Shown: one piece after another, positions 1-45,595 of the stretch
Numbering within the stretch: the stretch's first letter is position 1
Layout of the letters: the number at the start of each line of letters is the position of its first letter
Source of the DNA: an uncultured virus (IMG/VR IMGVR_UViG_3300028903_000203)
Taxonomy: Duplodnaviria; Heunggongvirae; Uroviricota; Caudoviricetes
Strand: one strand, 5' to 3'
Length of the DNA stretch: 45,595 nt
Virus record (IMG/VR): IMGVR_UViG_3300028903_000203
The notes under the pieces: model-generated
Told to the model about the DNA's origin: nothing
Databases searched by the model: none
Seen by the model: the letters and a program-made list of their open reading frames with translations, nothing else
Made by a program: the position numbers and the translations under genes

Positions 1-2
1 TG

Positions 3-605
3 CGGGACGAGGTGCTGGCGCTGGCGGGGGAGAGCGATATGCTGCGGGAGCGTCTGCTGCGCAATGCCGATGAGGAAGACTTCATCCACTATGAGGGGAA
101 CCACGAGCAGGCGCTGTGGGCGGTGCGTAGGTATCTGGAGGGGGTGGAGAAAGAGCTGGCCGCGCCCGTAGTAGTAGAGGCCGCCGCGCCCGTAGAGCCG
201 CCTCCCGCATACCGCAGCGTGACGCCGGAAACCACGGCCCGCGAGATCGCGCTGGCCGGCGGAGTAATCTCTTGGCCTGCGCCGTCACGCCAACGGCGAG
301 GCAAGGGCAAATTGGCACAAGCCGCTGCCGTCGCGCCGGCCGTCACGGCGGAGCAATCCCTGGCGGACGTGCTGCGGGCCGGAGGGCGGGTGACCTTTCC
401 GGACGGCTCGTGGATCGAGGGCCGTCCCAGCAACCAACCCCCGCGTCTCAATTATCGGGAACCGACCCACCCCCAACCGGATGACTACTCCACGTCATTT
501 GTGTGGTGGGAGTTGGGGCCAGAGACCGTCATTACCGCTTTGCAGCGACTGGAAGGGGACCGCTTGCTCGCAGACAGGTGGGCGGCCCGCAAGAGCAAGC
601 CGTAA
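3..605 (+). CDS. Partial (5'-truncated) protein, probably the C-terminus of another MSC-leader family member
   Basis: The frame is open from the window edge. Segment LRERLLRNADEEDFIHYEG..ALWAVRRYL matches VHERLLRDADAEDFIHFD..VYGAVGKYV in ORF 1776-3968. Confidence 0.7.
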   Translation, partial: RDEVLALAGESDMLRERLLRNADEEDFIHYEGNHEQALWAVRRYLEGVEKELAAPVVVEAAAPVEPPPAYRSVTPETTAREIALAGGVISWPAPSRQRRGKGKLAQAAAVAPAVTAEQSLADVLRAGGRVTFPDGSWIEGRPSNQPPRLNYREPTHPQPDDYSTSFVWWELGPETVITALQRLEGDRLLADRWAARKSKP

Positions 606-636
606 ATGCTGTACTGCGAAATCTAAGTAAAGCATC
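605..636. repeat. 32-bp imperfect palindrome, copy 1
   Basis: AATGCTGTACTGCGA-AA-TCTAAGTAAAGCATC aligns with the perfect copy at 14734-14765. Confidence 0.85.
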
Positions 637-664
637 GTTGTAGGTAGGCTGTGCAGGATACACC

Positions 665-1762
665 ATGTCGTGCAAGAACATCTGGGAACAAGAGCTAGCT
701 GGCCGGCTGGAATGGACCACCCGCGTGGCTGCCGCGCAGGTCGATGGCGGGTGGCGGTGTGACCACGCTGGCTGCACCGCCCTGGTCAACCGGGCTACCA
801 ATGCCTGCGTGCGGGGCCATGCGCAAGGCAGCAGTGCGCCGACCTACCAAGCGGAAGTTGGAGCGCTACTGTGTCTGACGGAAGAACTGGAGCAACGCGA
901 CTTGCTGCGCCGGGGCTTTACGAAAAAGCGACGGCGGCTGATCCGGGACTACCCCGCTGGGATCACCGGGGAAGTCGGACCTCTGGGCGAGGATGGTCTG
1001 GGCGACGTCCTCACGGTGGTGGGGCGGGTCATCCGGACGTTGCGGGCTGAACCCGCCGCCGCTCTGGACGGCGACCCCCGGCTACAGGTCGCCCGAGCGG
1101 CGTATCGGCTGGGCGTATGGACCAAACTGGAGGCCCTGTGGCGGGCCCGCGCGACTGATCTGCCCCTCCCGGCCATGTCGGAGGAGCTGCCCTCCGACCC
1201 GACAGCAGCAGCCCCGGTGGCACAAGCGGCGGTGCGAGCAGCGACCGGGGTGGACAGCTTCACGGTGACAGTGCGCGACGGTGAACTGTGCCTGGGCATC
1301 GGCACAGAACAGGACTGGGGGCTAGGGGCGCGGGCCCACACCGCGGTCGAGCAAGCCGGGTACGACCGCTTAGGATTACGGCCGGCCGCTGGCGAGAACC
1401 GGATCGGCCCCGGTTGTGCCATCAACCCGGGGGAATGGGGCACCACTTGGGGGCCCCGCTTACGAGCAGCAGCGCGACAGCGCTTGGCGTACCAAGCCGA
1501 CCCGCTGGCGACCGCCCCGCCATACCTGTGCGTGGTGTTGCAACAGGCCCTGGGGGTCTATCGGCGCACGGGGGACATCATCCTGGCTACCCGCGACAGC
1601 CTGGGGTTTGGTATCGGGGCCCGGCGCGCGGTGGAGATGGAGCGGTGGCTGGACGCCATCTCCCATCCCCTGGCTTGGCGCACGGGTTGGACCAGGGATG
1701 AAGCCCGCTTCAAGCTGCTGGTGCGCGAACTGGCGGGGGAGAGAGTGGACTACGACTCGTAG
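665..1762 (+). CDS. MSC-leader family protein 1 (subtype A), unknown C-terminus
   Basis: MSCKNIWEQELAGRL..RVAAAQVDG..RCDHAGC..LVNRATNAC..GH; YQAEVGALLC and GDPRLQVAR motifs. Confidence 0.85.
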   Translation: MSCKNIWEQELAGRLEWTTRVAAAQVDGGWRCDHAGCTALVNRATNACVRGHAQGSSAPTYQAEVGALLCLTEELEQRDLLRRGFTKKRRRLIRDYPAGITGEVGPLGEDGLGDVLTVVGRVIRTLRAEPAAALDGDPRLQVARAAYRLGVWTKLEALWRARATDLPLPAMSEELPSDPTAAAPVAQAAVRAATGVDSFTVTVRDGELCLGIGTEQDWGLGARAHTAVEQAGYDRLGLRPAAGENRIGPGCAINPGEWGTTWGPRLRAAARQRLAYQADPLATAPPYLCVVLQQALGVYRRTGDIILATRDSLGFGIGARRAVEMERWLDAISHPLAWRTGWTRDEARFKLLVRELAGERVDYDS

Positions 1763-1775
1763 CCGGAGGCGTGCG

Positions 1776-3968
1776 ATGTCCTGTAAGGACTTCTGGGAAA
1801 AAGAGATGGCGGGCCGGTTGGCGGGGCCGGCGCGGGTCGCGGCCGGCCAGGTGGATGGGGCGGAGCACTGTGTTGTACCTGGCTGCCCCCAACTTGTAAA
1901 TCGGGCCACCGGGCGCTGTGTCGGTGGCCATGTCCAATATCGTCGCCAGACCCCTGACCAGGCCCGGGCGTTGGTCGAGGCCCTGGCGTGCTGCACCCGC
2001 GAGCGGCGCGCGGTGCGCGGCGCGGGGACGCCGGCAATTGACTCACCGGCTGATGCTTGTCTCCGGTTTGCCACCTATGCCGCAGCCCATGAACAGCCCG
2101 GCTGGAAGCGGGCGGCGGTGCAGGCCATGTTGGGAAGGGCGGAGGACGAACTGCGGCGTGGCCTTGCTATTTCCGATGCCCGGATACAGGCCGCCCGAGC
2201 ATTTCTGGCTGTCCCTCTGCCCGCGCGGGCCCCGGGCGCGGGCCCTGACTGGGCGGACTATCAAATGGCGCAGGTCCAGGCTGCCATGAGCGATCCTGCC
2301 TACCAACAGCTCGTGGGCGGTGCGGAGCAGGTGATGCTGTATTGGGCGGCCCGTGCCACCTACGACCCACCGGGGGGCCTGTATCTTACAGCGCGGCGGG
2401 GTAACCGCCTGCACTCGGCCCGGTATGAAGAAGGCCAAGGTTGGCAGCTTGGCGAGCCGGTCGAGCATCCGGCGGCAGGCGAGTACATGGCGCAGCAGGC
2501 GCGTACCGCCCGTCGCAACGGGCTCCTTCTCGCCGAGCATTGCCCTGGCTGTGGACAGTTCGTGAGTTCCGACCGGGGCCATGCTTGCCCCGGCAAACTC
2601 GATGCCTGTGGGCGGGACGTGCGCCCCTTTGCCCGCTTGCTAGGGGAGATTATGGAGCCCCTGGAGCAAACGGAGTGGCCGGAGGAGTACGGCGTCGATG
2701 GCGAACAATTGGTCGCGGCGAAGCACGACTTGGAAGCGGCGCTGCGGGGGGAAGAGCCGCCAGGGTTGCCAGCGTCACTACGCTTTGTGTATACCGCGGT
2801 GCTGGAGCAGTCTGCTGAGGTCCACGAGCGACTCCTGCGGGACGCCGATGCTGAGGACTTTATCCATTTCGACGCACTGACCGACGAGGTGTACGGTGCC
2901 GTCGGGAAGTACGTGGCGGCAGTAACCGCGCCGCCTCCGTCGCTCAACGCTGACCCCGCTGTGGTTTTGCCACCCTGGAGTCCCCCGGAAACGCCTGCGG
3001 AAGCGGCCCTGGTTATCGGCAACATGTTGGAGGCGATCACGGGCCGGCCGTGGCAGGTGGAGGCGACAGAAACCGGGGTGCGGTTGGGGACGGAAGTGGT
3101 CCCCCGTACCCGGGCGGCGGCCAAAGACAGGAAACTCTTGGCCGTGCTGACCGAGGTGCCGCGCATCCTGCTCGGCAAGATCGAACTGCGGCAGGAGGAT
3201 TGGCTGCGCGTAGCGTACCGGCTGCGAGGTATCGTGGCCGGTCAGGCGCTGCTGCGCTCGCCGTGGGTCGTGACCCAAATCCCGGCGGCGCGCCAAATCC
3301 TGCGACAGCGCCGCGCTTATGAACATGACTTCGAGATTGCGGCCCGCAATCTGGCAGTACATGTGGCGGAGCAGGTACGGGGGGCCGGCAACGCCGAACA
3401 GCTACTCGCCAACTGTCGGGCGAACACGCTCGCGGACGCCCCTAATGCTCCCGGGGACTGGCAGTCCGTGTACGAAGTCTTGTACGGTTACGCGACGGCG
3501 CAGCAGCTCGCCGGCACCGCGCCAGCGCCGGAAGACGTGGTGCGCCAGGCCCAGGTCAATGTAGCCGCCGGAGTTATTCCGCAGGTCGGCCCCACGATCT
3601 TGCGGTCGCTTACCACTTTTCCCGAGCGCGGCGGGCCGGGTGCGGAGCTGGTGGTGATGGAGGACCTCATCAATCCGGCCGACGGGGCCGAGGACAAAAA
3701 CTGGCCGGTGCATACCTTCCGCCTGGAAACGGATGGCCGGATCGAACACACGGTGCGCTGGGCCACGTATGCGCAGGCCCATGCCTTGGTTGACGAGGCG
3801 CGGGGGGTGGCCGAGTCATTGGGTGTCGAGGGCTTGCTCCACTGTTTTTCCTGCGGGCTGCCTTACCGGACCTTGACCACATGCATGTGCGGTGAGAAGC
3901 GGTCGCGCCAGCGCCACTGGCCGGAAGGCTGGCCGCGGCACCAGCCGCTCAAGCCGCAGCCCGCGTGA
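1776..3968 (+). CDS. MSC-leader family protein 2 (subtype A), multidomain, with CPGCGQF..HACP and a C-terminal Zn-ribbon-like segment
   Basis: ATG at 1776 follows a GGAGG RBS; MSCKDFWEKEMAGRL leader. The ORF-track start at 1416 is an upstream extension. Confidence 0.85.
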   Translation: MSCKDFWEKEMAGRLAGPARVAAGQVDGAEHCVVPGCPQLVNRATGRCVGGHVQYRRQTPDQARALVEALACCTRERRAVRGAGTPAIDSPADACLRFATYAAAHEQPGWKRAAVQAMLGRAEDELRRGLAISDARIQAARAFLAVPLPARAPGAGPDWADYQMAQVQAAMSDPAYQQLVGGAEQVMLYWAARATYDPPGGLYLTARRGNRLHSARYEEGQGWQLGEPVEHPAAGEYMAQQARTARRNGLLLAEHCPGCGQFVSSDRGHACPGKLDACGRDVRPFARLLGEIMEPLEQTEWPEEYGVDGEQLVAAKHDLEAALRGEEPPGLPASLRFVYTAVLEQSAEVHERLLRDADAEDFIHFDALTDEVYGAVGKYVAAVTAPPPSLNADPAVVLPPWSPPETPAEAALVIGNMLEAITGRPWQVEATETGVRLGTEVVPRTRAAAKDRKLLAVLTEVPRILLGKIELRQEDWLRVAYRLRGIVAGQALLRSPWVVTQIPAARQILRQRRAYEHDFEIAARNLAVHVAEQVRGAGNAEQLLANCRANTLADAPNAPGDWQSVYEVLYGYATAQQLAGTAPAPEDVVRQAQVNVAAGVIPQVGPTILRSLTTFPERGGPGAELVVMEDLINPADGAEDKNWPVHTFRLETDGRIEHTVRWATYAQAHALVDEARGVAESLGVEGLLHCFSCGLPYRTLTTCMCGEKRSRQRHWPEGWPRHQPLKPQPA

Positions 3969-3979
3969 GGAGGCGTGTG

Positions 3980-5338
3980 ATGTCCTGTAAGGACTTCTGG
4001 GAAAAAGAGCTGGCGGGCCGGCTGGCCGGTCCGAGCCGGGTGGCTCCCGGCCAGGTGGACGGCGGCCAGCGCTGCACCCGGCCAGGCTGCGACGCCCTGG
4101 TAAACCGGGCCGCCGGGCGTTGTGTCAAGGGCCACAGCCAGGGTGTTACCGAGGCCGGCTATCCGCAGGAGCTGGATGCCCTGCTGTGCCTGGCCGGGGA
4201 GTTGCGGGACCGGGGGCTGCTGTCGGCGGTGGATGAGGGCAGAGTGGTAGCCATCCAGGACTTTAGCCGTACCGCCCAGGAGCAGGCCGCTGGGGACGCG
4301 GGGCAGGTGGCGCAGGAGGGAGCGGAGGCCGTGGTTGCCCTCGTCAACCTGGTGGAGCGGGCCGAGTTCGCCCTTTCCCCGGAGGAAAGCGCGACACTGC
4401 ACGACGACCCACGGGTGCGGGCTGGGCGGTCCTTTGTGCATGCTGCCGCGCTGGAGTCGCTGCGGCAGGCATTAGGACCCTTGGGTGACCCCGAGGGTGG
4501 TGCAGAGCAGAGGGTCAATGAGCGGTTGGCGGAGGGGCTGGCCCAGAGTGCCCTCTCCCCAACGGATGGCCAATGTCGAACGCTGAAATACCGCTGCCAG
4601 ACAGGGGTGACTTTCGTGCGCAGCATGCGGGAGGCGCTGGCGTACCCCGGCGAAGCGCGTACTCAGCCGCGTCGCTGGTTGCAACGATTGTTGGGGCTCC
4701 GGGCCATGGCGCAGATGTGCAACGCCCCGGTGGCCGAGCCACGGGAAGAAGCGCGTTTTCGAGCGGTCGTGTCCGATACGGTGAACGGAATGTATCCCGG
4801 CCCCGACCCGTTGGAGGACGGGCGGGAAGCGCTGGGACCGCTGGGCGCGGCCGAACGCGCTCTACAACGCTGCTGGCGGCAGGTAAGGAATGACGCGGCC
4901 CGGTTTCCCCTGGCCCTACTGCGGGCGGTGGCCGCGGAGGACGGGATGCCGTATGCCCAGTATGCCTCGCGGCAGTTGATCCTCCACTGGGCCGCTAACA
5001 CAACGGAGCACAGCCTGTACCGCGAGATTCTGAACACACTGGGCCAGGGCCGACACAAAGAGATGGCTGCGGCGGGCGCAGATGGGGCTATGCGGGTTTG
5101 GCGGCAGGGGGAGCGCGTGCGCTTTACCGACCCCGATGGAAGCGAGCTGCGGGGCGAGCTGCGGGTGTGTCAGTTGCAAATCACCTCGCTGGGGGGGAGT
5201 GCCAGCCACTACGCGGGGGCCGACACTGATGTATTGGTGCCAGCGGGGAATGTTCTGCTACGCGGCGGCCCACAAAGCGGGTGGTCGAGGACCGTTCCGT
5301 TAGCTTGGCTGACGGTGGAGACCAGCGATGAGCTGTAA
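3980..5338 (+). CDS. MSC-leader family protein 3 (subtype A) with shared SH3/KOW-like C-terminal module
   Basis: ATG at 3980 follows GAGGAGG. The tail GADGAMRVWRQGERVRFTD..GEL is shared with ORFs 8624, 10786 and 12851. Confidence 0.85.
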   Translation: MSCKDFWEKELAGRLAGPSRVAPGQVDGGQRCTRPGCDALVNRAAGRCVKGHSQGVTEAGYPQELDALLCLAGELRDRGLLSAVDEGRVVAIQDFSRTAQEQAAGDAGQVAQEGAEAVVALVNLVERAEFALSPEESATLHDDPRVRAGRSFVHAAALESLRQALGPLGDPEGGAEQRVNERLAEGLAQSALSPTDGQCRTLKYRCQTGVTFVRSMREALAYPGEARTQPRRWLQRLLGLRAMAQMCNAPVAEPREEARFRAVVSDTVNGMYPGPDPLEDGREALGPLGAAERALQRCWRQVRNDAARFPLALLRAVAAEDGMPYAQYASRQLILHWAANTTEHSLYREILNTLGQGRHKEMAAAGADGAMRVWRQGERVRFTDPDGSELRGELRVCQLQITSLGGSASHYAGADTDVLVPAGNVLLRGGPQSGWSRTVPLAWLTVETSDEL

Positions 5339-5794
5339 GAAGTGGTGGCAGAAGGTCGTGACCGCCTTATACAGGCTACCAAGATCGCTCCGGCGTGTGT
5401 GGACGGAGCGCTGCGGTGCCAATGCGGTGCGCCGCTGCACAAGGATGGTTCGTGCCCGCAAGGCCATGCTGCGGCCGGCTTGGGCGCGGTGGGCAACCTG
5501 TTGGTGAGCGAGGCGCGCATCCTGAGCATACAAGCAGAGGTCTGGGGCGAGGGCGCGCGGCTAGTCCAGGCCGCCCCGCTCTATGGGTCGTTCAACACTC
5601 CCGCGGGGCAAGCACTCGCCGGTTACGTGCCCGACGTAGTGCGGACCGCGCTGCGTCGACTGGTACTGGCGACGGTGGGTGAGCATGTAGGCCATGCGAG
5701 CCATGCTGCGCCGGCCCGCCGGAAGCACCGTCGGGGGCCAAGAAAGGACCGCCCTGCTGGGGTAGAGCCACCTGTCACCGCAGAAGAGACCTAA
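5328..5794 (+). pseudogene. MSC-leader family protein 4, frameshifted after codon 3-4 (or a sequence error)
   Basis: GGAG RBS then ATG AGC TGT AA|GAA GTG. Restoring one base gives MSCKEVVAEGRDRLIQATKIAPACVDGALRCQCG..CPQGH, in register with subtype B (L14, K19, I20). Confidence 0.7.
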
Positions 5795-5806
5795 GCCGGA
5801 GGCGGC

Positions 5807-7081
5807 ATGAGCTGCGCGGGTGAGAAGAAAAGACAATCGGCGGGATTACGGGCGGCATCGCGTATCGCGGGCAGCCAGGTGGATGGGGCCGCCCGGTGTC
5901 TTTACCCCGGCTGCAACCAACCGCTCAACACGCGGCAAGAGTGTCCGGGCGGCCACAGCCAGTGTCCGGAGGATGTGGCCCGTGCGCTCGTGAAGGCGGC
6001 ATATAACTTGCAAAGCACGCGGTCGTTTGGTCTGGATCGCCAGGCCAACGTGGTTCTGGCGCAGCAGTATGCGCGGCTGGCGCTGGATGTGGCGCTAGAG
6101 CTTGGCGCAGCCGAGTTGACCCAGCACGCCCATGCGCTCCTGGGTGATGGACCGATAGTGGGTTCGCCGCCTGCGGCGATAACGAACCTGTTTGCCGGTC
6201 TGGCCGCCGACGAGTTCGTGGTGAGTACGGACGATGCCGACCGGCTCGACGATGCGCTGCGCGCGAGCATCGGGCGACACTGGGGCCGGTGGACTCAGGG
6301 GAGCAGCGTGGGACGCTGCTGTGTCGTGCGCAATTGGGCGGGACCCGCGATGCGGGCGCGGGTGCTGGCGGTTATCGCCGGCCAGCGGCTAGGCCGCGTA
6401 GTGGCTTCCCCGCAGGATGTAAGGCTGGCGGATTTGCCACCGACGGTGCAACGGCTGGTCGTCCTGCCTGAGCCACTAGCCGCGCCGGTGCTGCCCAAAG
6501 CCGCAGCGGCTGGCAGAGAGCAGACGCCCAAGGGCGACCGGCAGGCGGCTGGCCCCGAGCTGGCAGGACAAGAACTGCGTGCGGCTATCGCTCGCTATGG
6601 TGAGGAGATCAGGGGCAGCCAGGTCGGAGCCGCTGTCGTCGGCGCGAAGCTTGGACGATTGGCGGAGCAAGCGGCCCGGCAGGGCCAAGACGATCTGGCG
6701 CGCGAAGCGTGGTGGTGGCAAGCGGAGGCGTACTGCCGGGTGGAGATGGTCGCGTCCTGGAAAGCTGTCGCCGGGGATGAGGCGGCGCGCAAGGTGCGGA
6801 TGGCCCAAGCCTACAACGCGGCCGTGCAAGCGGGCCATGGGGGGGCCGCTATGACCGCCTTGCTGTACCTGGCGCGTTTGCACCTCGGTGAACCTCCTGA
6901 CGTGGCTGCGGCCGAGCGCTATTTGGGCCGGGCTAGAGTGGTGGCCGCGCGGCTCGCCGCCATCGCTGGCGCGCCCTATGCCCGCCAGATGGAGGATTGG
7001 AGGGCCCACATGCGGGCCCTCGTGGAGCTGGCGCGGCGGGCCAGTCGTCCGGCAGCAGCGGGCTTACGCGAGGCATGCTAG
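5807..7081 (+). CDS. MSC-leader family protein 5 (subtype B) with TPR-like helical C-terminus
   Basis: MSCAGEKKRQS..RIAGSQVDGAARCLYPGCNQPL..CPGGHSQCPEDVARAL; helical segment AMTALLYLARL..AERYLGRA. Confidence 0.85.
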   Translation: MSCAGEKKRQSAGLRAASRIAGSQVDGAARCLYPGCNQPLNTRQECPGGHSQCPEDVARALVKAAYNLQSTRSFGLDRQANVVLAQQYARLALDVALELGAAELTQHAHALLGDGPIVGSPPAAITNLFAGLAADEFVVSTDDADRLDDALRASIGRHWGRWTQGSSVGRCCVVRNWAGPAMRARVLAVIAGQRLGRVVASPQDVRLADLPPTVQRLVVLPEPLAAPVLPKAAAAGREQTPKGDRQAAGPELAGQELRAAIARYGEEIRGSQVGAAVVGAKLGRLAEQAARQGQDDLAREAWWWQAEAYCRVEMVASWKAVAGDEAARKVRMAQAYNAAVQAGHGGAAMTALLYLARLHLGEPPDVAAAERYLGRARVVAARLAAIAGAPYARQMEDWRAHMRALVELARRASRPAAAGLREAC

Positions 7082-7136
7082 TTGCGGTCTCGTCAGCGAG
7101 GGCCGCCGAGAGTAGACATAAGCAGGAGGCCGCGGA

Positions 7137-8627
7137 ATGAGCTGTAAGGATTTCTGGGCAAAGGAAGTAGCAAGTCGGTTGGCCGCGTCGGCCCGGATCG
7201 CTCCGGGCCAGGTGGACGGGGCGCAGCGCTGCGACCACGCCGGTTGTACAGAACTGGTCAACCGCGCGCTCCAGCGTTGCGTAAAAGGCCATGTGCAGGG
7301 CGGAGACCAGAAGCAAGCGCGGTATCCGGCAGAGTTGCGCGGGTTATTGTGTCTGCTGGAGGAAGTGGTCGCCCAGAAGCCTATGCCGCTATCCCAGGCT
7401 GCGCTGGACGCCGTGCTGTTCGTTGATGGAGACGGGTATCCCTATGACGGCGCGGAGGCGTACCAGCGAGGTTGTGCCCATATAGAAAAGGTCATGGCCG
7501 TCATCCGGGCCCAGGGGGAGGGGTGGCAAGATGACCCGCGAATGCAGGCGGCGCAGATGGCGCTGGCGAGTAAGCCCGGGCCCCCACGGTCGCGCGTGGC
7601 GCATGATGTCCTCGTCTTGCTGGACTGCGACAAGATGCTCCAGTTGGATGGCTCCGTCAACCTGGGCAGCGACGATGAACGGCAACGCTTTTGGGACACC
7701 GTATTGTTGGGGCTGGCCGATAACACCTCGCTGCCGGAAGACTCCATGCGCGTGGGCTGGGAATCACACCTGGATACGGCGGGCAATGCGGTGGTAAGAC
7801 TGAGCGTGGTGTATGATGCCCGCCCGGGCGATCAGCAAAGCGGGCGGATTACGGATACGGTTCTGGACCGCACGATGCCCCGCCAGGACCGCTGGACCGC
7901 CCCGGAGATTGAGGAGCTGGCAAACCGGCTCTCCGCAGAAGCAAAGGCCAAGTGGGACGAGCTGCGGGCGCGGCGCGCCCGCGCGGCTGGGGGGCTGGTC
8001 ATTACCCGCGAGGACAGACTAACCGAAATCAAGCTGACCGCAGATGCCCCTATGGCGGTGCAGGTCTATCATCACCGCCACAGCTACGGCAAGACGCCCC
8101 GACGTGAGCCTCCGCTCATCAACTGGCCGTCGGCCCCCAGTGGCGGCACGGATGCCGCTACGGCGGAGCAGTGGGCGCAGGCGATCTTGGCCGGAGCGCG
8201 GGAAGCCCGGGAGCAAGAGGCGGCCGAGGTGCGAACCGCCGCTTATCTGGAGCAGCGCCAAGAGGATGACCCCCTGGGCCGCACCTTCATAATGGGGAGC
8301 TATTCCCGGCCGGCTGACCCCTGGAGTGAGGATGCCGCGTACCCCCGGGAGAACTGGCAGGGTGAGGCAGGCAACGGCGACACCAACCTCGGCTATTGGG
8401 AGTGGGTGGAACACCAGCGGGAAGCAGACGATGCACCAGAACGGCCCGACCAGGAGGGCGACGTGGAAGGAGCTTATGCCTATCCCGAGGACCCCTGGGG
8501 TGAGGATGCCCGCTATCCGCGCGGGGACTGGCAGAGTGAAGCGGGCAATGGAGACACGAACCTCGGCTATTGGGAGTGGGTAGAACACAAGATGGACAGC
8601 GCAGCGGCTGACGAGGAGGTCCTATGA
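7137..8627 (+). CDS. MSC-leader family protein 6 (subtype A) with tandem DPW..YP..W..EAGNGDTNLGYWEWVEH repeats
   Basis: Leader motif, GGAGG RBS, and two ~33-aa C-terminal repeats 58 aa apart. Confidence 0.88.
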   Translation: MSCKDFWAKEVASRLAASARIAPGQVDGAQRCDHAGCTELVNRALQRCVKGHVQGGDQKQARYPAELRGLLCLLEEVVAQKPMPLSQAALDAVLFVDGDGYPYDGAEAYQRGCAHIEKVMAVIRAQGEGWQDDPRMQAAQMALASKPGPPRSRVAHDVLVLLDCDKMLQLDGSVNLGSDDERQRFWDTVLLGLADNTSLPEDSMRVGWESHLDTAGNAVVRLSVVYDARPGDQQSGRITDTVLDRTMPRQDRWTAPEIEELANRLSAEAKAKWDELRARRARAAGGLVITREDRLTEIKLTADAPMAVQVYHHRHSYGKTPRREPPLINWPSAPSGGTDAATAEQWAQAILAGAREAREQEAAEVRTAAYLEQRQEDDPLGRTFIMGSYSRPADPWSEDAAYPRENWQGEAGNGDTNLGYWEWVEHQREADDAPERPDQEGDVEGAYAYPEDPWGEDARYPRGDWQSEAGNGDTNLGYWEWVEHKMDSAAADEEVL

Positions 8628-10747
8628 GCTGCAAAGACAAGTGGGCACAAGAAGTAGCTGCCCGGCTGGCGGAGGCGGCGAAGGTCGCCCCCGGCCAGGT
8701 GGATGGGGGGCAGCGGTGCGACCATGAAGGGTGTACCGAACTGGTCAACCGCGCCACCCAGCGTTGCATCAAAGGCCATGTCCAGGGTGGGGCTGCGGAG
8801 CAGCCGCAGTATCCGGCAGAGCTCGACGGGCTGTTGTGTGCGGTGCAGGAGCTGGTCCAACAGGAGCCCGCGCGCGAGTTGGACGCGCGAGTTATCGAGG
8901 CGCAGCGTTTTGTAGCCGAGGGCGCGGGGCAGGTGGAGGAAGAAACCGCCTACGCGCAAGGCTTGACCGCCGTGAAACTCCTCTTGCGGGTCATCGCCGA
9001 GGCTGCGGACCAACCGGCGTGGCAGGACGATCCGCGAGTGCGGGCCGCCAGGATGGCCGTCGGGGAGCCGGAGGAATCCCCGGCCCTGTGTGAGTTACGG
9101 GACATGCTGGAGGACCAGGGCTTGCTGCGGGAGGACGGGGGGGCCAGCACTTTCGACCGGGAGGACATCGAGCTATTCTGGGAGAGCATGCTGGCCGCGG
9201 CCGGAGGCGCGCTGACCGTAGATGGGCAACCGGCGGACTATAGTTCCTCTGTGGCGGTGGATAGTGATGGCGATGCCGGTGTCACCATCAGCGTAGCGTA
9301 TGAGCAGACCCCCGGCGATCCGCACAGCAAAGCCAAGGTGGAGGTCTACAACAACTACCTGCGCGGCCGAGAGGAATGGACCGCAACGGAGTTAGGGGCA
9401 GCGCTGGAGAGCCTGCGGGAGCAAGCCCAAACCCGCCTGGACAATCTCCTGGCGCAGCGGAACCCGCGAACCCGGCAATCGTCGGGCGTAACCCAGCAGG
9501 CCGGCGGGGCCGTGCAGCTCGACGCGGCGGCGGTGGAATCGCTGAGCGCGCTGCTTGCGGCGGCGGCGGGCAAGCTGGACATCGCCAACGGCATTGTAGA
9601 CTCCTATGAGGAAGGCGAGGGGGAGGAAGAAGACGAGGATGGGGTGGCCCGGTTTGTGCCGGCTAGCTTCCTGGCTGCTATGTCGTCGTGGCAGGAGCGG
9701 CTGCAAAAGCCGGTGGCCGCGCCGTCCCCGGCGCTGGGCGCGCAGACCCAGCAGGTACTTGATGCGGCGCGGCGGGTCGCCGATCCCCGCCGGCACGTGC
9801 GGGGTGAACCGCTGCGCAGCGACGTGGAGGCGTTGCAGGCGGCGTTAGGGACCGCTGCGACCCAAGAGTGGACCCCACCGAGCGTGAGCGAAGTGCTGGC
9901 CCAGAACCGGATTACGCAGACAACGCTGGCGCAGGATGAGCAGGTCGAGGCCCGGGTCGGCCATGGGGTCGCCCTCGTGGAGGGCGTGCGGCAGTTGGAG
10001 CAGGAGCTGGCGCAAGGTCCTTTGGCCCCGGAGAAGCTGCTCGACCGGCTCATGGCGCTGCGGCAGGAGAGCCATGCCGCGTATGAACCAACGCGTCCGC
10101 AATATGTCGGCGGTGCCGCCGACATTGGCCGGGGCTCGGAAGGGCTCTTTGACAACGTGGTGGAACAGGTTGTGGATGGGCGCGTCGCCCAGGGCAAGGC
10201 AGCAACTGCCGGGGGCGTAAGCCATGTAGAAGCAGCGGCCTACACTGCCCGGGCGTTGTGGACGGGGCAGGTCGGTGCCAATTCACAGCAGTACCCCATG
10301 AAGCTGCTGCGCGAGCGGGCGGCGCAGGCCGGGATGCCGCATGCGGCCCTGGCTTCGCGGGGGCTGGTAGTCCAGTGGCTGGGCGCGAAGTCGGCGGCAG
10401 CGGCCCGCGATACGGTGATCGAGGGGCTGCGCCGGAGCAAGCGACAGACCATCGTGGCCGTGGGGAAGGATGGGCAGCAGCGCACGTGGCGGGCCAATGA
10501 AAAGGTGCGCTGGCAGGACAGAGAGGGCACGGAGCACCAGGGAGTCATCACCGGCTGTGGGCTGCGGGTAGTTGTTGGCGAGACGAGAGAGATTCGAGAG
10601 GGTTTGGCGTCTTGGGAGGAGCACTGGCCGGACACGGCCACGCTGCAACCAGCCGTGGAGGTGTTTGCCCGGCACGCGGCCAGTGGTGGGGGGCGGGTGC
10701 TGAAGGGGCAGCCGATGTTGTTGTCTGACCTGACACTGGTGGAGTAG
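8624..10747 (+). CDS. MSC-leader family protein 7 (subtype A) with shared central and SH3-like C-terminal modules
   Basis: Leader motif; ATGA overlap with the previous gene; LLREDG..FWE, YEQTPGD and GKDGQQRTW..KVRW motifs. Confidence 0.88.
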   Translation: MSCKDKWAQEVAARLAEAAKVAPGQVDGGQRCDHEGCTELVNRATQRCIKGHVQGGAAEQPQYPAELDGLLCAVQELVQQEPARELDARVIEAQRFVAEGAGQVEEETAYAQGLTAVKLLLRVIAEAADQPAWQDDPRVRAARMAVGEPEESPALCELRDMLEDQGLLREDGGASTFDREDIELFWESMLAAAGGALTVDGQPADYSSSVAVDSDGDAGVTISVAYEQTPGDPHSKAKVEVYNNYLRGREEWTATELGAALESLREQAQTRLDNLLAQRNPRTRQSSGVTQQAGGAVQLDAAAVESLSALLAAAAGKLDIANGIVDSYEEGEGEEEDEDGVARFVPASFLAAMSSWQERLQKPVAAPSPALGAQTQQVLDAARRVADPRRHVRGEPLRSDVEALQAALGTAATQEWTPPSVSEVLAQNRITQTTLAQDEQVEARVGHGVALVEGVRQLEQELAQGPLAPEKLLDRLMALRQESHAAYEPTRPQYVGGAADIGRGSEGLFDNVVEQVVDGRVAQGKAATAGGVSHVEAAAYTARALWTGQVGANSQQYPMKLLRERAAQAGMPHAALASRGLVVQWLGAKSAAAARDTVIEGLRRSKRQTIVAVGKDGQQRTWRANEKVRWQDREGTEHQGVITGCGLRVVVGETREIREGLASWEEHWPDTATLQPAVEVFARHAASGGGRVLKGQPMLLSDLTLVE

Positions 10748-10785
10748 TTGGCGGCGGGCCTCCCGTTGCGCACATGGAGGTAGAT

Positions 10786-12825
10786 ATGAGCTGCAAGGAC
10801 AAGTGGGCTGAAGAAGTGGCCGCGCGCTTGCAAGCGCAGGCCCGGATTGCACCGGGGCAGGTGGATGGGGGGCAGCGGTGCGACCACGAGGGCTGCACCT
10901 CCCTGGTCAACCTGGCGACAAGCCGTTGCGTGGAACACTACCATGTCCAGGGCGGAGACAGCGCGCGGCAGACCCCGGCGGAGCTGGACGGGCTGTGGTG
11001 TGCGATCACGGAGCTGAGCCAACAGGAGCCCGGGGTGGCCGCCGACGACCGCGTAGTGGCGGCCCGCCGCTTCTACGTGGAAGATATGGCCCCCGGGGAG
11101 GAGCGGTCGCGCGACTGGGAGCAAGGCTGCGCCCATTTACGGGCGTTGCTGGAAGTCATCGGCGAAGCCGGTGACCAGGCGACGTGGCGGAGCGACCCCC
11201 GGATACAGGCGGCGCAACTGGCCCTCAATATCACCCCAGACTCACCTGTGGTGGTTCGCGTCCGCGAGCTGCTGGAGGAAGAGGGCTTGCTGCGGGAAAG
11301 CGGGGAGGTCTATACCCCCGATACCGGGGATGTGCAGGCTTTTTGGACGCGGGTGCTGTGGGCCGTGCGCGAACACCTGCCGCCGATCCCGCTGGAGTTG
11401 GGCGTGGGGCGGTACGGTAGTGAGGCCCACACGGGCGATGATGGCTACACTGAAGTACGCATCGGCACTACGGTGTATCGGGAGCCCGGCAATCCGCAGT
11501 CGGCCAAGCTGTTAGTGGACATCCTGCATACTGGCACCGAGCCCCCTGATGAGTGGGAGTGGCCGCAGGTGGTCACGGCGACGGAAAGCCTCCTGGTCGC
11601 CGCGCAGGAACAGGTAGCCCGGATACTGACCTGGCCGCAACGAGCGCACCGGGACAAGGAACGGGCCGCCGAGGCGGATGACTTTGCGGGGGCCGTCCAT
11701 GAGGCGCTGGTGGCGGCCGGCGTAGACATGGGGGATGGGGAAAACCCCCAGGACCCCATTACCGCCATCGGCATCCTGGGAACCCGCTTGGGGCAAACGC
11801 AGAAAGCGTTGCGGCAACTGCGCGCTGCGGCGGAGCGGGTCTGCGACCCGACGCGCTCCATGGAGGGCCACCCCTATACTTCGAGTGTGGAGGCGCTCCG
11901 CTCACTTCTGGCGCGGCTGCCGGGAAGCTTGCTGCCGGCTCAGGGGGGACCGGCTAGCGTGGAGGATGTGCTGGCGCATGAAGGCATCGCCGCCACGGGG
12001 GAGCAGGTGGCACACCTCGAACAACGGGTCGAGGCGGGCGCGGCGTTTGTCGTGGGGCTGGAACAGTTACGGTTAGCGGAGCGGCGCGGCCAACTCGGGG
12101 GCTCGGCCCTGCTGGACCGCCTCTTGGCGCTGCGGGAACAGCAACACCAGGCGACGGCGCTGACCCCGGAGGAACACCCAGCGGAGCCCCCCAGTCAGAT
12201 GGATTGGCCGTGGGAGGCGGTAGTGCGGAGGGCCATTGACGAGCGGGTGGAAACGGAGACAGGAGAGCCCGGGCCGCGCTTCGGCTGGCTGGCTGCGGCC
12301 AACGAGACCGTCGGCCAGGTCTGGCTAGACCAGGTGCAAGGAGATGCCGCCTGCTTTCCCACGGCAGAGCTACGGGAGCGGGCGGCGGCAGTGGGGATGC
12401 CGTGCGCCCGGTATGCGTCGCGGAAGGTGGTGGTGGATTGGCTGCGGGCACCGGCCGCCCGGAGTGCCCACCACATGCTGCTGCGCGAGCTAGGCCGCAG
12501 CCACCGGACCACCTTGACCGCGCCGGGGAGGGATGGGCAGGAGCGGACCTGGCGGGAGGGAGACCCCGTGGAGTGGGTTGAGGCGGGCCGGCACTTGCAC
12601 GGCACTATCGAGCGTTGCGGTTTTGGTGTGGTGCGCAACGGGGTACTCCTCCAGGAGCGGCCGGCGGGGGAGGATAGGTGGGCAGAAGCAGACGAGCTGC
12701 ACCCGACCGCGACAGTGGCGGTGCGTGATGCCAGCCGCCGCCGCGCCGATGGGTTGGGACAGATTGTTAATGTCACAACCGTGCTGTTGAGTGAGGTCAG
12801 CATGCAGGACATGGCCCCGGCGTAG
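10786..12825 (+). CDS. MSC-leader family protein 8 (subtype A)
   Basis: ATG at 10786 follows GGAGG; full-length paralogue of ORFs 8624 and 12851. Confidence 0.88.
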   Translation: MSCKDKWAEEVAARLQAQARIAPGQVDGGQRCDHEGCTSLVNLATSRCVEHYHVQGGDSARQTPAELDGLWCAITELSQQEPGVAADDRVVAARRFYVEDMAPGEERSRDWEQGCAHLRALLEVIGEAGDQATWRSDPRIQAAQLALNITPDSPVVVRVRELLEEEGLLRESGEVYTPDTGDVQAFWTRVLWAVREHLPPIPLELGVGRYGSEAHTGDDGYTEVRIGTTVYREPGNPQSAKLLVDILHTGTEPPDEWEWPQVVTATESLLVAAQEQVARILTWPQRAHRDKERAAEADDFAGAVHEALVAAGVDMGDGENPQDPITAIGILGTRLGQTQKALRQLRAAAERVCDPTRSMEGHPYTSSVEALRSLLARLPGSLLPAQGGPASVEDVLAHEGIAATGEQVAHLEQRVEAGAAFVVGLEQLRLAERRGQLGGSALLDRLLALREQQHQATALTPEEHPAEPPSQMDWPWEAVVRRAIDERVETETGEPGPRFGWLAAANETVGQVWLDQVQGDAACFPTAELRERAAAVGMPCARYASRKVVVDWLRAPAARSAHHMLLRELGRSHRTTLTAPGRDGQERTWREGDPVEWVEAGRHLHGTIERCGFGVVRNGVLLQERPAGEDRWAEADELHPTATVAVRDASRRRADGLGQIVNVTTVLLSEVSMQDMAPA

Positions 12826-12850
12826 GAAGTATCTACGGAGGAGGAACCAG

Positions 12851-14734
12851 ATGAGCTGCAAGGACAAGTGGGCTGAAGAAGTGGCCGCGCGCTTGCAAGC
12901 GCAGGCCCGGATTGCACCGGGGCAAGTGGATGGCGGGCAGCGCTGCGACCATGAGGGCTGTACCTCCCTGGTCAACCTGGCGACGAACCGCTGCGTCCAG
13001 AACAACCATGTCCAGGGCGGCGCGGAGGATCGCGGGTATCCCAGCGAGCTGGCGGGGCTGTGGTGCGCCGTCCAGGAGCTGCTCCCGCAGCATCCGAGAT
13101 GGGAGGCTGACGACCGGGTGGTGGGTGCGCAGCGCTTCTTAGCGTCATTCGGAGAGGCATCCTTACTGGATGACGCTACGGCCTACCGGCAGGGAGAGGA
13201 GCATATCCTGGGCCTGCTGGAGGTCATAGCCATCGGCGGCGAGGCATCTTGGCAGGATGACCCCCGGGTGAAAGCGGCGAAGATGGCGGTCGGCGTGTCG
13301 CTAGAACCCCCCGTATCCCCGGTAGTGCAACGACTGCGGGAGGCGATGGACGAGGACACGTTGCTGAGAGAAGACGGGTCGGTCTATGCGTTTGGACGAG
13401 ACGACCAGGAGCTGTTCTGGGAGAACGTAGCCGAGGCGGTTACGGATAGTCTGGCCAGCGGCGAGGACGTCCTTGTCTACTACAACGTTGATACGGATAA
13501 CGACTGGGACACCTGTATTAAGGTGCTGGCGCAGTATGAGCAAACGCCGGGGGACGCGCAGAGCAAGGTCACAGTCGAGGTCTGGGCTGCCTATATGAAG
13601 GGTAAAGAGAACTGGACGGCGGCGGAGTTGGCGGAGGGGGTGGAGCACCTGCGGCAGGAGGCGCAGCAGAAGCTGGATGAACTGCTGGCGCGGCGGCAGC
13701 CCTCGGCTGCGCCAGCAACGACCAACGCTATCTCGCCCGAGCACGTCCAGCAGTTACTCGCCGCTGCTCAACGGGTGGTGAACCCGGCCTACTACGACCA
13801 GGGCCGGCCGAGCAGCGGGGACTTAGCCGCACTGCGGGCCGCCTTGGACCGTCTGGGGAGCGGGGAGCCGCAGGGACCACCGACGGTGGCCGAGCTCCTA
13901 GCCGGCCGCGAGAGGAAGGTCACCAAGAAGGAGCTGGCTCAGTTGGAGCGTCGGGTGCAAGCGGGCCAGGAGTTCGCCAACCAGGCGCAAGAGGTGGCGG
14001 CGCTGGGCCGCCCGACGAGTCCGGCTGAGGCTGCGGCCCTCCTGGACCGCCTGGTGGTCTTACGGCGGTTGCAAAGGGAGGTGGAAGGGCCCCATGTACC
14101 GTATGGGCGGACGGAGCAGGAACGGGCGCGGCACCACCGCCAGGAGGAGCTGGATGGTGTGGTCGAGCAGGCGCTCGAGGAACGGCTGCGGGCGACAGCC
14201 CTGCCGGGACTGGACAGTGTGTCTCCCTATGGATCGGCGCAGGGGGCCGTAGACGTCATCTGGACAAAAGTGGTGGCGGCGGACAAGAAACTGTTCCCCA
14301 CCGAGCGCTTGCGGGCTGTAGCCGTGGGGTTGGGCGGCCCGATTGTAGGGTATGTCCGAGACCGGCAGCGGCTGGTAGGCTGGCTGGCCGCGCGGGACGA
14401 CTACCTGGAGCAGCGGTCACTCGCGGCCTATCTATGCACGCTCAAACGTCGTTCTGAGACGGGCGTGGGCAAAGATGGCGTCGAGCGCACCTGGCAAGCG
14501 GGCATGCGCGTGCGCTTTGCTGATCCGTGGGCTCCTGGGCAACAGGAGGAAGGAACGGTGCAAATCTGTACCTTCCTCCCGCAGGACGAGGACGGGAAGG
14601 TGCTGGAGCGTTGGTACTGGAACTACGGGGACAACGCTGTACCGGCGGCGGTGGTCGTGCAGAAGAATGGCATTGACCACTGGATACCCCTTGCGGACCT
14701 GGAAGTTGTGGAAGAAGAGCAGGAGAGAGGATAG
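12851..14734 (+). CDS. MSC-leader family protein 9 (subtype A)
   Basis: ATG at 12851 follows GGAGGAGG; first 44 aa identical to ORF 10786. Confidence 0.88.
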   Translation: MSCKDKWAEEVAARLQAQARIAPGQVDGGQRCDHEGCTSLVNLATNRCVQNNHVQGGAEDRGYPSELAGLWCAVQELLPQHPRWEADDRVVGAQRFLASFGEASLLDDATAYRQGEEHILGLLEVIAIGGEASWQDDPRVKAAKMAVGVSLEPPVSPVVQRLREAMDEDTLLREDGSVYAFGRDDQELFWENVAEAVTDSLASGEDVLVYYNVDTDNDWDTCIKVLAQYEQTPGDAQSKVTVEVWAAYMKGKENWTAAELAEGVEHLRQEAQQKLDELLARRQPSAAPATTNAISPEHVQQLLAAAQRVVNPAYYDQGRPSSGDLAALRAALDRLGSGEPQGPPTVAELLAGRERKVTKKELAQLERRVQAGQEFANQAQEVAALGRPTSPAEAAALLDRLVVLRRLQREVEGPHVPYGRTEQERARHHRQEELDGVVEQALEERLRATALPGLDSVSPYGSAQGAVDVIWTKVVAADKKLFPTERLRAVAVGLGGPIVGYVRDRQRLVGWLAARDDYLEQRSLAAYLCTLKRRSETGVGKDGVERTWQAGMRVRFADPWAPGQQEEGTVQICTFLPQDEDGKVLERWYWNYGDNAVPAAVVVQKNGIDHWIPLADLEVVEEEQERG

Positions 14735-14765
14735 ATGCTTTACTGCGATTTCGCAGTAAAGCATC
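14734..14765. repeat. 32-bp perfect palindrome, copy 2
   Basis: GATGCTTTACTGCGA-TT-TCGCAGTAAAGCATC: 15-bp perfect arms with a 2-bp centre, overlapping the stop codon of the last gene of array 1. Confidence 0.9.
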
Positions 14766-14981
14766 GCGGTAACGGCCGGCCGAGCAGCGTCAGTACCAAG
14801 CCGGTCAGCGGAACGTGACATAGGCCGCCAGGTGCTGCTGTCAGAGAGTTGGCAGCAAAACGTCCCTAAGTTGGCAGTAAACGGTCAGTGAGCTGTGTCA
14901 GCTAGCAGCCGGCGAGGACACCTCGCCGGCTGTGGCGTTACGGGGCACCACCGGGAAGGAGACATAATAATATAACGGACA

Positions 14982-15010
14982 ATTATAAGGGGTGGGCTTG
15001 TCGCGCGCAA
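14982..15010 (-). promoter_or_regulatory. Possible sigma70 promoter antisense to array 1
   Basis: Minus-strand TTGCGC-N17-TATAAT. Confidence 0.4.
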
Positions 15011-15151
15011 TGGGCCCTGCCCGCAGCGGGAATATAACGAATCGCAATAAAGTAGCAGTTCCGGCATCCTGATCGAGACATGAAAATAGGCCATCAAGTA
15101 GACATAATCTGCGAGTGGAATAGCGTCGCATAGCGTTGAATAAGCGACGTT

Positions 15152-15179
15152 AGCTAACAAAAAGAGAGTTATGTCAACT
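15152..15179. other. dif-like (Xer) 11-6-11 site
   Basis: AGCTAACAAAA-AGAGAG-TTATGTCAACT. The right arm resembles XerD arms (TTATGT(T/C)AAxT), and the arms are 8/11 palindromic. Confidence 0.5.
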
Positions 15180-15361
15180 ACAAGACCCTATTTTTGCGGC
15201 TGGCGCGGTGTCGGACTTTTTTCGACAAATGCAGCTTGTAAACGGATCGCCGCACGCCACTGGGTACGGCGGTACGCTGTTGTCCCGACCGGCGCTCGAA
15301 AGGCTTTCGGCTCTGTGTATTATGTCACACTGGCGGTACTGCCTCACTGCCAAAGGGGGCC

Positions 15362-15757
15362 TCAGCGGCTGGCCGCGCCCTCTTCGTCGTCCAGGGGCAG
15401 CCGCTGGCGGAGGCTCGCCAGCGCACTTGCCAGGAAGGGGCTCCACCGTTGCTGGCGTTGGTGCGCATAGCGCTGCGCTGCTGCGGGAGTCTCTGCTGTC
15501 GCCTCGGCTCGTGCCAGCGTGATGAGCAGCAGGTCCACGGCTTCTTTGGCCCGGGTTCCCCCCGGCGACTGTAGGAGGGCAGCGTACAGCACGTCGAAGA
15601 ACGGATGGGCCTTATTGATATGCACAGTGATCTGGTCGCCAACCCGCTCGGGGACATAGAAGGGAGCCTGTGTGGCGGCAAAGTAGTCAACCTTGTATTG
15701 GTATTGCTGTGGTTGTGCGGGAACGTCTGCTGGGCGGTTCTCGTCAGTGGTACTCGT
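15362..15757 (-). CDS. Stand-alone protein resembling the C-terminal region of MORC/GHKL-type ATPases; ACG (non-canonical or mutated) start
   Basis: AAGGAGG RBS 6 nt before ACG-AGT-ACC; sequence ..APFYVPERVGDQITVHINKAHPFFDVLY..AVDLLLITLARAEA..WSPFL. Confidence 0.55.
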   Translation of the reverse strand, partial: TSTTDENRPADVPAQPQQYQYKVDYFAATQAPFYVPERVGDQITVHINKAHPFFDVLYAALLQSPGGTRAKEAVDLLLITLARAEATAETPAAAQRYAHQRQQRWSPFLASALASLRQRLPLDDEEGAASR

Positions 15758-15896
15758 GTCACACCTCCTTGGGCTGGACCCGCATGGTCGTTGTGGTGGT
15801 GCTCTACCATGTTCATGTCCAACTTATCGGTGAGGCGTGCACGCGGTGGTGAAGCCGCAGTAGCCAGACCGTTCAAAACGCACAGTAATTATGTCT

Positions 15897-15932
15897 AGCC
15901 CCGGGGGCGGCCATCTGGCCGCCCCCGGGGCT
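15897..15932. terminator. 17-bp perfect GC-rich hairpin downstream of the zeta-like/immunity-like operon
   Basis: AGCCCCGGGGGCGGCCA-TC-TGGCCGCCCCCGGGGCT. Confidence 0.65.
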
Positions 15933-15961
15933 GAGAGCGCAAGGACTATGCTGGCCGTGTT

Positions 15962-16195
15962 CTACGGCGGAGCTGCGCCCTGCCGTAGAAACCGCAAGCT
16001 ATGATCTCCCGGATACGGCTCTACGTGCGTTTTCTCTCCACTCAGAAGCACCGCTGGAATACCCTCGGGGTAGGCCGCGCAGCGGCCCTCCCCTTGAAAG
16101 CGAGCACATACGTAACAGGAGAGGCTAAAGTCAATCGCCAGCAGCCGGTCAAGAGTCGCATCCTCACCGTCAGACACTCCGGACAACTTAGGCAT
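15962..16195 (-). CDS. Small Cys/His protein (CxxC..C.AYPEGIP..H.EPYPGDH.LRF), candidate immunity/antitoxin
   Basis: Overlaps the zeta-like gene stop by 8 nt and has a GAAGGGGGA RBS. The motif resembles small proteins I recognise from downstream of phage MuF-type toxin genes. Confidence 0.7.
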   Translation of the reverse strand: MPKLSGVSDGEDATLDRLLAIDFSLSCYVCARFQGEGRCAAYPEGIPAVLLSGEKTHVEPYPGDHSLRFLRQGAAPP

Positions 16196-17816
16196 CGCGT
16201 CCCCCTTCACCAACTAACGTGGCAAGTTGACCTTTAGGCACATCCGTGTTCCAGTGCCGCCACTCATCGCATTCCGCCTTCATCGCTTCCAAGGTGCCGC
16301 GGTTGCGGTGGTCATGACTGGCGACGTAAGCGGGGTCAACAAAGCGGCTGCCGCGGAGAAAGCGCCCCATCGCTCGGACCATGGCTTTCTCCAGCGGCAG
16401 GTCGGCATACGCCACCTCGACCCGGTAGCCCAGGGCCCTGAACGTGCGGGCCAGGGCGAGCATCTTCTCAGCCGTTTTCATCGAGCCGTCTAGGACAATG
16501 TTCTGGTGCTGCGCTATCGCCGACTGCAAGGCTCGCGCCATCACATCGTCCGTTTCCAGTTGGTAGGATTGGGCGTGGTGACCCAGGGCTTCAATGCCAT
16601 CAGCTTGGGCGAGCCGGGCTTTCATCACATCTGAATCCAACACTACGTAGCCAGCCAGTCGCTCTGCATAGACTGGGGACCGTAGCATAGAAGACTTGCC
16701 AGACCCCGGCACACCGCCTGTAAAGATGATGGTCGGTTGCTGCCCTGGTGGCACTGACGGTTTGCCGCCCACCATTGCGGCCAGTAGTTCGTTATGCAGA
16801 GTCTGCCGCGCGGGGGTATACACGCCACCGGCCATGTGCAGGTCGCGTGTATGCGGAATCAGGTTCTGCTCCTGACGCGCTCGTTCCACCCGTGCCAATG
16901 CTTCCTCACGAGTAAGATGGGCAGACCGGAGCATCTCGGCGGCCTCGGGAGAATCCAATGCCATTACCCGATAGTAGGTCGTGTAGTCAGCGGGGCTCAC
17001 TTGGTAGGACTCCAGAATAGTCGTGGAAAGAAGCGGAGCGGGTACGGTAGCGGTACTGCTCAGCAGGCTGGATAGCCGTGACACGGCCCCCAGCAGATAG
17101 TTCTCCGCAGGGGCGTTTTCCAACTGGCGGGCTAATTCAATAGCCAGGTTGTAGTAGACGATAGCGCGGCCGGCCTGCCCGTGACGGGCATCGAGCGCAG
17201 GAGCGGCTAGCGCTGCGGCAGCGGCGTCATCGCCAAGCATAGTAAGAGCGGTGGCAACGCTGGGCATGTCGCCTTCACGCAAGCCCCGCTGCAAGCTCAT
17301 AAGCAAGAGTCGTTCCCGTACCAGGGAACCGTGCTGTTCCTGGTCGGCCAACCGGCGCAGGTCTGCTGGGGACAATGCCGGATCGGAGCTATCTGGGCTG
17401 CCAGCGTGGTCAGCCAAAGACCACAGTGACCCCAGGGATGAGAATCCGACGGGGGCCGCCGCTCCGTTCTGGCGCAGTAGAGCGAGTCCGTCAAGAGTCT
17501 GGCGCGCTCGTGAGGCGAGACGCTCATCGCCAATTTCCTTGGCGGTATCTAGGGCCAGCCGAGCCTGGCGCTGTGCTTCCTGCCACGGAACCCCATCGGT
17601 TTGTCCGGGACGCCACTTTACGGCTGCCAGCAACAGCGCCTGTACGACGTCCGTGGGGCACTGGCTGTGACCGCGCGGGCACTTTTGCTCCGTGTTCAGA
17701 GGCTGATCGCAGCCGGGATGCAGACAGTGGGCCGCTCCGTCTACCCCACCCGTGGCTATGCGGGAGGCCGCGGCCAGGACCTTGGATTGGCGATCACGTT
17801 CACCTTTGCAGCTCAT
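16188..17816 (-). CDS. MSC-leader family protein 10 (subtype B) with C-terminal zeta-toxin/AAA_33-like P-loop kinase
   Basis: MSCKGERDRQS leader; IIFTGGVPGSGKS (Walker A), VLDSDVMK, NIVLDGSM, GYRVEVAYADLPLEKAMVRAMGR. Confidence 0.88.
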   Translation of the reverse strand: MSCKGERDRQSKVLAAASRIATGGVDGAAHCLHPGCDQPLNTEQKCPRGHSQCPTDVVQALLLAAVKWRPGQTDGVPWQEAQRQARLALDTAKEIGDERLASRARQTLDGLALLRQNGAAAPVGFSSLGSLWSLADHAGSPDSSDPALSPADLRRLADQEQHGSLVRERLLLMSLQRGLREGDMPSVATALTMLGDDAAAAALAAPALDARHGQAGRAIVYYNLAIELARQLENAPAENYLLGAVSRLSSLLSSTATVPAPLLSTTILESYQVSPADYTTYYRVMALDSPEAAEMLRSAHLTREEALARVERARQEQNLIPHTRDLHMAGGVYTPARQTLHNELLAAMVGGKPSVPPGQQPTIIFTGGVPGSGKSSMLRSPVYAERLAGYVVLDSDVMKARLAQADGIEALGHHAQSYQLETDDVMARALQSAIAQHQNIVLDGSMKTAEKMLALARTFRALGYRVEVAYADLPLEKAMVRAMGRFLRGSRFVDPAYVASHDHRNRGTLEAMKAECDEWRHWNTDVPKGQLATLVGEGGRDA

Positions 17817-17855
17817 CTCCACTCCTGTAGGCACGAGTTCAGTCTGTACCTGTCT

Positions 17856-17884
17856 ATTGTAGCAACAGAGAGCTTTTCTGGCAA
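17856..17884 (-). promoter_or_regulatory. sigma70-like promoter for the zeta-like member
   Basis: Minus-strand TTGCCA-N17-TACAAT, with a 13-bp inverted repeat at 17884-17922 immediately upstream. Confidence 0.6.
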
Positions 17885-18200
17885 CCGGGGGCCGGTCAGC
17901 CCCCTAACTACCGGCCCCCGGTCTCCTGACAGGACGGCGGCGCGGGCTGGACACTCTAGGCAGCGCTTGTGGCGCGGCAGCCGGCCCGTCCACTTCCTCC
18001 CGGGCGGATTTCTGTGATATAGGTTATGTCACCTCTACGGAAAGACCGACATGCTGGACTGGGACCGCCCGAGGGTCTACTTCTCGCGGTCTCGCTGCCG
18101 GGGACAAAGGACTGCCCATGTCGTTCTGGCAGCGGTCCACCGCCCACGTATTTGGCGCACAAAGTAGCCGCATCTGCCCCCCTTGCTTGATTTTTGCCAC

Positions 18201-18229
18201 TTGACAAATCCACTACTTTGTAGTATAAT
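18201..18229 (+). promoter_or_regulatory. Perfect sigma70 promoter with overlapping ACTAC-N3-GTAG operators
   Basis: TTGACA-N17-TATAAT; ACTACTTTGTAGT at 18212-18224 and ACTACAGTGTAG at 18231-18242. Confidence 0.85.
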
Positions 18230-18284
18230 CACTACAGTGTAGCAATTGTAGTGATGATGCTACGGCAAAGCCAGGACAAAGGCT

Positions 18285-18515
18285 ATGCGTGAATATGTAA
18301 AGCAGGCACTCAAAAGAATCCTCACCCGGCTCGGGCTGGTGGCGCTTTCCCCCACCGCCCGCCAGCGCATTGCCTCCGCCCTGCAAGATCAAATCCACAT
18401 CCTGGAAGATGAAGCCCGTTTCTACCGCACCCTCCCCGACGACATGGGAGCGGCCCTGGCGACCGTGGCACAGGAGCGGCAGGACGTTACCGCGCTCCTG
18501 CGGCAAGTGGCGTAA
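18285..18515 (+). CDS. Hypothetical small helical protein
   Basis: First ORF after the consensus promoter, co-oriented with the operon. Confidence 0.65.
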   Translation: MREYVKQALKRILTRLGLVALSPTARQRIASALQDQIHILEDEARFYRTLPDDMGAALATVAQERQDVTALLRQVA

Positions 18516-18530
18516 CCCTGGAGGACTGCT

Positions 18531-18860
18531 ATGGCTGGTCGCTCGTGGAAACAACAGTGGTACGTAGAGAGCTACTCGGACCCGGACAAAGAGTACACGG
18601 TGTCCGAGGACTATGACGGCAGCTTTGCTTGCAGTTGCCCCGCGTGGAAGTTCCACACCCCTCGGACCGACTGCAAGCACATCAAGGCCATCAAGAACCG
18701 CCGCTACAGCGCATCCCGGCAGGAAGCCCAGGTCGCCCGCAGCGCGGCAACCCCGGTTCCCCGCCCGGCCCCGGCTCCCGCTCCCGCAGCCGTGGCTGCG
18801 CCAGTGGTATCGTCTGGCCCGGTGAACGAAACTATCCGCGTTGTGGCTTGGGACTTGTAG
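18531..18860 (+). CDS. SWIM zinc-finger protein
   Basis: YTVS..GSFACSCPAWKF..DCKHIK (CxC-xn-CxH); GGAGG RBS. Confidence 0.8.
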   Translation: MAGRSWKQQWYVESYSDPDKEYTVSEDYDGSFACSCPAWKFHTPRTDCKHIKAIKNRRYSASRQEAQVARSAATPVPRPAPAPAPAAVAAPVVSSGPVNETIRVVAWDL

Positions 18861-18869
18861 AGGACAGCC

Positions 18870-18941
18870 ATGCTCGAACTGTGCATTATCTGCGGTCTCC
18901 TGTGGTTGGCGGTAGACCTAATCTGGCGGCGGCGCGGGTGA
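18870..18941 (+). CDS. Possible 23-aa membrane peptide MLELCIICGLLWLAVDLIWRRRG
   Basis: AGAGGA RBS; hydrophobic core with a basic tail. Confidence 0.4.
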   Translation: MLELCIICGLLWLAVDLIWRRRG

Positions 18942-19062
18942 CCACGGCCCCGCACCCTAACTTTCGCCATTGAGCCATTGGGGCTCTTGGCCGGTGGGAT
19001 GCTCTAGGCGAATCCTGCCGGAATACCTGCCCTTACGGGCGTCAGCACGAGGAGGATGCGTC

Positions 19063-20229
19063 ATGGCACGAACAGCAGCGAAACCGAAGGCGAAGGAACC
19101 CCCGGTGGACCTCACCGGCCTGCTGGATGGGTTCCCCGACGTGGACCGGCCCCCGAGCTTCCTGTGGGTCCAGTTCGGTCACAAGCTCGTCATGGTCACT
19201 GACGGTGACGAAACCAAGGGAGCCTTTGAGGTTCCCCTGGACCGGATGCCGGAAGAAGTGGCCGCCCTGCTCCCCACCGAGATCACCGTGGCCGGGGAGC
19301 CCTACCGCATCGAGCGCCGCAACGTGGCGCACCAGGAAGGCACGGCCAAGGTGCCGGCCCTCCTGATGCGGGGCCTCAACTACGTGTTCTTTGGCAAGCG
19401 CCCGACCATCTGGGAGTTGGCCAAGGGCCAGCCCGCCGCCCCCTACGCCGCCGGTGCGCACAGCAAGGACCAGTACGTGGGCGTGTGGCTCGATGCCTGG
19501 CCCCACATCACGTGGTTCATGCTCACCGTGTCGTCCAAGGCGGCCCAGGCGGTCGGCGATGTTGTCAAGGCGCTGGAAGACCTCCTGCGCCAGGTCCAGG
19601 GGCGCACGAAGCGGAGCCTGCCGCAGTACGCGGTGGCTGTCCCGCTGCTCTGCGGCGAAGTCACGGCGATGGAAGATGGCGGCTCCGTTGTCGCCATCGA
19701 GCACGGCCTGCCCGCCGGTCTGAACGACATGGCGGCGTTCACCAGCCTGCTCATCCCGCCGGATGTGCGCGAGTTCCTGGCCGATCCGCAGCGGCAAGCT
19801 GAGGTCCGGGCCGCTGGCTTTGTCCCCCTGTGGGAGAAGCCGGCCCAGGCGGACCCCGATGAGCGGCCCCCGCGCTATCGGCGCACCGATGAGTACACCG
19901 GGTCGGCCGAGGACGAAGGCGAACCGCGCCCCTTCCCCGAAGGTGCGCGGCGGCCCGCCGGCCGGGGACCCGCGACCCCTCCGCAGACGCCCCGCCCCCC
20001 ACTGGGCGGCAACGGCAGCCTGCGGGTCAAGGTCACGCTCGACGCCAAGGACGTGCCCGCGCAGTACCACGGCTTCTTGGGCACGACCTTTGCCGACATC
20101 GCCGCCCAGGAGGGGGGCCTGTCCTTCATCGAGTGGGTCGCGCGGCGCGACCCGACCGGCCTGAATCCCGGCGCGCAGGCCATCTCGCGCCAGGCCGCCA
20201 ACGTCATCGACACTCTGGCGTCGGCGTAG
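19063..20229 (+). CDS. Hypothetical protein in recombination-module position (possible ssDNA-annealing/binding protein)
   Basis: GAGGAGG RBS, strong GC3 codon bias, directly upstream of the Cas4-like nuclease and SSB. Confidence 0.7.
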   Translation: MARTAAKPKAKEPPVDLTGLLDGFPDVDRPPSFLWVQFGHKLVMVTDGDETKGAFEVPLDRMPEEVAALLPTEITVAGEPYRIERRNVAHQEGTAKVPALLMRGLNYVFFGKRPTIWELAKGQPAAPYAAGAHSKDQYVGVWLDAWPHITWFMLTVSSKAAQAVGDVVKALEDLLRQVQGRTKRSLPQYAVAVPLLCGEVTAMEDGGSVVAIEHGLPAGLNDMAAFTSLLIPPDVREFLADPQRQAEVRAAGFVPLWEKPAQADPDERPPRYRRTDEYTGSAEDEGEPRPFPEGARRPAGRGPATPPQTPRPPLGGNGSLRVKVTLDAKDVPAQYHGFLGTTFADIAAQEGGLSFIEWVARRDPTGLNPGAQAISRQAANVIDTLASA

Positions 20230-20284
20230 CACGCCGCTGCGTGGGCGGGGGAATCACTCCCCCGCCCACCAGCAGGAGGAAACG

Positions 20285-21322
20285 ATGCCCATCTGCGGTT
20301 TTCACTGCAAGCGCGGCGGCGGCGCGCGGGAAAAGGTGCCTTTCGACGTGTGCCTGCGCGAGTGTGCTACGCTCGGGCCCTTCCCGCCCTGTGGCACCGA
20401 CTACAGCATCCTGCGGGGAATTGCCTTGCACAACCGGCAACCGGCCCCCCTGACAGAGACGACCGTGACCCAAATCACCGGCTGTCTCACCAAGACCTGG
20501 CTGGAGCGCACCACGCCGGAAATCTACGTTCGCCCCGAGGCTTGGTGGTATCGCTTCCGGGGGCAGATCGCGCACCTTGTCGCCGCCCGGTATCCCTACC
20601 CCGGCGCGGTGGTGGAGCGGCGGTTCCGCGCCCCGCTGAACGGCGGGGACTGGACGATTTCCGGCCAGCCCGACACCCTGGAGCCTTTCGGCTTGGCGGC
20701 GGAGGCTCTGCCCGACATCACCGTTCCGCCCCGCAAAAAGCTGTACCTGGCCCCCTGGAACGCGGAAGTGTGGCCGGAGGCCACCTGCGCCCACTGTGAC
20801 CAGCCGCCGCTTTTCGTGGCGCGGTATCGGGAACAGCAGCCGCCGGCATACGTGGCCGCCCTCTGCGCCGAGCACTTTGAGGCGGAACGCACCGCCGCCC
20901 GCGTCTACCACCGGCTGCTGGAGTGGAAGACGACCCGGTGGGTGCCGAAGGAAATCTACGCGCACCACCAGCGGCAGCTTATCGCCTACTTTGTCCTGGC
21001 GGAAAAGGCCGGCCTGCCCGTCCGGGACGTGCGGGCGGTCTACATGGACATGGGGATGCAGCGCACCATCTCGTATCCCCTGCCCCTCTCGAAAGTGCCG
21101 CAGTACTGGCAGGAATGGCTGGTGCCCCAGGCCGAAGACCTGCTGACGGCGCTGAACGACGGATTCGTGCCGGAGCCGGGGCCGCTACACGAGGACTGGG
21201 AGTGCTCGCGCTGTGATGTCGCGTTCCTCTGCGGCTATCGCACCCGCAAGCAGAGCAAGCCCAGGCGCAAAGGCACCACGCGGCGCGCCGCGGCGGTCGA
21301 GGTACTTGCCGAGGCCGCCTAG
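20285..21322 (+). CDS. Cas4/AddB-like PD-(D/E)XK exonuclease with an inserted Zn-finger-like segment
   Basis: GCLTKTW, ISGQPD, LLEWKT, QLIAY and C-terminal CSRC..LC; CAHC..LCAEH insert between the PD and EWK motifs. Confidence 0.8.
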   Translation: MPICGFHCKRGGGAREKVPFDVCLRECATLGPFPPCGTDYSILRGIALHNRQPAPLTETTVTQITGCLTKTWLERTTPEIYVRPEAWWYRFRGQIAHLVAARYPYPGAVVERRFRAPLNGGDWTISGQPDTLEPFGLAAEALPDITVPPRKKLYLAPWNAEVWPEATCAHCDQPPLFVARYREQQPPAYVAALCAEHFEAERTAARVYHRLLEWKTTRWVPKEIYAHHQRQLIAYFVLAEKAGLPVRDVRAVYMDMGMQRTISYPLPLSKVPQYWQEWLVPQAEDLLTALNDGFVPEPGPLHEDWECSRCDVAFLCGYRTRKQSKPRRKGTTRRAAAVEVLAEAA

Positions 21323-21410
21323 CCCGCACCGCTGGAAGCAGTACCGCTTTTGGACTGTTGGTGAGGGCCCTACACAGTAGGGCCGAGGACACAAGCAAGG
21401 AGGATTGGCA

Positions 21411-21827
21411 ATGCGTGGACTGAACAAGGTAATGCTGATGGGAAACCTGGGTGGGGACCCCGAGATGAGGTACACCCCCGCCGGGAAAGCGGTGACGACC
21501 TTCAGCGTCGCCGCGAACCGCTCCTGGCAGGACCGGGCCACCGGGGAGCAGCACAAGGACACGACCTGGTTCAACGTCGTGGCCTGGGAGCACCTGGCCG
21601 ATGTCGCGGTCAAGTTCCTGCACAAGGGCGATCCGGTCTACGTCGAGGGCCGGCTCCAGACCCGGAGCTGGGATGCCCCGGACGGCTCGAAGCGCTACAA
21701 GACCGAGGTCGTGGCGCAGGAAATCATCCTGCTGCCGCGCGGCGAGGCCGGCGGCGAGGGCTTCGCGGGCGGGGAGGAGGAAGCGGGCGAGGAAGCCCCG
21801 CTGACGGAGGAAGACCTGCCCTTCTAG
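21411..21827 (+). CDS. ssb: Single-stranded DNA-binding protein
   Basis: GLNKVMLMGNLGGDPEMRYTP..WFNVVAW..KGDPVYVEGRLQTRSW; acidic tail EEDLPF. Confidence 0.97.
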   Translation: MRGLNKVMLMGNLGGDPEMRYTPAGKAVTTFSVAANRSWQDRATGEQHKDTTWFNVVAWEHLADVAVKFLHKGDPVYVEGRLQTRSWDAPDGSKRYKTEVVAQEIILLPRGEAGGEGFAGGEEEAGEEAPLTEEDLPF

Positions 21828-21841
21828 CGGCAGGCGACCGG

Positions 21842-21871
21842 ATGGGGGCGGGCGGCAGTGCCCGCCCCCAT
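21842..21871 (+). terminator. Hairpin after ssb
   Basis: ATGGGGGCGGGC-N6-GCCCGCCCCCAT followed by a short T run. Confidence 0.5.
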
Positions 21872-21918
21872 TTCCCGGTAATCACAGCACCAGGGGCAGC
21901 CCTGGCAGGAGGAGTGAC

Positions 21919-22422
21919 GTGGATGTAGCAAAGTTACTGGAACAAGCGCGGGCAGCGCAGGCCCAGGACGGGGCGGCGCTCTACCCGGTGCCGGTGGCGG
22001 CCGTGGCCGCGTTGAGCGAACTGGCCCAAACCGCCCTGGCCTATATGCAGACCCAAGCGGACAATGTGGTCCTGACGCTGTTGCCGGCGGGCACGGTTCT
22101 CGGCCCCGAGTGGACGCGGGCGACTGCCGCGGAGCACCAGGCCCGCTGTCAGCTCGAGGGATTGCTCGGTCAGTACTTGGAAACGGGTCGGCCGGCGTTG
22201 GCCGGGCTGGACGGTGCAACGCGCCATGCCGTGCTGTTGGCCTGGGCCGCAGAACATGGGGGGTTGCCCCCGGCCCTGTTCATCGAGGCAGTTGGCGGCA
22301 TTGGGCTGGACAGCTTGACGACGACCAAGCCCCGCATGCGCGACAAGCTAGGCTACACCTGGGAGCTGCGGGAGGGCCGGTTCCACGTGACGGGCCGGCC
22401 CGAGAAGGCGGCCGGCAACTAA
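21919..22422 (+). CDS. Hypothetical protein
   Basis: GGAGGAG RBS before GTG; operon context. Confidence 0.65.
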   Translation: MDVAKLLEQARAAQAQDGAALYPVPVAAVAALSELAQTALAYMQTQADNVVLTLLPAGTVLGPEWTRATAAEHQARCQLEGLLGQYLETGRPALAGLDGATRHAVLLAWAAEHGGLPPALFIEAVGGIGLDSLTTTKPRMRDKLGYTWELREGRFHVTGRPEKAAGN

Positions 22423-22456
22423 ACGGGGGCCACCGGGTCCCCGGTGAGGAGAACCA

Positions 22457-22918
22457 ATGGACAAGCAAGAACTGGCGCGATTGATTGCCGACACCGGCCT
22501 GACTTCGGACGTGCTTAGCCGGGAGGCCCAGCAAATCGTGCTCCAACTGAGCGCCTTGGCGGAGCAAGAGATTGCCTGGGGGCGGGAAACTATCGCCGCG
22601 GACCTGGAGCGGTATAGCCAGCAGGCTGAGGCGCTGCTCGACCGGCTGGAGAAACTGGCCCCGGTCGTGAATATCGGCGTGGCCGATGGCAACGCTACCT
22701 ACGTGGTCGTGGGCCAGAATAACGGGTGGGCCCTGGTCATGTGGGTGTGGGGCGGGCTGGACAACTATGAGGATTCCTTCGGCTGGCTCCTGTACGCTCC
22801 GTGGGAGCACGTACAGGAAATGGCCCGGCGAGAACGTGGGCTGGGGGAACTCTTTGCGCGCAAGCAGGCGGAGTTAGCGTCCGCCAACGTCGAGCAGGCG
22901 CTCGTAGAGGTCGCCTAG
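22457..22918 (+). CDS. Hypothetical protein
   Basis: GAGGAG RBS; operon context. Confidence 0.7.
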   Translation: MDKQELARLIADTGLTSDVLSREAQQIVLQLSALAEQEIAWGRETIAADLERYSQQAEALLDRLEKLAPVVNIGVADGNATYVVVGQNNGWALVMWVWGGLDNYEDSFGWLLYAPWEHVQEMARRERGLGELFARKQAELASANVEQALVEVA

Positions 22919-22931
22919 CGAGGAGCAAGGT

Positions 22932-23960
22932 ATGCGGCCGGTAGTGGTCTGTGCGGGGATTGGCGTAGACTCCAGCAGCGTCCTGGCTTTGCTGGCCGGG
23001 GGCGATCCCCGACTGGCCGGCCAGCGCTCGCGCCTGGCGGCCGTCGCCACCAGCGACTTGGAAACGGAAGACCCCACCACCTACGTGTTCCGTGACCACT
23101 ACCTGCGGCCCTTCCTCCAGGAGCGGGGGATGGAGCTGGTGGTGGTGTCCCCCGCGGTGCGCGACCGGCATGGCCAGGTGCACAGCAACCTCTACGACTA
23201 CTACTTCGCCCAGGGCATGGTGCCTTCCCGCGCCAGGCGTAGTTGCACCGACAGGTTCAAGATTGCCCGCGTGAAGCAGTACATCCGGGAGCAGGTGGGG
23301 CCGGAGGCCGAGGTCATTATTGGCTTCGATTGCCAGGAGGCCACCCGCGCGGCCAAGCTCCGGAATACCGCCGCGTTCACCTACTCTTGCCCGATGATGG
23401 ACCTGGGCATGGACCGGCTGGATGCCTGTGCCACCTTGCTCCGCTTTGGCCTGCCGGTGCCGCGCCGCTCCGCCTGTTTCTGTTGCCCGTTTGCGAAGTC
23501 CGACGACTGGGCCGCCCTGTCCCGCCAGCAGCCGGCCCGCTACCAACAGTGCGTGGACATGGAGGAAGAAGTGCGGCGGGTACGCGGCCGGGAACTGCTG
23601 TTGGGGCGCAAGCCGCTGCGGGACTATCCGCAGCCGCGCGTCTACCGCGTGCCGGCCGAGCCGCAGCGCTTGTTCGCGCGAGCCCAGAGCCTGCTCGGGC
23701 AGATCACCCCCGCCTGGCCGTCGCAGGCCCTCTGCCTGGCCGCGCAGGAGCTCTATGGCGCTGACTGGCCGGTGGCCGTGCGGGCGTTCAAGATTGGTCC
23801 CAAGCCGCTCCTGGACCCCTGGCAACTGTACCTGCGGCTGGAACACTGTCTGGAAAGGGGCACCCCGCTGCCGGTCGCCGCAACGCGGCCCTGTGGCGCG
23901 GTCGAGCTGAGTAGGCCCGTGGACTTGCCCAGTAGCGGGGTGGCAAGTTTGGTGCTGTAG
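22932..23960 (+). CDS. PAPS-reductase-like / PP-loop (adenine nucleotide alpha-hydrolase) protein
   Basis: GIGVDSS (SGGxDS-like), RSCTDRFKI, IIGFDCQEATR, CPMMDLGMDR, SACFCCPF. Confidence 0.8.
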   Translation: MRPVVVCAGIGVDSSSVLALLAGGDPRLAGQRSRLAAVATSDLETEDPTTYVFRDHYLRPFLQERGMELVVVSPAVRDRHGQVHSNLYDYYFAQGMVPSRARRSCTDRFKIARVKQYIREQVGPEAEVIIGFDCQEATRAAKLRNTAAFTYSCPMMDLGMDRLDACATLLRFGLPVPRRSACFCCPFAKSDDWAALSRQQPARYQQCVDMEEEVRRVRGRELLLGRKPLRDYPQPRVYRVPAEPQRLFARAQSLLGQITPAWPSQALCLAAQELYGADWPVAVRAFKIGPKPLLDPWQLYLRLEHCLERGTPLPVAATRPCGAVELSRPVDLPSSGVASLVL

Positions 23961-23985
23961 CCACTGCGCCGCTAGGAGCAGAGCG

Positions 23986-24597
23986 ATGGTTGGCCCGACG
24001 ACAGAGGCAACGACTACGATGGAGAGCCTGGCCCAAGCGTTGGCCGCCGCGTTAGGTCCCGAGTGGCGGGTCAAGCCCCCGTGTGGGGCGTGGCAGGCGT
24101 GGCTGGTCCGGGATGCCGATGGCGCTACGCTGCACTTAGAGATGACCAGCCCCGGGTCGGCCGGCTTGCGCGTGGCCGTTGCCGGCACCTACCCTTGCTA
24201 CAAAGGGACCTCGTGCTATCCGGGTGATTGGGACAAGCGCCCGCGCCGCTCGTGCGCCGTGGCGCGGGGTCCGGCCGCCATCGGACGGGATTTCCTGACC
24301 CACTTTCTGCCCCGCTATCTCGAGCTGTACGCGGAAGCACTGGCGCGGCAGCAACGGTATGCGGCGGCAGAAAATGTCAAGACCACACAGGTGCGGGCGG
24401 TGCTGGAAGCGCTAGGCCGGCCCGACCTGGAACCTGGGGCCCAGACCGTCCTCTATGCAGGGGACGTGCGGGTGACGGTGGACGCTATCAAGGCCGATAG
24501 CCTGCACCTGAAGCTGGAAGGAGTGACGGCGAGCCAGGCTGTGGCTATCGCCGCGGTACTGCGGCCCCGTGCGCCGCAACCGGGAGACGAGTCATGA
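23986..24597 (+). CDS. Hypothetical protein
   Basis: AGGAG RBS; ATGA overlap with the next gene. Confidence 0.65.
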   Translation: MVGPTTEATTTMESLAQALAAALGPEWRVKPPCGAWQAWLVRDADGATLHLEMTSPGSAGLRVAVAGTYPCYKGTSCYPGDWDKRPRRSCAVARGPAAIGRDFLTHFLPRYLELYAEALARQQRYAAAENVKTTQVRAVLEALGRPDLEPGAQTVLYAGDVRVTVDAIKADSLHLKLEGVTASQAVAIAAVLRPRAPQPGDES

Positions 24598-24818
24598 GCG
24601 CGATTCGCACCCAGAGTGATTTCTGTGTCCCGTTGCCGGAGGCAATCCGCGACTTTGCCCAAAAGTACGGCCGGCTCCCATCGCTGATCCTGGCCGGGCC
24701 GGGCGTCGTCTGGAACGAAGGCGACGTTGCGGGTATCGCCGTCGAGCAAAGCTATGGCCTGCCGGTAGGGCAATGCCGGCTGGTGCTGCTGGATGAGGCC
24801 GAAGCGCCCGCCGGATAA
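24594..24818 (+). CDS. Hypothetical small protein
   Basis: Translationally coupled by an ATGA overlap. Confidence 0.6.
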   Translation: MSAIRTQSDFCVPLPEAIRDFAQKYGRLPSLILAGPGVVWNEGDVAGIAVEQSYGLPVGQCRLVLLDEAEAPAG

Positions 24819-24822
24819 ATGC

Positions 24823-24854
24823 TTTGCTTTACTGCGAAATCCAACTGAAGCATC
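24823..24854. repeat. 32-bp imperfect palindrome, copy 3
   Basis: TTTGCTTTACTGCGA-AA-TCCAACTGAAGCATC, followed by AGGTAGGCTG as in copy 1. Confidence 0.85.
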
Positions 24855-24875
24855 GCAGGTAGGCTGGAGAAGCCA

Positions 24876-26342
24876 ATGCCGGACCAAATGACCCGTACTG
24901 CATGGCAACGCGCGACAGCGGCGTTGACGCGGCTCTCTGAGATTGCGTTGGCCCTGGCGGAAGATGGCACCGTGGTCGCGCTGTATGCCCAGGAGCATGA
25001 CCCGGTATATAACCTGCCGGTGGAAACCTGGGTAGGCACAGCTCTGGGCCAGGCCACCCGTTGGGTGCGGGTCGTGCGGGCGGAGTGGTTGGACCTACTC
25101 AAAGCTCTGCCGGGCCAGCAGCCCGTGTGTTTGACGCTCCGAGCGGCCCACTCCTCCCCCTTGCTGTGGGCAGCCGCCGCCCGGGCAGCATTGCCCGCCG
25201 AAGTTATTCCCCCGCCCGGAGCGCTGCGGCCCGAAGCAGCGGAACTGCATCTGGGGACAATCCCCGCCGGCCGCCTGGTCCAGGCGTTGTGTAAGCTCGC
25301 GGGCGCGATGGGCGCGGGCCGCGCCCTGCCCCGCGATCCCGCCGGTCTGGGCGTGCTCATCCGGCCGGGGGAGTTCGTGTTCACGGCTACAGACGGCTTT
25401 CGCCTCGGGCGTAGTCGCTGTGCAGCGGAGACCAGCGCGGTGTGGGACCAGGCCGTGGTCTGGCCGCGTCCGGCGGTTAGCCGCCTCGCGCGCTTGCTCG
25501 GCGAACAACCAGCGGACATGCCCGTGCAGTTCTTCCTCTCCCCGGGCCTTTCCTGCCGCTGGGTTGGGGGCCGCGTTGATGCGGCTTTGGATCAGCGTAT
25601 CTTCCCAGACTACGCGGCCACGTTACCGCGCGAACCCGGCCAGGTAGTAGCGCTGGACCATGCAGCCCTAAACGCCGCGCTGGACGCTATCCGGCAGTGG
25701 GGCACAGACCATGGTGTGAACTGGGCTCATGCCTACGCGCCCCCCGTGCGGCTGACGTTGCAAACGGGTGTATTGTCTTTGAGGGCGGAGACGGTGGTGG
25801 AAGGGGAGACGCGCTTCCCTGGGCAGCCGGCCGAGTGCCGCCAAGAGTTCGCGGAGGTTGGCCCTGGGCGGTTCCTGGTGGCCTACGCCTTCTCCTATTT
25901 AGCGCAGGTCGTGGCGGCATTGGACGGGCCGGTGGTCTACCTGGAAGTGCGGGAGCCGACTACCAGTTTGCGGGCCGGCTATCCCCCGCGCTGGCAGCCG
26001 CAGCCCCCGCCCTATCCGGCAGCCCGGCTCTGGACTGCCGCCGACCCGCACACCACCTGGTGGCTGATGCCGATGATGATCGACTGGCTGCGGGACGGCC
26101 TCTACCTTTATGAAGTCCTCACGCGAGATGTTGCAGCGCGGGCCGAGGCCCCTTTTCCGCCCGGTGGTGGCTTCCCCCTGGCGGTGGCGACGCAGGCGGC
26201 GCGGCTGGAAGTGTGGGCCGAGCGCCCCACGGCGCGTACCGCCGTGGTGGACGTGCGGCTGTTTCGTCAGTCGGGCGACTCGCTGGCCTCCCGGCGTTAC
26301 GAAGGACCTGACGCTGCCGCCTACTTGAGCGGGGTGCGGTAG
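24876..26342 (+). CDS. Divergent DNA polymerase III beta-clamp-like protein with terminal extensions
   Basis: FTATDGFRLG, IFPDY, AFSYLAQVVAAL and WLMPM resemble DnaN motifs ATDGHRL, FPDY, FNxxYL and LMPM. Confidence 0.7.
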   Translation: MPDQMTRTAWQRATAALTRLSEIALALAEDGTVVALYAQEHDPVYNLPVETWVGTALGQATRWVRVVRAEWLDLLKALPGQQPVCLTLRAAHSSPLLWAAAARAALPAEVIPPPGALRPEAAELHLGTIPAGRLVQALCKLAGAMGAGRALPRDPAGLGVLIRPGEFVFTATDGFRLGRSRCAAETSAVWDQAVVWPRPAVSRLARLLGEQPADMPVQFFLSPGLSCRWVGGRVDAALDQRIFPDYAATLPREPGQVVALDHAALNAALDAIRQWGTDHGVNWAHAYAPPVRLTLQTGVLSLRAETVVEGETRFPGQPAECRQEFAEVGPGRFLVAYAFSYLAQVVAALDGPVVYLEVREPTTSLRAGYPPRWQPQPPPYPAARLWTAADPHTTWWLMPMMIDWLRDGLYLYEVLTRDVAARAEAPFPPGGGFPLAVATQAARLEVWAERPTARTAVVDVRLFRQSGDSLASRRYEGPDAAAYLSGVR

Positions 26343-26355
26343 TACGAGGGGGGTA

Positions 26356-27402
26356 ATGATGGCTGACAATCACCTGGCAAAGATGCAACGAGGTTGGCTC
26401 CTGCCATATCTGAGTCAGCTTGACGTTCTAGCTCGGCCCGACAAAGGCTACGAGGGCCACGGCCGCTGGGCCTATTGGCTCGACGCCTGCGAGCGTGGGG
26501 TCGTGCCGGAAGCGCCGATCCCATCCATCGAGTTCACGATGTGGCCCAATGAAGAAGCGGTGGCGCACATCAAGGAAGTCCTGGACGTGTATGTGGGCCG
26601 GGGGTACTGGTATGATGACGCCTGGCTGGTTCTGGTGAAGTGGCTCTTGCACGGCTTTGGCCGGTGGGGGCTGGAAGAAGAGGTGGAGCGCATCCCCGCC
26701 GATGTGCGCAACCAGTGGTACGAGCTGTTCGACCTGAGCTGGCTCCTGCGCCGCCCGGCCCCGGATTGGAGTGCCTACATCCTGCAAGGTTGCCCCCGCT
26801 GGATGAACCAGAAGGGTGGGGCCCGCTGGGCCAAGTCGACCGCGTTCTTTGCCACACCCATAAACGTGAGCCGCATGATGGCGGAGATGACCTTTTGCGG
26901 GATTGATCCGGAAGAAGCCAAGGTGCAGAGCGTGTGTGACCCGTGCGTGGGCACCGGAGGCATGCTGCTGGTGGCGAGCAACCACAGTCTGTTGCTCTAC
27001 GGGATGGATATTGTCTCTGACCTGTGCTTATGCACGGAACTGAACGGTTGGCTCTGGGCTCCCTGGATGGTCTATATGCCGGACGCCATGCGCCAGGTCT
27101 TGGAGCGGGCCCGGTGGGACACCTTGCCGCTGGATGCGCAGCCCGCCGTGCTCGGGCTCAGCGAAACGGTCCCGGTGATCCGGCTAGAAACCGAACCGGC
27201 CAAGGTCGCGGCGGTACAAGCGTATCGCCGGGGCGAGCTGAGCCAGAGTGAGATGATCGCGGCCACCCTGGGTAGAAGCACAGACTCTGCGGCGGAGAAG
27301 CCGGCGCAGTCGGCCGAGCTGACAGCTCCTCCTGCGGCCCCGGCCAGAGCTGTCCGCGGGCGCAAGAGCGGGCGGGCGACCAGCGCCAGTGCCGCAAGAT
27401 AG
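26356..27402 (+). CDS. N6-adenine DNA methyltransferase-like protein (SAM-binding half only)
   Basis: FFATPINVSRMMAEM, SVCDPCVGTGGMLL, LYGMDI; no NPPY/F motif seen. Confidence 0.75.
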   Translation: MMADNHLAKMQRGWLLPYLSQLDVLARPDKGYEGHGRWAYWLDACERGVVPEAPIPSIEFTMWPNEEAVAHIKEVLDVYVGRGYWYDDAWLVLVKWLLHGFGRWGLEEEVERIPADVRNQWYELFDLSWLLRRPAPDWSAYILQGCPRWMNQKGGARWAKSTAFFATPINVSRMMAEMTFCGIDPEEAKVQSVCDPCVGTGGMLLVASNHSLLLYGMDIVSDLCLCTELNGWLWAPWMVYMPDAMRQVLERARWDTLPLDAQPAVLGLSETVPVIRLETEPAKVAAVQAYRRGELSQSEMIAATLGRSTDSAAEKPAQSAELTAPPAAPARAVRGRKSGRATSASAAR

Positions 27403-27428
27403 ACAAATGTAGTGAAGTGTAGTATAAT
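27400..27428 (+). promoter_or_regulatory. sigma70 promoter with tandem TGTAGT boxes
   Basis: TAGACA-N17-TATAAT; TGTAGTGAAGTGTAGT runs through the spacer; shares TGTAGTATAAT with the 18201 promoter. Confidence 0.7.
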
Positions 27429-27604
27429 GATGACAATCGGGTAAGTGGACGGAAACGTTCCCCCGATGAAGCCGCGCCAAGGCGGTGACTAGACCCTAGC
27501 CGGCAGTTTTTTGTGGCCGGTATAGATATGCCCGTTGGGCGTAACGCCACAACTTGCAGAGGTTAGTAACGACGCGCCACGGGCAGTACTCGGAGGGTAT
27601 AGTC

Positions 27605-27883
27605 ATGTCTGAACCGGATGCGAAGTCCACCTATCCATCAAGCTTGCGTTTGTCTGGAACGGTTGTGCAGGCGTTTGCCGACATTGGGGCCGCGCAAGTG
27701 CCCCCCATTGACATCCACCAGAAAGGTATCCTGCCCCGCCTGATCTCCCAAGTCATTCCCTGGGCCCGCGATGTACTGCTGGGCCGCATCCACATTTGCC
27801 CCGACGACCGGGCGGTGATGCGCGAGGACGCGGGAGGGTTCGTCTGCCCCCAGTGCGGCGGAACCTGGCGGCGGCCTGGATAG
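27605..27883 (+). CDS. Putative ribbon-helix-helix-like regulator with C-terminal Zn ribbon
   Basis: GGAGG RBS; YPSSLRLSGTVVQAF (Arc-like strand-helix); CPDD..CPQCG. Confidence 0.55.
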   Translation: MSEPDAKSTYPSSLRLSGTVVQAFADIGAAQVPPIDIHQKGILPRLISQVIPWARDVLLGRIHICPDDRAVMREDAGGFVCPQCGGTWRRPG

Positions 27884-27981
27884 TCCTGTCCCAGCGGCGG
27901 TAGACCATGTTGACAGGACAGCGGGAGCCGCATCCCGTTGTCCTCGTCGGGCCATAGTTCTACGGCGTATGCCGCCGCAAC

Positions 27982-28013
27982 CCACCAGGCCGGCCAAGTG
28001 ACCGGCCTGGTGG
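27982..28013 (+). terminator. Hairpin terminator insulating array 2
   Basis: CCACCAGGCCGG-N8-CCGGCCTGGTGG followed by CGTTTT. Confidence 0.55.
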
Positions 28014-28040
28014 CGTTTTGGGGGGCAGGTCGGCCCCCTA

Positions 28041-28069
28041 TAGACACGAGACTCACCAACCGCTACAAT
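28041..28069 (+). promoter_or_regulatory. sigma70-like promoter of array 2
   Basis: TAGACA-N17-TACAAT; GCTACAATAGA is shared with the 17856 promoter. Confidence 0.6.
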
Positions 28070-28119
28070 AGAAAGTGCATTGGAGACGCCAAGTCTCCAT
28101 GTTGCTATGGAGAAAGCCC

Positions 28120-29838
28120 ATGAGCTGCAAAGACGAAGCGGAAAAGGAAGCCGGCGCACTCGAGCCACAAACGCGCGTGGCCGGGAGTCAGGTCAACGGG
28201 CAGCCGATTTGCCCCTATCCGGGCTGTAGCCAACCCCTGGACGCCCAATTGAATTGCCCGCGCGGCCACAGTCAATGCCCGGCGGACAGGGCGCGGGCAC
28301 TGCTGGCCGAGATCGAGGAGATATGGCAAAGCCAGGCGCTGACAGTAGATACGGTTGTGCGCGGCAACAGCCTAGAGCTAGCAGGCGCGTACCTCGTGGT
28401 GGCGCGGAGAGCGGCGCAAGAGTCAGGCCAGAGCGCGTTGGTCAAACGGGTGGCGCGGTACGAGCAGGCTATGCAGGGCGCTGCGGCGGCGGGCCAGGCC
28501 CCCTGGTCCGAGCGAGTCCGGCAGCGTGTCGGCCAGGTGCTGGCGGCGGGTCGCGCCTGGCTCGACTGGCGGGCGCAAGGGGGGACGCCCCCGGCGACCG
28601 CTGCGCAGCGGCGGCAGTGGCGGGCCATGTTTGGGTCTTCCTCCCCGGACGCCCAGACGGTGGCACGGCACGTCCAGCAGGCGGTGCGGGCCAGCGCTGA
28701 CCTCACTGACGATCCATTGGAAGTGGAAGCACGGGCGCTGCGGGACACGGCGGCGGTGCGGATGCTTTTGGACCAGGCGGGCGACGCCATGGGCCAACCA
28801 GCACCGGGCAGCATTGCCGTGGCCTATGCCCAGACGGCGCTGCAAGTAGCTACGGAGCGCCAGCGGTCTGATCTGCGGGCCCAAGCCCGGCCCGTCTTAC
28901 GCCAGGCGCTGGTGCGGGAGTGGCTCGGCGAGCGCGGGCTCCAGCAGCGGATGGCCGACATGGGCTCCCAGATGGAGCTGGTTCTCGCCGCCCCCCAGGT
29001 AGGGGCATTGGCAGATGAGCCGGCCCTCGCTCGGGGCGTGCTGACCGCCGTCTGGATGGAGGGAGGACCGCTGTCGGCAACTGCGGGCGCGTTGTGGGAC
29101 AAGACGCTCCCCGCGCTCTGCATGGGCTGGCGACACCAGATACGGGACGCCGGGTTGGGCGACTTTGATGAGCGTGACATCCGGAGGATGCTGGCGGAGT
29201 GGGCGTTCCGGCTGCGCCAAACTGGCCGGGGGGCCCTGGAGGAAGAAGAACTCGGCCGCCAGCCGGCCCACGAGGGACTGGTGGGCGAGGCCGGCGCGCT
29301 GGCCGCAGCGCTCCGGCAGATCAGTGTGGGCCCCGGCCAGACGGGGCCGTTGGTGGCCGTTGGCCCGCGCTACGCTTTCTTGTCCCCAGTTTTGGAGGCA
29401 GCGCTAGTGGCGCAGCACGTGAGCCGCCTACCGCTGGGCGAGCCGGCCCGCTTGGTCGAAGCGGACCGGCCCCGGTGGGGCGAGGCGTTTGCCGTGGCGA
29501 TGGAGCTGCGTACCGCTCGCGGGCTTTGGGAAAACGCGGTCGCCGAGATCGCCGCGCTGTTACCCCCAGTTACGGCGGCCCATCGGGGCAAAGAGCAAGC
29601 CCTCCGGGTAGCCTTGGCGGTGGAAACGCTGGCGCGCACCGGGTTGTGTGGTCGGGAAAAGGAGGCCCGGGAAATAGCGCGGCAGTTGCAGGTCTGGCTT
29701 CAGCAGAGCCCCCCGTTGGGCGTGGCCTCCGCTTTCTGGGAAGAGGGGCGGCTGGGGGAAGCGCGCCAGGCGGTGGCGGCTCTGCTGGTCCCCACGCCGG
29801 GCCCATCGCCCCTAGTCAGTCCGAGGACCACCGGCTAG
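28120..29838 (+). CDS. MSC-leader family protein 11 (subtype B) with degenerate NACHT/STAND helical-winged-helix region
   Basis: MSCKDEAEKE leader; LADEPALA, RMLAEWAF, RYAFLSPVLEAALVA, RWGEAF; no Walker A. Confidence 0.85.
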   Translation: MSCKDEAEKEAGALEPQTRVAGSQVNGQPICPYPGCSQPLDAQLNCPRGHSQCPADRARALLAEIEEIWQSQALTVDTVVRGNSLELAGAYLVVARRAAQESGQSALVKRVARYEQAMQGAAAAGQAPWSERVRQRVGQVLAAGRAWLDWRAQGGTPPATAAQRRQWRAMFGSSSPDAQTVARHVQQAVRASADLTDDPLEVEARALRDTAAVRMLLDQAGDAMGQPAPGSIAVAYAQTALQVATERQRSDLRAQARPVLRQALVREWLGERGLQQRMADMGSQMELVLAAPQVGALADEPALARGVLTAVWMEGGPLSATAGALWDKTLPALCMGWRHQIRDAGLGDFDERDIRRMLAEWAFRLRQTGRGALEEEELGRQPAHEGLVGEAGALAAALRQISVGPGQTGPLVAVGPRYAFLSPVLEAALVAQHVSRLPLGEPARLVEADRPRWGEAFAVAMELRTARGLWENAVAEIAALLPPVTAAHRGKEQALRVALAVETLARTGLCGREKEAREIARQLQVWLQQSPPLGVASAFWEEGRLGEARQAVAALLVPTPGPSPLVSPRTTG

Positions 29839-29856
29839 AAAGGTGTAGAGATAGCC

Positions 29857-30444
29857 ATGAGCTGCACAGGCGAGAAGAAGAGCCAGGCGGGATCATTGGA
29901 GGAAGCCTCCCGCATCGCTAGCGCCCAGGTCAACGCCGCACCCGTTTGCCAGCACTCCGGGTGCGGCCAACCGCTCGACGCCCAACAACAGTGTCCGCGC
30001 GGCCACGGCCATGAGGATGGAGCGGCGGAGGAACACCCGGAACGGGAGCCCCGCGGGCAGAGCAGGGAGGCTGAACTCAGTACCTTGCGGGCGGCTCTAC
30101 TGCGCCGGCACGCAGGCATCGAGTTGTGGATCAATCTGTCGGCCAGCGGGCATCTGGTAGTGGGGAAGATTGTGGTGCCCCGGGAGCAGCGGGGTAGAGG
30201 CATCGGCTCGGCGATTATGCAAGAGCTGGTCGCCGTAGCGGACAGGTGGGGTGTGCCGATGGCGCTGACCCCGGATCGCACTTTTGGTGGCAGCGTGAGT
30301 CGCTTGCGGGAGTTCTACCGCGGCTTTGGTTTTGTGCCCAACAAGGGGCGGGCCATGGACTACACGACATTAGAAACGATGGTCCGTCCGGTGCCGCCCG
30401 GTCGGAAAGCGGCGGAGAGTGTCGCCCCAGGAGAACAACGATGA
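29857..30444 (+). CDS. MSC-leader family protein 12 (subtype B) with C-terminal GNAT acetyltransferase
   Basis: KIVVPREQRGRGIGSAIM (acetyl-CoA motif A) and LREFYRGFGFV (motif B). Confidence 0.88.
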   Translation: MSCTGEKKSQAGSLEEASRIASAQVNAAPVCQHSGCGQPLDAQQQCPRGHGHEDGAAEEHPEREPRGQSREAELSTLRAALLRRHAGIELWINLSASGHLVVGKIVVPREQRGRGIGSAIMQELVAVADRWGVPMALTPDRTFGGSVSRLREFYRGFGFVPNKGRAMDYTTLETMVRPVPPGRKAAESVAPGEQR

Positions 30445-31577
30445 GCTGCACGGGTGAGAAGAAGAAACAATCGGAGGTATTGGCGCAAGCCAGCAAGATC
30501 GCGGGCAGCCAGGTCAGCGGGGCCGCGGTCTGCATGTATCCCGGCTGCAACCAGCCGCTGGACGCGCAGCAAGAGTGCCCGCGCGGCCACAGTCAGTGCC
30601 CCACGGACGTGGCGCGGGCGCTGCTCGCGCCAGCGCTGCGCTGGCGCGCGGGTGACGATGACGGTCGCTATAGCTGGGCATCCATGCACCATTGGGCGGC
30701 CCTGGCGCGGGAAGTAGCTGCGGAGCAGGGGGACGCCGAGTTGGCGGTGGAGGCCGAGCGGATCGCGGGGTGGGCGGAACGCTGTGTGGCGTCGCCGGAC
30801 ATCCCCCTGGACACCGCGAAAGGACCGCAGCGGGGGCGGCCCATTGCAACGGCGCGGCTGGGCGTGCCCTGCCACCGTCTGGCCGCGGGGCAAGTGGGGG
30901 CGGTCGCCCGCTGTTATCGGGACGACTGTAGGGCTCCAATCGCCCGCGGCACGGGCAAGTGCGTGCGGGGGCATCCGCAGGGTGAGGAGCAGCCGGCCCC
31001 AGACGCGGCGATGCCCACGGTCGAGACCCTGGGCCGCATGCTGGCCCAACAACTGGGTCTGGACGACCTGCGCATCAGCGTCGTGGACGATCTCTCGCGG
31101 GGTGCGGAAACCATCGTCTTTGCCCTGCCCACCAGTGCTTTGACCGCGGCGCAACAGCAGCAGGTGATCGACCAGCTCGAGCCGACCTTGCGCCAGCTCG
31201 GCCAGCCGGGTTACTGGCGCGTCAGAGAGGGCCGGCTTGTGGTAGAGGGGGTGTCTCGGGGCGCAACCAAGGTATTGTATCAAGAGTTGGCCGCGCAAGA
31301 GGCCCGGGCGCAGAACGCCGCGGCGGGCTATGTGCAGCCCTTGCGGAAGCAGATGGAAAGGGCTGGTAGTCTTCGGCAAATCTCGGACTCCGCCCTCTTC
31401 CGACATATCCAGACCGCGTATTGGCATCTGTCCACCGCAGAGTACGCGCATCTGTGGCGCTTTTTGGTGGATGAGGCAGGTATCTGTCCCGACTGCCATC
31501 GGCCTCTGACGAAAGAGAAGCTTTGCAGCCATGGTCACATTGTGAGCACGCCACACGCGCCTCAGCCGCTGTACTAG
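30441..31577 (+). CDS. MSC-leader family protein 13 (subtype B) with a second internal leader-like finger
   Basis: ATG at 30441 (ATGA overlap); internal RLAAGQVGAVARCYRDDC..GKCVRGHPQ; terminal CPDC..LCSHGH. Confidence 0.85.
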   Translation: MSCTGEKKKQSEVLAQASKIAGSQVSGAAVCMYPGCNQPLDAQQECPRGHSQCPTDVARALLAPALRWRAGDDDGRYSWASMHHWAALAREVAAEQGDAELAVEAERIAGWAERCVASPDIPLDTAKGPQRGRPIATARLGVPCHRLAAGQVGAVARCYRDDCRAPIARGTGKCVRGHPQGEEQPAPDAAMPTVETLGRMLAQQLGLDDLRISVVDDLSRGAETIVFALPTSALTAAQQQQVIDQLEPTLRQLGQPGYWRVREGRLVVEGVSRGATKVLYQELAAQEARAQNAAAGYVQPLRKQMERAGSLRQISDSALFRHIQTAYWHLSTAEYAHLWRFLVDEAGICPDCHRPLTKEKLCSHGHIVSTPHAPQPLY

Positions 31578-31630
31578 GCCCGTAGTTACGGCGGGGTGGT
31601 GTCCCGGCAGCGAATCCAGAGAGGTCAGCA

Positions 31631-33238
31631 ATGAGTTGCACTGGCGAGAAGAAAAACCAGTCGGAAGTCTTGGCGCGAGCCAGCAAGATAGCGGGCGGCC
31701 AGGTCAGCGGGGCCGCGATCTGCCTCTATCCCGGCTGCAACCGGGCCCTCAACGCGCAGCAGGAGTGCCCGGCCGGCCACAGCCAGTGCCCCACGGACGT
31801 GGCGCAGGCGTTGCTGGGGGGGCCGCTGGCCCAGTGGCGGCAGGAAGGCACCTACACGAAGCTGACGGTCGCCGAGTGTATGCAGGCGCTGCGGAATGCG
31901 GAGGCCGCGCTGAGCATCGCTACCCAGTTGGAACTGGCCGACTTGGCGCAACAGGCGCAGGCGGCTATCCAATGGGGGCACGCCGACCTAGCTGAGCAAG
32001 AGGAGAACGGCGTTTGTGACACTTGGCAGAAGGGGAATGGAACCTGGGTGGCCATGCCCCGCTTTGGGCCGGCGTTTTGTGGCACGGGGGAGACGGAGGA
32101 TGAGGCGCTCTCTGACCTGGAGCAGATGTTGGAGCAAGCCGGGGGGAATCCCCTACCTTCCGTCCCGACTCCTATGGAGGAGCAAGTGGAACGGGCAACC
32201 CGGCTAGCACGTCTTAGACCGGACTCTTCGGCCTATCAGTCATTCATTTTGTCTGACGCTGAGATTGCTACAGCGAGGCAAGCGTTGCAGAGGGTGGGGC
32301 TTACAACGTGGGACAGGTATACGAACAGAGAGACCCTGACTCCCCATCTATTAGCTCTCGAAGCGGGCGGGGGCAACTCGCAAACTGCTGAATACCGGCG
32401 TGCAGCGGAGGTGATCTACGCCGCGCTAACCGCCGTTGCTGAAACGGAGCGGGAAGGGGCCGGCCCCCCGGTGATTCCCGAGCTACAGGCCGAAATGATG
32501 ACCGCAGCCTGGGTCGCAAAAAGGCACACAAAGAAGAAGGAATCTGCTGCGGTGGAGCCTCTGCCCCGCGAACTCCTGGGCATGCCCGAAGCCGAGTTTC
32601 AGGACATCGTGGACCGGGCGGTGGATTGGTACTATCTGCGGGTCCAGTCCGGCGGCATGGCCACCAAGTCGGAGTGCGAACTGTGGCTCATGGCGCAGTA
32701 TAACCTGACCCCTACGGCCGCCCGCGAGGTCACCAACTTCGCCGAAAGCCATGACAGCTCTTACCGTATCGGCAGTGGTGCGGGCAACATCAGTTGGCGG
32801 AGCCGCGAGCGGCCGGCCCCAACCACCCTACCCCCGCTCCCGCAAGTGGCTTATCCAGTGGCTCTCGACGGGGCGGTACGGGCAGCACGGCGCGCCCGCA
32901 GGGTGGACGATCTGCCCCGCTACCCCGGCCAAGAGGCGTACCGCGCGCCCACCGGCTACGAGCCCGAGCGCGGCGCTACGGCGGCGGATGTGGTGCGCTT
33001 TGAGATGGAGGAGCTGGGCAACGACTTGGTGGTGTCCCCGGCTATCCGAGCGGCGCTGGGCCAATTCCCAGCTACGCGACTGGTGTGGGTCGCACGCACC
33101 CCCGGAGTGGCAGCCCGCTACGGCGAGCGCGCGGGACACGAGACAGAGAGCACCCCCGTCGAAACGCTGGCCATGGGGGAGCCTGACCTGATCGTAGCCA
33201 CCGACGGTGAAGATGGCTACCTGGTGCTGCGGGGGTGA
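31631..33238 (+). CDS. MSC-leader family protein 14 (subtype B) with HicB-like segment and possible ART-like tail
   Basis: Leader; GTWVAMPRFGPAFCGTGETEDEALSDL; AYR..LVWVARTPGVAARYG. Confidence 0.85.
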   Translation: MSCTGEKKNQSEVLARASKIAGGQVSGAAICLYPGCNRALNAQQECPAGHSQCPTDVAQALLGGPLAQWRQEGTYTKLTVAECMQALRNAEAALSIATQLELADLAQQAQAAIQWGHADLAEQEENGVCDTWQKGNGTWVAMPRFGPAFCGTGETEDEALSDLEQMLEQAGGNPLPSVPTPMEEQVERATRLARLRPDSSAYQSFILSDAEIATARQALQRVGLTTWDRYTNRETLTPHLLALEAGGGNSQTAEYRRAAEVIYAALTAVAETEREGAGPPVIPELQAEMMTAAWVAKRHTKKKESAAVEPLPRELLGMPEAEFQDIVDRAVDWYYLRVQSGGMATKSECELWLMAQYNLTPTAAREVTNFAESHDSSYRIGSGAGNISWRSRERPAPTTLPPLPQVAYPVALDGAVRAARRARRVDDLPRYPGQEAYRAPTGYEPERGATAADVVRFEMEELGNDLVVSPAIRAALGQFPATRLVWVARTPGVAARYGERAGHETESTPVETLAMGEPDLIVATDGEDGYLVLRG

Positions 33239-33252
33239 GTAGGAGAACGACA

Positions 33253-34923
33253 ATGAGCTGTAAGGACTACTGGGAACAGGTTGTCGCGGGAAAGCTATCC
33301 AGCCCCACCCGGATCGCTACCGGCCAGGTAGACGGGGGCCTGCGCTGTGTCTGGCCGGGTTGCACGGCGCTGGTCAACCACGGCACAGGCTACTGCATGC
33401 AGGGCCACCGGCAAGAGGCCCAGGAATCGCGGGCAGAGCGTTCTCCGGGCACGCCCGAGGAATTGCACGGCTTGCTGTGTGCCTACAATGAGCTGAGGGT
33501 CAAAGACGTTGGGGTAGAGGCGGCAGTAGAGTTTTTGGGTTACGGCTATGAGTATACAGCCCAAGAGGGGTGGACTCACGGAATCGCGGCGGTACGCAGG
33601 CTGATGGCGTTCTTTGCCGCCTTGCCGCCAGGGGCCGGCGGAAAAGCGGCGGGGGAGTGGTCCAACGACCCCCGCGTGCGAGCGGCGCAGATGCTTCTCG
33701 AGCGCGTGGACAGGGAGGAGAAACGGCGCGTGGTCACCCTGGAGTACCCGGACAAGGAGCAATCACCAGGACGCTGGACCCGGGACGTGGCCCGCAGCTT
33801 GCGGGCGTTGACCGGCCGGCAGTTTACCGTGCGCGCCGGGGAGAGGCCCTATCACCGCATGCTCGAGATTCGCCCCGCCAACGGCCGGCAGTTCTCCCAG
33901 GAAGAATGGCGCAGCCTGGCGCGGGCCGGGCTGGTGGCAGCGGATTCTCCGCGCGAGGACGTCCTGCGGTTTCTCCAGCCGGCCCACTTTGGTCTGCATC
34001 TGCGGGCGATGGTGGCCGCACGAGCGGTGGGCACCCGGCTGGGGGAGCTGAGCGGCGGGGCCAACTGCGTCGCCTGGCCGCAGCACAACGGGGAGTGGCT
34101 GCTTATCAACGCCTGGGGGCCCGATGCGCAAGACGCGCTGCGGGGGCTGGGCGTGCCGCTGTATAAGCAGGAGGGCGAATGCCGCGCCTGGATTGCTCCA
34201 GACGTCGCCCTACAGTGGGCCGCCGCGTTTGACGCGGCGGTGGCCGTGGGTCGCGCCCTGCGTTTTGACCAGGAGAACCGGGCCGATGCGGAAACCCCCG
34301 CAGTCACCGTGGCTATCCAGTGGCCGTATGGCTTGCGCCTGCAAGGGGATGTCCCGGTCAAGCGCGTGTCGGCGGGCAAGACCGCAGAAGAGATTGCCCG
34401 CGCCAAGGTCGCGCGGGCCGATAAAGGCCACCTGGCCCCAGAAAGCATCGAGATTCTGAGTGTTCCGGCGGTGCTCCAAGCTGGGCCGCCCCGCTGCCCG
34501 CATTGCGGGCAGGAAGCGGCTGTCGGGCAGCACCACTGTACCTTACGCCCCGAGGCCGCTCACGCGGCGGCAGAATACCTGACGATGCGGGCCAAGATGA
34601 GAGGGGTCGTTGTGCAAGACCTGCGCTGGGTTAGCGACCCGCGCGGTGGGGTACACTATGTGCTCGGCGGAGTGGATGCAGACACCGGCCAGACGGTGGT
34701 GGAGCAAGGGGCGATTCGGGCCGACGGCTATCCGACCCCGACGCGAGCGCGGCGCTATGCTCCGCGCTCAGCCCAGTATGCACACGTTCTTGCTGGGCTG
34801 CGTGGGATCGGAATGCGCATCGGAAGCAATGTGTTGCCACCTCTGGACAAGCCCACGGGGGACGAAAACCACTGGCGGCCGGTGGAAGAGCCGCCCCAGA
34901 GTGAGTCTGGGACAGAGGGGTAG
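33253..34923 (+). CDS. MSC-leader family protein 15 (subtype A), unknown multidomain C-terminus
   Basis: AGGAG RBS; MSCKDYWEQVVAGKL..QVDGGLRC..GC..LVN..C..GH; NDPRVRAAQM; CPHCGQ..HHC. Confidence 0.85.
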   Translation: MSCKDYWEQVVAGKLSSPTRIATGQVDGGLRCVWPGCTALVNHGTGYCMQGHRQEAQESRAERSPGTPEELHGLLCAYNELRVKDVGVEAAVEFLGYGYEYTAQEGWTHGIAAVRRLMAFFAALPPGAGGKAAGEWSNDPRVRAAQMLLERVDREEKRRVVTLEYPDKEQSPGRWTRDVARSLRALTGRQFTVRAGERPYHRMLEIRPANGRQFSQEEWRSLARAGLVAADSPREDVLRFLQPAHFGLHLRAMVAARAVGTRLGELSGGANCVAWPQHNGEWLLINAWGPDAQDALRGLGVPLYKQEGECRAWIAPDVALQWAAAFDAAVAVGRALRFDQENRADAETPAVTVAIQWPYGLRLQGDVPVKRVSAGKTAEEIARAKVARADKGHLAPESIEILSVPAVLQAGPPRCPHCGQEAAVGQHHCTLRPEAAHAAAEYLTMRAKMRGVVVQDLRWVSDPRGGVHYVLGGVDADTGQTVVEQGAIRADGYPTPTRARRYAPRSAQYAHVLAGLRGIGMRIGSNVLPPLDKPTGDENHWRPVEEPPQSESGTEG

Positions 34924-34933
34924 GCTGGCCCGT

Positions 34934-34965
34934 AATGGTTTACTGCGATGTAGGAGCAAAGCATA
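34934..34965. repeat. 32-bp imperfect palindrome, copy 4
   Basis: AATGGTTTACTGCGA-TG-TAGGAGCAAAGCATA, 10 nt after the last gene of array 2. Confidence 0.75.
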
Positions 34966-34997
34966 CCAGCGAGCAAAGCGTGAGTAGGAGGTGGGCG

Positions 34998-35663
34998 ATG
35001 GGGCGATGTCCAGGGTGTCAAACCGAGCTCCTGTCGACCGGCGAAGTGGCCGGTCGGCTCACCGTGGTTTCCGGTCGGGTGCGCAATATCCTGGGAGCGC
35101 ACCCCGGCCGGTTGCAAGGGGCCCGGGTCGGCTGGGCCTGGCTCGTGCCGCAGCCCGGCGTAGAGGGCTATGTCAGCCAGCCTCCAGGGGTACACGTGGA
35201 TGGTAACGGCGTGGCCCCGGTGGCGGGGGCTTGCCCAGTCTGTGGGGAAGCTCTGCTCTCACCCCAGCAAGCAGCTCGGGAGATCGGGGTCCATTCTAGC
35301 CGGGTGTACGCGGTGTTGAAGGAGTCCCCTGACCAGCTCCTGGCTTTCCACGTTGGGGAGCGCTGGGTAGTGCCCCAACGAGGAGTGCAGCACTATATCG
35401 CCGAGAAAAAGCGCCGGGCGGCTCAACGGAAGCAGGAGCGTCTCCGGGGGGCGGTGCAGGAGCTGCTGGCCGCGCGCCAGGAGCAGGACGCCCTGCCTGA
35501 TGCGGTGAAGGTTGAAGTGCGCTTCCGGCAGGCGACCTGCAACTGCGGCGCGGTGCAGGACAAGAAAACGGGGAAGAAGTTTCCCCACCGGCCGGGCGGA
35601 GGCCGGTGCAAGGCGGACCCCATGCAGGGCGCGGCCATCGTGGATGTCAGACTGGTAGAGTGA
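34998..35663 (+). CDS. Tandem (CxxC + excisionase/MerR-type HTH) DNA-binding protein
   Basis: CPGC..LLSTGEVAGRL..RVGWAWLVP and CPVC..LLSPQQAAREIGVHSSRVY..VGERWVVP; AGGAGG RBS. Confidence 0.75.
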   Translation: MGRCPGCQTELLSTGEVAGRLTVVSGRVRNILGAHPGRLQGARVGWAWLVPQPGVEGYVSQPPGVHVDGNGVAPVAGACPVCGEALLSPQQAAREIGVHSSRVYAVLKESPDQLLAFHVGERWVVPQRGVQHYIAEKKRRAAQRKQERLRGAVQELLAARQEQDALPDAVKVEVRFRQATCNCGAVQDKKTGKKFPHRPGGGRCKADPMQGAAIVDVRLVE

Positions 35664-35665
35664 TT

Positions 35666-35688
35666 CAACTTCAAAATCTTTGAAGTTG
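35666..35688. promoter_or_regulatory. AT-rich palindrome upstream of ParB-MTase 1
   Basis: CAACTTCAAA-ATC-TTTGAAGTTG. Confidence 0.4.
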
Positions 35689-35699
35689 TGAGGCAGTAT

Positions 35700-38300
35700 A
35701 TGCCCATTGTAAAGACTTTGGCCCGCGCCGAGATCGTCGTAAGCTGGGCCCTCAACATTCGGGCCGGGCTGGACCAGCCGACCGTGCTGGTCTACAAGGA
35801 TTGCTACGACCTGCTCCCCCCGGTGGACGTCTACCTGGTGGACGGGCAGTATTACCTGACGGACGGCTTCCACCGCATGGCGGCGGCCGACCTGTTGGAG
35901 CGGGCAAGCATCGTGGCGCGGGTGTTCACCGGCACGATGGCCGAGGCGCAAGAGGCGGCGCTCCTGGCCAACCTCAACCACGGTCTGCACCTCACGGCCG
36001 AGGAGCGCAAGCAGGCGGCGCGCCGGCTGCTCATTCTGCACCCCACCTGGGCCAACAACCGGCTCTCGCGCGCCTTGCGCGGCTCGCCGACCGCTCCCAC
36101 TATCGCGGCCTTGCGGCGCGAGCTGGAGGCCGCGGGCGAGATCGAGGTGCAGGAGTTTCTGGAAGGGGATGATGGCAAGGCGCGCCCGCAGCACTACGTG
36201 ACCTCTCCGCCAGACCGAGTTGAACCATTGGCCGCCCGAGAGTCTGCGGCCCCCGCCCGGCGGGATAGCCCCGGGGCGGAGCGGGCGCGGGCCATTCCGG
36301 ACGGGGATGAGGAAACTGGGGGAGCCGAGGGCCCTACCCAGGAGCCGGGTCCGGCCGCGCCGGGGGAGGAAACGCTGGCAGACGAGCAGAATGAAGACGT
36401 CCTGCCCGCCGGCCTAACCGCGCCAACGTTTCCGGTGGTCGTAGTGCGCGGCAACGGCCAGCGGTGGGAGCTGTGCCGCCAGCGGATTGAGGACTGGGCG
36501 GCCGAGCACCACGGGGAACGTTACCACGCCTTCATCAGCGATATGCCCTACCATCTCCAGGATGTTCGTAACGGCTCGCAGCGCCAACCGGGGACCGGGC
36601 CCTTTGGCCGGCACACCGTCGGCACCCGGGGGTTCATGCAGCAAGACTGGGATGGCGGCGACCTGGCCTTTCGCCCTGAAACATGGCAGATGGCTGCCGA
36701 ACAGCTCTATCCCGGGGCCTTTCTCATCGTCTATGCCGCGCCGCGCAATGAGGACCTGGTGGCCACGGCCATGCGCGAGGCGGGCCTGGTCTTGCACCCC
36801 ACCATCTACGACTGGGCGGCGGGGGAAGTGCTCGACATTCCCGACATCCTGGTGTGGCTGACCGGCCAGGGCATGCCCAAGGGCTCCAGCGTCGCCAAGC
36901 GGCTGGACCAGGCGCTGGGAGTTGAGGGCGAGGTCTTGGGGCCAGTGGTGGATGTGGATGGGCGCTCGCGGCAGGTGGGGCAGAGCTACCAGCTCGGGCA
37001 AAGTGGGTTCACCGCCGCCGGGGAGAAGCCTCTTGCTACGGCCCCAGGAAGCTTTCTGGCGCAAGCCTTTGACGGCCACCGGCATGGCCTGCAATCACTG
37101 CGGCCCAACGCCGAGCGCATCATTATTGCCCAGAAGCCGCCGGACGGCACGCACATGGAAAGCATCACCATGTACGGCACGGGCACCTATGGGATCGACC
37201 GCGTGCGCATCGCCGGACCGAAAGGCAGCGGTGTCTGGGGATCGCGGCAGGAAGCCTGTCAAAGCACGTTCAATGCGTCTCCCGGCAACACGACGTACCG
37301 CTCGGCGCAGCATCCAGCCGGCCGCGTGCCTTCAAACTTTATCGTGACGCACACGCCGAAATGCCAGCCAGCCGGTGAAGCTCAGATAACGCCGTTGGAT
37401 GGCCCCCGCCGGACCGCCGTACAGCAGCAGGCGGATGGGCTGATCCCCTTTTCCCGGAAGCCGGTGGGCTACCAGAAAACTGGCTACACGGATGCGGACG
37501 GCACGGAAACTATCAGCACATGGGCCTGCCTGTGCACGTGCCTAGTTTGTGGAGCGGAGTGGATCACGGAGGGCCGCAGGCCGTGCCCCGAGTGTGGCAG
37601 CGGGCAGGTGGAGTGGCTGTGTCCGGCCAAGCGACTGGACGAGCAGAGCGGCAACCGGCCCACGGGGAAGTGGTGCCGCCATACCGATACGGCCCACCCT
37701 TTCGGCGGAGCGGCCGGCGTGCCCTACGAGGAATGGCAACAGGTGGAAGAGCCGGCCGGCGGCGCATCCCGTTACTACTTCAATGCCCACTGGCTTATGG
37801 AGGTCCAAGAAGCGGGGTTCTGGTGGGAAGTGGCCCAACGGTTAGCCACGCTTGACCAGGTGTTGTATACTCCGAAGGCCGCGGCTGGGGAGCGCGATGC
37901 CGGCCTGCGGGGGCATGTGCCGTGCGTGGTGTGCGGCCAACTGGACACACGCTACCACCTGGACGAGCAGGGCCACAAGGTGCGCTGCCGGCGCAACCGC
38001 CACCCCACGGTCAAACCCTTGAGTCTATCGCTGCAAATGGCAACGATGGTCCTGCCACCGCCGATGTATGAGCCGCGGTTGCTCAACTGGTGTGCTGGCA
38101 GTGGGACCGAGGCTATCGCGGGGGTGCTGGCGGGCTATGCCCACGTAACCGCCGTGGAAATGGGCCTGCGCAACTGTGTCGAGGCTGACCTGCGCCTGCG
38201 CTACTGGACGGAGTGGGCCAGCAGCGCGCCCGAGGGCCGGCCTTTCGCGTACCTCGCCCAGCGGCTAGCCTGGTTGCAGGAGTTAGTCGCCGCAGAATAG
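35700..38300 (+). CDS. ParB-like N-terminal domain fused to N4/N6 DNA methyltransferase, copy 1
   Basis: PPVDV..YYLTDGFHRMAA (ParB/Srx); SDMPY (DPPY-like); GFMQQDWDG; HPTVKP; NWCAGSGT. Confidence 0.85.
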   Translation: MPIVKTLARAEIVVSWALNIRAGLDQPTVLVYKDCYDLLPPVDVYLVDGQYYLTDGFHRMAAADLLERASIVARVFTGTMAEAQEAALLANLNHGLHLTAEERKQAARRLLILHPTWANNRLSRALRGSPTAPTIAALRRELEAAGEIEVQEFLEGDDGKARPQHYVTSPPDRVEPLAARESAAPARRDSPGAERARAIPDGDEETGGAEGPTQEPGPAAPGEETLADEQNEDVLPAGLTAPTFPVVVVRGNGQRWELCRQRIEDWAAEHHGERYHAFISDMPYHLQDVRNGSQRQPGTGPFGRHTVGTRGFMQQDWDGGDLAFRPETWQMAAEQLYPGAFLIVYAAPRNEDLVATAMREAGLVLHPTIYDWAAGEVLDIPDILVWLTGQGMPKGSSVAKRLDQALGVEGEVLGPVVDVDGRSRQVGQSYQLGQSGFTAAGEKPLATAPGSFLAQAFDGHRHGLQSLRPNAERIIIAQKPPDGTHMESITMYGTGTYGIDRVRIAGPKGSGVWGSRQEACQSTFNASPGNTTYRSAQHPAGRVPSNFIVTHTPKCQPAGEAQITPLDGPRRTAVQQQADGLIPFSRKPVGYQKTGYTDADGTETISTWACLCTCLVCGAEWITEGRRPCPECGSGQVEWLCPAKRLDEQSGNRPTGKWCRHTDTAHPFGGAAGVPYEEWQQVEEPAGGASRYYFNAHWLMEVQEAGFWWEVAQRLATLDQVLYTPKAAAGERDAGLRGHVPCVVCGQLDTRYHLDEQGHKVRCRRNRHPTVKPLSLSLQMATMVLPPPMYEPRLLNWCAGSGTEAIAGVLAGYAHVTAVEMGLRNCVEADLRLRYWTEWASSAPEGRPFAYLAQRLAWLQELVAAE
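35721..36211 (+). repeat. 491-bp direct repeat, copy 1 (ParB-like domain)
   Basis: Appears identical to 38370-38860; translations match in several frames. Confidence 0.9.
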
Positions 38301-38348
38301 TCGAGGGACCACCTCTTTGTCAGGGCTTACCGAGTCAAAGGAGTGATT

Positions 38349-41003
38349 ATGCCGGTCATCAAGACCCTCGCCCGCGCCGAGATCGTCGTAAGCTGGGCCC
38401 TCAACATTCGGGCCGGGCTGGACCAGCCGACCGTGCTGGTCTACAAGGATTGCTACGACCTGCTCCCCCCGGTGGACGTCTACCTGGTGGACGGGCAGTA
38501 TTACCTGACGGACGGCTTCCACCGCATGGCGGCGGCCGACCTGTTGGAGCGGGCAAGCATCGTGGCGCGGGTGTTCACCGGCACGATGGCCGAGGCGCAA
38601 GAGGCGGCGCTCCTGGCCAACCTCAACCACGGTCTGCACCTCACGGCCGAGGAGCGCAAGCAGGCGGCGCGCCGGCTGCTCATTCTGCACCCCACCTGGG
38701 CCAACAACCGGCTCTCGCGCGCCTTGCGCGGCTCGCCGACCGCTCCCACTATCGCGGCCTTGCGGCGCGAGCTGGAGGCCGCGGGCGAGATCGAGGTGCA
38801 GGAGTTTCTGGAAGGGGATGATGGCAAGGCGCGCCCGCAGCACTACGTGACCTCTCCGCCTGGGGCCATGGCGGTAGGGGGTGAGGCGGCTGTGGCCGGT
38901 GGGGACCAGATGGAGATGGGGCCGGTGCAAGCCCCGTTACCGTTTCCTGCCGTGGTTGAGGACGGGCCCCCTCCCGCTGGCGGAGTAGCCGCGCTGTGGG
39001 CGACATTGGCGGAGGAGGAGGAAGCGGAGGAAGTCGACGGGGAGGACGAATCTGGTGGTGGGGAAGAGGTAGGCGCGGTCGCGGAGCCGGGCGCACCAGC
39101 CGGGGCAACGGCGACGTTTGCCCCCGTCACGATCACCCGGGCGACCACGGGACAGCGCCTGCGCGTTATCTGCCAAGACCTCTTTGCCTGGGCAGATGAG
39201 TACGCGGGGGAGCCCTTTCAGGTGTTGTTCGGCGACTTTCCCTACCATCTACAGAGTCCGCTGTCGCACTCGGGCACGCAGCCGGCCCCAACCGCCCCCA
39301 ATGGCCGTTTTGGCCGGTACAATCCGGGTGGGGTGTCCGGGCGGGGCTTTATGGGCCAGGACTGGGATGGCGGCGACCTGGCCTTCCGGCCCGAGACCTG
39401 GGAAGCGGCCACCCGGCATCTTTATCCGGGAGCCTTTGTCGTGGTCTACGCTGCCCCCCGGAATGACGACCTGGTGCGAGTAGCGATGCGCGAGGCAGGG
39501 TTGATCGTCTATCCCACGTTCTACAACCTGCGCACGGCGGCGGTAGTGGATGTGCCCGGGATGCTCTTGTGGCTCTCCGCCTCGGGCATGCCCAAGGCCG
39601 CCCGCATTGACAAAGCGGTGGACGCGCGAGCCGGCATCGAGCGCGCCGTGGTCGGGGAACGGGCCGTCGATGTGGGGATTCAAAGTGGCAGCCTGCATGC
39701 CGGCCGCGTCTCCGAGCTCGAGATGCGCGATGTGACGGCCCCCGCCACCTACATGGCCCAAGCCTTGGCCGGACACCGCTACGGGCTACAGCCGCTGAAG
39801 TCGGCAGCGGAGGTCCTGGTTATCGCCCAGAAGCCCCCGGAGAACCGCCGCCTAGATGAGATCGTCGCCACCGGCGCAGGGGCGCTCAACATCGAGGGCG
39901 CCCGGCTCCCAACGGGCGACAACCTGAACGGGGGTGCTTATGCCCAGGATGGCACGGCACGCCAAGATGGCTGGCACTTCCAACGGGGCGGGGCGGGCGA
40001 GTACGAGCAGCCCGATGGTCGCTGGCCCACGCCAGTCATAGTGACGCACTTGCCAGAGTGTATGCCCATGGGCGTGACCCGCATACCGGGCATCACGGGC
40101 ACCAAGAATGGAAGCTGGCGGCGCGGGCACCAATACTCCGGTGGGTGGAGCGGGTGTGCGGAGGAGGAACTGGGGTCTCGCGTGGGGTATGCGAATGAGG
40201 ATGGCACGGAGAGTGTCACCGCCTGGGCCTGCGTGCGCCTCTGTTTGGAGTGTGGCACGGAGTGGCTGACGGAAGGAGTCCGGCCCTGTCCCCAGTGCGG
40301 GAGCGACCACGGCGAGTGGCTCTGTCCGGTACGCCGGCTCGACGAGCAGAGCGGGGAGCTGGTCAGCGGCGGGGGGCCGGCCGAGGGGACGACCCGTACC
40401 AAGAATATGATCTATGGCCAATGGCCTACGGCGAGCAAGCCCCATACGGGGCCGTCGCGCGGCGGGGCGTCCCGCTTCTACTTCCAGGGCCACTGGGGCT
40501 ACGAAGTGGAGGAGGAGACTTTCTGGTGGGCGGCGGCCACCAGGCTGGCCGAAGTAGACCCGATGTTTTATGCTCCCAAGGCCCCGGTCAAGGAACGCGA
40601 CGCGGGGCTGTTGGGCCAGTTCCCTTGCTTGCGTTGCGGTGGATTGAACACAGTGTACCACTTGGACGAGCGGGGACAGCGGGTACGCTGCCGCCGGAAC
40701 GGTCATCCCACGGTCAAGCCGCTGAGCGTCGATCTCTACATCGCCGCCTTGCTCTGCCCCCCAGCCATTTACCAGCCGCGGATGCTGAACTTGTGCGCGG
40801 GCACAGGGACGGAGGCTATTGCCGGTGTCTTGGCGGGCTTCCAGGAGGTGACGTCCGTGGAGCTGAAAGAGGCGCATTGTGCCCAGGTCGAGGCGCGGGG
40901 CCGCTACTGGATGGAGTGGGCGGGGCTTTCGCCGGAGGAGCAAGCACGAGAGTTTCCCAAGGTGGCCCGCTTGCTGCGCCAACTACAGGAGTTGTCCGGG
41001 TAG
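38349..41003 (+). CDS. ParB-like N-terminal domain fused to N4/N6 DNA methyltransferase, copy 2
   Basis: Same ParB domain; GDFPY; GFMGQDWDG; GRWP; HPTVKP; NLCAGTGT. Confidence 0.85.
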   Translation: MPVIKTLARAEIVVSWALNIRAGLDQPTVLVYKDCYDLLPPVDVYLVDGQYYLTDGFHRMAAADLLERASIVARVFTGTMAEAQEAALLANLNHGLHLTAEERKQAARRLLILHPTWANNRLSRALRGSPTAPTIAALRRELEAAGEIEVQEFLEGDDGKARPQHYVTSPPGAMAVGGEAAVAGGDQMEMGPVQAPLPFPAVVEDGPPPAGGVAALWATLAEEEEAEEVDGEDESGGGEEVGAVAEPGAPAGATATFAPVTITRATTGQRLRVICQDLFAWADEYAGEPFQVLFGDFPYHLQSPLSHSGTQPAPTAPNGRFGRYNPGGVSGRGFMGQDWDGGDLAFRPETWEAATRHLYPGAFVVVYAAPRNDDLVRVAMREAGLIVYPTFYNLRTAAVVDVPGMLLWLSASGMPKAARIDKAVDARAGIERAVVGERAVDVGIQSGSLHAGRVSELEMRDVTAPATYMAQALAGHRYGLQPLKSAAEVLVIAQKPPENRRLDEIVATGAGALNIEGARLPTGDNLNGGAYAQDGTARQDGWHFQRGGAGEYEQPDGRWPTPVIVTHLPECMPMGVTRIPGITGTKNGSWRRGHQYSGGWSGCAEEELGSRVGYANEDGTESVTAWACVRLCLECGTEWLTEGVRPCPQCGSDHGEWLCPVRRLDEQSGELVSGGGPAEGTTRTKNMIYGQWPTASKPHTGPSRGGASRFYFQGHWGYEVEEETFWWAAATRLAEVDPMFYAPKAPVKERDAGLLGQFPCLRCGGLNTVYHLDERGQRVRCRRNGHPTVKPLSVDLYIAALLCPPAIYQPRMLNLCAGTGTEAIAGVLAGFQEVTSVELKEAHCAQVEARGRYWMEWAGLSPEEQAREFPKVARLLRQLQELSG
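38370..38860 (+). repeat. 491-bp direct repeat, copy 2
   Basis: Offset of 2649 bp from copy 1 at both ends. Confidence 0.9.
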
Positions 41004-41099
41004 TCAGCAAACCGGCGCGAACTTGCGCCGGGCTCGTTTGTGTGGTAAACTTACGACAGCCAGTAGTACACGAATCCAGAAGACCACAAGGAGACCCTG

Positions 41100-41675
41100 A
41101 TGCCCACCTCTGCTGCGCCCAAGATGCTTCTGCCCCTGGCGTTTCGGCTGGTCCTCGTCGCTCTGTTACTCGTGGTGTCGCTGCTGGGAGTGTGCGCTAA
41201 CCCCGTGCAGACGCTGGTGGCCCAATATGTCTTGCTCGCCATTGTGGCGGTGGGGCCGCCCGCGCTGTACTATGGTCTGCAACACCGTTGGCCGCAGTAC
41301 CAGGGCCGGTGGAGGCTGCTTGTCGGGGGACTCGACCTGGTGTTATTGACGCTGCTGAACTATGTCTCCCTCCAGCATCAAGGGGTGCCGCTGTACTTCC
41401 CACTCTACTTGGTGGTGGTGGGGGAGGGCGTCTGGTGGTGGGGGTGGAAAGGCGGGATCGGGTGGGGCGCAGCCGGAAGCGCGCTCTTGGCGTTGCTCTG
41501 TGCTAGCGCCAGCTTGCAAGCGCCGCTCGCTAGCGCCTTGGCTGCCGCGCTGCTGATACTGGGCTGGGCAGCATTGTTTGCGGTGGTTATGCCGCTCCCG
41601 AGACAAGTTGGCTGGCGGCACCAGGGGAAACGCTCGGACCCGGCTTCCCTTTGGTCTGGTCAAAGCCCGCGCTGA
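41100..41675 (+). CDS. Integral membrane protein (5-6 TM), resembling a sensor-kinase membrane domain
   Basis: Several hydrophobic stretches; DLVLLTLL..GVPLYFPLYLVVV. Confidence 0.65.
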   Translation: MPTSAAPKMLLPLAFRLVLVALLLVVSLLGVCANPVQTLVAQYVLLAIVAVGPPALYYGLQHRWPQYQGRWRLLVGGLDLVLLTLLNYVSLQHQGVPLYFPLYLVVVGEGVWWWGWKGGIGWGAAGSALLALLCASASLQAPLASALAAALLILGWAALFAVVMPLPRQVGWRHQGKRSDPASLWSGQSPR

Positions 41676-41761
41676 GGTTCTGGTGGTGCCCCGCGACCGC
41701 CCTTGTTGGGGAATGTCTGCAACAAGGGCGGTCGCGGCATGCTCTGGCCTGGGTGCGGTTC

Positions 41762-42169
41762 CTACTGCAAGTCGGGCGGAAGCGGGGCGTGGATCGACAG
41801 ATCGGCTTGCCCGCCCGCGACCCTAACGAGGTGCCGGCCCTCGATGGTCACGTGTGCGCCCTCCTGCAACTCCATGCGCCACTTCTTGATAGGGACCCGG
41901 TAGGTGTAGTCCGTGCCCGCCGCGGGGAGCTGGGCCTCGATGAACCTGGGCGCGATGGACTCCGCCAGCTTGCCGGCCCAGTCCTGGGCGGGCAGCTTGG
42001 CGACTTCCTCGATGCGCAAGGTCAGGGTGTGGAAGCGCTCGCCCTTGATGATCTTGAGCACTTCACAAGTGAGTTTGGCGGGGATGCCGAACTTCCACTT
42101 CGCCACCCACACGGCCAGTCCGATGAGCACCAGCACCACAACGCCTGCGAAAATCTGGTTCCCACTCAT
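41762..42169 (-). CDS. Single-TM membrane-anchored hypothetical protein
   Basis: GGAGGAGG RBS; IFAGVVVLVLIGLAVWVA. Confidence 0.7.
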   Translation of the reverse strand: MSGNQIFAGVVVLVLIGLAVWVAKWKFGIPAKLTCEVLKIIKGERFHTLTLRIEEVAKLPAQDWAGKLAESIAPRFIEAQLPAAGTDYTYRVPIKKWRMELQEGAHVTIEGRHLVRVAGGQADLSIHAPLPPDLQ

Positions 42170-42260
42170 GTTGCCTCCTCCTGTGTCTGCTTGGGGACGG
42201 CCCAACCGTCCCACAATCGTCTGCCTACCTACTATAATACACGAAACGTGCTGCTCGGTG

Positions 42261-43544
42261 TTAGTGCGGCATCTCTGCTCCGGGAAGATAGATGCGCACG
42301 CGAGTGCCAAAACCTTCTTCGCTGAGCACCAGGATGTCGCCCCCCTGACCGAGGATGTCCCGCCTGGCGATGAATAGGCCCAAGCCCAATCCGCCCCCCG
42401 TGGCGGCGTGCTGGGCTCCGCGAAAGAAACGCTCGCAGACGTGCGGCAGCTCGGTGGCGGGGATACCCGGCCCCGTATCGGTGACTTCGAGACAGATGAA
42501 GGAGCTGCCCTGGAGGACGATGGCCGGGAGGGGCTGTTCCTGGTGGGGGTCGACCGCGCGCCCGCGCAGTTGGATTTCCCCGCCTGGGGGCGTGTACTGC
42601 AAAGCGTTGTCCAGCACGGCGGCTATGGCGCGGTTCAGCCGGGAGAGCGACGCTTGACAACCCAGGCCGGCCGGCACCTGGTTCGTGAGGGTCAGCTTCT
42701 TGCTGCGGATAGTCGTTTCATAGGCATCGATCCACTGGGCGGCGAAGGGCCGCAGCAGAATGATTTGGGTCTGCTCGGGTCCGTGCATCACGAAGTCCAT
42801 TTCTTCGGAGGTGAAGTCGAGTAAGCGCGTGACGAGAGTGACGAAGCGATCCAGCCCTTGCCGCGCGGTAGACAGGATGGCCGCCCGGCCTTCGGCCTCC
42901 CCCACCTGTTCCAGTATTTGCAGCGCCGTTGTTACCGCGGTGAGCGGCGTGCGTAGCTCATGGGACAGCGCCTGGATAAACTCCTGGCGTAAGCGGTCCA
43001 GGGCCGCGAATTGCAGGTCTTGCTGCCCCACTCGTTCCTGAAGCTGCGCATTCTCTATGGCCGTGGCGGCCTGCGTGGAAAAGACGATTAACATTCGCAT
43101 GTCAGACTCGTCGAAAGTGGCCGGGGCGCGTAAGTCATCAAGATAAACAATCCCCTTGACCTGGCCGCGCAGGGATACCAGGGGACAGCAGACTACGGCC
43201 CGGACGCCGGTAACCCGGATACTAGCGGCGTCATGTACCGTTTCGTCGAGCTGCGCATCCGGAATGAGCAGCGGCTGCCCGGATTGGGCTACCTGGCGGA
43301 TGATGGTAAAGCTGACCTGGGTTTCCATCGCGGCCACTTCCCCGCGGGTGTAATTGCGCCCCACCTGGAAATTGAGGCGGTCCCCTTCCTGGAGCAAGAG
43401 AAAGCCCCGCTGGGCACCGCTAAGACGAATCATAGTGTCCATCGTCGTTTCGAGCAGTTTAGGCAGGGTCAGCTCGCCAGCTTGTTGGACGAGCTGTTCG
43501 AGGATGTTCAGCGCGGAGGCGGCAAACGACATCTGATCAGCCAT
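42261..43544 (-). CDS. GAF-domain sensor histidine kinase (GAF-HisKA-HATPase)
   Basis: GAF (RAVVCCPL..GIVYLDD..FSTQAATAIENAQL); H-box LSHELRTPLT; N-box VLDNALQY; DTGPGI; GLGLGL. Confidence 0.93.
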   Translation of the reverse strand: MADQMSFAASALNILEQLVQQAGELTLPKLLETTMDTMIRLSGAQRGFLLLQEGDRLNFQVGRNYTRGEVAAMETQVSFTIIRQVAQSGQPLLIPDAQLDETVHDAASIRVTGVRAVVCCPLVSLRGQVKGIVYLDDLRAPATFDESDMRMLIVFSTQAATAIENAQLQERVGQQDLQFAALDRLRQEFIQALSHELRTPLTAVTTALQILEQVGEAEGRAAILSTARQGLDRFVTLVTRLLDFTSEEMDFVMHGPEQTQIILLRPFAAQWIDAYETTIRSKKLTLTNQVPAGLGCQASLSRLNRAIAAVLDNALQYTPPGGEIQLRGRAVDPHQEQPLPAIVLQGSSFICLEVTDTGPGIPATELPHVCERFFRGAQHAATGGGLGLGLFIARRDILGQGGDILVLSEEGFGTRVRIYLPGAEMPH

Positions 43545-43559
43545 AGTTCGCTCCTTGGG

Positions 43560-44204
43560 CTAGGGCTGCCCTTCCAGTGCAGCCTGTAGCTGCTGCACGG
43601 TCAGCGCGTCGGCCAATGCGGTACGGAGAGCTTGGACATCCTGTGCGCTGACGGGCGATCCTGCGGGGTGCCCTAGTAACATTTGGGTCAGCCGCAGAAT
43701 GAGAACAGGGACCAACGCGGGGGATACCTGGGCCACGCCAATCTGGCGCAGCTTGTTGTCCCAGACGTGCTGGAACAGTGCACGCACCGCCTCTTGGGTG
43801 GTGATAATGATCCGGCCGGCTCGGCGCAGGGCCAAGTGCCCAGTATGTTTATCCAGTGTGGCCTTGGTCACGTTCCAACCCAGTGCGGTACGGCAATACT
43901 GCGCTACTTCATCCAGGCCAACAAGCAGATCAGCCGGCAGCTCCAGGCTTGCATCGCTAAGCACGAGCGGCGCGTCTTGCCGGTACAGCAGACGCCGCTG
44001 GGTAATGGATAGGCCCGCCAAGCGGTTGAATAGCGCTTGGGCGGCTTGCCGGGTCATGAGCCAATGTCCGGCTCGTTGTGTAGCAGGGACAAGCCCACGG
44101 GAACAGACCTGTTGGAGATCGTGCCGCCGATGCAGGGGTAGGCGTTGGGCGGCGGCCAGCGCGGCTACTTCATCGAGCGTGCGAACATCGTCGAGATGGG
44201 CCAT
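43560..44204 (-). CDS. Tandem excisionase-like HTH protein
   Basis: TLDEVAA..GLVPATQRAGHWLMTRQA and GLDEVAQ..RRAGRIIITTQEA. Confidence 0.6.
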   Translation of the reverse strand: MAHLDDVRTLDEVAALAAAQRLPLHRRHDLQQVCSRGLVPATQRAGHWLMTRQAAQALFNRLAGLSITQRRLLYRQDAPLVLSDASLELPADLLVGLDEVAQYCRTALGWNVTKATLDKHTGHLALRRAGRIIITTQEAVRALFQHVWDNKLRQIGVAQVSPALVPVLILRLTQMLLGHPAGSPVSAQDVQALRTALADALTVQQLQAALEGQP

Positions 44205-44241
44205 CACACATACCCCCGTTGAGTTGTGCCTGGTACATGGT

Positions 44242-44339
44242 ATTATACCGCATGTCGGCATGTTAGTCAATGATGCCCTAAAAGTGGCCTTGTGATAGAC
44301 TGTAACTAACTTGACAATGTGCCCCCACTATGGTACAAT
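44242..44339. promoter_or_regulatory. Divergent sigma70 promoter pair
   Basis: Minus-strand TTGACT-N17-TATAAT (44270-44242); plus-strand TTGACA-N17-TACAAT (44311-44339). Confidence 0.75.
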
Positions 44340-44419
44340 TGCTCGTGATGGTGGCAGATTCCATCACAGATGTTTGGCGCACAATAAGAGGGTTCTTCTC
44401 TCCCAGCAAGGGGCCCGGC

Positions 44420-45595
44420 ATGCGGAACCTCCTAAAGGTATCCGGTTTCAGCCGCGAGCTATGCAGTCGTGTACCCGCACAAGCGAAACTGCTCTGGCGC
44501 GGCCAATTTACTCGGTTGCCGGCAACCGAGGAGGAAACGGCTGTGTTACAGACCGTGTGTTTGGAGGAAGCCGACGCCTTTGCGTTGCCCAAGGGTCGGG
44601 TGGTCCCGCGCGGTGGGGTACGCATCCCTCAGAGTGAACTCCTCTCCTTGCGCCGCTTCCGCGGCGTGCAGATTGAAGTGGAGCCCGTAGCGTTCCCCGA
44701 CTATGCCACGGCCCTACTGTCTCAGGCAGATACGCTGGGGCTCCTGAATCGTGCCGCGGTGAGCCTGGCCCGGCGCTATGATGGACCTGACACGCCGGGC
44801 CGGGACCCCTCCCGCGCCGCGGCCGGGGATATTTTCGATGCCGCGCTCGCTGTCGAGGAACGCCATCCCGGAATTATCTTCGAGCGGCAGTCTCGACCGC
44901 CGCATGAGCTACAAGAGTGGTTCTGGTTCTTGGGGACGAATGTGCGCCGCCGTGATCTCCGCCGCTATCGCCGGCAGGAAGAGCCCGGCGGCGTGGTGAT
45001 ATTGCCCTTGACCGAAGGAACGCGCCCCAGTATGCGGGGCGGGGACCTGCTCTGTACGTGCAGCGCGGAGGACGTTGTGCTGCAAGCAGAGGAGGGCTGG
45101 GACCTGGCTCAGACGCTGCGAGTGTTACCAGCCGCTACCCAGGAGGTTCTGGACGTGGTGGCCTGGGAAGGGTTAGGGGCGGCGCTCAAGCGTTACCCCC
45201 GCCAGCAGGTGGCGGGGGCGCTCCAGGATGCGCGGGCGTTGCTGCAAGCCCGCGAGCTGTTGGCCCGTGGACTGGGACAACTTGCTCCAGGCACGCAGCA
45301 CTATATCTCCGTTGTAGCACAGTATGGGCTAAGCCAGGCCGCTGCTACCCTGGGAGTGGATCGTTTTAGCCCCTTAGTAGCACTCCGCGATGGGCTGTGG
45401 ATGATGCGCGCCCGGGAGCTGCAAGAGCTCCAGGCGGTGCGTTGCATTACCCTGCCCGCCGAGATACAGCACATGGTGGACCAGGTGGCCGCGCAGGGGC
45501 GCATCCAAACCGCCCGCGCGCAGGGGCTGCGGCCCCAGAATGTCAGTGAGGTGCTAGACGAAGCCACCGCCTTGTTGAGGCGGTGGACTTCGTAG
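44420..45595 (+). CDS. Hypothetical protein with repeated C-terminal HTH-like units
   Basis: VVAWEGLGAAL, VVAQYGLSQAAATLGV, QVAAQGRIQTARAQGLRPQNVSE; start position uncertain. Confidence 0.6.
   Translation: MRNLLKVSGFSRELCSRVPAQAKLLWRGQFTRLPATEEETAVLQTVCLEEADAFALPKGRVVPRGGVRIPQSELLSLRRFRGVQIEVEPVAFPDYATALLSQADTLGLLNRAAVSLARRYDGPDTPGRDPSRAAAGDIFDAALAVEERHPGIIFERQSRPPHELQEWFWFLGTNVRRRDLRRYRRQEEPGGVVILPLTEGTRPSMRGGDLLCTCSAEDVVLQAEEGWDLAQTLRVLPAATQEVLDVVAWEGLGAALKRYPRQQVAGALQDARALLQARELLARGLGQLAPGTQHYISVVAQYGLSQAAATLGVDRFSPLVALRDGLWMMRARELQELQAVRCITLPAEIQHMVDQVAAQGRIQTARAQGLRPQNVSEVLDEATALLRRWTS

What the first reader, a model, noticed from the sequence alone, without database searches (positions are those of the whole stretch)
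665..34923. MSC-leader family: 15 genes with one conserved Cys/His N-terminal tag and interchangeable payloads (candidate new polymorphic effector or cargo-loading system)
Seen: ORFs starting at 665, 1776, 3980, 5328 (frameshifted), 5807, 7137, 8624, 10786, 12851, 17816 (minus strand), 28120, 29857, 30441, 31631 and 33253 begin with MSC-x10/11-L-x4-[RK][IV]A-x2-QV[DNS]G-x3-C-x4-C-x9/10-C-x2-GH (with small deviations in a few members), then diverge into bodies of ~150-730 aa. Most have a clear RBS or are translationally coupled. Recognisable payloads are conflict-type: zeta-like kinase, GNAT, NACHT fragment, HicB-like segment. Established: a constant N-terminus with a variable toxic C-terminus defines polymorphic toxin systems (MuF, LXG, eCIS cargo), and zeta and GNAT domains occur in phage/plasmid polyvalent proteins. 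Inference: the leader is a Zn-binding sorting tag that loads these proteins into a virion, conjugation channel or complex for delivery to a new host. I do not recognise it as a named family.
Basis: partly seen in the sequence, partly recalled or inferred. Interest (0 to 1): 0.95.

Follow-up and report, generated by a model that had tools for sequence, protein, structure and literature searches.

The report
New zinc-finger-tagged protein family array
Half of this 45-kb stretch from a wastewater-sludge microbe or mobile element encodes proteins that all begin with the same small, undescribed zinc-finger domain and then continue into unrelated bodies. The pattern points to a shared addressing module, but its target is not known.

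Summary
Fourteen intact ORFs, one frameshifted ORF and a sixteenth that runs off the left edge start with M-S-C, a helix, and a C-x4-C-x10/11-C-x3-H finger. These genes fill 22,886 of 45,595 nt.

A profile of the leader finds only 91 clusters among 1.84 billion representatives. In 85 of them the leader is at the N-terminus. Of 30 sampled, 23 lie on the same 449,756-bp contig as the window. Synonymous changes in the leader codons are abundant, so selection acts on the protein.

AlphaFold gives a compact helix / zinc knuckle / helix domain (pLDDT 85) with no solved-structure match. Bodies are mostly unrelated: only 25 of 284 pairs with at least 60% leader identity share a detectable body. Recognisable bodies include a zeta-type kinase, GNAT, HEAT, an AAA+ ATPase, SWIM, DNA ligase and a Tudor-like barrel.

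There are no immunity genes and no delivery machinery in the window. NACHT and HicB are not confirmed. My best reading is a common docking domain, most likely binding nucleic acid or nucleoprotein (confidence 0.38). A virion or secretion loading tag remains possible (0.24). The family is new and its function is unproven.

The parts
3..605 (+). C-terminal 200 aa of a 16th family member (P0014, 544 aa). Its leader lies left of the window.
   Evidence: 100% identity to P0014 residues 345-544. P0014 starts MSCKDFWEKEMAGRL....
665..1762 (+). MSC-leader gene, type A, 365 aa, body unknown
1776..3968 (+). MSC-leader gene, type A, 730 aa, body unknown
3980..5338 (+). MSC-leader gene, type A, 452 aa. 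The model shows the leader, an all-alpha domain (63-356) and a C-terminal SH3/Tudor-like beta barrel (361-440).
   Evidence: AF2 model pLDDT 83.5. Barrel matches have Z 7-8.5 or Foldseek probability about 1.
5328..5794 (+). Frameshifted family member. MSCKKWW is in one frame. The rest of the leader, the finger and about 100 further aa are in ORF 5342-5794.
   Evidence: The same sequence is present in contigs of two other runs.
5807..7081 (+). MSC-leader gene, type B, 424 aa, body unknown; no Pfam family
7137..8627 (+). MSC-leader gene, type A, 496 aa. The C-terminus holds an internal 122-nt tandem duplication that matches two PHROGs of unknown function.
   Evidence: phrog_11556, phrog_23317; D9
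8624..10747 (+). MSC-leader gene, type A, 707 aa. Its start overlaps the previous stop (ATGA).
   Evidence: It equals P0004, which lies on the 449,756-bp contig.
10786..12825 (+). MSC-leader gene, type A, 679 aa
   Evidence: The 5' 90 nt are 97-98% identical to the gene at 12851.
12851..14734 (+). MSC-leader gene, type A, 627 aa. It is the last gene of the left array.
16188..17816 (-). MSC-leader gene, type B, 542 aa, with a C-terminal zeta-toxin-type P-loop kinase (351-516, Walker A GVPGSGKS at 368)
   Evidence: PF06414 E 2.4e-21, 76.5 bits against a cut-off of 22.3. Walker A. Sigma-70-like site at 17884-17856.
28120..29838 (+). MSC-leader gene, type B, 572 aa, body unknown; no Pfam family. 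First gene of the right array.
   Evidence: Sigma-70-like site at 28041-28069.
29857..30444 (+). MSC-leader gene, type B, 195 aa, GNAT acetyltransferase body
   Evidence: PF13508 28.6 bits (cut-off 27) and PF00583 26.7 bits (cut-off 20.7). phrog_10691 E 1.7e-18.
30441..31577 (+). MSC-leader gene, type B, 378 aa, with a second finger core at aa 145-184 and a third finger-like motif near aa 349-367
31631..33238 (+). MSC-leader gene, type B, 535 aa, body unknown
33253..34923 (+). MSC-leader gene, type A, 556 aa. It is the last gene of the right array.
18531..27402 (+). Replication / recombination / DNA-modification module between the two arrays. It holds a small SWIM-like protein, an unknown 419-aa protein, a PD-(D/E)XK nuclease, SSB, a PAPS-reductase/SspD-like protein, a sliding-clamp-like protein and an N6 methyltransferase.
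34935..41003 (+). A wHTH / zinc-ribbon protein and two tandem 870/886-aa ParB-like plus methyltransferase paralogues, directly downstream of the right array
   Evidence: D5

Best explanation
This is a lineage-specific, very large paralogous family. It has at least 85 sequence clusters, most of them on one ~450-kb contig from wastewater sludge.

The constant first ~80 residues form a small zinc-stabilised domain. It consists of an amphipathic helix that starts at an invariant Cys3, a C-x4-C-x10-C-x3-H knuckle, and a second helix. This domain is fused, apparently by recombination at its 3' edge, to many unrelated bodies. These include enzymes (zeta/PNK-like kinase, GNAT, DNA ligase, AAA+, HAD-like), HEAT/TPR scaffolds, and helical plus Tudor-like proteins.

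I read the domain as a common addressing or docking module that brings all these bodies to one shared target. The most likely target is nucleic acid or a nucleoprotein complex, either of the element itself or of its host. There the bodies would act in DNA transactions or in element-host conflict.

What is shown:
- The family exists and is rare.
- The leader sits at the N-terminus.
- Selection acts at the protein level.
- The predicted fold.
- The bodies are heterogeneous.
- The neighbourhood is mobile-element-like.

What is inferred:
- Zinc binding.
- The docking function.
- The nature of the target.
For: Family and rarity:
- 91 clusters at E<=1e-3 among 1.84e9 representatives. In 85 the leader is N-terminal.
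- 23 of 30 sampled members lie on a 449,756-bp contig that also holds window proteins P0004 and P0213.

Conservation over 88 N-termini:
- C32, C37 and C48 are present in 88/88.
- C3 is present in 87/88.
- H52 is present in 83/88, with Cys in 4 others.

Protein-level selection: in leader comparisons, 7-19 of the 26-47 identical codons differ synonymously (type A, 48 codons) and 8-17 of 17-33 (type B, 40 codons). Ser2 uses both AGC and TCN codons.

Fold: the leader-only AF2 model built on an 87-row alignment has pLDDT 85.4. It shows helix 3-19, short strands at 40-48 and helix 65-80.

Modularity:
- Only 25 of 284 pairs with leader identity >=60% have BLAST-detectable bodies.
- Nucleotide identity peaks from about 15 nt upstream of the ATG to about nt 150-200, then falls to background.

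Pointers to a nucleic-acid or nucleoprotein target:
- Extra internal copies of the finger core alone occur in m30441, P0001, P0008, P0032, P0062 and P0075.
- The weak nearest neighbours of the finger are Zf_WRKY19, and the model's are EndoVII-cluster, A20 and ZNF265 fingers. Unrelated multi-finger hits of the leader profile score weakly on Pfam CxC6.
- CxxxxC-type zinc ribbons are described as accessory domains of phage HNH nickases (PMC3592412, abstract and passages).
- Payloads include an ATP-dependent DNA ligase, SWIM, a Mg-chelatase-type AAA+, and a PNK-like kinase hit.
- The commonest body family ends in a Tudor/KOW/PWWP-like barrel.
- Neighbouring genes are SSB, a nuclease, a clamp, methyltransferases and ParB-like proteins.
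Against: - No binding experiment and no complex prediction was possible.
- The strict position at residue 1 and the invariant M-[STNV]-C are not needed for an ordinary DNA-binding finger. They look more like a terminus-specific signal, or like chemistry at Cys3.
- HEAT and TPR bodies are protein binders.
- By my own count, which comes from no call, the type A leader consensus carries a net charge of only about +3.
- The finger similarities are all below curated thresholds.
- The two recognised enzymatic payloads match best to domains inside phage 'minor head protein' or giant polyvalent-type PHROG profiles. This fits the delivery rival.
Confidence: 0.38

Rival explanations
1. Loading or delivery tag. 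A packaging or export machine recognises the N-terminal module. The variable bodies are loaded into a virion or another vehicle and delivered to a new host cell. Analogues are the T4 capsid-targeting sequence and MuF-fused effectors.
For: - The leader is at the extreme N-terminus in 85 of 85 family clusters, and Cys3 is invariant. Internal copies lack the M-x-C helix.
- The only IMG/VR relative (L002, equal to P0022) starts beside a head-tail-joining gene and a tape-measure gene.
- The zeta-kinase body matches best to a PHROG 'minor head protein' profile. The GNAT body matches a 3,925-position PHROG profile of unknown function.
- Zeta-like kinases fused to MuF, and GNATs in polyvalent proteins, are described as probably packaged or delivered (PMC5512222, passages).
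Against: - No capsid, portal, terminase, T4SS or eCIS gene lies in the 45.6 kb.
- The arrays sit in a replication/modification neighbourhood behind sigma-70-like consensus sites, not in a late structural module (consensus matches only).
- No conserved protease-type cleavage motif follows the leader. GG follows the finger in only 4 of 14.
- Dozens of 400-700-aa proteins would be a very heavy cargo.
- The finger core is repeated internally in several members.
Confidence: 0.24
2. Oligomerisation hub. The leader would be a zinc-dependent homo- or hetero-dimerisation domain, functionally like insect ZAD domains or PE/PPE pairing. The two subtypes A and B, or Cys3 together with the helix Cys, would build intermolecular contacts. 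The family would then assemble into combinatorial complexes.
For: - There are two leader subtypes, interleaved in the arrays.
- Cys3 is a fifth invariant cysteine, beyond the four ligands that internal finger copies need.
- A Cys in the following helix is present in 45 of 88 members.
- A helix-knuckle-helix architecture recalls, from memory, the ZAD layout. ZAD dimerisation is described in PMC7913770 (search listing and abstract only).
Against:
- A and B genes are not paired one to one.
- There is no sequence or fold match to ZAD or PE/PPE.
Confidence: 0.15
3. Regulatory N-terminal switch. The Cys3/zinc domain would sense redox state or metal, or act as a degradation or processing tag. This would control the stability or activity of all family members together.
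For: - Cys3 is invariant next to a residue 2 that is S or T in 79 of 88, which from recalled knowledge allows Met removal. Asn in 5 of 88 is borderline.
- The domain is cysteine-rich.
Against: - There is no direct evidence.
- No dedicated protease or chaperone gene is recognised in the window.
Confidence: 0.08
4. The conserved 5' end is mainly a DNA-level feature, such as a recombination or regulatory cassette, and has no protein function of its own.
For: - Nucleotide identity starts about 15 nt upstream of the ATG and includes the RBS. It ends sharply at 150-200 nt.
- The pair 10786/12851 is 97-98% identical over the first 90 nt, while the proteins are 36% identical overall. This indicates local gene conversion.
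Against: - Many synonymous differences occur at conserved codons, and Ser2 switches between the AGC and TCN codon families.
- Ligand residues are invariant across members as little as ~25% identical to the reference leader.
- The predicted fold is confident.
Confidence: 0.03

Closest known systems
Zf_WRKY19 (Pfam PF24906), and from recall the short C-x4-C...C-x2/3-H zinc ribbons that accompany phage HNH/EndoVII nucleases
   Same: - The ligand pattern and spacing of the finger core are the same, including the G-C knuckle.
- 2 of 14 leaders hit PF24906 weakly, at E 0.036.
- The six non-family hits of the leader profile are multi-finger proteins. P0044 and P0077 score on Zf_WRKY19, and P0058, P0087 and P0091 score on CxC6.
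- ESM Atlas structural neighbours include WRKY19-finger and EndoVII clusters, all under that tool's bar.
   Different: - Scores are below the Pfam cut-off.
- Those fingers are internal and repeated.
- They lack the M-x-C amphipathic helix, the RVAxGQVDG motif and the following helix that define this leader.
T4 internal proteins with a capsid-targeting sequence, and MuF-fused polymorphic or polyvalent phage proteins
   Same: - The logic is the same: a constant N-terminal part and variable bodies within a mobile element.
- Zeta-type kinase and GNAT domains occur in both. PMC5512222 passages were read. PMC3012670 and PMC9026906 were seen only in the search listing.
   Different: - There is no MuF domain, and no Pfam or PHROG head-protein match on the leader.
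- There is no structural-gene neighbourhood in the window.
- The T4 CTS is, from recall, a ~10-residue cleaved peptide, not an 80-residue zinc domain.
Polymorphic toxin systems (Zhang et al. 2012, PMC3482391; abstract and passages read)
   Same: - The N-terminus is conserved and the C-termini are variable.
- The genes are arranged in arrays.
- There is evidence of recombination at the junction.
   Different: - No immunity genes. Gaps between members are -11 to 59 nt.
- The bodies are 150-680 aa and mostly not toxin-like.
- No known trafficking domain or secretion system lies nearby.
PE/PPE families of mycobacteria and ZAD-C2H2 families of insects (functional analogies only)
   Same: - They are large lineage-specific expansions.
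- An N-terminal ~80-180-aa domain is constant and the rest varies.
- There are two N-terminal subtypes (PE/PPE), or a zinc-binding N-terminal domain (ZAD).
   Different: - There is no sequence or structural similarity.
- The organisms are different.
- The functions of those N-domains (T7SS export, dimerisation) were not tested here.
~35-copy zinc-ribbon expansion in Bacillus phage G (PMC7824862, passage read)
   Same: - It is a lineage-specific expansion of a zinc-binding module in a very large mobile genome.
- The authors propose that it acts as a transcription factor or a structural DNA binder.
   Different: - No relationship was tested, because I had no sequence of that family.
- The members here are long multi-domain proteins with the module strictly at the N-terminus.

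Membership tests
Polymorphic toxin system | Cognate immunity gene directly downstream of each toxin gene | tested here: not met
   Gaps between consecutive members are -11 to 59 nt, so no intervening ORF can fit.
Polymorphic toxin system | C-terminal domain is a recognisable toxin | tested here: inconclusive
   One of the 14 intact window members has a toxin-type domain, the zeta kinase in m17816. Twelve of the 14 have no Pfam family at E<=0.01. Relatives carry HEAT, TPR, AAA+, SWIM, HAD-like and ligase domains.
Polymorphic toxin system | Known N-terminal trafficking domain, or a secretion apparatus encoded nearby | tested here: not met
   No Pfam, NCBIfam or PHROG hit to a trafficking domain falls on the leader. 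No secretion or structural genes lie in the window. The rest of the contig could not be read.
MuF / capsid-targeted phage proteins | MuF (SPP1 gp7) domain or a head-protein profile on the constant part | tested here: not met
   No such hit falls on any leader. The PHROG 'minor head protein' hit covers only the kinase body of m17816.
MuF / capsid-targeted phage proteins | Gene located within or next to the head morphogenesis module | tested here: inconclusive
   In the window this is not the case. In the IMG/VR relative L002 the gene starts next to a head-tail-joining gene and is divergently oriented.
Zf_WRKY19 (PF24906) | HMM score at or above the Pfam gathering threshold (27 bits) | tested here: not met
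   Two of 14 leaders match, and only at E 0.036.
Zf_WRKY19 (PF24906) | C-x4-C ... C-x2/3-H ligand pattern | tested here: met
   C32, C37 and C48 are present in 88/88 and H52 in 83/88.
Zeta toxin kinase (PF06414), for m17816 only | HMM above the cut-off and an intact Walker A | tested here: met
   76.5 bits against a cut-off of 22.3, E 2.4e-21. GVPGSGKS at residue 368. No epsilon-type antitoxin gene was looked for beyond the Pfam scan of neighbours.
GNAT acetyltransferase, for m29857 only | HMM above the cut-off | tested here: met
   PF13508 scores 28.6 bits (cut-off 27). PF00583 scores 26.7 bits (cut-off 20.7).
NACHT NTPase (claimed fragment) | Pfam NACHT match or a P-loop in a family member other than the zeta kinase | tested here: not met
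   No Pfam hit at E<=1 in 12 members, and none at E<=0.01 in all 14. The regex G....GK[ST] matches only m17816.
HicB-like antitoxin (claimed segment) | Pfam HicB-family match | tested here: not met
   No hit at E<=1 on the whole protein or at E<=10 on residues 120-190 of m31631. The only resemblance is by eye, in the motif ...PRFGPAFCGTGETEDEAL....

The most novel reading that the evidence does not exclude
The M-x-C zinc-finger leader is a new kind of protein address label. A dedicated machine of a giant mobile element (a huge phage, megaplasmid or similar) recognises the free N-terminus with its invariant Cys3, possibly through a shared metal site or a covalent step. It then loads dozens of unrelated cargo proteins for co-transfer with the DNA. 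This would be a bacterial counterpart of capsid-targeting sequences, but built on a folded zinc domain and used on an unprecedented scale. The family fills about half of this window and counts 80-plus sequence clusters, most of those sampled on one contig.
Probability: 0.22. Interest if true: 0.85.

Novelty: new variant of a known kind. Interest (0 to 1): 0.62.

Why it matters
If the leader is an address label, the family would be a ready-made catalogue of what one large mobile element sends to a single destination. That destination could be DNA, a particle or a complex. An 80-residue portable tag of this kind could also be tested as a tool.

Even without a known function, this is a clean example of domain-level concerted evolution. 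A 5' cassette is kept constant by selection and local gene conversion, while the bodies turn over.

It also adds an undescribed zinc domain. The domain combines a helix, a CCCH knuckle, a second helix and an invariant Cys3. It is almost confined to one wastewater lineage, and dark-matter surveys could easily miss it. Only 91 of 1.84 billion representative sequences carry it.

Tried and rejected
Whole genome: none is held for this window, so the rest of the 450-kb contig could not be inspected.

Collection scans for relatives:
- Genome contigs (185,579 species) gave one locus, L001. It is an out-of-frame chance match inside a large gene.
- Metagenome contigs gave nothing with the A2 and A3 alignments.
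- IMG/VR gave one true locus, L002. A3 and A5 gave nothing there.
- A back-translated GQVDG-x3-C-x3-GC pattern matched 12 loci. Only the L002 contig is real.
- The ParB-like/methyltransferase protein and the 419-aa protein have no relatives in IMG/VR.

Similarity searches:
- Megablast of 18-28 kb against plasmids and phages found no match.
- tblastn of m8624 and of the clamp-like protein against phages found no match.
- PADLOC found nothing on any MSC protein.
- PDB sequence searches with the leader profile and the body profile found nothing below E 0.2.
- ESM Atlas gave no usable feature hit. Its structural neighbours were all under the bar.
- Foldseek and VIA on the leader model found no match at E<=0.001 or Z>=2.
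- A word-based search with the m8624 body (residues 150-707) found only the protein itself.
- Rfam found no family in the window.

Tools not available:
It was accepted later.
- Model coordinates are not exposed, so Cys-Cys distances were not measured.

Read laying:
- The joints between leaders (for example 1813 to 4034) carry other letters in between. I read them as other paralogues' leaders, not rearrangements.
- Parts without cover in runs X4-X6 carry no meaning.
- Contigs from the RNA library lie on several MSC genes, but DNA carry-over cannot be excluded.

Taxon hints are weak and conflicting:
- Named relatives of the histidine kinase, at about 30% identity, are Chloroflexota MAGs.
- SSB is closest to Vibrio-type SSB, at 56%.
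- Named relatives of the L002 tape-measure protein are Planctomycetota MAGs.

Earlier findings of this scan: nothing for this genome or sequence. The word search returned only unrelated zinc-finger arrays.

Literature: searches for a described equivalent found none. This is not proof that none exists.

Full report
**Observation.** Translating from each of the 15 stated starts gives MSC.... Fourteen ORFs are intact (195-730 aa). The one at 5328 leaves its frame after MSCKKWW, and the rest of its leader and finger is read in ORF 5342-5794. Contigs from two other public runs carry the same frameshifted sequence with no differences. ORF 3-605 is the C-terminal 200 aa of P0014, another MSC-leader protein, so the array continues to the left. 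An alignment of the 14 leaders has M1, S2, C3, L15, A22, V26, C32, G36, C37, C48 and H52 invariant. The members fall into two subtypes, A with 8 genes and B with 6. The genes occupy 22,886 of 45,595 nt. They are separated by -11 to 59 nt, and 13 of the 14 plus-strand starts have an SD-like core 8-11 nt upstream.

**How rare it is and where it occurs.** A profile of the 60-residue leader, searched against 1.84 billion representative proteins, finds 91 clusters at E<=1e-3. In 85 of them the leader is at the N-terminus. The other six are unrelated multi-finger proteins. Residue 2 varies (S 71, T 8, N 5 of 88). C3 is present in 87 of 88, the exception being an N-terminally shorter protein. C32, C37 and C48 are present in 88 of 88, and H52 in 83. 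Of 30 clusters looked up, 23 lie on a contig of 449,756 bp. That contig also carries the window's own m8624 and its histidine kinase. The other seven sit on contigs of 8-34 kb. One genome per species for 185,579 species gave no true hit. JGI metagenome contigs gave none. IMG/VR gave one. The window's DNA recurs, nearly identical, in activated-sludge and anaerobic-digester runs of several studies.

**The leader is a protein domain, not a DNA signal.**
- In pairwise leader comparisons, 7-19 of the 26-47 identical codons in type A (8-17 of 17-33 in type B) differ synonymously, and Ser2 is encoded by both AGC and TCN codons.
- AlphaFold2 on residues 1-90 of m8624 with an 87-row family alignment gives pLDDT 85.4. 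The model has helix 3-19, short strands around 40-48 and helix 65-80.
- Foldseek against the PDB finds nothing better than E 4 (A20 ZF7, ZNF265 finger). VIA-align finds nothing at Z>=2.
- Pfam, PHROGs, NCBIfam, PADLOC and PDB sequence searches give no significant hit on the leader.
- The only weak signal is Zf_WRKY19, in 2 of 14 leaders at E 0.036. WRKY19-finger and EndoVII clusters appear among ESM Atlas neighbours, and multi-finger hits of the leader profile score weakly on Pfam CxC6; all are below the bar.
- Six members carry extra internal copies. These contain only the finger core (profile positions ~22-58, from position 10 in one P0075 copy) and never the M-x-C helix.

The finger therefore belongs to a widespread C-x4-C...C-x2/3-H class. 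The N-terminal extension with Cys3 is what is specific to this family. Because internal copies manage with four ligands, Cys3 is a fifth conserved thiol with a separate, unknown role. By its i, i+4, i+8, i+12 spacing with W7, V11 and L15 it lies on the hydrophobic face of helix 1. This is my reading of the sequence. No coordinates were available to check it.

**Bodies.**
- Among the 14 intact window members, Pfam recognises only a zeta-toxin-type kinase (m17816, E 2.4e-21, Walker A intact) and a GNAT (m29857).
- Relatives carry HEAT repeats, TPR, a Mg-chelatase-type AAA+, SWIM, HAD-like, an ATP-dependent DNA ligase and DUF6573.
- A single-linkage group of 34 shares a body. More than 40 are singletons.
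- Of 284 pairs with at least 60% leader identity, only 25 share a detectable body.
- The m3980 model (pLDDT 83.5) shows the leader, an all-alpha domain and a C-terminal SH3/Tudor/KOW-like barrel. The barrel matches have Z 7-8.5 and Foldseek probability about 1, but E above 0.01.
- Nucleotide identity between paralogues peaks from about 15 nt upstream of the ATG to nt 150-200 and then falls to background. The neighbours 10786 and 12851 are 97-98% identical over their first 90 nt, although the proteins are 36% identical overall. The leader is thus kept uniform by selection plus local gene conversion. It probably serves as the recombination handle through which bodies are exchanged.

**Surroundings.** Between the two arrays lies a replication, recombination and modification module. 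It holds a SWIM-like protein, a PD-(D/E)XK nuclease, SSB, a PAPS-reductase/SspD-like protein, a clamp-like protein and an N6 methyltransferase. Downstream lie a wHTH / zinc-ribbon protein and two 870/886-aa ParB-like plus methyltransferase paralogues. The best phage match of the latter is a 485-kb uncultured phage, at 25% identity. No capsid, tail, terminase, T4SS or eCIS gene is in the window. The single IMG/VR relative (a HEAT-repeat member, P0022) starts next to a head-tail-joining gene and a tape-measure gene and is divergently oriented. Sigma-70-like consensus sites precede m17816 and m28120. These are pattern matches only.

**Mechanism.** The data establish a portable, folded, probably zinc-binding N-terminal domain joined to unrelated bodies. 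That is best explained by a common docking or addressing function.

I place the most weight on a nucleic-acid or nucleoprotein target (0.38), for four reasons:
- The finger core is multiplied inside some members.
- Its weak relatives are nucleic-acid-associated fingers.
- Several bodies are DNA or RNA enzymes, or Tudor/KOW-like.
- The neighbours are DNA-transaction genes.

The strict N-terminal position and the invariant Cys3 are not explained by this reading. They keep the loading-tag idea alive (0.24), together with the L002 context and the PHROG affinities of the kinase and GNAT bodies. PMC5512222 describes zeta-like kinases fused to MuF and GNATs in polyvalent proteins.

An oligomerisation hub (0.15) and a regulatory switch (0.08) cannot be excluded. 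A purely DNA-level cassette is contradicted by the synonymous-site pattern (0.03).

**Comparison and novelty.** The organisation, a constant N-terminus with variable bodies in arrays on a mobile element, is a known kind. Examples are T4 capsid-targeting sequences, MuF fusions, polymorphic toxins and PE/PPE. The defining features of those families were tested and not met: there are no immunity genes, no MuF domain and no known trafficking domain. The tag itself is undescribed, and no paper found by four searches describes it. I rate it a new variant of a known kind. It is a real and unusual family, but its function is unproven and its distribution is, so far, narrow.

Noticed in passing
window 603-642, 14732-14771, 24821-24860, 34932-34971 (also 14872-14881 and 15042-15051): A motif, GCTTTACTGCGA, marks operon borders. 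It occurs before m665, after the last gene of the left array, before the clamp-like gene, and after the last gene of the right array. At 14737-14762 it is a perfect palindrome, GCTTTACTGCGAnnTCGCAGTAAAGC. Only the perfect copy folds strongly as RNA (-28.3 kcal/mol, z -5.8). There are seven matches to the 10-mer, against 0.97 expected. It could be an operator, a promoter element or a terminator.
   Followed up: partly
window 35688-38300 and 38343-41003: These are two tandem ParB-like plus methyltransferase paralogues, 52% identical as proteins. Their first ~300 nt are 97% identical (repeat D5). This is the same 5'-end homogenisation seen in the MSC genes, which suggests frequent local gene conversion in this element.
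   Followed up: partly
window 31722-31799 (-): ARAGORN calls a tRNA-Arg(CCT) on the minus strand, inside the leader-coding part of m31631. Rfam finds no tRNA there and none of the other leaders gives such a call. It is probably a false positive.
   Followed up: partly
window 18531-18860: A 109-aa SWIM-like protein (CxC...CxH) is similar to a five-fold repeated region inside P0063, an MSC-family member with a SWIM domain, and to P0015. Body modules of the family therefore also exist as stand-alone genes nearby.
   Followed up: no
window 18970-21827: An unknown 419-aa protein, a PD-(D/E)XK nuclease and an SSB with a C-terminal ...EEDLPF tail lie in a row. This looks like a phage-type recombination module. 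The 419-aa protein may be the annealing protein, but it has no family hit.
   Followed up: no
window 18201-18229 (+): A perfect sigma-70 consensus (TTGACA, 17 nt, TATAAT) lies about 300 nt upstream of the replication/recombination module. The region 14.7-18.9 kb has a lower G+C content (0.61-0.62) and few convincing genes.
   Followed up: no
window 8301-8422 and 8475-8596: A 122-nt tandem duplication (79% identity) lies inside the C-terminus of m7137. It corresponds to two matched stretches of PHROGs 11556 and 23317, both of unknown function.
   Followed up: no
window 34935-35663: The annotated start overlaps the border motif. A start at about 34998 (MGRCPGCQ...) would lie 59 nt downstream of the motif, as at the other copies. 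The protein combines CxxC pairs with an Rv2175c-type wHTH/excisionase-like domain.
   Followed up: no
L002 1-7565 (IMG/VR contig): This is a siphovirus-like tail module: tape measure at 1226-3445(-) and head-tail joining at 6710-7087(-). The named relatives of its tape-measure protein are Planctomycetota MAGs. G+C is 57%, against 67% in the window, so the MSC family is not confined to one host genome.
   Followed up: partly
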